Positions 1 through 64,000 of a DNA stretch of 64,000 bases are shown in pieces. The DNA lies in NCBI RefSeq assembly GCF_046119375.1, contig NW_027362761.1, positions 1,194,802,001 through 1,194,866,000 on the forward strand, given 5' to 3'. A program made the position numbers and the translations under genes. The notes under the pieces are model-generated. The model was not told the DNA's origin and searched no databases. It saw nothing but the letters and a program-made list of their open reading frames with translations. Source of the DNA: Phyllobates terribilis (taxonomy: Eukaryota). Each line of letters opens with the position of its first letter. Position 1 is the first letter of the stretch.

Positions 1-1062
1 CTGAAGAAAAATTATTGCAGCTTATAGAATTAATGAATATTTAACTATGGATAAGTTTTATTTCAATTTAATAAAAAAAAAAGTAAAAAAGTATTAAAAG
101 AGAAAAAAAGAAAATAAATCGTCAAAAGAAAAGTCTACAAAAAAAAAAATTAGTCTACAAAAATCACAAAAAAATAGTATTGTTAAATATTTATTTCGTC
201 TAGTTCTTAGAGGCTTTTTATTTTGGGAAATCAAACTGCTGAATAATACTTAAGATAGATTCAAACATTTTGGGGGAAGATGAAAACAAACTGGACTCAG
301 CTTTTTTTTTTTTTTATTTTTTTTTATCTCTAAAGAGCCATGTGGTATTTCCCATTACAAATGAGGGCTTTTGGGATCACAGCTTGAAATCCTACAAGAC
401 AGATTGATGAGATGATATCACTCAGTGGGCTGTTATCTCATTGACAATAGAGCACTAACAAAAATGGAGGTTACGGAGAGCAAAACTCAGAGTCATTTCA
501 ATTTATTTTTATTTCAGACTTTATATTTAGCCAGAGGTCTAAGATGGAGAATATATTGTCTGCGCGATTTGTTATAAACTCAAAAGTTTGACTGACTTGT
601 AGGTTGACATTAATATTGAACAATTTCACAGAGTTTTACAGGTAAAAGGTTGTAGAAACTTTTGCAAGATGGCTAGTTCAAACGTTGGTGGTTGAAATAA
701 ATTGTCCAATATATATGAGCGAAATGTATAAATTTAGACCCATCCATAAATCTGGCCATATACATTGGATAAGAATTGGTCGGATCCAATAATTTAGACT
801 TTTTTCAATGCCTTAAGAATTTTTTTTTTCCCCAATTTAATAAACCGGCATGTTTACAAGGTGTAAAGGAATAGTTGTCATGTGAACAGGTACTTGATGG
901 CTTGACTTTATTTTTAAGTTTCTTAGATTTAAATAAAAAGGGCAGCATGCCTGAACTACAGATGAGCAGAACGATTTGAGGTGGATAAAACTTACTTCAA
1001 ATATTTACAGAAAACCCCACAAATTTTCCCGAACCCCAAATTTGATTATTGCAATTTCTTAA

Positions 1063-1703
1063 AAGGAGTCAGTCAGCCCAAAATGCATTTTAAATGGGCT
1101 ATAAAGTGTTGTAGGAGAGTTAGCCTCTATAAGAACCATACTAAAACTGTATACATAACTGGTACAATGCCTGAGAAAATAACTTAATTCATATGCAAAT
1201 GAGGGGGGCCCCTCATTTGCATATTGGAGTCCTTACCCCACTTTTGATTGACAGTGCTCTCTTCCCAGAGTGAGCACTATCTGAATGACATATGTGCGTC
1301 AGTTCACCCCTTGGTCTCTGTGTGTTCTCCTCTCTGTCACCTTTCTTCTGAGGCTACTCGCTGGATTTCCAGGTGTATTAGTGTAGCAGAAGAAAGGAGA
1401 TAAGGAGAACTCTTGCAGTTGCAGACATGCTGGCAGCATTTAGACACTCTGGGAAGTGAGAGCTGTCAATCAAATGGAGGGGAAGGGTCTCAATATGTAA
1501 ATGAGAAGGCATAACAGTGCACCAAACTGTTGGCTACACCAAGGGTGCATGGGAGCCTCCACATTTGCATATGAATTAAAAGTTATTTTCTCAGGCACTG
1601 TACCTGAAACAGGTATAGTGTTAGTATAGTTGATAGAGGGACTTAGCGCCCTACAACACTGTATAGCCCATTTAAAATACATTTTAGAAGTGATGAATTC
1701 CTT
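1063..1703. mobile_element. Kolobok/T2-type MITE with ~140 bp imperfect terminal inverted repeats
   Basis: TTAA at 1059-1062 and 1704-1707. Left end AAGGAGTCAGTCAGCCCAAAATGCATTTTAAATGGGCTATA is the inverse of the right end TATAGCCCATTTAAAATACATTTTAGAAGTGATGAATTCCTT. Arms ~1063-1200 and ~1560-1703. Confidence 0.7.
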
Positions 1704-2005
1704 TTAAATCAAGCAAAATGGAAACCTATTTGGCCAGAAAGGGTTAAAAATATTAAAGAAATTGTATACTCACTTCTCATTTGCTCTGGCATTGCAATTC
1801 TTAGTCAAGTCCTCCAGTGGATATCGCTTCCTCACTTCCGTTCCATCTTCATTCTTCTAAGCTTCATTGACATTATGATGTTTCATGGGACCAGAGATAT
1901 CAAACATTGATGAAGACTGAAGATGGGAAAAGAAAATTGCTGCCAAACAGAGAAAGCGAGTTAACGGAGGATTGGCTACCGGGTCAACTGTTATATGTAT
2001 GTATT

Positions 2006-2510
2006 CAGTGCTCAGCATAAATGAGTACATCCCCTACTTCATCTAGTATTTCGTATGACCTTCATGATTTTCAAGGACAGCATCAAGTCTTCAAAGAATG
2101 GAGTGATGAAGTTGGTGATATATTGTAACATCCATGTTTTTCCATTCTTCAAGAATGAGCTCTTCTAGAGTCTGGATGCTTAATGGAGAGTGTTGACAAT
2201 TTGTCTCTTCAGAATACCCCATAAGTGTTAGGATGGGTTCACATCAGGAGACACCTGACCACTGAATCACATTCAACCTGTTCTTCTTCAGAAAAGCAAA
2301 AGATGTGTATTTTGGATCATTGTCATGTTGTAAAAGAGCACTATCACGAAGAGCACAGAGTGATGTGAGCAACTTCTCTTTCACTATGGAGCAATACATC
2401 TGTGAATTCATGATACCATCAATAACATGTAGCTCCCAACACCAGCAGTGCTCATGCAGCCCCACATAAGGACACAGCCACCACCATGTTTCACTGTAGG
2501 CACCTTGCAA
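2006..2510 (-). pseudogene. Tc1 transposon 3' fragment (TIR plus degraded DDE C-terminus)
   Basis: TIR-like CAGTGCTCAGCATAAATGAGTACATCCC at 2006. ORF 2244..2576(-) contains ELHVIDGIMNSQMYCSI and LLQHDNDPKYTS...NVIQW, the Tc1 QDNDPKH and WPxxSPDLNP region, with frameshifts. Confidence 0.75.
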
Positions 2511-3386
2511 TTTGAAAAATATTCTAAAAAATTGCATGGTGTCTACAGTGCCCCATGTCCTTATGTGGGGCTGCATGAGCGCTGCTGGTGTTTAGGGAGC
2601 TACATTTCATTGATAGAATCATGAATTCACAGATGTAGTGCTCTATATTGATAGACAAGACGCTACCACTCCATGCTCTAGTGGGAGCAAACTTCCTGTT
2701 ATGATGTCTCCCAAACACAGCACACCCAGACATGAGGGATCCCAGCTTTCCTGTATCTATGTACCACATGTTCAGAAGCACTAGCAGCAGCATGGAGGAT
2801 CTAATGCAACAGTACTGAGCAGTGTAGCTGTGAATTCAACACTGTGTTGAAATAAAACACTAGCAGAAGCATAGGACGGCAGGTGTCCTTCTGCTTGTCA
2901 CTAACACTCATCTCCTCCATTCTTCAGGCCTCTCTTTAGACTTCAATAGGCAGTTATAATTTGATCTCTCAGTGACCTGGTAATCTCATTAAAAGCAAAA
3001 AGAATTTTAAGTTTTTCAGAGTTTATATTAAGTTCAGGAGGCAGTGGGGAGGGGAAACACTTCTAGAGAAAGAAGTATATTGATTTACACAAATGTTTTG
3101 ATATGACATTATCTATGTAAAGATAGGACATCAATGCTTACTCCCCTTCCAAAAAAGATTATAGTATCCTTTATACCTTTTCTTTCAGATATTATACAAT
3201 ATAAAGTTTAAGCTAGTTTTTAATATATTATTTTGCCTTTACACAAAATGTAGCCAGAAGGTAAATCTTTTGTAAACTTGACCCCCTCTTTGGATAATAG
3301 CAAAAAATGAAGTGAAAAATCTAAAATGAAATATAAAATTCCCCAAAACTTTTTTTGTATTTTCAGGTGTTATTATATCTCGGCAA

Positions 3387-6300
3387 TAGAGATGAGCGGT
3401 GTTCGACTAGAACTGTTCGCCAATCTCAAATTCGAGCTGTTTTGGGCGGTGTTCGAGTTGTTCGACGAACCCGAACGATTTGCAAAAAATTCGGCTGTTC
3501 GAGGTTATGTTCGATAACTGTTCGTGCACCAAAAGCGTGTCCTGCATGTCTGGCGCTATTTAGAGCACCAATCATGCAGGGATTGTCTGCCACTCACTGT
3601 AATGCCACAGCCATGGTGGTTGTGGCATTACAGTGATTGCCCAAATCGATGGGAACAGTGCCAACAGTGAAACATGAAAAGCCGGCAATTCAGCAGCGGC
3701 ATACACCTGTACCCGACAATTTAGAACCGAAAGAATAGAGCTTCACACATAGATTAGATAGATATAAATATGTCAGCCACATATATACGAAGCACAGTGA
3801 CAGTGTTGCTTACTGTACTTGTCATTTAGCGTAAAGGATTTATCAAAAAAAATAATAGTGTTTTCATGCACTGTCTCTTTAAAAAAGCCGGCCGGCAATT
3901 CAGCAGCGGTACCCGACAATTTATAACAGACAGAATAGAGCTTCACACATAGATTAGATAGATAGAAACATGTCAGCCACATATATACGAAGTACAGTGA
4001 CAGTGTTGCTTACTGTACTTGTCATTTAGCGTAAAGGATTTATCAAAAAAAATAATAGTGTTTTCATGCACCGTCTCTTTAAAAAAGCCGGCCGGCAATT
4101 CAGCATCTGTACCCGACAATTTAGAACAGAAAGAATAGAGAATCACACATAGATTAGATAGATAGAAACATGTCAGTCACATATATATGAAGTACAGTGA
4201 TAGTGTTGGTTACTGTACTTGTCATTTAGTATTAAAATAAAGGATTTATTATTAAAAAAATTGGCGTGGGGTTCCCCTTAATTTTAGTCTCTAGCGGAGG
4301 TTAAGCAGACGGCTGGGGCAGATGTTTGAAGCCTGGGAAGGGGGTAATACCCACGGAGCTTCCCAGGCTACTAATATCAGCCCCCAGCTGAATACATAGC
4401 CTTTACTAGCTATTAAAATGGGGGACACCCCAAAAAAAATGACGTGGGGTCCCCCCTAATTTAATAGCTAGCAAAGGCTAGGCAGACAGCTGGGGGCTGA
4501 TATTAATAGCCCAGGAAGGGAGCCATGAATATTGGCCCCCTCCCAGGCTAGAAACACCAGCCGTCAGCCGCCCCAGAAATGGCGCATTCATAGGATGCGC
4601 CAATTCTGGCACTTAGCCTCGCTCTTCCACGCTGCCCTGGTGCGGTGGCAGGGGGTAATAGGGTTGGGGTTGATGTCAGCTTATAATGCCAGCTGACATC
4701 AAGCCCAGGTTAGTAATGGAGAGGCGTCTATAAGACACCCCCATTACTAACCCCATAGTCAAAGTTAAAAAAAACACAAACACCCAGAATAAAGTCCTTT
4801 AATTGAAATAAAGACACAATCCTTTAATGTTCTAAATTAAACCATACTTACTGTCACGCCCATTCCAGCTGAAGCCAACGATCTCCTGCAATAAAAGAAA
4901 AATAATAAAGCAACCTCATCCTTACCTTTCCATGGTTCCCACGACAGCTTCAGCTCTGCTACATCGAGATGACAGGCTGGACCGCAGCAGAACGCTGCCA
5001 TCCAGCCTCTCATCCCGCAGACACTGAGAAGCGCAGGCTTGCTTGCGCTGCTCAGCGTCTCTCTGTGACGACATCCAGATGAGCCGAGTTCATGTCCAAT
5101 GAACTCGGCTCACCTCATGCACGTCACTGACAGCGTGGGAAAATTCTCACGCTGAAGCGGTGAGTGCAGGAGAATTCTCCCACGCTGTCAGTGACGTGCA
5201 TAAGGTGAGCTCATGTCCAATGAACTCAGCTCACCTCCTGCACTTCACTGACAGCGTGGGAGAATTCTCCTGCACTCAGCGCTTCAGCGTGAGAATTCTC
5301 CCACGCTGAAGCGCTGAGTGCAGGAGAATTTTCCCACGCTGTCAGTGACGTGCATGAGGTGAGCCGAGTTCATTGGACATTAACTCGGCTCATCTGGATG
5401 CCCTCACAGAGAGACACTGTGGAGCGCAAGCAAGCCTGCGCTTCTCAGTGTCTGCGGGATGAGAGGCTGGATGGCAGCGTTCTGCTGCGGTCCAGCCTGT
5501 CATCTCGATGTAGCAGAGCTGAAGCTGTCATGGGAACCATGGAAAGGTAAGGATGAGGTTGCTTTATTATTTTTCTTTTATTTCAGGAGATCGTTGGCTT
5601 CAGCTGGAATGGGCGTGACGGTAAGTATGGTTTAATTTAGAACAATAAAGAATTGTGTGTTTATTTCAATTAAAGGACTTTTTTCTGGGTGTTGTGTTTT
5701 TTTTAAATACTTTACTAGAAATTCATGGTGGTCATGTCTAATATTGGCGTGACCCCATGAATTTCGGGCTTAGGGCCAGCTGATAATACCAAGCTGGCCC
5801 TAACCCCTTTATTACCCAGTGAGCCACCGCATCAGGGCCCTGGATGAGTTGGGTACAGCGCCAGAAGATGGCGCTTCTATGAACGCGCCATTTTCCGGGG
5901 TGGCTGCGGACTGCAATTTGCAGCGGGGGTGGCCCAGAAAGCTTGGGCCTCCCTGCACTGCGGATTCCAGCCCCCAGCTGCCTAGTTGTACCTGGCTGGA
6001 CACAAAAACAGGGCGAAGCCCCACGTCAATTTTCTTTAAATTATTTCATGAAATACTTAAGAAAAAAAGGGCTTCCCTATATTGTTGTGTCCGGCCAGGT
6101 ACAAATAGGCAGATGGTGGTTGGGGGCAGCCCGTTCCTGCCTGCTGTACCTGGCTGGACACAAATATAGTGCGAAGCCCCACGTCAATTTTTTTTAAATT
6201 ATTTCATGAATTTCCTGAAATAATTTAAAAAAATTGAAGTGGGGCTTCGCACTATATTTGTGTCCAGCCAGGTACAGCAGGCAGGAACGGGCTGCCCCCA

Positions 6301-9109
6301 TCCACCAGCTGCCTATTTGTACCTGGCCGGACACAACAATATAGGGAAGCCCTTTTTTTCTTAATTATTTCATGAATTTCATGAAATATTTAAAAAAAAT
6401 TGAAGTGGGGCTTCGCACTATATTTGTGTCCAGCCAGGTACAGCAGGCAGGAACGGGCTGCCCCCAACCACCAGCTGCCTATTTGTACCTGGCCGGACAC
6501 AACAATATAGGGAAGGCCTTTTTTTCTTAATTATTTCATGAATTTCATGAAATAATTAAAAAAAAGTACGTGGGGCTTCGCCCTATTTTTGTGTCCAGCC
6601 AGGTACAACTAGGCAGCTGGGGGCTGGAATCTGCAGCGCAGGGAGGCCCAAGCTTTCTGGGCCCCCCCCCCGCTACAAATTGCAGTCCGCAGCCACCCCG
6701 GAAAATGGCGCGTTCATAGAAGCGCCATCTTCTGGCGCTGTACCCAACTCATCCAGGGCCCTGGTGCGGTGGCTCACTGGGTAATAAAGGGGTTAGGGCC
6801 AGCTTGGTATTATCAGCTGGCCCCAAGCCCAAAATTCATGGGGTCACGCCAGTATTAGACATGACCGCCATGAATTTCTAGTAAAGTATTTAAAAAAAAC
6901 ACAACACCCAGAATAAAGTCCTTTAATTGAAAAAAAGACACAATTCTTTATTGTTCTAAATTAAACCATACTTACCATCACACCCATTCCAGCTGAAGCC
7001 AACGATCTCCTGCAATAAAAGAAAAATAATAAACCAACCTCATCCTTACCTTTCCATGGTTCCCACGACAGCTTCAGCTCTGCTACATCGAGATGACAGG
7101 CTGGACCGCAGCAGAACGCTGCCATCCAGTCTGTCATCCCGCAGACACTGAGAAGCGCAGGCATGCTTGCGCTCCTCACTGTCTCGCTGTGACGGCATCC
7201 AGATGAGCCGAGGTCATGTCCAATGAACTCGGCTCACCTCATGCACGTCACTGACAGCGTGGGAAAATTCTCACGCTGAAGTGCTGAGTGCAGGAGAATT
7301 CTCCCACGCTGTCAGTGATGTGCATGAGGTGAGCTCATGTCCAATGAACTCAGCTCACCTCCTGCACGTCACTGACAGCGTGGGAAAATTCTCCTGCAAT
7401 CAGCGCTTCAGCGTGAGAATTTTCCCACGCTGTCAGTGACGTGCATGAGGTGAGCCGAGTTCATTGGACATGACCTCGGCTCATCTGGATGTCGTCACAG
7501 AGAGACGCTGAGCAGCGCAAGCAAGCCTGCGCTTCTCAGTGTCTGCGGGATGAGAGGCTGGATGGCAGCGTTCTGCTGCGGTCCAGCCTGTCATCTCGAT
7601 GTAGCAGAGCTGAAGCTGTCGTGGGAACCATGGAAAGGTAAGGATGAGGTTGCTTTATTATTTTTCTTTTATTGCAGGAGATCGTTGGCTTCAGCTGGAA
7701 TGGGCGTGATGGTAAGTATGGTTTAATTTAGAACAATAAAGGATTGTGTCTTTATTTCAATTAAAGGACTTTATTCTGGGTGTTTGTGTTTTTTTTAACT
7801 TTTACTATGGGGTTAGTAATGGGGGTGTCTTATAGACGCCTCTCCATTACTAACCTGGGCTTGATGTCAGCTGGCATTATAAGCTGACATCAACCCCAAC
7901 CCTATTACCCCCTGCCACCGCACCAGGGCAGCGTGGAAGAGCGAGGCTAAGTGCCAGAATTGGCGCATCCTATGAATGCGCCATTTCTGGGGCGGCTGAC
8001 GGCTGGTGTTTCTAGCCTGGGAGGGGGCCAATATTCATGGCTCCCTTCCTGGGCTATTAATATCAGCCCCCAACTGTCTGCCTAGCCTTTGCTAGCTATT
8101 AAATTAGAGGGGACCCCACGTCATTTTTTTGGGGGGGTCCCCCATTTTAATAGCTAGTAAAGGCTATGTATTCAGCTGGGGGCTGATATTAGTAGCCTGG
8201 GAAGCTCCGTGGGTATTACCCCCTTCCCAGGCTTCAAACATCTGCCCCAGCCGTCTGCTTAACCTCCGCTAGAGACTAAAATTAAGGGGAACCCCACGCC
8301 AATTTTTTTAATAATAAATCCTTTATTTTAATACTAAATGACAAGTACAGTAACCAACACTATCACTGTACTTCATATATATGTGACTGACATGTTTCTA
8401 TCTATCTAATCTATGTGTGATGCTCTATCTTTCTGTTCTAAATTGTCGGGTACAGATGCTGAATTGCCGGCCGGCTTTTTTAAAGAGACAGTGCATGAAA
8501 ACACTATTATTTTTTTAAATAAATCCTTTACACTAAATGACAAGTACAGTAAGCAACACTATCACTGTACTTATTATATATGTGACTGACATGTTTCTAT
8601 CTATCTAATCTATGTGTGAAGCTCTATTCTTTCTGTTCTAAATTGTCGGGTACAGATGCTGAATTGCCGGCCGGCTTTTTTAAAGAGACGGTGCATGAAA
8701 ACACTAATATTTTTTTTAATAAATCCTTTACACTAAATGACAAGTGCAGTAACCAACACTGTCACTGTGCTTCTTATATGTGTGACTGACATGTTTCTAT
8801 GTATCTAATCTATGTGTGATGCTCTATTCCTTCTTGTCTAAATTGTCGGGTACCGGTGTATGCCGCTGCTGAATTTGCCGGCCGGCTTTTTTAAAGAGAG
8901 TGTCTTCTGAGCAGTTTGTCAGCTTTTGGACACCTTTGCAGGTGTTTTCTATGTGTTTCTATGTGTTTTTATTTGCCTGCCATTGGTTTTAACGGTGTTC
9001 GACGGTGTTCTAAGGTGTTCGACGAACAGTTCGACGAACAGTTCCTCGAACATCCCGGTGTTCGACGAACCGAACCGAACCCGAACACTACAGGGGTGGC
9101 TCAACACTA
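3387..9109 (+). mobile_element. Non-autonomous hAT element with foldback interior, copy 1 (5723 bp)
   Basis: Ends TAGAGATGAGC...GCTCAACACTA. Perfect 8-bp TSD CTCGGCAA at 3379-3386 and 9110-9117. GTTCG/CGAAC subterminal repeats. Strand assigned by homology of its left subterminal hairpin to the 5' end of the large hAT at 41071. Confidence 0.92.
3682..8885. repeat. ~5.2 kb nested palindrome T-P-[Q-S-Q']-[U-V-U']-[Q-S-Q']-P'-T'
   Basis: ~200-bp T units start at 3682, 3892 and 4092 and are mirrored at ~8461, 8662 and 8872. P ~4250-4800 is the inverse of ~7800-8330. Q ~4800-5100 is inverted at ~5380-5700 and the pair repeats at ~6900-7800. U ~5700-6000 is inverted at ~6600-6900. Confidence 0.9.
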
Positions 9110-9622
9110 CTCGGCAACCTTATTGAAAAGAAGAACAGAAGGAAATTGGATGGACATCATTGATCTCAGTGCTGTCATGGAAAGTCTATGCACTTGTCTA
9201 TGACAAAAGTCACTACAGAAAAATGTAGAGTTTTCTGTAAAGTGAATGTACCCAAGATGGAAATAATCACCACTTGTGCCAAGATCTCGTCTAAAATATA
9301 TGAAAGGATGTCCTTTATTTTTTTTATATATATATTTTTTTTCAATTTCGTATTGATATTTAAAATTCAAATATTTGGGAAAAAAAGAAAGTTCTAAGTG
9401 ATCTCCAAATGCAAGCCAAGCAAACAGACTACAGCAACACCATCAATGAAATACATTGCTTATGAAATGAAACATGATATAAAGAAAAAAGACTGTACAA
9501 TTCCGAACTGAAGCTATCTTTAAGCATTCAATAACAGCAGAAAATATTGCACATTCGGCAACAATTTAACCAGTATCTGTAGATGACATTTCTTATAGAA
9601 TTTAATGCTTGGTTTTCTTCAG

Positions 9623-9678
9623 ACTCGACAGGATGAATCATCTTTTGAGAAATACAACCGTTAAATTCCATCTTATAG
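9623..9678 (+). other. Candidate 56-nt internal exon of an unidentified gene
   Basis: Acceptor GGTTTTCTTCAG and donor TAG|GTGAGT. One open frame, LDRMNHLLRNTTVKFHLI. Protein not recognised; splice-like sites occur by chance. Confidence 0.3.
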
Positions 9679-10334
9679 GTGAGTTGTTCAGTTGTACAGC
9701 TGACTTTGCACCATGTATTAGAAATGTTTTTTTTTTATTAGCACTTCTCTGTTAAACTTTATTCAATCTCTGAAATGTGACCCAATGGGGGAAATTTATC
9801 AATGGTGTCAGAATGTAAATTGATGAAAAAAATTATCCAAATAGTGGAAGGTGAAAAATGGCGTTGCCTTATCATTTCTCTTGGATGGCATATACTTTAT
9901 GCAGAATAATATTTGAAGCAAGAAATAACCGTTTTAGATGTAGCAACCTTGGCCTTAAAGGGGTTGTCCAGGTGTCAGGACTGCGAATATTTTTAATGAC
10001 ATTTTGGCCATTTTTGCCCTCTTTCAAGATGGTGTCTTTTGTCTCATGTGCCCCTTGTCTTCCTGCTTTATAACTCCACCCCAGCCTCTAATCAGTGCTA
10101 GAGTATTCTGCCTGTGACCTGTTCTTGGTGGTTTCCTAGTTTCCTGCTCTGCCCTGCAGACTTGTGTGGATCTTCTGTTACCTGCTCCCAGAGATTCTGC
10201 TGCATTCAGTTGTTACCTGTAATCCTCCTTCTCCTGGCTGCTCCTGCTGCTACCTCTGAGCCTCAGTCTTCACCTGCATTCTGCTAACAAGTAAGCTGGT
10301 TTCTGCTCTGACTCACCTGCATTAGATAGCTGCA

Positions 10335-10691
10335 GAGCACGGGACTGTGCTGCACTATCAGGGACTTCCTACCCAGGCGTCCCTGGATTATCTAATATAT
10401 ATATTGTATGGACTTCCTTGCATGGACTTGCTAGAGACTTCCTTGTTTTCTAGCATCCTCTAGTGTGAACTGTGCTTTACTGATTGCTTTGCTGATTGCA
10501 TTTAGAGCATGGGACTGTGCTACATTATCTGGGACTTCCTACCCAGACCTCCCTGGATTATCTAATATATATTGTTTGGACTTCCTTGCATCTATATATA
10601 TATTTGAATATGGACTTGATAAAGACTTCTTTGTTTTCTAACATCCGCTAGTGTGAACTGCGCTTTACAAACTGCTCTGCTGATTGCATTT
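10335..10691. repeat. Tandem duplication (~170-190 bp) in an LTR-like pyrimidine-rich segment (~10070-10830)
   Basis: AGAGCA(C/T)GGGACTGTGCT...GGGACTTCCTACCCAG...CTAGTGTGAACTG...GCTGATTGCATTT occurs twice (~10335-10503 and ~10503-10691). No termini or TSD found. Confidence 0.6.
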
Positions 10692-11318
10692 TCCCCTGAG
10701 TTGTTTATGGACTTTGTGTTTTCATCTGCACTTGTTTGAAACACCGTGTGTTTTTAATATACACTATAATATACACTTTGACACCTATAAGCTGTGTTCT
10801 GTTGTATCTTTGTTCCACGCAAAAAGACTCCTGTGGTATCCATTATAATTATTTCACCAGGTTAGGGATGAAAGCCTTGAAGACTGTAGACTTGTGAATC
10901 CTCACAACGTGAATTGTCAGGATTTTCTAGTCCCGGCCACGAGAGCGGATGGTCATGTGCTAGTAAATATCTGATTTTGCATACTTGACATCACTTGACC
11001 ACCCGCTCTCATCGCTGGCAACAGAGAACTCTGACAGTGCGCACGCTTTGAGGATTACCAAGTCTTCAGTCACAGGCTTCAAGGGTTTTTAGGTAGTTTT
11101 TTTGTGTGAAATAGTTTTAAATTTTGCCGCATACCTTTTATTCCACCAACATTTTTATTTATTTATTTGTTTTGCAGTTTAACGCCCCCTTGTCACTTTT
11201 AAGAATTGGATGTCATCTGGGAGGAACTAGCTATGCAAATAGGGTTTAAGCTACATTTATTAATTCCAACTTTTTAAAAAGTTGCACAAAAAGTAACAAA
11301 GTAAAAAGTGGGAAACTA

Positions 11319-12880
11319 CAGGTGCTTTTCACAAAATTAGAATATCATTAAAAAGTTAATTTATTTCAGTTCTTCAATACAAAAAAGTGAAACTCCTATA
11401 TTATATAGAGTCATTACAAACAAAGTGATCTATTTCAAGTGCTTATTTCTGTTAATGTTGATGATTATGGCTTACAGCCAATGAAAACACAAAAGTTATT
11501 ATCTCAGTAAATTAAAATAATTAACAAAGAACACCTGCAAAGGCTTCCTAAGTGTTACAAAGGTCACTTAGTCTGTTTCAGTAGGCTCCACAATTATGGG
11601 AAAGACTGCTGACTTGACAGATGTCTGGAAGGCAGTCATTGACACACTCCACAAGGAGGGTAAGCCCCAAAAGGTCATTGCTAAAGAAGCTGGCTGTTCA
11701 CAGAGTTCTGTATCCAAGCATATTAATGAAAAGTTGAGTGGAAGGAAAAAGTGTGGTAGAAAAAGGTGCACAAGCAATCGGGATAACCGCAGCCTTGAAA
11801 GGATTGCTAAGATGAGGCCAATCAAAAATTTGGGGGAGATTCACATGGAGTGGACTGCTGCTGGAGTCATTGCTTCAGGAGCCACCAAACACAGACGTAT
11901 CCAGGACATGGGCTACAAGTGTTGCATTCCTTGTGTCAAGCCACTCATGACCAATAGACAACGCTAGAAGCGTCTTACCTGGGCCAAGGAGAAAAACATC
12001 TGGACTGTTGCTCAGTGGTCCAAGGTGTTGTTTTCAGATGAAAGTAAATTTTACATTTCATTTGGAGATCAAGGTCCCAGAGTCTGGAGGAACAGTGGAA
12101 AGGCCACAATCCAAGCTGCTGGAGGTTTAGTGTGAAGTTTCCACAATCAGTGATGGTTTGGGGAGCCATGTCATCTGCTGGTGGAGGTCCACTGTGTTTT
12201 ATCAAGACCAAAGTCAGCGCAGCCGTCTACCAGGACATTGTAGAGCACTTCATGCTTCCCTCTGCCGACAAGCTTTTTGGAGATGGAAATGTCATTCTCC
12301 AGCAGGACTTGGCCCCTGTCCACACTGCCAAAAGTACCAATACCTGGTTTACACACAACAGTATCACTGTGCTTGATTGGCCGCAAACTCGCCTGACCTT
12401 TACCCCATAGAAAATCTATTATAGAGAATCTATGGGGTATTGTCAAGAGGAAGATGAGAGACACCAGACCCAACAATGCAGATGAGCTGAAGGCTGCTAT
12501 CAAAGCAACCTGGGCTTCCATAACCCCTCAGCAGAGCCATAGGCTGATCGCCTCCATGCCACATTGCCGCATTGATGCAGTAATTGATGCAAAAGGAGCC
12601 CGACCAAGTATTGAGGACATTTACTGAACATACATTTCAGTAGGACAATATTTCAGATTTTAAAATTATTTTTCAAGCTGTTGTTATAAAGTATTCTAAT
12701 TTACTGAGATAATGACTTTTGTGTTTTCATTGGCTGTAAGCCATAATCATCAACATTACCAGAAATAAACACTTGAAATAGATCACTCTGTCTGTAATGA
12801 CTCGATATAATTCACTTTTTGCATTGAAGAACTGAAATAGCAACTTTTTGATGATATTGTAATTTAGTGAGAAGCACCTG
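11319..12880 (+). mobile_element. Full-length Tc1 (DD34E) with ~200 bp TIRs
   Basis: TA|CAGGTGCTTTTCACAAAATTAGAATATCAT at 11319 and ATGATATTGTAATTTAGTGAGAAGCACCTG|TA ending 12880. TA TSD at 11317-18 and 12881-82. Confidence 0.93.
11596..12614 (+). pseudogene. Tc1 DD34E transposase with a stop and frameshifts
   Basis: MGKTADLT...GRKRCT paired-like HTH, then FSDESKF, SVMVWG, QQDLAPVHTAK and a frameshifted WP..SPDL.PIENLWG. Premature TAG at ~11965. Confidence 0.9.
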
Positions 12881-13254
12881 TAGCTTTAAATGTATGTTAC
12901 ATCTAAAGATGTGAACAATGTGTCAAATACTGTTTTACACTGATATATTTTTCACAAATAATAACAAGGTAGCTACAAGCAAAAATTCCTTGCATGTTGA
13001 ATTCCTCTCTCAAAAGTTTCAAACTCACTCCAGTAGGTAGGGGACAAAAAAACTGCTAACTTATTTCTAGAAAAAGTCATATCTAATTGTTGATAAGGCA
13101 TATCGCACGTTTGTCCGCCGTTCCTAAGGCAGAGAACGGCGAATCCACGCAGCACACAGTGTGTGCAATGGGAGGATTCACAAGTCTTCAGTCACAGAGA
13201 GTGACTGAGGACTTTTCATTTTCGACCGGAAAACCCATTTAAGGTTAGCGAGGT

Positions 13255-13835
13255 CCTCTATCCTATAGAGTGTAAGCTCTTATGATCAGCAGGATCCTCT
13301 CTCCTGTAGAGTGTAAGCTCTTATAGTCAGCGGGATCCTCTCTCCTGTAGAGTGTAAGCTCTTATAGTCAGCGGGATCCTCTCTTTCTCTCTCCTGTAGA
13401 GTGTAAGCTCTTATAGTCAGCAGGATCCTCTCTCTCTCTCTCCTGTAGAGTGTAAGCTATTAAAGTCAGGGGAGACCTCTCTCTTTCCTGTAGAGCGTAA
13501 GCTCTTATGGTCAGCAGGGTTATCTTTCTCCTGTAGAGCGTAAGCTCTTATGGTTGGCAGGGTCCTCTTTCTCTCTCTCCTGTAGAGTGTAAGCTCTTAT
13601 GGTCAGTGGGGTCTTCTCTCTTCCGTAGAGTGTAAGCTCCTGTGGTCAGCAAGGTCCTCCCTCTCTCTCTCCTGTAGAGCGTAAGCTCTTTTAGTTAGCG
13701 TTTTTTTATTCTCTCCTGTAGAATCCAAGCTTTTGTTGTCAGCACGTTCCCTCTTTGTAGAGACTTTTGATCAGCAAGGTCTTCTCTCTTCTGTAGAGTG
13801 TAAGCTCTTATGGTCAGTGGGGTCCTCTCTCTCCT
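13255..13835. repeat. ~40-48 bp minisatellite
   Basis: Roughly a dozen units of CTCCTGTAGAGTGTAAGCTCTTATGGTCAGCAGGGTCCT(CT)n. Confidence 0.9.
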
Positions 13836-14713
13836 CTGCCCCACATGTAGTTTCTGAGCAATTACAAGCTTTGCAGTATGGAGATTTATTCAAATGTATT
13901 CTATGCAAATCAAATTTTGGAGGATTTTCAAATTTTTAGCGAATTTGAATCTTAAAAAATCCATTAAACTCTAGTGGAAAATGGTTCAAAAATATTGTTT
14001 ATTTCATTAAATCCATTTACCTTAAACTGTAAACTTTTTTTTATAGATTGTTGGTATTTTTTTATCTTATTTAGTTTCTTTTCTACTTTTGAGTGGAATA
14101 TAACATTTTATGAATCATATATTTCAATGATCAGGCATTTTTATTGGTCAGCCCTGGGAAATTACATTTATTTTAGAAAGCTGGCACTGCGCTAGTCTTG
14201 GCATTACCACAGAGAATGATTGTGGAGTCATGGTTCTATTCCTATGAGGCATTTCTCGGAATTGGTTGGGGTCCCAGTGGTCAGACCCCTACCGATCATG
14301 AGGACATTGATTTTGTTATCCTACACTTACACTTGTCCATCAAAGTTTGTTTGCTGAAAGCTCAACGTCATGCTTTATCTTCAATGTTTACATCGGCACA
14401 TTTACTTGCCTATATAAGCTGTTGTGCCCGGTACTGAGCCTTGTCTTATTCAAGAGAAGAATTAACCATTAAAATTAAAGGTTTGCAGAACCTCTTAAAC
14501 TGTTTATCTGCCCTAGATCACTAGGAACACATCAAATGATCATGATTGCCAATTGGTCTATAGTCATCACTTATCCTTGCAATAAGAAGCCTTTGTCACT
14601 TGATGTGTCAGAATAGAGATGTCATATCATAAATGGAGAGGGAACAGGCCAACAGATGTAAAATATAATTTACGCTTCAGTAGAATCCACAGATCACGTG
14701 CAGAATCAGAATG

Positions 14714-15122
14714 AACATTGCAACTTCATAACTTAACCTATTATTAGTTGTTAAGTTGAGCTCCATTCGAGTAAAGCAGTAACTAAATATGACAGAGCCT
14801 GCAAAGCTTCCCTAAATGATCACGGCATGGAGCCTGCCTCTCTATTTCTAACATTTAGCATACTTAAAAAACTTCAGTCTCACCTCACAATTTTCCTGCA
14901 ATTTATTTTATTTTCAGTCCTGCTCCAACCATCAGCTAAGTTTTTAGAAACTTTTTGTGCTTTGCAGTGAGTCATCAACACAAAAGGAGAATAGAGGAAC
15001 AGAGACGGCAATTATTTTTACTGCATCTTTCAGAACCAGCTCGTTTTAAGTTTTAGAAGATCAAGTCCTCTTTATAATATTGTATCCAAGTAGAACAAAG
15101 ACACTGATTGAGAGAATATGTT
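14714..15122 (+). repeat. ~410 bp direct duplication, copy A (copy B at 18136-18557)
   Basis: Collinear from ACATTGCAA...TATTAGTTGTTAAG through GAGCTCCATTCGAGTAAAGCAGTAACT to GATTGAGAGAATATGTTA; about 90% identical by eye, with small indels. Confidence 0.9.
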
Positions 15123-15744
15123 AACGATCGTGAAACCTTGACATGTTTCAGCTTGTTGCGATGCTGCCAGCCGGACGATGCTCAAACACTTGGAGATACA
15201 GGATCGACTTTTCCAAGCCACACTGAGAGTCTCTCAATAGGGAGAATTTGGATACTTAATACTCCCTTAGCCACTTCCATCGCGGATCATTTGAACAGAC
15301 ACCTTTAATCTGCAACAGGAATGCCAGTGAGTGTGTTGAGACACTCTTCAGTCCGGAAATATTAATTTACATTTTTGGACAACTGAAACTCTGGATCATC
15401 AAATAGCAAGTAGAAATTTTATTGACTTGTATACTCAGTTTTACATTATTATACAGGGTGGGCCATTTATATGGATACACCTAAATTAAATGGGAATGGT
15501 TGGTGATATCAACCTCCTGTTTATGGCACATTAGTATATGGGAGGGGGAAAACTTTTCCAGATGGGTGGTGACCATGGCGGCCATTTTGAAGTCAGCCAT
15601 TTTGGATCCAACTTTATTTTTTTCAATGGGAAGAGGGTCATGTGACACATTAAACTTATTGAGAATTTCATAAGAAAAACAATGGTGTTCTTGGTTTTAA
15701 AGTAACTTTATTCTTTCATGAGTTTTTTACAAGTTTATGACCAC

Positions 15745-16797
15745 TTATAAAATGTGTTCAAAGTGCTGCCCATTGTGTTGGATTGTCAATGCAACCCTCT
15801 TCTCACACTCTTCACACACTGATAGCAACATTGCAGAAGAAATGCTAGCACAGGCTTCCAGTATCCGTTGTTTCAGATGCTGCACATCTCGTATCTTCAC
15901 AGCATAGACAACTGCCTTAAGATGACCCCAAAGATAAAAGTCTAAGGGGGTCAGATCAGGAAAGCTTGGTGGCCATTCAACTGGCCCACGATGACCAATT
16001 CACTTCCCAGGAAACTGTTCATGTAGGAATGCTCGGACCTGACACCCATAATGTGGTGGTGCACCATCTTGTTGGAAAAACTCAGGGAACGTGCCATCTT
16101 CAATGCATAGAGAGGGCAACACATCATCATCTAGCAATTTCAGATATCCAGTGGCATTGAGGTTTCCATTGATGAAGAATGGCCCCACTATCTTTGTACC
16201 CCATATACCACACCATACCATCAATTTTTGTGTTCCAACAGTCTTGGAGGGCTCTATCCACTGTGGGTTAGTGTCAGACCAATAGCGGTGGTTTTGTTTG
16301 TTAACTTCACCATTCACAAAAAAGTTTGCCATATCACTGAACATAATTTTCTGTGTAAACTGAGGGTCCTGTTCCAATTTTTGCTTTGCCCATTCTGCAA
16401 ATTCAGTGCGCCGATCTGGGTCATCCTCGTTGAGATGCTGCAGCAGCTGGATTTTGAAAGGGTGCCATTTGTAGCTAACATCAGCCGAGGATGTTCGACT
16501 GATGCCGCTCTCCAGTGACATGCGGCGAGTGCTACGATGTGGGCTCTTGCTGCATGAAGCTAGGACAGCCACTAATGTTTTTTCATTAGTGACAGTTTTC
16601 TTGCGTCCACATTTTGGCAAATCCAACACTAAACCTGTTTCAAGAAATTTGGCAAGCAGTTTGCTAACTTTAGCATGGGAGATGGGTAGTCTTGTAGGGT
16701 GTCTTGCATTGAAATCTGCTGCAATGACCTGGGTACTGCGTTCACCAGACATCAACACAATTTCTATCCGCTCCTCATGTGTTAACCTCTGCGACAT
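15745..16797 (-). pseudogene. DD41D transposase, disrupted
   Basis: MSQRLTHEERIEIV HTH, then FSDMANF, KLMVWCGI and FQQDGAPPH...(W>stop at ~16000)...EWPPSFPDLTPLD. I count 41 residues between the second and third Asp. Confidence 0.88.
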
Positions 16798-17085
16798 GTC
16801 AATGGCTGTAAACAAAGAGAAACTTGCAAATAACTCATGAAAGAATAAAATTACCTTAAAATCAAGCACACCATTGTTTTTCTTATGAAATTCTCAATAA
16901 GTTTGATGTGTCACATGACCCTCTTCCCATTGAATTAAATAAAGTTGTATCCAAAATGTCTGACTTCAAAATCGCCACCATGGTCATCACCACCCATCTG
17001 GAAGAGTTTTCCCCCTCTCATATACTAATGTGCCATAAACAGGAAGTTGATATCACCAACAATTCCCATTGTATTTAGGTGTATC

Positions 17086-18083
17086 TGTGGCACCCCAGGA
17101 GTCCGGTTGCCACAGTGGCATTGCCTCCCTCACAAGGGGTGATGCCATGCCTGGAAGCAAGCAGGAGTCCCCTAGTCAGGTATACTAGCATGCAACACTT
17201 TCCTGGCTCCAGACCAGCAAGGGAAGCTCCTCCCCTTAGCTACTGGAATCTGGAGGCGGGGTTAGTTAGAGTTAGTGAGAGGAGTTAAATAAAGGACAGC
17301 GAAGAGGAAGGACCTGGGGAATGGAGCTGCACGGCAGCTCACCCCAGAGAGGAGCGAAGAAGAACCGGACACCGGAGTCCGAGGTTGTGGGGCACTGAAG
17401 GCCCAGCAGCAGAAACCGGAGGGCAGAAGACAGCAGGTCTCCTGGCTCCATCAGACACGCGGAGGCTCAGCAGCACATAGGGCCCAGCACCGCCAAGTGG
17501 GAGCGACACTCCAGTAAAGGCCCGAGCTGCCTGCCACATGGGTGAGCACAAAGACATTTTACTCAGGGACGAGGGCCACAGCACAGCTATAAGCAGCAGG
17601 GCCAAGAGATTAGTGAAAAGGGAAGGCCTACAACTTCACCTGGCGAGGTGGATTCCCAACTTGCTTCCAGGCTGCCCGGACCTCCACTACCAGCTAGTAT
17701 CCGTGCCCCGGTCTGTGTAACAACTGCAAGTAAAGATAAGAGGAAACCGTCATTAAGTTGTGGACTGGTCATTATCTGCACCATCCCCTGCACTAGACTG
17801 CACAGCAACATCTATAACATCACCATTTCCTACCCTGGAGCTAAGCTCTGCCTGTGGAGAGCTGTCCCAACTCTGCTGCGTCACCATCAGCTCCAGAGGA
17901 TCTGCACCGCAGCGGCGGCTCCATATAGCCGCATACCACAGGTGGCGTCACGAACATTAAACTATAAAAACTATAATCCCCTTTTATTGACTGCACAGGT
18001 CACGGACCGGGTCACTGCCACTGTGGCATCCCCTGCACCGACCGGCCCGGCACCGAGTACCAAACGGCCCATGGGGCGCGTCA
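17086..18083. mobile_element. Solo LTR (998 bp), probably Ty3/Gypsy
   Basis: TGTGGCACCCC...GGGGCGCGTCA termini. 4-bp TSD TATC at 17082-85 and 18084-87. Removing it restores the DD41D TIR. Confidence 0.85.
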
Positions 18084-18135
18084 TATCTATATAAATGACC
18101 CACCCTGTATAGAGTTATAGAGGTGTGATCACAGA

Positions 18136-18557
18136 GCACATTGCAATTTCTTTTTATTAATTCATATTATTAGTTGTTAAGCTGAGCTCCATTCGAGTAA
18201 AGCAGTAACTAACTTTGACAGAGCCTGCAAAGCTTCAGTAAATGATCACGGCATGGAGCCTGTCTCTCTCTTTCTTACATCATTTAGCATACTTAAAAAA
18301 CTTCAGTCTCACCTCACAATTTTCTTGCAATTTATTTCATTTTCAGTCCTGCTCCAACCATCAGCTAAATTTTTTGAAACTTTTTGTACTTTGCTGTGAT
18401 TCATCAACACAAATACAAATGTAGAATAGAGGAACAGAGACAGCAATTATTTTTACTGCATCTTTCAGAACCAGCTCGTTTTATGTTTTAGAAGATTAAG
18501 TCCACTTTATAATATTGTATCCAAGTAGAACAAAGGCACTGATTGAGAGAATATGTT
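18136..18557 (+). repeat. ~410 bp direct duplication, copy B
   Basis: Matches 14714-15122. Starts ~30 bp after the DD41D right end and stops ~11 bp before the chromovirus LTR. Confidence 0.9.
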
Positions 18558-18568
18558 ACCAAAGGTCA

Positions 18569-19139
18569 TGTCGCGCAAGGTGAAGGATAGTGCATCACAA
18601 AGGGAAGAGGGAAAGGGAGCCTAGACTCTAGGGAAAGGGGAGAGTGGAGACCACCGAGGTAGATTTAATCTCACCCTGTCTCCACTAACGTCCCTATATT
18701 GGTTCTTCACCAATCGCCGCACGCGTACCTCGCCCTGTCTTTCCCTGGCATTGGGCCCTGGCTAGGGAAGGGAGGGGATGATCGCTAGTCGATCCCCACT
18801 GACCACTACAGATAACAAGGGGAGACAAACAAGGGAAAATTGCTTAGCTTTAGATGACTCCAGACAAATGTGCACACGTCCTCTAGCACCAGAGAAGTAG
18901 AAGTCCTGCTCTTGCTCAAGCCTTCATAAGTGATAATGTGAATGCCACCGGCACCTCCCTCTGGCACAGAGCAGGTATGTATACACCCAGGCCAGGGTGT
19001 TAATTAGCCAGAGGAAGGTAGCCACTGGGTCTTAGAAAGACAGCTTCAAGAAGTGGTCTATAATGCCAAACAAAGAGATCTCCTGCAAATAAACTGCAGG
19101 GCAACTACAGTATATGTCACTTCAGATACACCCATGACA
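18569..19139 (-). repeat. 3' LTR of the chromovirus (~571 bp)
   Basis: Minus strand begins TGTCATGGG right after the PPT and ends ...GCGCGACA. Homologous to the solo LTR 40350/56644. Confidence 0.8.
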
Positions 19140-19159
19140 GTACCCCCCTTCCTCTACGA

Positions 19160-19388
19160 GTGGCCTCCAGACACACAGGACCGGGTTTCTCAGGATAAGA
19201 GGTGTGGAATGAACGAACCAACCTGGGAGCATTCACCTTTGATACTGAAACCCACAACCTCTCCTCTGGGCTATAGCCTTTTCAGTGCACCAAGTATTGT
19301 AGGGAATGATGTTGGAGGCGAGAATCTACAATCCTTGAAAACTGGAACTCCATTACTGAGGGCGATGGTAGAGGTGAGGGATCAAGAG
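19160..19388 (-). pseudogene. Integrase C-terminus with chromodomain
   Basis: EFQFSRIVDSR...LQYLVH*KGYSPEERLWV, a YLVxWKGY...W chromodomain pattern with W>stop. Confidence 0.85.
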
Positions 19389-22300
19389 TAGTGTTGAGCC
19401 ACCCCCTTAGTGTTCGGGTTCGGTTCGGTTCGTCGAACACCGGGATGTTCGAGGAACTGTTCGTCGAACACTTTAGAACACCGTCGAACACCGTTAAAAC
19501 CAATGGCAGGCAAACAAAAACACATAGAAACACATAGAAAACACCTTCATAGGTGTCCAAAAGCTGACAAACTGCTCAGAAGACGCTTTCTTTAAAAAAG
19601 CCGGCCGGCAATTCAGCAGCGGCATACACCGGTACCCGACAATTTAGACAAGAAGGAATAGAGCATCACACATAGATTAGATAGATAGAAACATGTCAGT
19701 CACATATATATGAAGTACAGTGACAGTGTTGCTTACTGTACTTGTCATTTAGTGTAAAGGATTTATTAAAAAAAATAATAGTGTTTTCATGCACAGTCTC
19801 TTTAAAAAAGCCGGCCGGCAATTCTGCATCTGTACCCGACAATTTATAACAGACAGAATAGAGCTTCACACATAGATTAGATAGATAGAAACATGTCAGT
19901 CACATATATATGAAGTACAGTGATAGTGTTGGTTACTGTACTTGTCATTTAGTATTAAAATAAAGGATTTATAATTAAAAAAAATTGGCGTGGGGTTCCC
20001 CTTAATTTTAGGCTCTAGCGGAGGTTAAGCAGACAGCTGGGGCAGATGTTTGAAGCCTGGGAAGGGGGTAATACCCACGGAGCTTCCCAGGCTACTAATA
20101 TGAGCCCCCAGCTGAATACATAGCCTTTACTAGCTATTAAAATGGGGGACCCCCCCAAAAAATGACGTGGGGTCCCCCCTAATTTAATAGCTAGCAAAGG
20201 CTAGGCAGACAGCTGGGGGCTGATATTAATAGCCCAGGAAGGGAGCCATGAATATTGGCCCCCTCCCAGGCTAGAAACGGCAGCCGTCAGCCGCCCCAGA
20301 AATGGCGCATTCATAGGATGCGCCAATTCTGGCACTTAGCCTCGCTCTTCCACGCTGCCCTGTAGCGGTGGCAGGGGGTAATAGGGCTGGGGTTGATGTC
20401 AGCTTATAATGCCAGCTGACATCAAGCCCAGGTTAGTAATGGAGAGGCGTCTATAAGACACCCCCATTACTAACCCCATAGTCAAAGTTAAAAGAAAACA
20501 CAAACACCCAGAATAAAGTCCTTTAATTGAAATAAAGACACAATCCTTTATTGTTCTAAATTAAACCATACTTACCATCACGCCCATTCCAGCTGAAGCC
20601 AACGATCTCCTGCAATAAAAGAAAAATAATAAAGCAACATCATCCTTACCTTTCCATGGTTCCCACGACAGCTTCAGCTCTGCTACATCGAGATGACAGG
20701 CTGGACCGCAGCAGAACGCTGCCATCCAGCCTGTCATCCCGCAGACACTGAGAAGCGCAGGCATGCTTGCGCTCTGCAGTGTCTGGCTGTGACGGCATAA
20801 AGATGAGACGAGTTCATGTCCAATGAACTCGGCGCACCTCATGCACGTCACTGACAGCGTGGGAAAATTCTCACGCTGAAGCGCTGAGTGCAGGAGAATT
20901 CTCCCACGCTGTCAGTGACGTGCATGAGGTGAGCTCTTGTCCAATGAACTCAGCTCACCTCCTGCACGTCACTGACAGCGTGGGAGAATTCTCCTGCACT
21001 CAGCGCTTCAGCGTGAGAATTCTCCCACGCTGAAGCGCTGAGTGCAGGAGAATTTTCCCACGCTGTCAGTGACGTGCATAAGGTGAGCTCATGTCCAATG
21101 AACTCAGCTCACCTCCTGCACGTCACTGACAGCGTGGGAGAATTCTCCTGCACTCAGCGCTTCAGTGTGAGAATTCTCTCACGCTGAAGCGCTGAGTGCA
21201 GGAGAATTTTCCCACGCTGTCAGTGACGTGCATGAGGTGAGCAGAGTTCATTGGACATTAACTCGGCTCATCTGGATGCCCTCACAGAGAGACACTGTGG
21301 AGCGCAAGCAAGCCTGCGCTTCTCAGTGTCTGCGGGATGACAGGCTGGATGGCAGAGTTCTGCTGCGGTCCAGCCTGTCATCTCGATGTAGCAGAGCTGA
21401 AGCTGTCATGGGAACCATGGAAAGGTAAGGATGATGTTGCTTTATTATTTTTCTTTTATTTCAGGAGATCGTTGGCTTCAGCTGGAATGGGCGTGACGGT
21501 AAGTATGGTTTAATTTAGAACAATAAAGAATTGTGTGTTTATTTCAATTAAAGGACTTTTTTCTGGGTGTTGTGTTTTTTTTAAATACTTTACTAGAAAT
21601 TCATGGCGGTCATGTCTAATATTGGCGTGACCCCATGAATTTTGGGCTTAGGGCCAGCTGATAATGCCAAGCTGGCCCTAACCCCTTTATTACCCAGTGA
21701 GCCACCGCATCAGGGCCCTGGATGAGTTGGGTACAGCGCCAGAAGATGGCGCTTCTATGAACGCGCCATTTTCCGGGGTGGCTGCGGACTGCAATTTGCA
21801 GCGGGGGTGGCCCAGAAAGCTTGGGCCTCCCTGCGCTGCGGATTACAGCCCCCAGCTGCCTAGTTGTACCTGGCTGGACACAAAAACAGGGCGAAGCCCC
21901 ACGTCAATTTTCTTTAAATTATTTCATGAAATAATTAAGAAAAAAAGGGCTTCCCTATATTGTTGTGTCCGGCCAGGTACAAATAGGCAGCTGGTGGTTG
22001 GGGGCAGTCCGTTCCTGCCTGCTGCACCTGACTGGACACAAATATAGTGCGAAGCCCCACGTCAATTTTTTTTTAATTATTTCATGAATTTCCTGAAATA
22101 ATTTTAAAAAATTGAAGTGGGGCTTCGCACTATATTTGTGTCCAGCCAGGTACAGCAGGCAGGAACGGGCTGCCCCCAACCACCAGCTGCCTATTTGTAC
22201 CTGGCCGGACACAACAATATAGAGAAGGCCTTTTTTTCTTAATTATTCCATGAATTTCATGAAATAATTAAAAAAAATTGAAGTGGGGCTTCGCACTATA

Positions 22301-24896
22301 TTTGTGTCCAGCCAGGTACAGCAGGCAGGAACGGGCTGCCCCCAACCACCAGCTGACTATTTGTACCTGGCCGGACACAACAATATAGGAAAGGCCTTTT
22401 TTTCTTAATTATTTCATGAATTTCATGAAATAATTAAAAAAAATTGAAGTGGGGCTTCGCACTATATTTGTGTCCAGCCAGGTGCAGAAGGCAGGAACGG
22501 GCTTCCCCCAACCACCAGCTGCCTATTTGTACCTGGCCGGACACAACAATATAGGGAAGGCCTTTTTTTCTTAATTATTTCATGAATTTCATGAAATAAT
22601 TAAAAAAAAAATACGTGGGGCTTCACCCTATTTTTGTGTCCAGCCAGGTACAACTAGGCAGCTGGGGGCTGGAATCTGCAGCGCAGGGAGGCCCAAGCTT
22701 TCCGGGCCCCCCCCGCTGCAAATTGCAGTCCGCAGCCACCCCGGAAAATGGCGCGTTCATAGAAGCGCCATCTTCTGGCGCTGTACCCAACTCATCCAGG
22801 GCTCTGGTGCGGTGGCTCACTGGGTAATAAAGGGGTTAGGGCCAGCTTGGTATTATCAGCTGGCACCAAGCCCAAAATTCATGGGGTCACGCCAATATTA
22901 GACATGACCGCCATGAATTTCTAGTAAAGTATTTAAAAAAAACACAACACCCAGAAAAAAGTCCTTTAATTGAAATAAACACACAATTCTTTATTGTTCT
23001 AAATTAAACCATACTTACCGTCACGCCCATTCCAGCTGAAGCGAACGATCTCCTGCAATAAAAGAAAAATAATAAACCAACCTCATCCTTACCTTTCCAT
23101 GGTTCCCAAGACAGCTTCAGCTCTGCTACATCGAGATGACAGGCTGGACCGCAGCAGAACGCTGCCATCCAGCCTGTCATGCCGCAGACACTGAGAAGAG
23201 CAGGCATGCTTGCGCTCCTCAGTGTCTCGCTGTGACGGCATCCAGATGAGCCGAGGTCATGTCCAATGAACTCAGCTCACCTCATGCACCTCACTGACAG
23301 CGTGGGAAAATTCTCCTGTACTCAGCGCTTCAGCGTGAGAATTCTCCCACGCTGTAAGTGACGTGCATGAGGTGAGCCGAGTTCATTGGACATGACCTCG
23401 GCTCATCTTTATGCCGTCACAGAGAGACAATGTGGAGCGCAAGCATGCCTGCGCTTCTCAGTGTCTGCGGGATGACAGGCTGGATGGCAGCGTTCTGCAG
23501 GTCCAGCCTGTCATCTCGATGTAGCAGAGCTGAAGCTGTCGTGGGAACCATGGAAAGGTAAGGATGAGGTTGCTTTATTATTATATTTTTATTACAGGAG
23601 ATCGTTGGCTTCAGCTGGAATGGGCGTGATGGTAAGTATGGTTTAATTTAGAACAATAAAGAATTGTGTCTTTATTTCAATTAAAGGACTTTATTCTGGG
23701 TGTTTGTGTTTTTTTTAACTTTGACTATGGGGTTAGTAATGGGGGTGTCTTATAGACGCCTCTCCATTACTAACCTGGGCTTGATGTCAGCTGGCATTAT
23801 AAGCTGACATCAACCCCAGCCCTATTACCCCCTGCCACCGCACCAGGGCAGCGTGGAAGAGCGAGGCTAAGTGCCAGAATTGGCGCATCCTATGAATGCG
23901 CCATTTCTGGGGCGGCTGACGGCTGGTGTTTCTAGCCTGGGAGGGGGCCAATATTCATGGCTCCCTTCCTGGGCTATTAATATCAGCCCCCAGCTGTCTG
24001 CCTAGCCTTTGCTAGCTATTAAATTAGGGGGGACCCCACGTCATTTTTTTGGGGGGGGTCCCCCATTTTAATAGCTAGTAAAGGCTATGTATTCAGCTGG
24101 GGGCTGATATTAGTAGCCTGGGAAGCTCCGTGGGTATTACCCCCTTCCCAGGCTTCAAACATCTGCCCCAGCTGTCTGCTTAACCTCCGCTAGAGCCTAA
24201 AATTAAGGGAACCCCACGCCAATTTTTTTAATAATAAATCCTTTATTTTAATACTAAATGACAAGTACAGTAACCAACACTGTCACTGTACTTCATATAT
24301 ATGTGACTAACATGTTTCTATCTATCTAATCTATGTGTGAAGCTCTATTCTGTCTGTTATAAATTGTCGGGTACCTCTGCTGAATTGCCGGCCGGCTTTT
24401 TTAAAGAGACGGTGCATGAAAACACTATTATTTTTTTTGATAAATCCTTTACGCTAAATGACAAGTACAGTAAGCAGCACTTTCACTGTACTTCGTATAT
24501 ATGTGGCTGACATGTTTATATCTATCTAATCTATGTGTGAAGCTCTATTCTTTCGGTTCTAAATTGTCGGGTACCGGTGTATGCCGCTGCTGAATTGCCG
24601 GCTTTTCATGTTTCACTGTTGGCACTGTTCCCATCGATTTGGGCAATCACTGTAATGCCACAACCACCATGGCTGTGGCATTACAGTGAGTGGCAGACAA
24701 TCCCTGCATGATTGGTGCTCTAAATAGCACCAGACATGCAGGACACGCTTTTGGTGCATGAACAGTTATCGAACATAACCTCGAACAGCCGAATTTTTTG
24801 CAAATCGTTCGGGTTCGTCGAACAACTCGAACACCGCCCAAAACAGCTCGAATTTGAGATTGGCGAACAGTTCTAGTCGAACACCGCTCATCTCTA
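19389..24896 (-). mobile_element. Foldback hAT element, copy 2 (5508 bp), inverted relative to copy 1
   Basis: TAGTGTTGAGCC at 19389 and CGCTCATCTCTA ending 24896. TSD ATCAAGAG (19381-88) / CTCAAGAG (24897-904), 7/8 match. Same nested interior as copy 1. Confidence 0.92.
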
Positions 24897-24904
24897 CTCA
24901 AGAG

Positions 24905-25583
24905 ATTCCACATACTTATAGAGTAAGGACTTATGGAACACATTGAGGACCTTAAGGGCCTAAGAAAGTTTAAGACAAAATGCTGCTGGGTTAATGACGG
25001 CGGTTAATTTATAGGGACCAATAAACCTAGGTCTCAGCTTTCAAGAAGGAACTTTCAATCTTATATTCCTGGTAGACAACCAAACAAAGTCATTCACATT
25101 AAGGTCTGGACCTGGCAACCATTTTCTGTCAGCCATACGTTTATACCTGTCTCCCATGATCTTTAAATGAATTAATCGAAAACAGAATGCCTTCCAGAAC
25201 TTGGAAACAAATTGGGTTCCTCGATCTGACACCACATCGGAGGTAACCCCGTGAAGCTTCACAATCTCATTTATGAACACCTTCACAAGTTTCTTGGCAT
25301 TTGGAAGTGCAGATAGTGCGACGACGTGAATCATTTTACTGAATCTACAACCACCAAAACCACCATTTTGCCTGCAAAAACCAGTAGGTCAGTAATAAAA
25401 TCCATGGACAAGTGTGTCCATGGTCTACTAGGGATAGGTAGTGAAAGAAGAGTACCAGATGGACAGATATGCAAACCTTAGAACGCGCGCAAATACTACA
25501 AGTAGCTACGTGTTCAATCACATCCCGATGCAACCCTGGCCACTAAAAACGATGAGAAAGGAGATCCGCGGTTGCCTTACCAC
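24905..25583 (-). pseudogene. Gypsy integrase core and zinc finger, internally deleted
   Basis: [18 protein letters not shown] (HHCC region), VVSDRGTQFVSKFWKAFC joined directly to DRYKRMADRK...VWLSTRNIRLKVPS, then a GP(Y/F) motif. Confidence 0.87.
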
Positions 25584-28500
25584 TAGAGATGAGCGGTGTT
25601 CGACTAGAACTGTTCGCCAATCTCAAATTCGAGCTGTTTTGGGTGGTGTTCGAGTTGTTCGACGAACCTGAACGATTTGCAAAAAATTCGGCTGTTCGAG
25701 GTTATGTTCGATAACTGTTCGTGCACCAAAAGCATGTCCTGCATGTCTGGCACTATTTAGAGCACCAATCATGCAGGGATTGCCTGCCACTCACTGTAAT
25801 GCCACAGCCATGGTGGTTGTGGCATTACAGTGATTGCCCAAATCGATGGGAACAGTGCTCACAGTGAAACATGAAAAGCCGGCAATTCATCAGCGGCATA
25901 CACAGGTACCCGACAATTTAGAACCGAAAGAATAGAGCTTCACACATAGATTAGATAGATAGAAACATGTCAGTCACACATATAAGAAGCACAGTGACAG
26001 TGTTGCTTACTGTACTTGTCATTTAGTGTAAAGGATTTATCAAAAAAAATAATAGTGTTTTCATGCACCGTCTCTTTAAAAAAGCCGGCTGGCAATTCAG
26101 CATCTGTACCCGACAATTTAGAATAGAAGGAATAGAGAATCACAAATAGATTAGATAGATAGAAACATGTCAGCCACATATATACGAAGTACAGTGACAG
26201 TGTTGCTTACTGTACTTGTCATTTAGTGTAAAGGATTTATTAAAAAATATAATAGTGTTTTCGTGCACCGTCTCTTTAAAAAAGCCGGCCGGCAATTCAG
26301 CAGCGGTACCCGACAATTTATAACAGACAGAATAGAGCTTCACACATAGATTAGATAGATAGAAACATGTCAGTCACATATATATGAAGTACTGTGACAG
26401 TGTTGCTTACTGTACTTGTCATTTACTGCAAAGGATTTATTAAAAAAAATAATAGTGTTTTCATGCACCGTCTCTTTAAAAATCCGGCCGGCAATTCAGC
26501 ATCTGTACCCGACAATTTATAACAGAAAGAATAGAGAATCACACATAGATTAGGTAGATAGAAACATGTCAGTCACATATATATGAAGTACTGTGACAGT
26601 GTTGCTTACTGTACTTGTCATTTACTGCAAAGGATTTATTAAAAAAAATATTAGTGTTTTCGTGCACCGTCTATTTAAAAAAGCCGGCCGGCAATTCAGC
26701 ATCTGTACCCGAAAATTTATAACAGACAGAATAGAGCTTCAAACATAGATTAGATAGATAGAAACATGTCAGTCACATATATAAGAAGTACAGTGACAGT
26801 GTTGGTTACTGTACTTGTCATTTAGTATTAAAATAAAGGATTTATTATTAAAAAAAATTGGCGTGGGGTTCCCGTAATTTTAGTCTCTAGCGGAGGTTAA
26901 GCAGACAGCTGGGGCAGATGTTTGAAGCCTGGGAAGGGGGTAATACCCACGGAGCTTCCCAGGCTACTAATATCAGCCCCCAGCTGAATACCTAGCCTTT
27001 ACTAGCTATTAAAATGGAGGAACCCCCCAAAAAATGACGTGGGGTCCCCCCTAATTTAAAAGCTAGCAAAGGCTAGGCAGACAGCTGGGGGCTGATATTA
27101 ATAGCCCAGGAAGGGAGCCATGAATATTGGCCCCCTCCCAGGCTAGAAACACCAGCCGTCAGCCGCCGCAGAAATGGCGCATCCATAGGATGCGCCAATT
27201 CTGGCACTTAGCCTCGCTCTTCCACGCTGCCCTGGTGCGGTGGCAGGGGGTAATAGGGTTGGGGTTGATGTCAGCTTATAATGCCAGCTGACATCAAGCC
27301 CAGGTTAGTAATGGAGAGGCGTCTATAACACCCCCCCATTACTAACCCAATAGTCAAAGTTAAAAGAAAACGCAAACACCCAGAATAAAGTCCTTTAATT
27401 GAAATAAAGACACATTCCATTATTGTTCTAAATTAAACCATACTTACCGTCACGCCCATTCCAGCTGAAGCCAACGATCTCCTGCAATAAAAGAAAAATA
27501 ATAAAGCAACCTCATCCTTACCTTTCCATGGTTCCCACGACAGCTTCAGCTCTGCTACATTGAGATAACAGGCTGGACCGCAGCAGAACGCTGCCATCCA
27601 GCCTGTCATCCCGCAGACACTGAGAAGCGCAGGCATGCTTGCGCTCTGCAGTGTCTGGCTGTGACGGCATCCAGATGAGCCGAGTTCATGTCCAATGAAC
27701 TCGGCTCACCTCATGCACGTCACTGACAGCGTGGGAAAATTCTCACGCTGAAGCGGTGAGTGTAGGAGAATTCTCCCACGCTGTCAGTGACGTGCATGAG
27801 GTGAGCTCATGTCCAATGAACTCGGCTCACCTCATGCACGTCACTGACAGCGTGGGAGAATTCACCTGCACTCAGCACTTCAGCGTGAGAATTCTCCCAC
27901 GCTGTCAGTGACGTGCATGAGGTCAGCTGAGTTCATTGGACATGAATGAGCTCACCTCATGCACGTCACTGACAGCGTGGGAGAATTCTCACGCTGTAGC
28001 GCTGAGTGCAGGATAATTTTCCCACGCTGTCAGTGACGTGCATGAGGTGAGCTGAGATCATTGGACATGAATGAGCTCATTTCATGCACGTCACTGACAG
28101 CGTGGGAAAATTCTCCTGCACTCAGCGCTTCAGCGTGAGAATTTTCCCACGCTGTCAGTGACGTGCATGAGGTGAGCTCATTCATGTCCAATGAACTCAG
28201 CTGACCTCATGTACGTCACTGACAGCGTGGGAGAATTTTCACGCTGAAGTGCTGAGTGCAGGAGAATTCTCCCACGCTGTCAGTGAAGTGCATGAGGTGC
28301 GCCGAGTTCATTGGACATGAGCTTGTCTCATCTTTATGCCGTCACAGCGAGACACTGAGGAGCGCAAGCATGCCTGCGCTTCTCAGTGTCCGCGGGATGA
28401 CAGGCTGGATGGCAGCGTTCTGCTGCGGTCCAGCCTGTCATCTCGATGTAGCAGAGCTGAAGCTGTCGTGGGAACCATGGAAAGGTAAGGATGAGGTTGC

Positions 28501-31500
28501 TTAATTATTTTACTTTTATTGCAGAAGACATTGGCTTCAGCTGGAATGGGCGTGACGGTAAGTATGGTTTAATTTAGAACAATAAAGAATTGTGTGTTTA
28601 TTTCAATTAAAGGACTTTATTCTGGGTGTTGTGTTTTTTTAAATACTTTACTAGAAATTCATGGTGGTCATGTCTAATATTGGCGTGACCCCATGAATTT
28701 CGGGCTTAGGGCCAGCTGATAATGCCAAGCTGGCCTTAACCCCTTTATTACCCAGTGAGCCACCGCACCAGGGCCCTGGATGAGTTGGGTACAGCGCCAG
28801 AAGATGGCGCTTCTATGAACGCGCCATTTTCTGGGGCGGCTGCGGACTGCAATTTGCAGCGGGTGGGGCCCAGAAAGCTTGGGCCTCCTTGCGCTGCGGA
28901 TTCCAGCTCCCAGCTGCCTAGTTGTACCTGGCTGGGCACAAAAATAGGGAGAAGCCCCACACATTTTTTTTTTAAATTATTTCATGAAATTCATGGAATA
29001 ATTAAGAAAAAAAGGGCTTCCCTATATTGTTGTGTCCAACCAGGTACAAATAGGCAGCTGGTGGTTGGGGGCAGCCCGTCCCTGCCTGCTGTACCTGGCT
29101 GGACACAAATATAGTGCGAAGCCCCACGTCAATTTTTTTTTAATTATTTCATGAAATAATTTTTTTAAAAAAGGGCTTCCCTATATTGTTGTGTCTGGCC
29201 AGGTACAAATAGGCAGCTGGTGGTTGGGGGCAGCCCGTTCCTGCCTGCTGTAAATGACTGGACACAAATATAGGGCGAAGCCCCACGTCAATTTTTTTAA
29301 AATTATTTCAGGAAATTCATGAAATAATGAAAAAAAAATTGATGTGGGGCTTCGCCCTATATTTGTGTCCAGCCAGGTACAGCAGGCAGGAACGGGTTGC
29401 TCCCAACCACCAGCTGCCTATTTGTACCTAGCCGGACACAACAATATAGGGAAGCCCTTTTTTTCTTAATTATTTCATGAATTTCATGAATTTAAAAAAA
29501 AAATACGTGGAGCTTCGCCCTATTTTTGTGTCCAGCCAGGTACAACTAGGCAGCTGGGGGCTGGAATCTGCAGCGCAGGGAGGCCCAAGCTTTCTGGGCC
29601 CCACCCGCTGCAAATTGCAGTCCGCAGCCGCCCCGGAAAATGGCGCGTTCATAGAAGCGCCATCTTCTGGCGCTGTACCCAACTCATCCAGGGCCCTGGT
29701 GCGGTGGCTCACTGGGTAATAAAGGGGTTAAGGCCAGCTTGGCATTATCAGCTGGCCCTAAGCCCGAAATTCATGGGGTCACGCCAATATTAGACATGAC
29801 CACCATGAATTTCTAGTAAAGTATTTAAAAAAAACACAAACACCCAGAAAAAAGTCCTTTAATTGAAATAAACACACAATTCTTTATTGTTCTAAATTAA
29901 ACCATACTTACCGCCACGCCCATTCCAGCTGAAGCCAATGATCTCCTGCAATAAAAGTAAAATAATAAAGCAACATCATCCTTACCTTTCCATGGCTCCC
30001 ACGACAGCTTCAGCTCTGCTACATCGAGATGACAGGCTGGACCGCAGCAGAACGCTGCCATCCAGCCTGTCATCCCGCAGACACTGAGAAGCGCAGACTT
30101 GCTTGCGCTACTCAGTGTCTGGCTGTGACGGCATCCAGATGAGCCGAGGTCATGTCCAATGAACTCGGCTCACCTCATGCACGTCACTGACAGCGTGGGA
30201 AAATTCTCACGCTGAAGCGCTGAGTGCAGGAGAATTTTCCCACGCTGTCAGTGACGTACATGAGGTGAGCCGAGTTCATTGTCGGCTCATCTGGATGCCG
30301 TCACAGTCAGACACTGAGGAGCGCAAGCATGCCTGCGCTTCTCAGTGTCTGCGGGATGACAGGCTGGATGGCAGCGTTCTGCTGCGGTCCAGCCTGTCAT
30401 CTCGATGTAGCAGAGCTGAAGCTGTCCTGGGAACCATGGAAAGGTAAGGATGAGGTTGCTTTATTATTTTTCTTTTATTGCAGGAGATCGTTGGCTTCAG
30501 CTGGAATGGGCGTGATGGTAAGTATGGTTTAATTTAGAACAATAAAGAATTGTGTCTTTATTTCAATTAAAGGACTTTATTCTGGGTGTTTGTGTTTTTT
30601 TTTTTACTTTGACTATGGGGTTTGTAATGGGGGTGTCTTATAGACGCCTCTCCATTACTAACCTGGGCTTGATGTCAGCTGGCATTATAAGCTGACATCA
30701 ACCCCAACCCTATTACCCCCTGCCACCGCACCAGGGCAGCGTGGAAGAGCGAGGCTAAGTGCCAGAATTGGCGCATCCTATGGATGCGCCATTTCTGGGG
30801 CGGCTGACGGCTGGTGTTTCTAGCCTGGGAGGGGGCCAATATTCATGGCTCCCTTCCTGGGCTATTAATATCAGCCCCCAGCTGTCTGCCTAGCCTTTGC
30901 TAGCTATTAAATTAGGGGGGACCCCACGTCATTTTTTTGGGGGGGGTCCTCCATTTTAATAGCTAGTAAAGGCTAGGTATTCAGCTGGGGGCTGATATTA
31001 GTAGCCTGGGAAGCTCCGTGGGTATTACCCCCTTCCCAGGCTTCAAACATCTGCCCCAGCTGTCTGCTTAACCTCCGCTAGAGACTAAAATTACGGGGAA
31101 CCCCACGCCAATTTTTTTTAATAATAAATCCTTTATTTTAATACGAAATGACAAGTACAGCAACCAACACTGTCACTGTACTTCTTATATATGTGACTGA
31201 CATGTTTCTATCTATCTAATCTATGTGTGAAGCTCTATTCTGTCTGTTATAAATTGTCGGGTACAGATGCTGAATTGCCGGCCGGCTTTTTTAAAGAGAC
31301 GGTGCATGAAAACACTATTATTTTTTTTAATAAATCCTTTGCAGTAAATGACAAGTACAGTAAGCAACACTGTCACAGTACTTCATATATATGTGACTGA
31401 CATGTTTCTATCTATCTAATCTATGTGTGAAGCTCTATTCTGTCTGTTATAAATTGTCGGGTACCGCTGCTGAATTGCCGGCCGGCTTTTTTAAAGAGAC

Positions 31501-32518
31501 GGTGCACGAAAACACTATTATATTTTTTAATAAATATTTTACACTAAATGACAAGTACAGTAAGCAACACTGTCACTGTACTTCGTATATATGTGGCTGA
31601 CATATTTCTATCTATCTAATCTATGTGTGATTCTCTATTCCTTCTATTCTAAATTGTCGGGTACAGATGCTGAATTGCCGGCCTGCTTTTTTAAAGAGAC
31701 GGTGCATGAAAACACTATTATTTTTTTTAATAAATCCTTTACACTAAATGACAAGTACAGTAAGCAACACTGTCACTGTACTTCGTATATATGTGGCTGA
31801 CATGTTTCTATCTATCTAATCTATGTGTGATTCTCTATTCTTTCTGTTATAAATTGTCGGGTACCGCTGCTGAATTGCCGGCGGCTTTTTTAAAGAGACG
31901 GTGCATGAAAACACTATTATTTTTTTTAATAAATCCTTTTCAGTAAATGACAAGTACAGTAAGCAACACTATCACTTTACTTATTATATATGTGACTGAC
32001 ATGTTTCTATCTATCTAATCTATGTGTGAATCTCTATTCTGTCTGTTATAAATTGTCGGGTACCGCTGCTGAATTGCCGGCCGGCTTTTTTAAAGAGACG
32101 GTGCACGAAAACACTATTATATTTTTTAATAAATCCTTTACACTAAATGACAAGTACAGTAAGCAACACTGTCACTGTACTTCATATATATGTGACTGAC
32201 ATGTTTCTATCTATCTAATCTATGTGTGATGCTCTATTCCTTCATGTCTAAATTGTCGGGTACCGGTGTATGCCGCTGCTGAATTGCCGGCCGGCTTTTT
32301 TAAAGAAAGCGTCTTCTGAGCAGTTTGTCAGCTTTTGGACACCTTTGAAGGTGTTTTCTATGTGTTCCTATGTGTTTTTGTTTGCCTGCCATTGGTTTTA
32401 ACGGTGTTCGACGGTGTTCTAAGGTGTTCGACGAACAGTTCGACGAACAGTTCCTCGAACATCCCGGTGTTCGACGAACCGAACCGAACCCGAACACTAC
32501 GGGGGTGGCTCAACACTA
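25584..32518 (+). mobile_element. Foldback hAT element, copy 3 (6935 bp)
   Basis: TAGAGATGAGCG at 25584 and GCTCAACACTA ending 32518. Perfect TSD CTTACCAC at 25576-83 and 32519-26. Inserted in the integrase GHPG|GKAT motif. Confidence 0.93.
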
Positions 32519-32526
32519 CTTACCAC

Positions 32527-34420
32527 CTGGATGACCAGCAAGCACAGAGTTATGATGTTCTTTAATAACATTACGGTGCAGATTGGATGGTACAAATAAC
32601 CTTCCTGGAGGGCAGGAGGCAGGGGCGTTCCCCTAAGCCTCCAACACCTCACCCTCCAGTTCACGATATAATTCCGAAATGACTAACCCCTTCTGTTATA
32701 TAGGGGCAGGATTCTCATGGTCACAACCACCAGGAATGCTCCGGGACAAAGCATCAGCCTTTGATATTTTTGACCTTTGGGCGAAAAGTGACAACAAAGT
32801 TGAACCTAGTAAAAGACAGAGACCATCTGACTTGCCTATACGTTTAGCTGACTGGAAATATGACAGGTTTTTATGGTCAGTAATACGATGGACAGCTCCC
32901 TCCATCCAATGTCGCCATTCTCCGAACGCCAATTTGATCACCAAAAGTTCCCTATTACCCACGTCATAATTTCTCTCAGCTGAAGAATATTTTTTAGTAA
33001 AGAAGGCACATGGACGCCATTTACCAGGGGACGGACCCTGAGACAACACAGCCTCAACCCCCACATCCGAAGCATCAACTTCCACAATAAAGGGTTGGAA
33101 AACATCGGGTTGACTGAGTGTAGGTGCAGTGGCAAAATGATTCTTTAAGGGAAAAAAAGCCTGGAGGGAGTTATCCGACATGTCAGTAAGGGGTTTCACA
33201 ATTACTGAATAATTTTGGATGAATTTATGGTAAAAATTAATAAAACCCAGAAAACGTTGTAGAGCCTTGAAGTTATCAGGATGGTCTCAATCAAGGGCTG
33301 CATGGATCTTCTCCAGATCCATCCGAAAACCCCAAGATGACAACAAGTGCTACAAAAACTGCACCTCCTTAACGGCGAAAACACATTTTTGCAGTTTGGC
33401 ATAGAGTTTGTTATCCCTTAATATCTGGAGCACCTGTTTAACATGCCCCCAATGTGTCTCCAAATCAGGTGAGTAAACCAAAATATCGTCCAGTTAGACC
33501 ATCACAAACCTCCCCACCAAATGATAGAAAATATCATTTATGAAATGCTGGAATACCGCAGGTGCATTGGTCAAACCAAAAGGCATAACAAGACTCTCTA
33601 AATGCCCTTCAGGGATATTGAACTCTGTTTTACATTAGTCTCCTTCTCTGATTCTAACCAGATTGAAGGCCCCCCTTAAATCCAACTTGGAAAATACCTT
33701 AGCTCCTACAACCTGGCTGAACAAATCAAGAATCAGAGGAAGAGGGTATGGGTCTCGGATGGTAATTTGATTTAATTCCCGGTAATCTAAACAGGGACGT
33801 TTCTTTACAACGAAGATCCCAGACACCACAGGAGAAGATGAGGGCCTACTGTGTCCCTTCTCCAGACTTTCCACGATGAAAACCTTCATGGCTTGTCTCT
33901 CCGGGCCAGAAAGATTATACAGTCTGGACTTTGGTAGCTTAGCTCCGGGGGTCAAGTTATTAGGTCACTCATAGGCACGATGAGGAGGCAATTCCTGACA
34001 CCCCCTCTCAGAAAAAAAAGTCCTCAAAACCAGACAGAAAAGCAGGTAATATTTCCGTATAGATAGCAGCAAGGGAAATATCTAAACAGTTTTCATGGCA
34101 GTAATTTCCCCATTCAATGATCTCCATGGCTTGCCAATCCACTAACAGATTATGTTTCACCAGCCACGGAAGGTCCAGTACAATTGGTGTGGGAAGACTG
34201 TCCAGGACATAGCAAGGGATTATTTCACAATGAACCGACCCTGCCTTCAGTTTTACATTATGTACAATCTGAACAAATGCTTTCTGAGTAAGTGGTGCTG
34301 AGTCGATGGTGAAGATGGAAATAGGCTTAGCTAAAGTACAGCAAGCAAGGCCATGAGCTTTCGCAATCAATCTAAAGCATAACCAAAAACCAAGAGTTCT
34401 AAAAAAGAAAGAAGTATGCC
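32527..34420 (-). pseudogene. Gypsy protease - reverse transcriptase - RNase H
   Basis: LPWLVKHNLLVDW (protease C-terminus); [28 protein letters not shown]; YLDD mutated to *LDD at ~33495; VEVDASDVG..ERNYDVGNRELL..ITDHKNL (RNase H). Confidence 0.9.
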
Positions 34421-35532
34421 CATGCAAATGGATCATCTACAATAATTAATGTATATTTATTGAAAAAAGAACAATAAACACATAATATAAAAACAATTAA
34501 AATAGCCAATAGATTGTGTGTACAAACCAAGACATGCCCACAATACAGCAAATGTCTAGCCTCAAATGCCTATGAAAAAATAATGCACAGGGAGCCGGTC
34601 AATAGATGTTCAGTGTCAACATCAAAAGGTGATTATACAGATAAGCTAGGCATGAAAATAAAAATCATAGAGGATAGAAAGGTATGGAAGACACAAATAA
34701 AAATGAAAACATGGTATACTACCATCACAACCCAACCATCCTTGCTCATCACCAAATAAAATGAAGGAAAAAGTGTAGCATGACATGGATATTGAGGGAT
34801 GAGGGTCCCCATGAGTATCACCACTGAAAGTGTGGCTTTCTCAGGGGTAAGGTTATGCTATGTGTGAAGAATATCGGCAATATAATTTCATGAAAATCAC
34901 TTGTATCCTATTTGGCCTGGGATTATAAAAAAAAACCTTTCTTTTCTCTAGCAGGGACAGGAAACCAGGCTCAGCAGGAAGTCCAGTATTCTAAAAACCT
35001 CAAGGAGAAAGCTGGCATCTAGCTCAGCAAAGGGGGGTCAAGTCTCAAAAGGCTGTGAATGACAGATCTCACACCTTGAGCCAGCTCAGCTCAGGACAAA
35101 GACATACTTGCAATATAGTCATGCTGAACAGCTGCCAAAAGAAGCCTTCTAGAACATTCCACCAGAAACATAATTCCATAAGGAGTTATGGCGATACTAT
35201 ACATCCTAGCCGTACATCGTGTATATTTTCGATGATCTCCAGAACATGGCAAACACCTGCCTGGCTCTTGAACCGTTATTTCCCTGGATGGAGAGATGCG
35301 TAGAATGGCTAGTAGGAGCCAGGTGATGAAGCTGTGTTTGGTCTCAATGCATAGCAGGAGCCTCGACCGGGTCCGATGGTGCCAGTGACGCCGCCCTAGG
35401 ACTGTCCAGGAAAGAGTTATGATCTTGCATAGGTTGGAGATTTAGCTACCAACCTCCAGGGCAGGGGGATAAGGACCATCCTTTGGGCGGAGAAGAGTGT
35501 GACCAACCTAGGAGTTAAATGCTCATGTAAAG

Positions 35533-37604
35533 TGTAACATACCTGGCTGCGTCCTTGCATGGTGGTCCATCTCCCACTGTGCAAGAGCGCGCACTTGATC
35601 TCCAGTCCAGAATGTCTCTCTGGCTTCCCTCCATGCTGTCTGTTTGTGTCTGTTTCTGCTGCTTAAGGGCGGTGCCCGATCACTTCCTGCTTTTTGTACC
35701 TGCTGTGGGTCACACCCCTTGTGCGTCCTCAGCCTATTGCTGTCTGTCACCTGGTATATAGCTCAGCTGCTCCCATCTATTCCTGCCTGAGCATAGTGTT
35801 TTATTCAGTGTGTGCTTGCACTCTGAAGGTGCCAGGTCCCGTTCTGTGTTCTCTTATCTGCCTATCCTGGAGGCTGTATTTCCAGGCCTGTCTGAACACG
35901 CTCCTAGCCTGTTCCTCCTGCCTTCTAGGGGCCGATTACCTAGACCCGTTCCTGTATCTTGTCTGACCTGTCTGAACACGCTCCTAGCCTGTTCCTCCCG
36001 CCTTCTAGGGGCCGATTACCTAGACCCGCTCCTGTATCTTGTCTGTCCTGTCTGAACACGCTCCTTGCCTGTTCGTCCTGCCTCTCTGGGGCCGTATTCC
36101 CAGACCCGCTCCTGTATTCCGCTGCAGTGTCGGTCTCCTCCGTACACTCAGTTCCAGTCTGAACTCTCTCCTATCCTTTACCTGTTTTGCCTCTATGTCC
36201 GTTCCCTTCCTTTTTCTGCAGAGTCTGAACTCGTACCTAACTCCTGCTTGTTGTCTCTGTACTCCCGTTTGTGAGTTTGTGGTCCACTCGCTACTTCTCT
36301 GCTAGTACCCTGTGGGTGTCTGGCTCTGCCTTTCCCTTCCTGTCTGTTCCGTGTGAACAGAGCCCTGTCCCCCCTACTCAGCCTAGCCTGCTCTGACTCC
36401 TTTGCTCACCGCTCCGGCGGTTCTAGCCTGCTCTGACTCCTTTGCTCACCGCTCCGGCGGTTCTAGCCTGCTCTGACTCCTTTTCTCACCGCTCCGGCGG
36501 TTCTAGTCTGCTCTGACTCCTTTGCTTACCGCTCCGGCGGTTCTAGCCTGCTCTCACTCCTTGCTCACTGCTCCGCAGCCTTGCTCCGCTCTGACCCTTT
36601 TGCTCACTGCTCCAGCAGTCCTGTCCTGCCCTGCTTCTGCCCGCTGCTCCGGCAGTCCTGTCCTGCCCTGCTTCTGCCCGCTGCTCCGGCAGTCCTGTCC
36701 TGCCCTGCTTCTGCCCGCTGCTCCGGCAGTCCTGTCCTGCCCTGCTTCTGCCCGCTGCTCCGGCAGTCCTGTCCTGCCCTGCTTCTGCCCGCTGCTCCGG
36801 CAGTCTTGTCCTGCCCTGCTTCTGCCCGCTGCTCCGGCAGTCCTGTCCTGCCCTGCTTGTGCTCGCTGCTCCTGCAGCCCCGTCCTGCTCTGTTCTTGCC
36901 CACCGCTTCGGGCGTTCCCTCTCTGCTGTGGTTGTCTACCGCATCTGCGGTTCTGTGACCCAGTCTGTACTGGGTCTTAACCTTTCTGTGCTCCAGCCCG
37001 TCCTTTCGGCCAGTACCTCCCTGCCTGCATACTCGCCTGTATCCACCCATCTGCATACCTGCCGTGTTTGCTTACATCCACCAGTCTGTGCCAGCCTAAC
37101 CTGCCTGTTCCTGAGTCCCAGTGTGTACTGGGTCCTATCTCGCCTGTGTTCCTACCTGCTAGTGCCTTCCTGTCTGCACTCTAGCTGTGCTTGCCTGTAC
37201 CCCTCTGCCTGTATTGTTCCTGAGTCCCAGTGTGTACTGGGTCCTATCCCGCCTGTGTTCCTACCTGCTAGTGCCTCCCTGTCTGCACTCTAGCTGCGCT
37301 TGCCTTTACCCGCCTGCCTGCATACCAGTCGTGCCTGCCTATACCCTCCAGTCTGTGCGCCAGCCTAACCAGCCTGTTCCAGTAATCCCTGTGTGGGTCA
37401 ACCCCCGTGTCCGGAGTTTGACCTGGAGTAGCACCTGGTCCCTCTGCCCGGTTTCTCCCTGGTGCACTGGCGTCGTATGCCGTCGTGCCATCTTGGTCGG
37501 ATCGGCCAGATACTTAGTCACGCCCCTCCAGGCACTCTCCGGTTCATGGTCCAGTGGAACCACAACACCCGCACACGCCAGTCAGTCCGGGCGTGTGCAT
37601 TACA
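35533..37604. mobile_element. Long solo LTR (2072 bp)
   Basis: TGTAACA...ATTACA termini. Perfect 5-bp TSD TAAAG at 35528-32 and 37605-09. No coding domains. Confidence 0.87.
36384..36870. repeat. Adjacent 40-bp and 37-bp minisatellites inside the solo LTR
   Basis: GCTCCGGCGGTTCTAGCCTGCTCTGACTCCTTTGCTCACC x~4-5, then GCTCCGGCAGTCCTGTCCTGCCCTGCTTCTGCCCGCT x~7. ~80-bp x3 (35885-36110) and ~115-bp x2 (37110-37330) repeats are also present. Confidence 0.9.
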
Positions 37605-38640
37605 TAAAGCATGATCTATTGCTTTTTTCCAGGGAGGTTTTGACAACTTATCGTGTGGGAAGAAGTCAAGGCATAGGAGACCACAAGCCTCCCATATGGC
37701 AGCCCCTCCCACATAAGCCAAGCCTTTCATCTGACTGGTAATTAACTCTTATCTTCTGCATACTTTGCACTACCACTATTTGTATTTGCAAATTTGACCA
37801 TTATATATATATAACCATTGTGTATATAGTGCTTTGTCTAGTGTGTCCTTAAGGCAATTAAATATATAATTTAACCTTGGGCTGCTCTTTTATCTCTATC
37901 CACAAATCTGCATTCTCAGCTTAACTTTCCATGCTTCTGGGGCTGGTTTGTAGCCCAATATAATCCCGTTAACAGACCACAATATGAAGCCGCTTGGTGA
38001 GGCGGTGAAACGCGCTTCCAAGCGTTTCGGTTGGCGTTTTCCCCCTGGTTCCCTGCTGCTGACACTGCAGTAATAAGTACAGGTATACTATGAGTGTCCT
38101 CCTTGCTTTATATGATATGCTAACCTGATAAATTGTAGCTGGGAGTTAAAGCATAATCTGGGACTATGACTGGTGAGATTTAGGCTGTGAAGTGTACTTG
38201 GTATTTTATTTGCACATGCCTAATATATGTTATCCACTTTATTAGTATTGCAAATTTTTGTGAAATATTTTTCTATGTCCCATTGAGATATTTACACTTT
38301 AAATAATTGTCTCCGATTAAGCTTAAATATTTGTGTCCCAGTGAGCAGGGTGGATTACAGCCATATGCTTGTCTGCAAATTGAGTTTCTGGTTCTGGCTT
38401 ATATCCTAAGTCATGTGATGAGGCTCGTTATAGGGTCACTGGGTTCTGGTCCTCTTCTTCTCTGAAGAGACAACTTGCTGTTATAGACTAGCTATTTAAT
38501 ATACAATACTTGTGTTTTGTCTGTAATATTTTCCAATAAAAATCTTGTATTTTTAATCCCACACTCTGTTGTGTTCTCGGTTGGTTTTACAGTTTTGTAT
38601 TGGAGGGGAAAATATAATTCTTATATGCTATTATATATAA

Positions 38641-38984
38641 TGTGCAACTGGTGGCAGTCCTACCCGGCTGACCAGACTCTATTTCACTGGTGCTAGTGAA
38701 AGGGGCTTCTCAGCCTGTCAGGGTTGTAGGCGAGTGTGGTGCCATGTCAGCGACTGCCTGGGCCACATTCTCTCTCACTCCCCGTGCCTCCCTGGGCCTG
38801 TGTGGACAAGGGATGTCTGTGTAAAACTGTGCCAAGCTGACTTTACTTGTCCCCAGGGGGGAGAGGAATGTCACATTGGGGCAAGTGGGGAGACCGTACC
38901 TTGTGATCCTTCTGACGTAATAGTGACGTCAGGTGGTGGTGTCGAGGTACAAGTTTGTCACATTTGGTGGCAGCGGTGGGATTC
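38641..38984 (+). mobile_element. LTR 3' part with tRNA-Leu primer-binding site (truncated LTR retroelement)
   Basis: ...TGTCACA ends at 38962, then TT and TGGTGGCAGCGGTGGGATTC (38965-38984), complementary to the 3' end of vertebrate tRNA-Leu(AAG/UAG) ...GAAUCCCACCGCUGCCACCA. The left boundary is a guess. Confidence 0.75.
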
Positions 38985-39096
38985 TGCGTGATCTCTCTGA
39001 AGCCATCCTTCACACTATGACTAAGAACCATACACATTTTTAGGTTTGAAATGTATATGCTTTTTAAACTTGTGTATTTTTTTTGTATCTTTTCAG

Positions 39097-39191
39097 TGGA
39101 TTAATTAAGAACTTTTTTAATTGGAACTTTTGGAGATTGATCACTGGACAAGATTACTATTTTTCACACAAGAGGAATGACACCATTTCTG
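39097..39191 (+). other. Candidate exon (weak; would need a GC donor)
   Basis: Acceptor TTTTGTATCTTTTCAG. Open frame GLIKNFFNWNFWRLITGQDYYFSHKRNDTIS. No canonical GT donor before the stop. Confidence 0.2.
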
Positions 39192-39645
39192 GCAATTAAA
39201 TTAGTTGTATCCTGTATTTTGTAACAATTTTCTGCTCTGCAGTCTCTGTATAACTTTCAGTTATATCTGAGCTGGTGGGTAAAGACTAGCTGCTATATTG
39301 TAACATATTTTCAGAAACAGCAACAGCAAAGAGGATATTGCACATCAGTACAATAAAGTGATGACTAATGGTTCAGTGGAGACTGACTGCTGGACCCACA
39401 CAACCCCATCCACACAGTGTAGAGGTGAATCCAGCACTGCAGTGAAATAAATACTGCCTCGAAAGCAGCAGTACAACCTCTCTGCTTCTCTTGATCTGCT
39501 CTTTCCTCCCCTCTTCACATACCTTAATAGGCAACTGTTTCATGTTATATTAAACCATAATGGATTTTAGTGTTTTTTATTAATTCAAATAACTGAATAA
39601 ATCAATAGTGTAAAGGAATATAAGAGACTTTGTGACATAACTTAC

Positions 39646-39736
39646 CAGAGAAATCAGCTTTTTTCTCCAATGCCTTCTGAACTCGCTTTCCACCATAAAA
39701 GACAATTCAAATCCATCTTGGCCAAAACAAGATGAA
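39646..39736 (-). other. Candidate 91-nt exon on the minus strand
   Basis: Acceptor CTCTGTATTGTCAG and donor CTG|GTAAGT. Open frame SSCFGQDGFELSFMVESEFRRHWRKKLISL. Protein not recognised. Confidence 0.25.
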
Positions 39737-41719
39737 CTGACAATACAGAGAGGAATAAAGTTACCACTCCTATTATACTCTATGAATAAGGGGAGGGGCG
39801 AGGAAGAGTTAGGAGCAAAGTTAGAAGAGAAACATAGAAAGATCATGTTGCAGTTAGTGAATGATTTAGGTAAATACAGAGCTGAATTCACAGCTACATT
39901 GCTTAGTACTGTTGCATAATCTCCTTTAAGCTGCTGCTTCTTCTCATCATGTATTGCAAATAAAAAAATCCTACATGCTTTTGTGTACTGTACATGGGAG
40001 ACATCACATCAGCTACACCCACTAGCTCAGAGACAACTGAAAATTACAGATAGAGCCTGAAGAATAAAAAAACTAGTAACAAATGTTATATAAGTTATAT
40101 AATGACCCGCTATATTATTTATCATCATGTACACACAAATTACAGTTTATTCTAAAAAGATGCTTGAAATGACAGGTACAATTTAAAGGGACACTGTCAG
40201 CTCAGAATGGATATTTAAACTAAGAACCATCACTCGATGCTTCACAGCGGGGCCAATCAGTTAAATACACCTTCCAACATGCTTGATTCCACCAATCGCT
40301 AACGCCCCTCTTCTTTGATTGACAGCTCTGGCTTCATAGAGCAGATAAGTGTCATGGGTGTGTCAGGTTTGACAGACAGTCATTCTGGATCTGACTGTAG
40401 AAGGCCGCTGTGCTTGGCTTTGCAGACACCTTCTTGATCTTTTCATCATCCTTCTATCACTAGGACCCAGCGGTGATCTCCATCTTCTGCTGCTAATTAA
40501 CACACCCTTGCTTGATATTTAAAAACCCTCAGTGTCTCCAGAGAGTCACCGGTGATATAAGTATTTTACTCTCTTCAGGCCTGGAGTTCTAGCAGTCGGC
40601 TAGCTTCATTGGTGAATTGTTGTTGTGATCTCTCTGGTGTCTTCTGAAAACTTGTTTGTTTGTCTTGTTTGTCTTTTGTTGCAGTGGGGCTGACTAGTGC
40701 TCACCCCTTCCCCTCCCTACCTAGGGCCTAGATCTAGGGTCAGTCAGGGATTAGGTATCCTGCTCGGTGATAGATATGGAACCTATTTAACATAGTAACA
40801 TAGTTTTTAAGGTTGAAGGAAGACTAAGTCCATCTAGTTAAACCCATAGCCTAACTTGTTAATCCAGAGGAAGGCAAAAAAAACACCATGTGGCAAACAC
40901 TAAGCTCCACATTGGGGAAAAAAATTCCTTCCCGACTCCATACGACAATCAGACTAGTTCCCTGGATCAACGCCCTATCAAGGAATCTAGTATTTATAAC
41001 CTACAATATTATACTTTTCAAGAAAGGCATCCATGCACTTCTTAAATTTTAACAGTGAATCACTCATTACTAGTGTTGAGCGAACATGCTCGACACTGCT
41101 CGGTACTCGCCCGAGCATCACGCTACTCGGGATGTTCGGTGAGAACCGAGCATTTCCGGGTTACTCGGGCGGGAGCTCGGGTCTCCGCCATGCATGTCTG
41201 GCGCTCTTTACAGAGCCAATGAACATGCAGGGATTGCCAGCCAGTCACTGTAATGCCGCAGCCATGGTGTTTGTGGGCATTACAGTGATTGGCTGGCTGC
41301 ACAGCGTCACCTCGAGTATTTAAAACCGGGCGCCGCCATCTTGGACACAGTCGCTCCGGATCAGACAGTGTAGGGACAGCGCTGCTGATTTAGGGAGAGA
41401 TATATCCTGCAAAATAGTAAGTGTAGGGTCTGTAAAGGCTGCCAGATCAAACAAACAGTCCTTCTCAGAACTAATATCCATCCCAGGTATATCAGGCAGG
41501 CAGGCTGTATAGGAGACGCAGTGGTTATACCAGCAAACGCTGCATTACAGTCCTGTGTGCTGCTCCTGTTGCTGAAATTGCTGGACTTAGCTCCAGGTCC
41601 CGGGGGCCAGGAAAAATCCTTTTTTTTTATCTAAATCCTCTTTTTTTTTTCCTCCTTCACAATGTACAAATACCCATCTTATTAACCTTTTGGTGTCCCC
41701 CCCCCCCCCCCAAAAAAAA

Positions 41720-43260
41720 GTGTGCCTCTGATTTTTCAGACACAAATATATCTGTTGAAAATAGTCTGGTGTAGGCCAGAGAAATAGAAGTGTGGTTTTG
41801 CAGTTCCACGGTTCAAACCTCTGCATTATCCACTTTTGGGCCATTTGTATCTAAAAAAAACAGTTTGAGTGTGTCGCTCACTGTTCAGCCGCAAATATAT
41901 ATATATATATTCAAAAAGTCTGGTATACACCAGTAAACAATAACTGTGGTTTTGCTGTTCCACGGTAAAACATCTCTATTATTCTGCTTTTGGCATTTTT
42001 TGCCGTAAAAAATAAATAGTGTCTCCTGATTGTTCAGACACAAATATATCTGTTGAAAATAGTCTGGTGTAGGCCCGAGAAATATAAGTGTGGCTTTGCA
42101 GTTTCACCGTTCAAACCTCTATATTATCCACTTTTGGGCCATTTGTATCTAAAAAAAACAGTTTGAGTGTGTCGCTCACTGTTCAGCCGCAAATATCTCT
42201 ATTTAAAAAAGTGTGGTATACCCCAGTAAACAATAACTGTGGTTTTGCCATCCCACGGTAAAAAATCTCTATTATTCAGGTTTTGATAGTTTTTTCCGTA
42301 AAGAAAAACAATAGTGTCTCCTTACTGTTGTGACACAAAAATATATCTGTTGAAAATAGTCTTGTGTAGGCCAGAGAAATATAAGTGTGGTTTTGCAGTT
42401 CTATGGGCCATTTGTATCTAAAATAAACAGTTTGAGTGTGTCGCTCACTGTTCAGCCGCAAATATATATATTTAAAAAAGTCTGGTATACACCAGTAAAT
42501 TATTACTGTGGTTTTGATGTTACACGGTAAAACATCTCTATTATCCTGTTTTTGCCATTTTTTGCTGTATAAATATAATAATAGTGTCTCCCTGATTTTT
42601 CAGACACAAATATATCTGTTGAAAATAGTCTGGTGTAGGCCAAAGAGACAGAAGTGTGCTTTTGCTGTTCCACGGTAAAAAATCTCTATTATCCTGCTTT
42701 TTGCATTTTTTGCTGTAAAAAAAAAATAATAGTGTCTCCCTGATTTTTCAGACACAAATATATCTGTTGAAAATAGTCTGGTGTAGGCCCGAGAAATACA
42801 AGTGTGGTTTTGCAGTTCCACGGTTCAAACCTCTGTATTACCCACTTTTGGGCCATTTGTATCTAAAAAAAAACAGTTTGAGTGTGTTGCTCACTGTTCA
42901 GCCGCAAATAGATATATATTCAAAAAAGTGTGTTGTACCCCAGTAAACAATAACTGTGGTTTTGCTGTTCCACGGTAAAAAATCTCTATTATTCAGGTTT
43001 TGGTAGTTTTTTCCATAAAGAAAAACAGTAGTGTCTCCTGACTGTTGTGACACAAAAATATATCTGTTGAAAATAGTCTTGTGTAGGCCCGACATCCCAG
43101 TGTGGTTTCGCAGTTCCACGGGTCAAATGGCTGTACTATCCAGTTTTGGGCCTTTGGTATCTAAAAAAAAAGCAGTTTGAGTGTGTCGCTCACTGTTCAG
43201 CCGCAAATATCTCTATTTAAAAAAGTGTGGTATACCCCAGTAAACAATAACTGTGGTTTT
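41720..43260. repeat. 5' internal tandem array of the hAT (~150-bp monomers in a ~300-bp higher-order unit)
   Basis: CACAAATATATCTGTTGAAAATAGTCT(G/T)GTGTAGGCC recurs near 41740, 42040, 42340, 42605, 42755 and 43055, mostly alternating with AAACAGTTTGAGTGTGTCGCTCACTGTTCAGCCGCAAAT. Confidence 0.85.
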
Positions 43261-43341
43261 CCTCTTCCACGGTTCTAATCTACTCTTTATTACCCTTTTT
43301 CCATTGATAGTGCAAGTGTAAGCTATTTTACTTCATTTACA

Positions 43342-46300
43342 ATGGGCAAAGCGCGTGGCAAGGGACGTGGAAGTGGACGTTCTGGTGATGGTTCGTGCTG
43401 AGGACGGGGCCGTGGCCAAGGTGAAAATGTGCCACAACCAACAGCCACATCTTCTCGCTCCCACTTCTTGACCAAATTACTAGGGAAGCACAGAACAACA
43501 CCAGTATTGAGAACTGATCAGTGTGAACAGGTTATTAATTGGATAGCAGACAATACTTCCAGTTACCTGGGCACCACCACCTCCGGTCTGTCTTCCACAT
43601 GGTCAACTCTTAGTAGCCGTGAGTCTCGACCGCATACTCCTCCTCACCCTGATGCTCCTTTCTCCCACCATGCCGAGTGTCGTCAGACAGCAAGTGATCC
43701 CACACTTGGACACTCTGAAGAGCTGTTCACTGGTCCATTTCCATATTTGGGCCCCTCGTCTGATACGCTTGAAGTGGTGGAAGAGGAGATCCCATGTTGC
43801 GATGCCCAAATATTTGAACAGCCACGGCCACAGGAAGTCGACGTTGGCAATCTGTCACAAGAGGTGGACAATGATGAGACACAATTGCCAGGAAGTGAGG
43901 AGGAGGATCGTGGTGCGGAAGTGGAAGAGGAGGAGGTGGTGGATGATCTAGTAACTGACCCAACGTGGAAGGAGGACATGCAGAGTGAGGCCAGCAGCAC
44001 ACAGAGGGAGGGAGGCAGAGTACCCCAACAGGCAGGAAGAAGCAGTGTGGTGGCCGCAGACAGAAGGCAGGCAACCGTTCCCCGTAACACCAACACGAGG
44101 GACGTTGCCAGTACAAGCGGTAGGTCTTCCAGAGTCTGGAATTTTTTTAAAGACTCTGCTGATAACCCCAAAAAGGCCATATGTTCCACCTGCCATGCCA
44201 GCATCAGCAGGGGTGACAAAACTACAAGCCTGACCACCACCAGCATGATCAGGCACATGGCAGCAAAGCACCCGACTTTGTGGGGCGAAATCCAGGGTCC
44301 ACGACCAGTGTCAGCGGGTGTCACCACTGCTTCTTCCACTGTTGTGCGTGCAATAGAACCCCCTGTTGTGTGTGCAAGGCAATCCCCTGTCCATACTGCA
44401 TGTAAAGATGCCCCCTCCTCTCAGTCTTCACTTGTTATGGCAGTTTCTCAAGAAACAGCATCAACGTCCACGTCCACGTCCCACCGCAGCGTTCAATTGT
44501 CCATATCCCAGACCTTTGAACGAAAGCGGAAATTTGCAGCTAACGCCCCTCAGGCCACAGTCCTAAATTCGCACATTTCACGATTGCTTGCATTGGAAAT
44601 GCTGCCTTTTAGGCTGGTGGAGACGGAATCCTTCCGCAATCTTATGGCGGTGGCCGTCCCTCGGTACTCAGTCCCCAGCCGACACTATTTTGCCCGGTGT
44701 GCCATCCCCGCACTACACAAACACGTGTCCCAAAGCATCTGCCGTGCCCTCAACAACGCAGTTACTGGGAGAGTCCACCTGACAACGGACACGTGGACAA
44801 GTGCTTGTGGCCAGGGACGGTACATCTCTCTGACGGCACACTGGGTAAACATAGTGGAAGCCGGGACCCAGTCGGACCTTGGGACGGAACACATCCTCCC
44901 CACACCGAGGATTGCAGGCCCTATGTCAGTCAGAGTTGCCCCTACAGTGTACAGCTCCTGCGCATCCTCCTCCTCCTCCTCCTCCTCCTCATGTTCAGCC
45001 TCCAGCTCAGATATCACCACATCAGTTACAAGCTGGAAGCATTGCAGTACTGCCTCTGCCAAGCGGCAACATGCTGTGCTGAAACTCATAAGCTCAGGTG
45101 ATAAACCTCACACTGCTTGTGAGTTGTGGACAGCTGTGAAAGAGCAGGCAGATCTGTGGCTGAGACTGCTGAACCTATATCCCGGCATGGTCGTGTGACC
45201 TGGTGGTGGCTCTGAGGCGAGGTGAGATCACACACGTACCATGCCTGGCTCATGTGCTTAACCTCGTGGTTCAGCGGTTTCTTAAATCGTACCCCGAGTT
45301 GCCAGATCTGCTCGTGAAAGTACGCCGCCTGTCAGCTCATTTTTGCAAGTCGGCTACAGCTTCCATCGCCCTTGCTGTGTTGCAGCAGCGTTTGCAGCTT
45401 CCGGCACACCGATTGGTGTGTGATGTCCCCACATGTTGGAACTCTACCCTCCACATGTTGCAAAGGATTTGTGAGCAGAAGAGAGCAGCTGTGGAGTACC
45501 AGCTGCAACAAAGCCGTCGATATTCAGGTCAGACTCCACACATAAGACCTCAGGAGTGGACCTGGATGTCTGACATATGTACCATACTGACAAACTTTGA
45601 GGAGGCCACCAAGATGGTGAGTGGCGATGACGCCATCATTAGTGTCAGCATCCCGTCTTTTGCAACGCTCTCTGCAGAGAATTAAAGAGGAGGCATTGCA
45701 GCCAGAGTATGATGAGATGGATCAAGAAGCCGTAGCGGGCGATTACACACAGCCCAGCCTCATCTCATCCCAACGTGCATTAGGGGACAATGAGGGAGAG
45801 GAGGAGGAGGAGGAAGATCAGGAGCTGCAATCATGCGTTGTAGACGGTAGTATCTGTACAAGTGTCATACCGTCGGTTCAGCGTGGGTGGCCTGAGGACA
45901 GGGGGAAGGAGGAAGAGGAGGAGGAGGAGGAGAGCATGGTCATTCGTCATCTTGGTGAGGACACGGAAATTTTGCCCGTTACCAGTCTGGCACGCATAGC
46001 TGACTTTATGTTACGCTGCCTTAACCGTCACCCTCGCGTTGTCAAAATGTTGGGTGACAGTCATTACTGGTTGGTGACAGTTGTAGACCCCCGCTACAAG
46101 GAGAACTTTCACTCTCTTATTCCTGAGGTGGAGAGGTCTACAAAAATGGGGCAATACCAGAAGGCCCTTGCTGCAGAACTCTTAAAAAAAATCACATCTG
46201 AACACGGTAGCGGCAGAGGTCACAGTTCGCTGCCCAACTAAGGCATACAGGCGAGAGAGACGCAACTCCAATCCAGCAGAGGCAGGGGAACACTGTCAAT

Positions 46301-46674
46301 GTTCTAGAACAGTTTTCTGAGACCTGCCCAGCTTACAGGCCCTGAGGCGCAGGGTACTCTCACAAGGAGTGGAAAGTTTCAAAAGATGGTGAGGGAGTAC
46401 CAGCGTCCTCCGTGATTCCTCTGTGCCTTTTAATTATTGGGTATCCAAGCTGGACACTTGGAATGAACTCACTCTGTATGCCTTGGAGGTCATGGCCTGC
46501 CCTGCCGCTAGCATGTTATCGGAGCGTGTTTTTAGTGCCGCTGGGGGAATTATAACTGATAAGCGCACTCGCCTGTCAACTGACAATGCTGACAAGCTTA
46601 CCCTTATCAAAATGAACAAGGGCTGGATTGGGCCAGACTTCTCATCACCACCAAATGACAGCAGAGTAACATAA
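43342..46674 (+). pseudogene. hAT transposase with BED zinc finger (ZBED-like), disrupted
   Basis: ATG at 43342, RG-rich start with a CGA>TGA stop. BED finger VWNFF..AICSTC..MIRHMAAKH; TTDTWTS (first Asp); VVCDNG motif deleted and frameshifted at ~45195; CLAHVLNL; WNSTLHM; PFNYW..SERVFSAAG..R.RL (catalytic Glu and dimerisation domain). Confidence 0.93.
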
Positions 46675-46959
46675 AGTCAAATCCACTGTGTTATTTCGGG
46701 AGGTGTATTCCCATGCATCGCTTCACACCCACACATGGGTATACGCTTCCTCATTTCGGCTGTTTTTTGCTCTTCTCCTTATCCTCAGCCTCCACGACCA
46801 CTATACCACCAGGGTGACCGTGGTCCATGTTGCCAGCATTGCAAGTTCCTCTGTCCTAGTTTTTGGCAGCTTTTGCTTGGAAGGCATAGGCAAAGACTAT
46901 GGGAGACCCACTCCCCAATAATGGGAATAATGTTTTTAATATGCTGTACTGCATGGCTC

Positions 46960-47600
46960 TTGTAAGGGGCATTAAAATAGTCTTGTTAAGCTACTGTGAC
47001 CTCCACGTCTCTTCCAAGGGTCGTTAATATTGTCTTTTTATTCCACTGCGACCTCCACCACTCTTCCAAGGGGCATTAAAAGCGTCTTGTTAAGCTACTG
47101 TGACCTCCACGTCTCTTCCACAGGGCGTTGATATTGTCTTTTTATTCCACTGTAACCTCCACCACTCTTCCAAGGGGCATTGATATTGTCTTTGTATTCC
47201 ACTGCGACCTCCACCACTCTTCCAACGGGCATTAAAACCGTCTTTGTTAAGCTATTGTGACCTCCGCGTCTCTTCCACGGGGCATTGATATTGTCTTTTT
47301 ATTCCACTGTAACCTCCACCACTCTTCCAAGGGGCATTAAAACTGTCTTGTTAAACCACTCTGAACTCCACGTCTCTTCCGAGGGGCATTAAAACCATCT
47401 TGTGAAGCTACTGTGACCTCCACATCTCTTCCAAGGGGCATTAAAACTGTCTTGTTAAACCACTCTGAACTCCACGTCTCTTCTAAGGGGCATTAAAACC
47501 GTCTTGTTAAACCACTCTGAACTCCACAGCTCTTCCAAGGGGCATTGACATGTTGTTTTTAATTACCTCTAACCTCCACGACTCTTGCAACGGGCATTGC
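46960..47600. repeat. 3' internal tandem array of the hAT (~55-65 bp units)
   Basis: CTCCAC(G/C)(T/A)CTCTTCCAAGGGGCATT repeated more than ten times with two alternating spacers. Confidence 0.85.
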
Positions 47601-48289
47601 ATTTCCTCCTAATTTTTGTCAGCTTTTGCTTTTCAATGCATAGGCGAACACTAAGGGAGACCCACTCCACAATAATGGGTAGAAGGTTTTTAATACGCTG
47701 TTATCCACGTCTGTTTCAAGGGGCATTGCAGTGCCTAATAATTTTTGGAAAGCCTTCTATTCCCTGCTTAGGCCAACAGTGTACAGTAGACCCAGTTGCT
47801 ATAAATGGAAAAAACGGTTTAGTTAGGGCCCTCTGACCTCCATGTCACTTCCAAGGGGCATTGGAGTGCCTCGAAATTTTTGGTAGGCATTGCATTCACT
47901 GTATGCCTTATAACTGTGTAGCTGAACCGCTCCTTTTGGTACAGAAACATATCCTACAAGACATGTGTGGTTGGCTGGCCTGATATTGATGTGAATGGTC
48001 CCTGTTCCTCCTGCTCTTTCTCCTTTGCCACCACCTCATCCATTATTCATCACCTGAAGCTATGTTTTAACGGGAGTCATAGAACTGGGATAGTAGCAGG
48101 AAAACATCCAGCAATCCTCGAAGGAGATAGAATATGCGCCAAAACGCTGACCACCTCAGGCCTAGCTGCTACTACATACATGCGCTTGCATTCCAAGCAA
48201 CAGAAAGCTAAGGAGGTGGATGGCCTCATGATCATGAATAATTTACTCGTTGTGTAGGAGGCCGACCACTGCTGCTGTCTACCTTCTGA

Positions 48290-48990
48290 ACTTTGTGTTG
48301 AAGCCTGATTGACCCAGGACCCGCAATCCTCTATGTCTGGAGGACGTGTTGCATCCCAGTGTCCAACTGTGTCCCGGCTTCCACAATATTAACCCAGTGT
48401 GAAGGCGTCAGTGAGATGGACCATTCCTGGCCACATTCACTTGTCCACGTGTTTGTGGTTAGGCTGTCATTCCCACTAAATGCACTGGGGAGGGCACAGG
48501 TAATGTTTTGGTATGCGCGCTTGTGTATAAGGCGCACCGGGACAAATAGGGGCGGCTGGGGACCGTTTATGGACACCCGGCCACCCCCACATGGCTGGGG
48601 ACTGTGTGTGGGCACCCGGCCGCGGGGCGGCTGGGGACTGAGTATGGACACCCGGCCGCCCCCTGGCGGCTGGGGACCAAGCGTGGACACTCGGCCGCCA
48701 GGCAGCTGGGGACTGAGTATGAATACCAGGCTACCGACGCAGCCATGACGTGGTGGCCAGATTCCACCTCCACATGCCTAAAAGGCCCAATTTCAAGTGC
48801 AAGCAAGCTAGCAGTATGGTATTGCAGCCTGGGGGTGGGTCGGTGGCAGGCTGCATACTTGCGCTTGTATTGCAAGTTATGGGGGAGGTACAATTGAACA
48901 CTGCCCTGGGACAAGGACTTGCACGGGGATAGTTGCAAGTCTGCATCTTCTGATGCGGCAAGGATCACTTCTGATGGGCACACTTTTAGG
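48290..48990 (-). pseudogene. Degenerate inverted copy of the middle of the hAT transposase, inside the same element
   Basis: Minus-strand SVQLYLPHNLQYKRKYAA..SLLALEIGPFRHVEVE and LTTNTWTSECGQEWSISLT..HWVNIVEAGTQ match SVQLSISQTFERKRKFAA..RLLALEMLPFRLVETE and LTTDTWTSACGQGRYISLTAHWVNIVEAGTQ of ORF 43429..45198. Confidence 0.85.
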
Positions 48991-49833
48991 CAGTGACCTG
49001 GGTGTCAGAGATGCTTCCAGGGGTCTTCCCCATGCTGTTCCCATGTCTTTTTAGCACTGTATGCATGTGTCACACAGCACATGGCCAGATAAGGTTGTAA
49101 AATGTTAAAATGACATTTCCCGGTGAATGCATTTGTCACGGTTGAAAGCAATACAAACGTGCAAAATTGCATAAAAAATGCTACCTGTGAACTTAGCCCA
49201 AGGTGTGGAGGAGTATTTTTGCTTTTGGTTATTTATTTTACCTTATACACAAGTCTTTACCCTGGAAAGGATGTTCCTTAACCCTTTTCCGACCTGGTCA
49301 GTAATAGTACGCACCAGGTCGGGAAGGCCGGTTCAGCGGGGGCTCCGGCGGTGAGCCCGCACTGAAGCGAGCACATGTCAGCTGATTATTGGAATCGCAA
49401 TCCACCCGCGGCTGTTAACATGTTAAATCTCTGACAGTGGCATTTAACTCGCGCTTCCGGGAGTCCTAAGCCCCGCCCATCAGTGACCCCGTCACGTGAT
49501 CGCGGGTCACTAATGCGTGGGCATGACAACTCAGGGTCTGCAGCAGACGCCTGTGGTTGTCATGTCTCAATTGCTATGAGCGCCACCTAGTGGTCAGCGC
49601 TCATAGCAAGTGAGCATTTCTCCTGCATACAAGCGATCTGCTCATCGCTTGTATGCAGTAGAAGCAATCAGACAACTGCTGCTTCTAGTCTCCTCTGGAG
49701 ACTATAGAAGCAAGCAGAAAGTGTAAAAAAAAAGTTTTTTAAAAAAATAAATAAATAAAAAATATATAAAAGTTTAAGTCACCCCCCTTTCGCCCCATTC
49801 AAAATAAAATATATATATATATATATATATATA

Positions 49834-51444
49834 CAGTACAAACCAAAAGTTTGGACACACCTTCTCATTTAAAGATTTTTCTGTATTTTCATGACTATGA
49901 AAATTGTACATTCACACTGAAGTCATCAGAACGATGAATTAACACATGTGGAATTATATACTTAACAAAAAAATGTTAAACAACTGAAAATATGTCTTAT
50001 ATTCTAGGTTCTTCAAAGTAGCCACCTTTTGCTTTGATGACTGCTTTGCACACTCTTGGCATTCTCTTGATGAGCTTCAAGACGTAGTCACCGGAAATGG
50101 TCTCCAACAATCTTGAAGGAGTTCCCAGAGATGCTTAGCACTTGTTGGCCCTTTTGCCTTCACTCTGCGGTCCAGCTTACCCCAAACCATCTTGATTGGG
50201 TTCAGGTCTGAAGACTGTGGAGGCCAGGTCATCCGGCGTAGCACCTCATCACTCTCCTTCTTGGTCAAATAGCCCTTACACAGCCTGGAGGTGTGTTTGG
50301 GGTCATTGTCCTGTTGAAAAATAAATGGTGGTCCAACTAAACGCAAAATGGATGGAATAGCATGCCGCTGCAACATGCTGTGGTAGCCATGCTGGTTCAG
50401 TATGCCTTCAATTTTGAATAAATTCCCAAGAGTGTCACCAGAAAAGCACTCCCACACATCACACCTCCTCCTCCATGCTTCACGGTGGGAACCAGGCATG
50501 TATAGTCCATCCGTTCACCTTTTCTGCGTCGCACAAAGGCACGGTGGTTGGAACCAAAGATCTCAAATTTGGACTCATCAGACCAAAGCCCAGATTTCCA
50601 CTGGTATAATGTCCATTCCTTGTGTTCTTTAGCCCAAACAAGTCTCTTCTGCTTGTTGCCTGTCCTTAGCAGTTTCCTAGCAGCTACTTTACCATGAAGG
50701 CCTGCTGCATAAAGTCTCCTCTTAACAGTTGTTATAGAGATGTGTCTGCTGCTAGAACTCTGTGTGGCATTGACCTGGTCTCTAATCTGAGCTGCTGTTA
50801 ACCTGCGATTTCTGAGGCTGGTGACTCGGATAAACTTATCCTCAGAAGCAGAGGTGACTCTTGGTCTTCCTTTCCTGGGGCGGTCCTCATGTGAGCCAGT
50901 TTCTTTGTAGCGCTTGATCGTTTTTGCAACTGCACTTGGGGACACTTTCAAAGTTTGCCCAATTTTTCGGACTGACTGACCTTCATTTCTTAAAGTAATG
51001 ATGGGCACTCGTTTTTCTTTACTTAGCTTCTTTTTTCTTGCCATAATACAAATTCTAACAGTCTATTCAGTAGGACTATCAGCTGTGTATCCACCTGCCT
51101 TCTGCACAACACAACTGTTGGTCCCAACCCCATTTATAAGGCAAGAAATCCCTCTTATTAATCCTGACAGGGCACACCTGTAAAGTGAAGACCATTTCCG
51201 GTGACTACCTCTTGAAGCCCAAGAGTGTGCAAAGCAGTCATCAAAGCAAAAGGTGGCTACTTTGAAGAACCTAGAATATAAGACATATTTTAAGTTGTTT
51301 CACACTTTTTTGTTAAGTATATAATTCCACATGTGTTAATTCATAGTTTTGATGCCTTCAGTGTGAATGTACGATTTTCATGGTTATGAAAATACAGAAA
51401 AATCTTTAAATGAGAAGGTGTGTCCAAACTTTTGGTCTGTACTG
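49834..51444 (-). mobile_element. Tc1 DD38E (Intruder-type) transposon in a (TA)n tract
   Basis: CAGTACAAACCAAAAGTTTGGACACAC / GTGTCCAAACTTTTGGTCTGTACTG. Long TIRs (~250 bp). TA runs on both sides. Confidence 0.92.
49997..51044 (-). pseudogene. DD38E transposase, frameshifted, catalytic Glu changed to Lys
   Basis: MARKKKLSKE..GRPRVT; WSDESKFE; TVKHGGG; QQDNDPKH...WPPQSSDLNPIK. I count 38 residues between the second Asp and the E position, which reads AAG. Confidence 0.88.
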
Positions 51445-52514
51445 TATATATATATATATAAAAAAAAAAACCACATACACATATTTGGTATCGCCGCGTT
51501 CAGAATCGCCCGATCTATCAATATAAAAGAAGAATTAATACAATCAGTAAACGGCGTAACGAGAAAAAAATTTTAAACGCCAGAATTAAGTTTTTTGGTC
51601 GCTACAACTTTGCAATAAAATGCAATAATGGACGATCAAAACATCGGATCTACCCCAAAATGGTATCACTAAAAACGTCAGCCCAGAACGCAAAAAATAA
51701 GCCCTCACCTGGCCCCAGATCCCGAAAAATGGAGAAGCTAAGGGTCTCGGAAAATGGCGTCATTTTTTTTGTTTTTTTTAGCAAGCTTTGGATTTTTTTT
51801 TCACCACTTAAATAAAAAAGAACCTATACATGTTTGGTGTCTATGAACTCGTAACGACCTGGAAAATAATGATGGCAGGTCAGTTTTAGCAATCTGTGAA
51901 CGTGGTAAAAAAAGGACCCAAAAAACAACTGTGGAATTGCATTTTTTTTGCAGTTTCACTGCACTTGGAATTTTTTTCCCATTTTACAGCACACGATATG
52001 GTAAAACCAGTGATGGTGTTTAAAAGTACAACTCGTCCCGCAAAAAATAAGCACTCACATTGCCATATTGAACGAAAATTAAAAAAGTTCTGGCTCTGGG
52101 AAGAAGGGGAGCAAAAAAGGAAAACACAAAAACAGAAAGACCCATGGTAGTTAAGGGGTTAACATATTTCACAGGACAGCACTTTCACTTTTGTTTTTGA
52201 ACGTTTTATTGTGAGCCTGTAAAAGTGGCTTAATACCTCTGACCACGTTGTTGACAGCAGTGACCTGGGGGTCAGAAATGCTTCCAGGGGCGATCCCCAT
52301 GCTGTCCCCATGTCATTTGAGCACTGTCACTATCGTTTTGGGCACTTTTTAGGCTTTCTACAGACTGCCGGGGGAGCCGCCGCAAAAATGTTCGGGTCTC
52401 CCATAGACTAACATTGGGCTCGTTGCTCGGGTCGAGCACCCGAGTATCACAGTGAGCTTGGCCCGAGCTTCGAGCACCCGAGCATTTTAGTGCTCGCTCA
52501 ACACTACTCATTAC

Positions 52515-55349
52515 AAAATCATGCGGCAGAGAGTTCCATAGTCTCACTGCTCTTACAGTAAAGAATCCCCGTCTGTGATTATGATTAAACCTTCTTTCCT
52601 CCAGACATAGAAGATGCCCCCTTGTCCCCGTCTCAGGCCTCAGAGTAACAAGATCAGTAGAAAGGTCTTTGTACTGTCTCCTCATATACTTGTACATAGT
52701 AATAAGATCACCCCTAAGCCTTCTTTTTTCCACAGTAAATAACCCCAAGTGTAATAACCTGTCTTGGTATTGCAGACCCCCCAGTCCTCTAATAACCTTG
52801 GTCGCTCTTCTCTGCACCCGCTCTAGTTCAGCTATGTCTTTCTTATACACCGGAGACCAGAACTGTACACAGTATTCTAAGTGTGGTCGCACTAATGACT
52901 TGTATAGAGGTAAAATTATGTTCTCCTCATGAGCATCTATGCCTCTTTTAATGCATCCCATTATTTTATTTGCCTTTGCAGTCCTGCCTGACACTGGCCA
53001 CTAAATGTGAGCTTGTCGTCCACCAATACACCCAGGTCTTTTTCAGTTACAGTTTTGCCCAGTCTTTTACAATTAAGCATATAATTATACATTTTATTTC
53101 CTCTGCCCAAGTGCATTACCTTACATTTATCCCCATTAAAGCTCATTTGCCATTTATCAACCCAAGCTTCTAGTTTATATAGATCCTCCTGTAATATAAA
53201 ATTGTCCTCCTCTGTATTGATTACCCTGCAGAGTTTAGTGTCATCTGCAAATATTGAAATATTACTCTGTCTGCCCCCTACAAGGTCATTAATAAATATG
53301 TTAAAAAGAAGGGGGCCCAATACTGACCCCTGTGGTACCCCACTGTTAACTGAGACCCAGTCTGAGTGTTTTCCATTAATAACCACCCTTTGTTTCCTAT
53401 CACTGAGCCAATTCTTAACCCACATACATATATTTTCCCCTATCCCCAATGTTCTCATTTTATGTATCAACCTTTTGTATGGAACCGTATCAAAAGCTTT
53501 TGAAAAGTCCATATACACAACATCCACTGCATTTCCTTGGTCCAGTCCAGAACTTGCCTCCTCATAAAAACTGATCAGATTAGTTTGACAGGAACGGTCC
53601 CTCGTAAACCCATGTTGATATTGGGTCATGAGGTTATTCTTCTTCAGATACTCTATCATAGCATCTCTTAGGAAACCCTCCAGGATTTTACCCACAGTAG
53701 AGGTTAAGCTTACAAGCCTATGATTTCCAAGTTCAGTTTTTGTCCCCTTTTTGAATATTGGCACCACATTTGCTATATGCCAGTCCTGTGGTACAGACCC
53801 TGTTATTATGGAATCTTTAAAGATTAAAAATAATGGTCTATCTATGACATTACTTAATTCCTGCAGTACTCGCGGGTGTATCCCATCCGGGCCCGAGGAT
53901 TTATCAACTTTAGTGATTTTTAGACGCCGCCGTACTTCCTGCTGGGTTAAGCAAGTGACATTTACTGGAGAATTTTTGTTATCACTAATCATGTTTTCTG
54001 TCATGCGATTTTCTTGTGTAAATACGGTTGAAAAAAAATCATTTAGCATATTGGCTTTTTCCTCATCCTCATCCACCATTTCACCCAGACTATTTTTAAG
54101 GGGGACAACACTATAATTTTTTAGTTTTATACTATTTATGTAGTTAAAGAATATTTTGGGGTTATTTATACTTTCTCTGGCAATGATTCTCTCTGCCTCA
54201 ATCTTTGCTGCCTTGATTTGTTTTTTACATAATTTATTTAATTTTCTATATTTATTTAATGCCTCATCACTGCCTACTTGCTTTAGTTCTCTAAATGCTT
54301 TCTTTTTGTCACTTATTGAGCCCCTTACAGCTCTATTTAGCCATAGTGGTTTCCTCCTATTTATAGCATGTTTATTCCCAAGGGGTATACATTGTGCACA
54401 GGTCCTATTCGGGATGTTAATAAATGTCTCCCATTTGCTTTGTGTAGCTTTATGTCTCAGGATAGCGTCCCAGTTTATTGCACTAAGATCATCTCTTAAC
54501 CGTTGGAAATTTGCTTTCCTGAAGTTTAGTGTCCTTGTAACCCCTCTACTACACATCTTATTAAAGGTTACATGAAAACGTATTATTTTGTGATCACTAT
54601 TACCCAAGTGACCCCCAACTCGTATATTTGATATGCGGTCTTGCCTATTGGTTAATATTAGGTCTAGCAGTGCCCCCCTTCTTGTTGGGTCCTGAACCAG
54701 TTGTGAAAGGTAATTGTCTCTCATAGTAGTCAAAAACCTATTTCCTTTTCTTGAACTACATGTTTCTGTCCCCCAATGTATTTCAGGGTAGTTGAAGTCT
54801 CCCATAATAATGACTTCTCCTTGAGTCGCTGCTTTATCTATTTGCGTTCTGAGGATATTCTCCGCTACTTCCATTATTTTTGGAGACTTATAACAAACCC
54901 CTATCAGTAATTTATTATTTTTTCCCCCTCCCCTTATCTCCACCCACAGGGACTCTACATTTTCATTAGATTCACATATATCCTCCCGCAAGACAGGTTT
55001 TAAGGATGATTTTACATATAAACACCCCCCCCCCTCACTTGTTTGTACGGTCATTTCTGAACAGACTATAGCCCTGTAAATTAACTGCCCAGTCATGGCT
55101 CTCGTTCAGCCACGTCTCAGATATCCCTACCATGTCATAATTATTTTCCAACAAAATTAATTCTAATTCCTCCATTTTGTTGCTGAGGCTTCTGGCATTA
55201 GTGTACATGCATTTTATGTATCTCTCTGTACCTCTATTCCTTCTTACTTTATTGACTGTTCTAACCCCACCCCCAATTTCTTTATTTGTGCCCAGGTCAC
55301 TATCTGCACTATCTTCCCCACCTATAAAATGGATACCCCCCCCCCCCAA
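52515..55349 (-). pseudogene. CR1 ORF2 (APE endonuclease and reverse transcriptase), two frameshifts
   Basis: YTNARSL..GISETW, MGDFNYP, LLDLILT, SDHKII (APE). QHGF, DFSKAFD, GVPQGSVLGPLLF, FADDTKL (RT). Frameshifts at the C run ~55024-33 and at ~52985. Confidence 0.93.
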
Positions 55350-55352
55350 TCC

Positions 55353-55572
55353 CTAGTTTAAACACTCCTCCAACCTTCTAGCCATTTTCTCCCACAGCAC
55401 AGCTGCACCCTCCCCAATAAGGTGCAGCCGGTCCCTAGCGTAGAGTCTGTAGCCAACTGAGAAGTCGGCCCAGTTCACCAGGAACCCAAATCCCTCCTTC
55501 CTACACCAGTTCTTGAGCCACTTATTTATCTCCCTAATCTCCCATTGCCTCTCTGGCGTGGCACGCGGTACC

Positions 55573-55605
<33 letters not shown>

Positions 55606-56336
55606 CTTGCATTCAGCTTGCAGCCTAATTCCCTGAAATCATCTTTAAGGACCTTCCACCTACCTCTAACTTTGTCATTTGTGCCAATGTGCACCATGAC
55701 CGCTGGGTCCTCACCAGCCCCTCCCAGTAATCTGTCAACCAGATCAGCGATGTGCCGGACTCGAGCGCTAGGTAGGCAGCACATTGTTCGACGATTCCTG
55801 TCTTTGTGACAGATTGCCCTATCTTTTCCCCTAATAATTGAGTCCCCCACTACTAGCACCAGCCTGGCCTGCCCTACTCTCCTATTTCCCTCTTTACTGG
55901 AGCTGACACTCCTCCGGCTTTCAGGGGACATGCCTTGCTGCAGTAGTGCTACCCCTGTACCATCACTCCCCTCATCTGCCAACTTTGCAAACTTATTGGG
56001 GTGTGCCAGATCAGGACTAGCCTCCCTGGCACTCTTCCCTCTACCACCCCTTCTAACTGTCACCCAACTAGCGACCTCACTGTCCTGCAGCTCCCGACTA
56101 CCACCCTCCCCCACATCTACCCCAGTGAGCTGCTGCTCAGTGAGCAGCAGACTCCTTTCCATGTTGTCAATGGATCTCAGTGTTGCCAGGTGCTCATTTA
56201 GATCCAGTATCTGGGCTTCCAAACGCACAACGTGCACACATCTCGCGCAGCAGTAAGCAACCTCGACCGGCTGTTCAAGGAATACATACATATGGAAAGA
56301 TGTACACTGGATAGCATTGTCAATAATGGAGCTCAT
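55353..56336 (-). CDS. CR1 ORF1p with N-terminal Cys region, coiled coil and SGNH esterase domain (327 aa, open)
   Basis: VVGDSIIR, VHIGTND and RDRLHL SGNH-type blocks. Lies directly upstream of ORF2. Confidence 0.88.
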
Positions 56337-57050
56337 TTCCTAATAGGGATTGCAATATACAGAGTGTTAAGTAAAAAGAAAAGTAAAGAATTAATGAAAT
56401 GCAGTCAGCAATTCAGTCCAAAGTCCTCCCTTCCAAACTCCCTGAATATAAAGTCACTGAAAAACAAGTTACACACTTACTTTCGTTCGCACTTACGCTC
56501 GGACACACGCAGCTCGTGGGATGATAGGAGTCAGGGTGTTGTTAGATCTGCCTAGGGGGTCTCCACTCTCCCTTTCCCTAGTTGTTTGGCTTCCCCCCTT
56601 TTCCCATCATCGTACGCTGGGTCCTTCCCATACCTAGCATGACAATAAGGATGGAAATAGAAGGAAAATAAGCAAGTGGGAAAGTGTATTTAAATGTTTG
56701 GCTGTGTTTGGTTTGAACAGTCATTCTGTGCTGAAAGAGTCCCTTTAAGAGTAAGCAATGAGTTCGGGAAGCAAGGGGTGGAGAGAAAGTGGTTACATTT
56801 GCATGAAAAACTGTTCAATGATGCCTATGGGAGGTATGGATAAAAGAAACATGGGGATCTGGTTTAGATGTAGGTAGACTATGTACTTTCTAAGCCATAA
56901 TTTAAGAAAAAAAAATGTCTTGCCCTAAATTTTATATAGTGCATCTCTGAGAAGAGAAATGCAACTGAGAATACATTCTTATAACCCATGCCTTGGGCAT
57001 CTGAATTGCCAACCTTTCATTAGCTAGACTTTTTTCTGTGTTTTCTGTAG

Positions 57051-57195
57051 ATTTAAATGGAAAGTGCCATAAGCAAGTGCAGTCAGCCACCACTCCATAG
57101 AAGATGATTCAACAAGAGGCTGCCTTGTATCCCCATATCTTGGTCAAATTCTTCAGATTGCTGATGGTATTACGAGAGAAATCCCCATCTATCAG
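57051..57195 (+). other. Candidate (pseudo)exon, 145 nt
   Basis: Strong acceptor TTTTTCTGTGTTTTCTGTAG and donor CAG|GTACTT. Best frame FKWKVP*ASAVSHHSIEDDSTRGCLVSPYLGQILQIADGITREIPIYQ has TAA at 57070-72. Confidence 0.25.
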
Positions 57196-57790
57196 GTACT
57201 TCTGATATGTTGTAAAAATGGGAAATTCTCTTGAACATAAAGTGCTGTCCTACAGCCGAAACGGTTCAGAGACAAAATTTGGTGCTGAAAACGAATAAGA
57301 TGTTTAAAGGAGTTGTCAACTACTAGGACAACCCCCTTCTTGAACTAATTGTTTGGCCCTGATAAAATAAAAAAGTTTATACTCACCTCCTGTGCCGGCA
57401 CCATTCTCGAGGTGTCAGCACTCGCGATACTAGTGTAACAGGCCAGAGTATACCCCGAGTTCAGAATATACCCGGGGTTAAAGTGGCCTAGCTTTGATTA
57501 TCCCTTGGGTATATTATGGCCTAGGCCATATCATACCCTCTCATGGCAGATTATACCCCCTCGACATCTGCAGCGTTCAGTGATATACACAAGAATTACA
57601 TCTTAATTGGGGTTCAGGTTTGTCAGGTAAGTTATATGAGAAGTTAACTGACAAATCCTAAAGTTCTAAACATATAGACGTGGAACTCTAACATCTGAGT
57701 TATTACAAAAAACATGACACAAGATCAATCTTCATCATGTGATTAACAACACAAATACCTTCCCATTACGTGTAAGTTTTAAGTTATTAA

Positions 57791-58482
57791 CCCCTTTCTG
57801 TCCTTAGACGTATCCATACGTCCCTATGGCCTGGTACTTACCGAACTGGGACGTATGAATATGTCGAGGCAATTTTGCGTGCATAGAGGCTGTGTGCGTG
57901 CGATTGCCGCCAGGTGTCAGCTGATTCTGACAGCTGACGCCCGGCACTCAGTGCCAGGAGAGGTTCCCGCACCGCTTCAGGCACTTTAACCCCTAAATGC
58001 TACGATCGCTCTCATTTAGAGAGCAGGCCATATAGCTCCATCAGCCGAAAAATAAAAAAGTTATAGCTCTCAGAATAAAGCGATGCAAAAATAATTATTT
58101 TTTCTATAAAATAGTTTTTATTGTGTAAAAGTGCCAAAGAATAAAAAAAAACTATGTCAATTTGGTATTGCTGTAAGCATACAGAGCACAGGAAACATCT
58201 GAACATTTTACATAACATTTTGGATCACAATGAAAGCTCTGACTCAATCCACAAAAAAAGAAAGTCCCCACTCAGGTCCATCATCTGTTAAAGGAAATAT
58301 AGGGGGCTTCCACATTACTAGTAACGCAAAGGCTCTGGAAAAGCAAAATGGCATCTAAAATTTATCTAATTTACAAGGGCTCATAAAATAGAGGGGTATA
58401 TTGTACCCGGAGGGTAAAAAATTGCATCTAAAATCTATCATTTCATTTACAAGGGCTGATAAAAAAAGAAAAAAGAGGGGTA
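57791..58482. mobile_element. piggyBac-type non-autonomous element, left part
   Basis: TTAA|CCCCTTTCTGTCC at 57791. AAAAAAGTTATAGCTCTCAGAATAAAG-type interior related to 49282-52158. Interrupted by the Tc1 at 58483. Confidence 0.6.
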
Positions 58483-59894
58483 AAGTTGAAACCAGAAGTT
58501 TACATACACTATATAAAAAGAAAGACACATGCATGTTTTTCTCAATATCTGACATGAAATCAGAATAACCCTTTTCTGTTTTAGGTCATTTAGGATTACA
58601 ATATTTTTTAATATTTGCCTAATACCAGAATAATGAGAAAGAGAGAATGTTTTAAGCCATTTTTATTACTTACTGCAAAGTTAAAAGTTTACATACACTA
58701 AGATTACTATGCCATTAAACAATTCTGGACTGCCCATATGATGATGTCATGTGTTTGGAATCTTCTGATAGGTTTTTTGGCAACATCTGAGTTAATTAGA
58801 GATACACATGTGGATGTATTTTAATGCACACCTGAAATACACAGCTTCTTTGTGTAGCATCAAGGGAAAATCTAAAGAAATCAGCCAAGAATCAGGAAGG
58901 GAATTGTGGACTTTCACAAGTCTGGCTCATCCTTGGGTACAATTTCAAGATACCTGAAGGTGCCTCATTCATCTGCACAAACAATTATACGTAAGTACAA
59001 ACAAAATGGGACTGTCCAGCCATCATACCGCTCAGGAAGGAGACGGGTTCTGTGTCCCAGAGATGAACGTACTTTGGTCCGACATGTGCATATCAACACA
59101 AGGACAAAAGCAAAAGACCTTGTGAAGATGATGGTGGAAGCTGCTAAGATTGTGTCAATATCCACAGTGAAACGAGTACTGTATCAACATGGGCTGAAAT
59201 GCCACTCTGCCAGGAAGAAGCCAATACTCCAAAAGAAACATAAAAAAGCCATATTAATGTTTGCAAATGCACACAGGAACAAATTAATTTTTGGAGACAT
59301 GTCCTGTGGTCTGATGAAACTAAAATGTTACTTTTTGGGCATAATGACTATTGTTACATTTGGAGGAAAAAGGGAGAAGCGTGGAAGCTTAAGAACACCA
59401 TCCCAACTGTGAAACAAGGGGATGGCAGCATAATATTGTGGGGTTGTTTTGCTGCCGGAGGGACTGGTGCACTGCACAAAATAAATGGCATCATGAGAAA
59501 AGAAGATTATGTGACAATACTGAAGCAACATCTCAAGAAATCAGCCAGAAAGTTAAAGCTTGGGTGGAAATAGGTCTTCTAAATGGACAATGACCCGAAA
59601 CATACTGCCAAAATGGTTACAAAGTGGCTTAAGGATAACAAAGTCAAAGTTTTGGAGTGGCCATCACAAAGCCCTGATCTCAATCATATTGAAAATTTAT
59701 GGGCAAAGCTAAAAAGGCAGGTGCGAGCAAGGCGACCTACAAACCTGGATCATTTATACAAGTTTTTTCAGGAGTAATGGGCCCAAATACTGACCAACTA
59801 TTGTAAGAAGCTTGTGGAAGGATATCCCAAACATGTGACATAAGTCATTCAGTTTAAGGGCAATGGTTCCAAATACTAATGAAATGTATGTAAA
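58483..59894 (+). mobile_element. Sleeping Beauty-like Tc1 (DD34E), decayed; right TIR cut by a hAT insertion
   Basis: TA|AAGTTGAAACCAGAAGTTTACATACACT resembles the SB-type TIR. Transposase 58862-59879 ([50 protein letters not shown]) has stops and frameshifts. Confidence 0.88.
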
Positions 59895-60677
59895 TAGTGA
59901 TGAGCAAGCACTAAAATGCTCGGGTACTCGTTGCTCAGGTCAAGCAAATTGGAATGCTCGAGTGCTTGGTCCGAGTAATGAGCCCGATGTAAGTCTGTGG
60001 GAAACTCAAGCATTTTTCCGGTCGGTTATCCAGTTATAGGGTATGCACTGAGACCAACGGCTGCCAAAATTTAGGAAAAACCCTACTAACAATTGAAAGA
60101 CACTTGGAGCAGGGCTACAGTAATGAGTGTGATTTTTTCCCATTAAAAATGAGTGGGTCTGTTTGCCTATGGAGTGAATGCAACAGCTGCCAAAAACGTG
60201 GAGGAATTCCAGTGTCCCTTGCAAGAGACGTAAAGGTCGGAGGGCCTCCTGAAAAGAATGTTCCCATTATGAGGAAGTGGGTCTCCCCTACTGTTTGCCT
60301 ATGCAGTGAATGCAACGGCTGTCAAAAATTTGGAGGAATTCCAATGCCCCTTGCAAAAGACGTAGAGGTTGGAGGGCCTCCTGAAAACAAGGTTCCCTTT
60401 ATTAGAAGGTGGGTCTCCCACACTGTTTGCCTATGCAGTGAATGCAACGGCTGCCAAAAATTTGGAGGAACTCCAATGCCCCTTGGAAGAGACATAGAGG
60501 TTGGAGGGCCTCCTGAAAACAATGTTCCCATTATTAGGATATGGAGGATGAGGATGAGGAGAAGGAGGAGTACAAGAGCAAATAGACAAAATCAGCAAGT
60601 GTATACTCATGTCTGGGTGTGAAGACAGAGGAGCATGGGAATAGAGTTAGATATCCCAAAAAAAACTCTATTTGAGA

Positions 60678-62485
60678 TTATGTTATGCTGCTATCATTTG
60701 GTGGTGTTGAGAAAACTAACCCAATCCAGCCCTTGATCATTTTTATAAGAGTCAGCCTGCAAGCATTTTCAGTAGACAGGCGGGTGCGCCTATTGGTTAT
60801 AATTCCACCCGCGGCACTAAAAATCCGATCTGACAAAACGCTAGAGGCAGCGCAGGCCAGAACCTCAAAGGCATAAAGAGCCAGTTCATGCCACGTGTCC
60901 AGCTTGGATACTCAATAATTCTAAGGCACAGAGGCGTCACGGAGGACGTTGGTACGGTCGACAAGGTACTCCCTCAGCATCTTATGAAACTTTTCCATTC
61001 TTGGGAGACTACCCCGCGCCTCAGGGCCTGTGCTATGAGAGGGTCTGGGAAAACTGTCCCAGAACTTTGACAGTGTTCCCCTGCCTCTGCTGGATTGCAT
61101 TTGTGTATCTCTCACCTGTAGTCCTTGGTTGTCCAACGAACTGTGACCTCTGCCGCCAGCGTTTTCAGATGGGAATTTTTTAAATAATTCCACAACAAGG
61201 GCCTTCTCATACTGCACCATTTTATTAGGCCTGTCCTGCACGGGAATAAGAGACAGAATGTTCTCCTTGTAGCATGAGTCTAGAAGTGTCACCAACCAGT
61301 ACAGACAGTCACCCAAATTTTGGACAACGCGAGGGTCAGCGTAACATAAACTCAGCCATGTGTGCCAGACTGCAAAGAGGTAAGAATTCCGTGTCCTCAC
61401 CAAGAGGACGACTGACTAGGCTCTCCTCACTCTTCTCTTCCTCCTCTTCCTCCTCCTCCCTGTCCTCAGGCCATCCATGCTGAACAAATGGTATGACAGT
61501 TGTGTAGGTAGTACTGTCTATAGAGCAGGAAACTAGCTCCGGTTCTTCCTCCTCCTCCTCCTCTTCCTCATTGTCACCCAATCCACTTCGGGATGACATG
61601 AGGCTGGGCCATGTGGAATCATCCTGTATGATTCCTTGCTCCATCTCATCGTGCTCCGCCTGCAATGCATCCTCTTTAATTGTGAGCAGAGAGCATTTCA
61701 GAAGACAGAGAAGCGGAATGGTGATGCTAATAATGGCATCATCGCTGCTCACAATCTTTATGGAGTCCTCAAAGTTTTGGAGGATGGTACATATGTCTGA
61801 CATCCATGTGCACTCCTGAGGTCTTATGTGTGGAGCCTGAACTGAATACCAATGGCCTTGTTGATGCTGTTATTCAACAACTGCCATCTTCTGCTCACAA
61901 ATCCTTCCCAACATCTCCAATGTAGAGTTCCACTGTGTGGGGATATTGCAGATCAGTCAGTGAGCTGGAAGCTGCAAGCGCTGCTGAGGCACGTTAAGGG
62001 CGGCGGAAGCTGTAGCTAATCATCTAAAATGGGCACACAGGTGGCGTACCTTGACAAGCAGATCCTGCAGCTCCGGGTAGGTTTTGAGAAACCGCTGAAC
62101 CACGAGGTTAAGCACATGGGCCAGGCATGGTACGTGTGTGAGCTCGCCATTGTCACACATGACCTTGCCTGGCTGTGGGGTCAGCGGTGTAAGCCACAGA
62201 TCTGCCTGCTCTTTCAGAGCTGTCCACAACTTTTCAGCGGTGTGCGGTTTGTCACCTAAACATATTAGCTTCAGCACAGCCTGTTGCTGCTTGGCTGAGG
62301 CAGTGCTGCAGTGCTTTCAGCTTGCAACTGATGTGGTCATTTTGGAGATGGAGTCTAAAGAGGAGGAGGAGGTGCAGAAGCTGTAGAATGTGGGGGTAAC
62401 CCTGATTGACCAAGGGCCCGCAATCCTCGACGTTGGGAGGATGTATTCTGTAGCAAGGTTTGAATGGGTCCCGGCTTCCACTATG
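60678..62485 (-). pseudogene. hAT transposase C-terminal two thirds, disrupted
   Basis: IVEAGT, KLICLGDKPHTAE, MCDNGELTHVPCLAHVLNLVVQRF, MSDICTIL, WLVTLLDSCYKEN, SDRIFSAAGGII (E>D). Cut by an LTR at 62486. Confidence 0.9.
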
Positions 62486-63447
62486 TGTCACGCTGTCTCA
62501 GCGCACGGGGGGACAGGGGCCTGAGCTGACCCTAGACGTGGGCCCTGACTAATCCCTCAACCTGGAGGTACTGTTAATGGTACAGAGGTCCAGGCCGCCA
62601 GCGTAACCCTAAACTCCTGAATATCCCTGAACTTAAGTAATCTAGTCCTGAGAAGGACCCCGATCACAACAATGGGGAACAGGATAGAAAATGCCCAAAA
62701 CACAGTACTAGACAAACGAGACAGTACAAGGGGAAAACCAAAAACCACCTTGCATACAAAAACTAACACCACAATTACAGAGGGAACAACAACAGGTTAG
62801 GAAATAAATGATAAAGGGAGGAAGGGAACAAACCACACCGCATACTCCTCGCTCCGAACTCCACCAAACAACGATCCACTCTGAAGGTCTGCAAGAAATG
62901 CTTTCACCGACAACTTCCCTATCAGACCAGCAGGTATTTGAAGGAATCCCTATACTGCAGCATTAACTGCAGCTGGGCGAGGCTGAGCCTCGTCAAGCAC
63001 AGAGAGAGAGAATTAACTCCCTCACAACCAAAAAACACATAGCACCAAAAACTCAGCTGCGAGAAGTCAGGCTGTGTAGTCACGACGATCTTCGTGGCGA
63101 CACACCCATGACAGTACCCCCCCTTCTACGAGGGGCCTCCAGACCCTCAGGGCCAGGTTTATCCCGGTGAGTCGTGTGGAAGGCCCGAAATAACCGGTCT
63201 GCGTTAATATCTGACGCAGGAACCCACATTCTCTCCTCAAGACCATACCCTTTCCAATGAACCAGGTACTGAAGGGACCAGCGACTAAAACGTGAATCGA
63301 TGACTTTCGATACCTGAAACTCCAAATTTCCATTGACCACCACTGGAGGAGGAGGTAAAGGTGACGGTATCATTGGCGCCACATACCTCTTAAGCAAAGA
63401 TCTGTGGAACACGTTATGAATTTTAAATGTAGGGGGGAGGTCAAGAC
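62486..63447 (-). mobile_element. Second chromovirus: 3' LTR (62486-63113), PPT and integrase chromodomain
   Basis: ORF 63080..63412 FHRSLLK..EFQVSKVIDSR..LQYLVHWKGYGLEERMWVP. PPT AGAAGGGGGGGTAC then TGTCATGGG. LTR ends ...GCGTGACA inside the hAT transposase. Confidence 0.88.
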
Positions 63448-64000
63448 TAGTGTTGAGCCACCCCCGTAGTGTTCGAGTTCGGTTCGTCGAACACCCGTGT
63501 GTTCACCGAACTGTTCGTCGAACTGTTCGTCGAACACCTTCAAACACCGTTAAAACCAATGGCAGGCAAACAAAAACACATAGAAACACATAGAAAACAC
63601 CTTCAAAGGTGTCCAAAAGCTGACAAACTGCTCTGAAGACACAACTAACACATGGAAAAGTGACAAGTACATATAGTCATGCGAAAAGAAAAGAGGTGGA
63701 GGAGTAAAAGGGGGGGAGACACAGATATAGGCATGTCATGCCCTTCTAAAATCCAAAAAGTGAGAAGCCGACATGTTCAGTCCTCTCCTGCCCGTGCCAC
63801 CTCCGTGTCGCCGGGTTTGTGCCAGACCCGCGGTGAACCCTGGCGGCCAGCCCCCCTCTCCCAATACTGGTGCCTGTCCGCTGGTGGGTCGAGCGAGCCC
63901 CCCTGTGGTGGAGGCAGCTCTAAGCTTTTTAATTTAAATTGTCTCTCTAATTTGAATGAATACACTTTAAATCCATTTACAAGGATCTATTGGAGGGCAA
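63448..64000 (-). mobile_element. Non-autonomous hAT, copy 4 (right end only; interior differs from copies 1-3)
   Basis: TAGTGTTGAGCCACCCCCGTAGTGTTCG... matches the R end for ~190 bp, then diverges after CTGCTCTGAAGAC. Candidate TSD GTCAAGAC at 63440-47 is unverified. Confidence 0.8.

What the first reader, a model, noticed from the sequence alone, without database searches (positions are those of the whole stretch)
3387..32518. Each foldback hAT copy carries its own private substitutions mirrored on both arms, 4-5 kb apart
Seen: copy 1 has G4311/C8252 (GCAGACGGCT versus ACAGCT in the other copies). Copy 2 has G20012/C24196 (TAGGCTC versus TAGTCTC). Copy 3 has G26874/C31094, C26992/G30976, A27018/T30950 and C27183/G30783 in the outer arms (coordinate sums 57966-57968), and C28837/G29630 plus TTAACCCC/GGGGTTAA in the inner U arms. 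Independent decay after insertion would not give paired variants. Inference: one arm is copied from the other, by gene conversion, hairpin/cruciform repair or fold-back synthesis, either in place or in each master lineage. This would be a self-homogenising, foldback-like hAT derivative. I do not know of a description of it, but I cannot search.
Basis: partly seen in the sequence, partly recalled or inferred. Interest (0 to 1): 0.8.

Follow-up and report, generated by a model that had tools for sequence, protein, structure and literature searches.

The report
Partly self-matching arms in frog hAT palindromes
Three non-coding hAT transposon copies, each a 5-6 kb palindrome, carry matching variants on both arms in one roughly 1-kb tract, but these are inherited subfamily markers made by arm-to-arm recombination in the source lineages, a process already known for other long inverted repeats.

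Summary
In the outer arms, 15 two-arm variant sites pair the two arms of one copy and only 3 pair any other arms (p about 1e-8). Most are non-CpG transversions.

The pattern is regional, though. The outermost 200-bp unit of the arms groups by side. A 580-bp tract, X, groups by copy. The inner arms of copies 1 and 2 group crosswise because the centre is inverted between them.

The variants are not private. One copy-2 variant is read in 35-47% of family depth. Words carrying copy 1's variant cluster occur in at least six samples and in four other species labels.

Copy 1 has an exact empty site in other individuals, yet its arms differ by 1-7%. So transposition does not reset the arms, and copy 1 inherited its mirrored set.

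Best reading: patchy gene conversion plus crossover (flip) between arms in propagating lineages of a very abundant, recently mobile non-autonomous hAT family. In-place conversion is unsupported. The scan's first readers have noted other copies of this family elsewhere in the genome.

The parts
3387..9109 (+). Copy 1: non-autonomous hAT-like element, 5723 bp. Its 8-bp target duplication CTCGGCAA lies at 3379-3386 and 9110-9117.
   Evidence: Ends TAGAGATGAGCGG... and ...GGCTCAACACTA, with a perfect target duplication. No ORF of 120 aa or more. Exact empty site 3378|9110 in contigs of runs X1 and X3.
19389..24896 (-). Copy 2: same family, inverted in the window, 5508 bp. Target duplication ATCAAGAG/CTCAAGAG (7 of 8 match).
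25584..32518 (+). Copy 3: same family, 6935 bp. Target duplication CTTACCAC/CTTACCAC.
3681..5308 (+). Copy 1 left outer arm (200-bp array T, tract X, module B). Pairs with 7255-8882.
   Evidence: 1630-nt inverted match at 96.4%
7255..8882 (-). Copy 1 right outer arm.
4187..4766 (+). Tract X, copy 1 left arm. Its mirror is 7797-8376. This is the zone where arms group by copy. The equivalents are 23717-24296 and 19910-20489 in copy 2, and 26783-27362 and 30607-31186 in copy 3.
   Evidence: Site patterns in X: 8 mirrored, 0 other pairs, 18 singletons. Tree and AU test. Left and right arms of copy 1 are 99.2% identical here.
3709..4229 (+). 200-bp tandem array T, copy 1 left arm (mirror 8333-8853). 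In copy 3 the arrays are 25906-26826 and 31146-32265.
   Evidence: TRF. Unit counts are 3/3, 2/2 and 5/6 for copies 1, 2 and 3. The outermost unit groups by side and the innermost by copy. Copy 3 left units 2-3 match right units 4-5 with 2 and 0 differences.
5325..7272 (+). Copy 1 centre: inner arms 5324-5932 and 6664-7272 around a 166-bp array at 6188-6616. It is inverted relative to the ends when compared with copy 2 (21203-23315) and copy 3 (28262-30208).
   Evidence: Copy 1 centre against copy 2 in element orientation: 97.7% on the minus strand, 87.6-90.4% on the plus strand. Against copy 3: 94.0% minus, 91.5% plus. Clades L1+R2 100/100 and R1+L2 100/99.
5009..5071 (+). Cluster of five copy-1 mirrored variants in module B (mirror 7492-7554).
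   Evidence: Words from 4979-5101, each carrying at least one of these variants, are held at 0.9-1.0 by runs of several samples and at 0.6-1.0 by four other organism labels.
41071..52506 (+). Separate, larger hAT element with a nearly identical terminal tip. It supports the superfamily assignment but is not part of the palindromic copies.
   Evidence: Target duplication CTCATTAC on both sides and inverted ends TAGTGTTGAGCGA. Broken reading frames with zf-BED (E 7e-9) and the hAT dimerisation domain (E 2e-10). A 101-nt subterminal match at 87% to copy 1.
63448..63660 (-). Right end (about 210 bp, 87.6% to copy 1) of a related element without the palindrome. It runs off the window.
   Evidence: The sequence upstream of the shared end equals the common loose-end consensus at 8900 in the laid contigs.

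Best explanation
The three elements are copies of a very abundant, recently mobile, non-autonomous hAT-type transposon. Between ordinary asymmetric ends (about 294 and 227 bp) it carries a palindrome of palindromes.

The two arms of an element recombine with each other from time to time. Non-crossover events copy a patch of a few hundred to about a thousand bases from one arm to the other. A variant then ends up on both arms. Crossover events invert everything between the exchange points, giving two orientation isomers of the centre.

These events happened in lineages that went on transposing. Each daughter copy therefore inherits its source's set of mirrored variants, together with its source's arm-to-arm differences.

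Shown here:
- hAT-type ends and target duplications
- by-copy grouping in tract X
- by-side grouping at the outer edge of the arms
- crosswise grouping and inversion of the centre
- an empty site for copy 1
- wide distribution of two 'private' variant sets

Inferred:
- that the transfer is homologous recombination between arms
- that it occurs mainly before insertion
For: - Mirrored sites: 15 against 3 other pair patterns, p 1.4e-8. By events 10 of 13, p 1.6e-5. Most are non-CpG.
- Zone trees: X groups by copy and by-side is rejected at p 0.0002. Module B groups by copy in copy 1 only (95/96). The outermost unit groups by side (95/94), with by-copy rejected at p 0.001-0.014. Inner arms give L1+R2 and R1+L2 at 100.
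- Each copy has a 0.7-1.1 kb tract with 1.2-1.4% left-right mismatch, flanked by 4-7%. This is the shape of a conversion tract.
- The centre is inverted in copy 1 relative to copies 2 and 3, which is the crossover product.
- Copy 1 has an exact empty site with one target copy in X1 and X3, and its flanks are unique in the window.
- The copy-2 variant at alignment column 479 is read at 35-47% of family depth.
- Words of copy 1's variant cluster are held by many samples and by other species labels.
Against: - Only three copies could be read, so lineage history is inferred from six arms.
- The read evidence comes from Logan contigs, not raw long reads. Its table of other letters was truncated by overload, so only two variant sets could be tested for frequency.
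- The word search shows that each word exists elsewhere. It does not show that the whole five-site haplotype is linked there, or that it sits on both arms there.
- The empty site could in principle be a precise loss of a long palindrome between its 8-bp direct repeats, rather than the ancestral state.
- It is unexplained why conversion should favour tract X and spare the inner arms of copies 1 and 2.
Confidence: 0.6

Rival explanations
1. In-place conversion. After insertion, the arms of each resident copy convert each other, so mirrored variants arise at the locus itself.
For: The same recombination that acts in source copies should also act on resident copies. For copies 2 and 3 there is no evidence on age or frequency. 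Copy 3 has near-identical array blocks on both arms, with 0 and 2 differences per 120 nt, which looks recent.
Against: Copy 1 is absent from its site in other individuals, yet it carries 6 mirrored sites and 1-7% arm divergence. The two tested variant sets are family-wide and one is cross-species, so they were not made at these loci.
Confidence: 0.15
2. Copying coupled to transposition or gap repair. After excision, repair synthesis from the sister copy switches template between the arms (fold-back synthesis). Part of one arm is rebuilt from the other each time a new copy is made.
For: Structural features are mirrored as well as point variants. Array unit counts are 3/3, 2/2 and 5/6. Loose ends of other family variants are mirrored at 4652 and 7911. 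Long tracts and variable architectures in other copies (notes s1-196791, s1-238367, s1-196866, s1-225815) would fit template switching.
Against: It cannot act on whole arms. The outermost unit keeps side-specific markers in all three copies, and the inner arms of copies 1 and 2 kept about 5% divergence through their split. Copy 1 looks young but its arms are not identical. The unit-count match has only three data points (permutation p = 1/6). Inversion of the centre is explained more simply by crossover.
Confidence: 0.12
3. Exchange between different elements of the huge family, not between arms, shuffled subfamily modules. The mirrored state is a by-product.
For: Relationships are mosaic. The left end has 2 differences between copies 1 and 2 but 7-9 to copy 3, while the right end is closest between copies 2 and 3. 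Module B of copy 2's right arm is nearest to copy 3's left arm.
Against: Free assortment of variants among arms predicts cross-copy pairs as often per pair class as same-copy pairs. Observed: 15 sites in 3 same-copy classes against 3 sites in 12 other classes.
Confidence: 0.08
4. Assembly or polishing artefact that copied variants between the two arms.
For: Inverted repeats of 95-99% identity are hard for short-read polishing. Raw reads could not be inspected, because only contigs were served.
Against: Arms keep many one-arm differences (59 singletons in 1.1 kb). Zones group by side or crosswise in a coherent way across three loci. Tested variant words exist in independent samples and species. 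Collapse would erase differences, not create zone-specific phylogeny.
Confidence: 0.03

Closest known systems
Galileo (P superfamily, Drosophila) and other foldback-like transposons with long internally repetitive inverted repeats, such as Tetris
   Same: These are DNA transposons with kilobase inverted repeats that contain tandem sub-repeats and show strong structural dynamism. The authors report 98-100% identity between the two inverted repeats of a copy and propose recombination and conversion between them (PMC3573991). In Tetris, the repeats of one element group together in two of three complete copies (PMC4079207).
   Different: Here the superfamily is hAT (8-bp target duplication). The palindrome is internal, between unique asymmetric ends, rather than forming the termini. 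Arm identity is only 94.6-96.4% overall. Homogenisation is confined to one tract. Orientation isomers of the centre are seen.
Large genomic palindromes with arm-to-arm gene conversion (primate sex-chromosome palindromes)
   Same: Inverted duplicates separated by a spacer, in which variants are transferred between arms so that arms evolve in concert. Spacer inversion by arm crossover is also known there (my own knowledge; PMC8327919 and PMC3403216 were listed but not read in detail).
   Different: Those are single-locus structures of tens to thousands of kb with more than 99.9% arm identity. Here the palindrome is a mobile 5-6 kb unit present in very many copies, and conversion is weak and patchy.
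Flip-flop inversion isomers of molecules with large inverted repeats (plastid genomes)
   Same: Two orientations of the segment between inverted repeats, produced by recombination within the repeats (PMC7145664, listed; mechanism from my own knowledge).
   Different: In plastids both isomers coexist within a cell at equal frequency. Here the two isomers are seen in different chromosomal copies. Whether a given locus still flips is unknown.
FEDoR, a non-autonomous dispersed element of the frog Rana temporaria (PMC12054243)
   Same: An amphibian non-coding element with target duplications, internal tandem arrays and paired forward/reverse inverted repeats on both sides of the arrays. It has a short hAT-like similarity in its flank.
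   Different: FEDoR is about 3.5 kb, with 22-bp monomer arrays and 91- and 49-bp inverted repeats. The elements here have 200-, 166- and about 121-bp units and kilobase arms. No sequence comparison was possible, so identity is not claimed.

Membership tests
hAT superfamily, non-autonomous derivative | 8-bp target site duplication | tested here: met
   CTCGGCAA/CTCGGCAA, CTTACCAC/CTTACCAC and ATCAAGAG/CTCAAGAG
hAT superfamily, non-autonomous derivative | Short terminal inverted repeats beginning YARNG, with subterminal short repeats | tested here: met
   TAGAGATGAGC against TAGTGTTGAGC, 9 of 11 matching. Many GTTCGAC/GAACAG-type motifs in the first and last 150 bp or so. The right-end tip matches 11 of 12 with the ends of a bona fide hAT at 41071-52506.
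hAT superfamily, non-autonomous derivative | Transposase with BED finger, DDE core and hAT dimerisation domain (absent from non-autonomous members) | tested here: not met
   There is no ORF of 120 aa or more in any of the three copies, as expected for non-autonomous copies. The mobilising transposase was not identified. The neighbouring hAT has different subterminal motifs and broken frames.
hAT superfamily, non-autonomous derivative | Evidence of mobility (empty site) | tested here: met
   Contigs in X1 and X3 join 3378 to 9110 with no mismatch and a single copy of the target.
Foldback (FB) elements in the strict sense | The long inverted repeats themselves form the element termini | tested here: not met
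   The palindrome starts about 294 bp from the left end and about 227 bp from the right end. The two terminal regions are unrelated apart from short motifs.
Palindrome evolving in concert by arm-to-arm conversion | The arms of one copy are each other's closest relatives | tested here: inconclusive
   Met in tract X for all three copies, in module B for copy 1 and in the inner arms for copy 3. Rejected in the outermost unit for all copies and in the inner arms for copies 1 and 2.
Palindrome evolving in concert by arm-to-arm conversion | Arm identity clearly higher than identity between copies | tested here: not met
   Whole arms are 96.4, 96.1 and 94.6% identical, against 95-97% between copies. 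Only in X is it 98.6-99.2% against 97-98.7%.
Inversion isomerism through inverted-repeat crossover | Both orientations of the central segment relative to fixed ends | tested here: met

The most novel reading that the evidence does not exclude
The palindromic structure is actively maintained because it matters for propagation. Arm copying would then be coupled to the making of new copies, for example hairpin-templated or template-switching repair synthesis. That would symmetrise both point variants and array lengths, and would help explain how a 5-7 kb non-coding hAT derivative reached an enormous copy number in a frog genome while still inserting today.
Probability: 0.12. Interest if true: 0.7.

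Novelty: new member of a known kind. Interest (0 to 1): 0.38.

Why it matters
This is a clean small case in which one mobile element shows three histories side by side along its arms: no exchange, conversion, and crossover with inversion. At least one copy is still polymorphic for presence.

For annotators the practical point concerns dating. Arm-to-arm identity of such elements cannot be used as an insertion clock the way LTR identity is. The arms are neither identical at insertion nor independent afterwards.

For transposon biology, it adds a vertebrate hAT example to the idea, proposed for Galileo, that long inverted repeats attract recombination and generate new subfamilies. A family this abundant would allow rates of intra-element conversion and inversion to be measured genome-wide.

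It does not reveal a new kind of mechanism.

Tried and rejected
- **Parallel CpG mutation** as the source of mirrored sites. Rejected: 12 of 15 sites are outside CpG and 9 are transversions. The cross-copy pair classes, which control for hot spots, hold only 3 sites.
- **Coding capacity.** There are no ORFs of 120 aa or more in the elements.
- **Structured RNA.** No Rfam family reaches threshold anywhere in the window.
- **Literal search for the terminal sequence in papers.** It gave only unrelated primer hits.
- **Variant frequencies from read laying for every mirrored site.** The table of other letters was truncated because too much was laid. Absence of a row there was not used. Only position 4664 was informative.
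- **Copy number from depth.** Summed contig depth is about 1e5-1e6, against 5-11 for the empty-site contigs. The tool warns that this is not a copy number, so I say only 'very abundant'.
- **Mirrored array length as independent proof.** With three copies the best possible permutation p is 1/6, so it is only consistent with the explanation.
- **Identity with FEDoR of Rana temporaria.** The architecture is loosely similar, but the repeat units differ and no sequence was available.
- **More family copies.** No searchable collection holds this genome. Only two short related fragments lie elsewhere in the window.
Full report
**What is there**

The stretch holds three copies of one element:
- copy 1, window 3387-9109, plus strand
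- copy 2, 19389-24896, inverted
- copy 3, 25584-32518, plus strand

Each begins TAGAGATGAGCGG and ends GGCTCAACACTA. Each is flanked by an 8-bp target duplication, two of them perfect and one matching at 7 of 8. None has an ORF of 120 aa or more, and no Rfam family matches. The first 150 bp or so and the last 150 bp or so are full of short GTTCGAC/GAACAG-type motifs.

The same window holds a bona fide hAT at 41071-52506. It has a perfect target duplication CTCATTAC and ends TAGTGTTGAGCGA. Its broken frames carry a BED finger and the hAT dimerisation domain. Its terminal tip matches the right end of the three copies at 11 of 12 positions, and a 101-nt subterminal piece is shared at 87%. The hAT assignment is therefore well founded, and the three copies are non-autonomous.

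**Architecture**

Between unique, unrelated ends (about 294 bp left, about 227 bp right) lies a palindrome of palindromes. In order it contains:
- a 200-bp tandem array (T)
- a unique tract (X, about 0.55 kb)
- a module B followed at once by its inverted copy
- a short tract
- a central 166-bp array
- the mirror image of all of this

Whole outer arms are 96.4, 96.1 and 94.6% identical within copies 1, 2 and 3. That is no better than arms of different copies, which are 95-97% identical.

**Check of the observation**

I aligned the six arms over 1.1 kb (X plus B) and classified the variable sites:
- 15 sites are shared only by the two arms of one copy (6, 4 and 5 for copies 1, 2 and 3).
- 3 sites are shared by some other pair of arms.
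- 0 sites separate left arms from right arms.
- 59 sites are single-arm.

Three of the 15 possible pair classes are same-copy. On that basis 15 of 18 gives p = 1.4e-8. Merging clustered sites into events gives 10 of 13, p = 1.6e-5. In X alone the count is 8 of 8. Twelve of the 15 sites are outside CpG and nine are transversions. The mirrored variants are real and not chance.

**The pattern is regional**

Trees and AU tests per zone give four different answers:

| Zone | Grouping | Support |
|---|---|---|
| Outermost 200-bp unit of the arms | By side (left arms against right arms) | 95/94; by-copy rejected at p 0.001-0.014; 5 side-specific and 0 mirrored sites |
| Tract X | By copy | 99/97, 85/87, 76/76; by-side rejected at p 0.0002 |
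| Module B | By copy in copy 1 only | 95/96; the two outer B modules of copy 1 differ at 4 of 384 positions, against 14-19 in the other copies |
| Inner arms | Crosswise for copies 1 and 2 (L1+R2, R1+L2); by copy for copy 3 | 100/100 and 100/99; copy 3 at 86/88 |

In the inner arms, copy 1's left arm is 98.3% identical to copy 2's right arm. It is only 94.7% identical to its own partner.

Along each copy, left-right mismatch is 1.2-1.4% in a 0.7-1.1 kb tract centred on X. It is 4-7% on both sides of that tract.

In the T arrays, the outermost unit follows side and the innermost unit follows copy. Copy 3 has two consecutive units on the left arm that are nearly identical to two units on the right arm, offset by two units.

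**Inversion isomers**

In element orientation, the centre of copy 1 matches copy 2 at 97.7% on the opposite strand, against 87.6-90.4% on the same strand. It matches copy 3 at 94.0% against 91.5%. The TRF consensus of the central array shows the same thing.

Copy 1 is therefore one isomer, and copies 2 and 3 are the other. The switch from 'by side' to 'crosswise' lies somewhere in the homogenised T-X-B tract. This is the product expected of a crossover between the arms.

**Are the variants private, and did they arise in place?**

Contigs of four public DNA runs of the same species label were laid on copy 1.

In two runs (X1, X3) a contig joins 3378 directly to 9110, with no mismatch over 79 + 91 nt and a single copy of the target octamer. 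That is an exact empty site. The flanks are not repeated in the window.

Copy 1 is thus an insertion polymorphism and presumably young. Yet its arms differ by about 1% in X, about 7% in T and about 5% in the inner arms. It follows that arms are not made identical at transposition. Copy 1's arm differences and its mirrored set came from its source.

Position 4664, where copy 2 has its mirrored C (alignment column 479), is read as C in 35-47% of the family depth in all four runs.

I then searched a 123-nt stretch (4979-5101) in which every 31-mer contains at least one of copy 1's five clustered mirrored variants. Its sampled words are held as follows:
- 0.9-1.0 by runs from samples S1, S2, S3, S21 and S19 of the same species label
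- 0.7 by S5
- 0.6-1.0 by runs labelled as four other organisms

Both variant sets that could be tested are therefore subfamily markers, one of them older than species splits.

**Mechanism**

The simplest account is homologous recombination between the two arms of an element in lineages that keep transposing.
- Non-crossover outcomes copy a patch from one arm to the other. They give mirrored variants, by-copy grouping and the low-divergence tract.
- Crossover outcomes invert the centre.
- The edge of the homology (the outermost unit) escapes. This is usual for conversion between duplicates (my own knowledge).

Daughter copies inherit the state of their source. The shown and inferred steps are separated in the Best explanation section.

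I cannot say why X is favoured, or why the inner arms of the lineage of copies 1 and 2 escaped.

**Rivals**

- In-place conversion cannot be excluded for copies 2 and 3, but it is unsupported where it could be tested.
- Fold-back synthesis that rebuilds whole arms at each jump is contradicted by the side-specific outer unit, by the old inner-arm divergence shared in trans by copies 1 and 2, and by young copy 1. Partial template switching during gap repair remains possible. It would also fit the mirrored array lengths (3/3, 2/2 and 5/6 units) and the mirrored loose ends of other family variants at 4652 and 7911.
- Free exchange among different elements is rejected as the sole cause by the 15:3 split.
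- An assembly artefact is unlikely given the coherent zone-specific phylogeny at three loci and the presence of the variant words in independent samples. Raw spanning reads were not available, however.

**Comparison with what is known**

Conversion and recombination between the long inverted repeats of one element were proposed for Galileo, where the repeats of a copy are 98-100% identical (PMC3573991). Within-element grouping of repeats was noted for Tetris (PMC4079207). Arm-to-arm conversion in large palindromes and flip-flop isomers of inverted-repeat molecules are textbook cases.

What is particular here:
- the hAT superfamily and a vertebrate (frog, per note s1-224807) host
- a palindrome that is internal rather than terminal
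- weak, tract-limited homogenisation
- both orientation isomers
- evidence of current mobility

I rate it a new member of a known kind.

The scan's first readers have noted other copies of this foldback-like hAT family on other pieces of the genome (s1-196791, s1-238367, s1-196866, s1-225815) and the architecture on this window (s1-218027). Those notes were not used as evidence.

Noticed in passing
window 41071-52506: An 11.4-kb hAT element with a perfect 8-bp target duplication (CTCATTAC) and inverted ends TAGTGTTGAGCGA. Its frame-broken transposase pieces include zf-BED at 43402-45195 and the hAT dimerisation domain at 46393-46671. Internal tandem arrays lie at 41810-43322 and 46888-47650. 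A Tc1/mariner-type HTH ORF sits nested at 50397-51044.
   Followed up: partly
window 9109/3387 junction, seen in laid contigs (table 5c): Contigs in three runs read right end, then 8 bases (CTCATAAG), then left end of the family. Their depth is 213-940, against 5-11 for single-copy contigs. This is a head-to-tail pair sharing one 8-bp target that is itself multi-copy, and it may be a composite unit. Note s1-224807 describes a tail-to-tail double insertion of a frog hAT elsewhere.
   Followed up: no
window 63448-64000 (minus strand): The right end of a related element shares the last 210 bp or so (87.6%) with the palindromic family but has a different interior. That interior sequence is the commonest loose end at 8900 in the laid contigs. 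The palindromic family therefore seems to be a derivative of a more abundant plain family. The element runs off the window.
   Followed up: partly
window 3534, 4652, 7911, 8900 (loose ends): Many family contigs leave the copy-1 sequence at these points. The loose ends at 4652 and 7911 are reverse complements of each other. Another abundant variant therefore carries the inner palindrome inside different, again mirrored, flanks.
   Followed up: no
window 52961-55096 (minus strand): A 711-aa ORF with endonuclease and reverse transcriptase domains (LINE-type), just outside the large hAT. A GDSL-lipase-like ORF lies at 55353-56336.
   Followed up: no
six-arm alignment of 4187-5308 and equivalents: Single-arm differences are mostly transversions (27 against 12 transitions), which is unusual for point mutation. 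Many 'singletons' may be imported by exchange with diverged paralogous modules rather than being new mutations.
   Followed up: no
window 13256-13835: A degenerate 49-bp tandem array of about 13 units, between copies 1 and 2.
   Followed up: no
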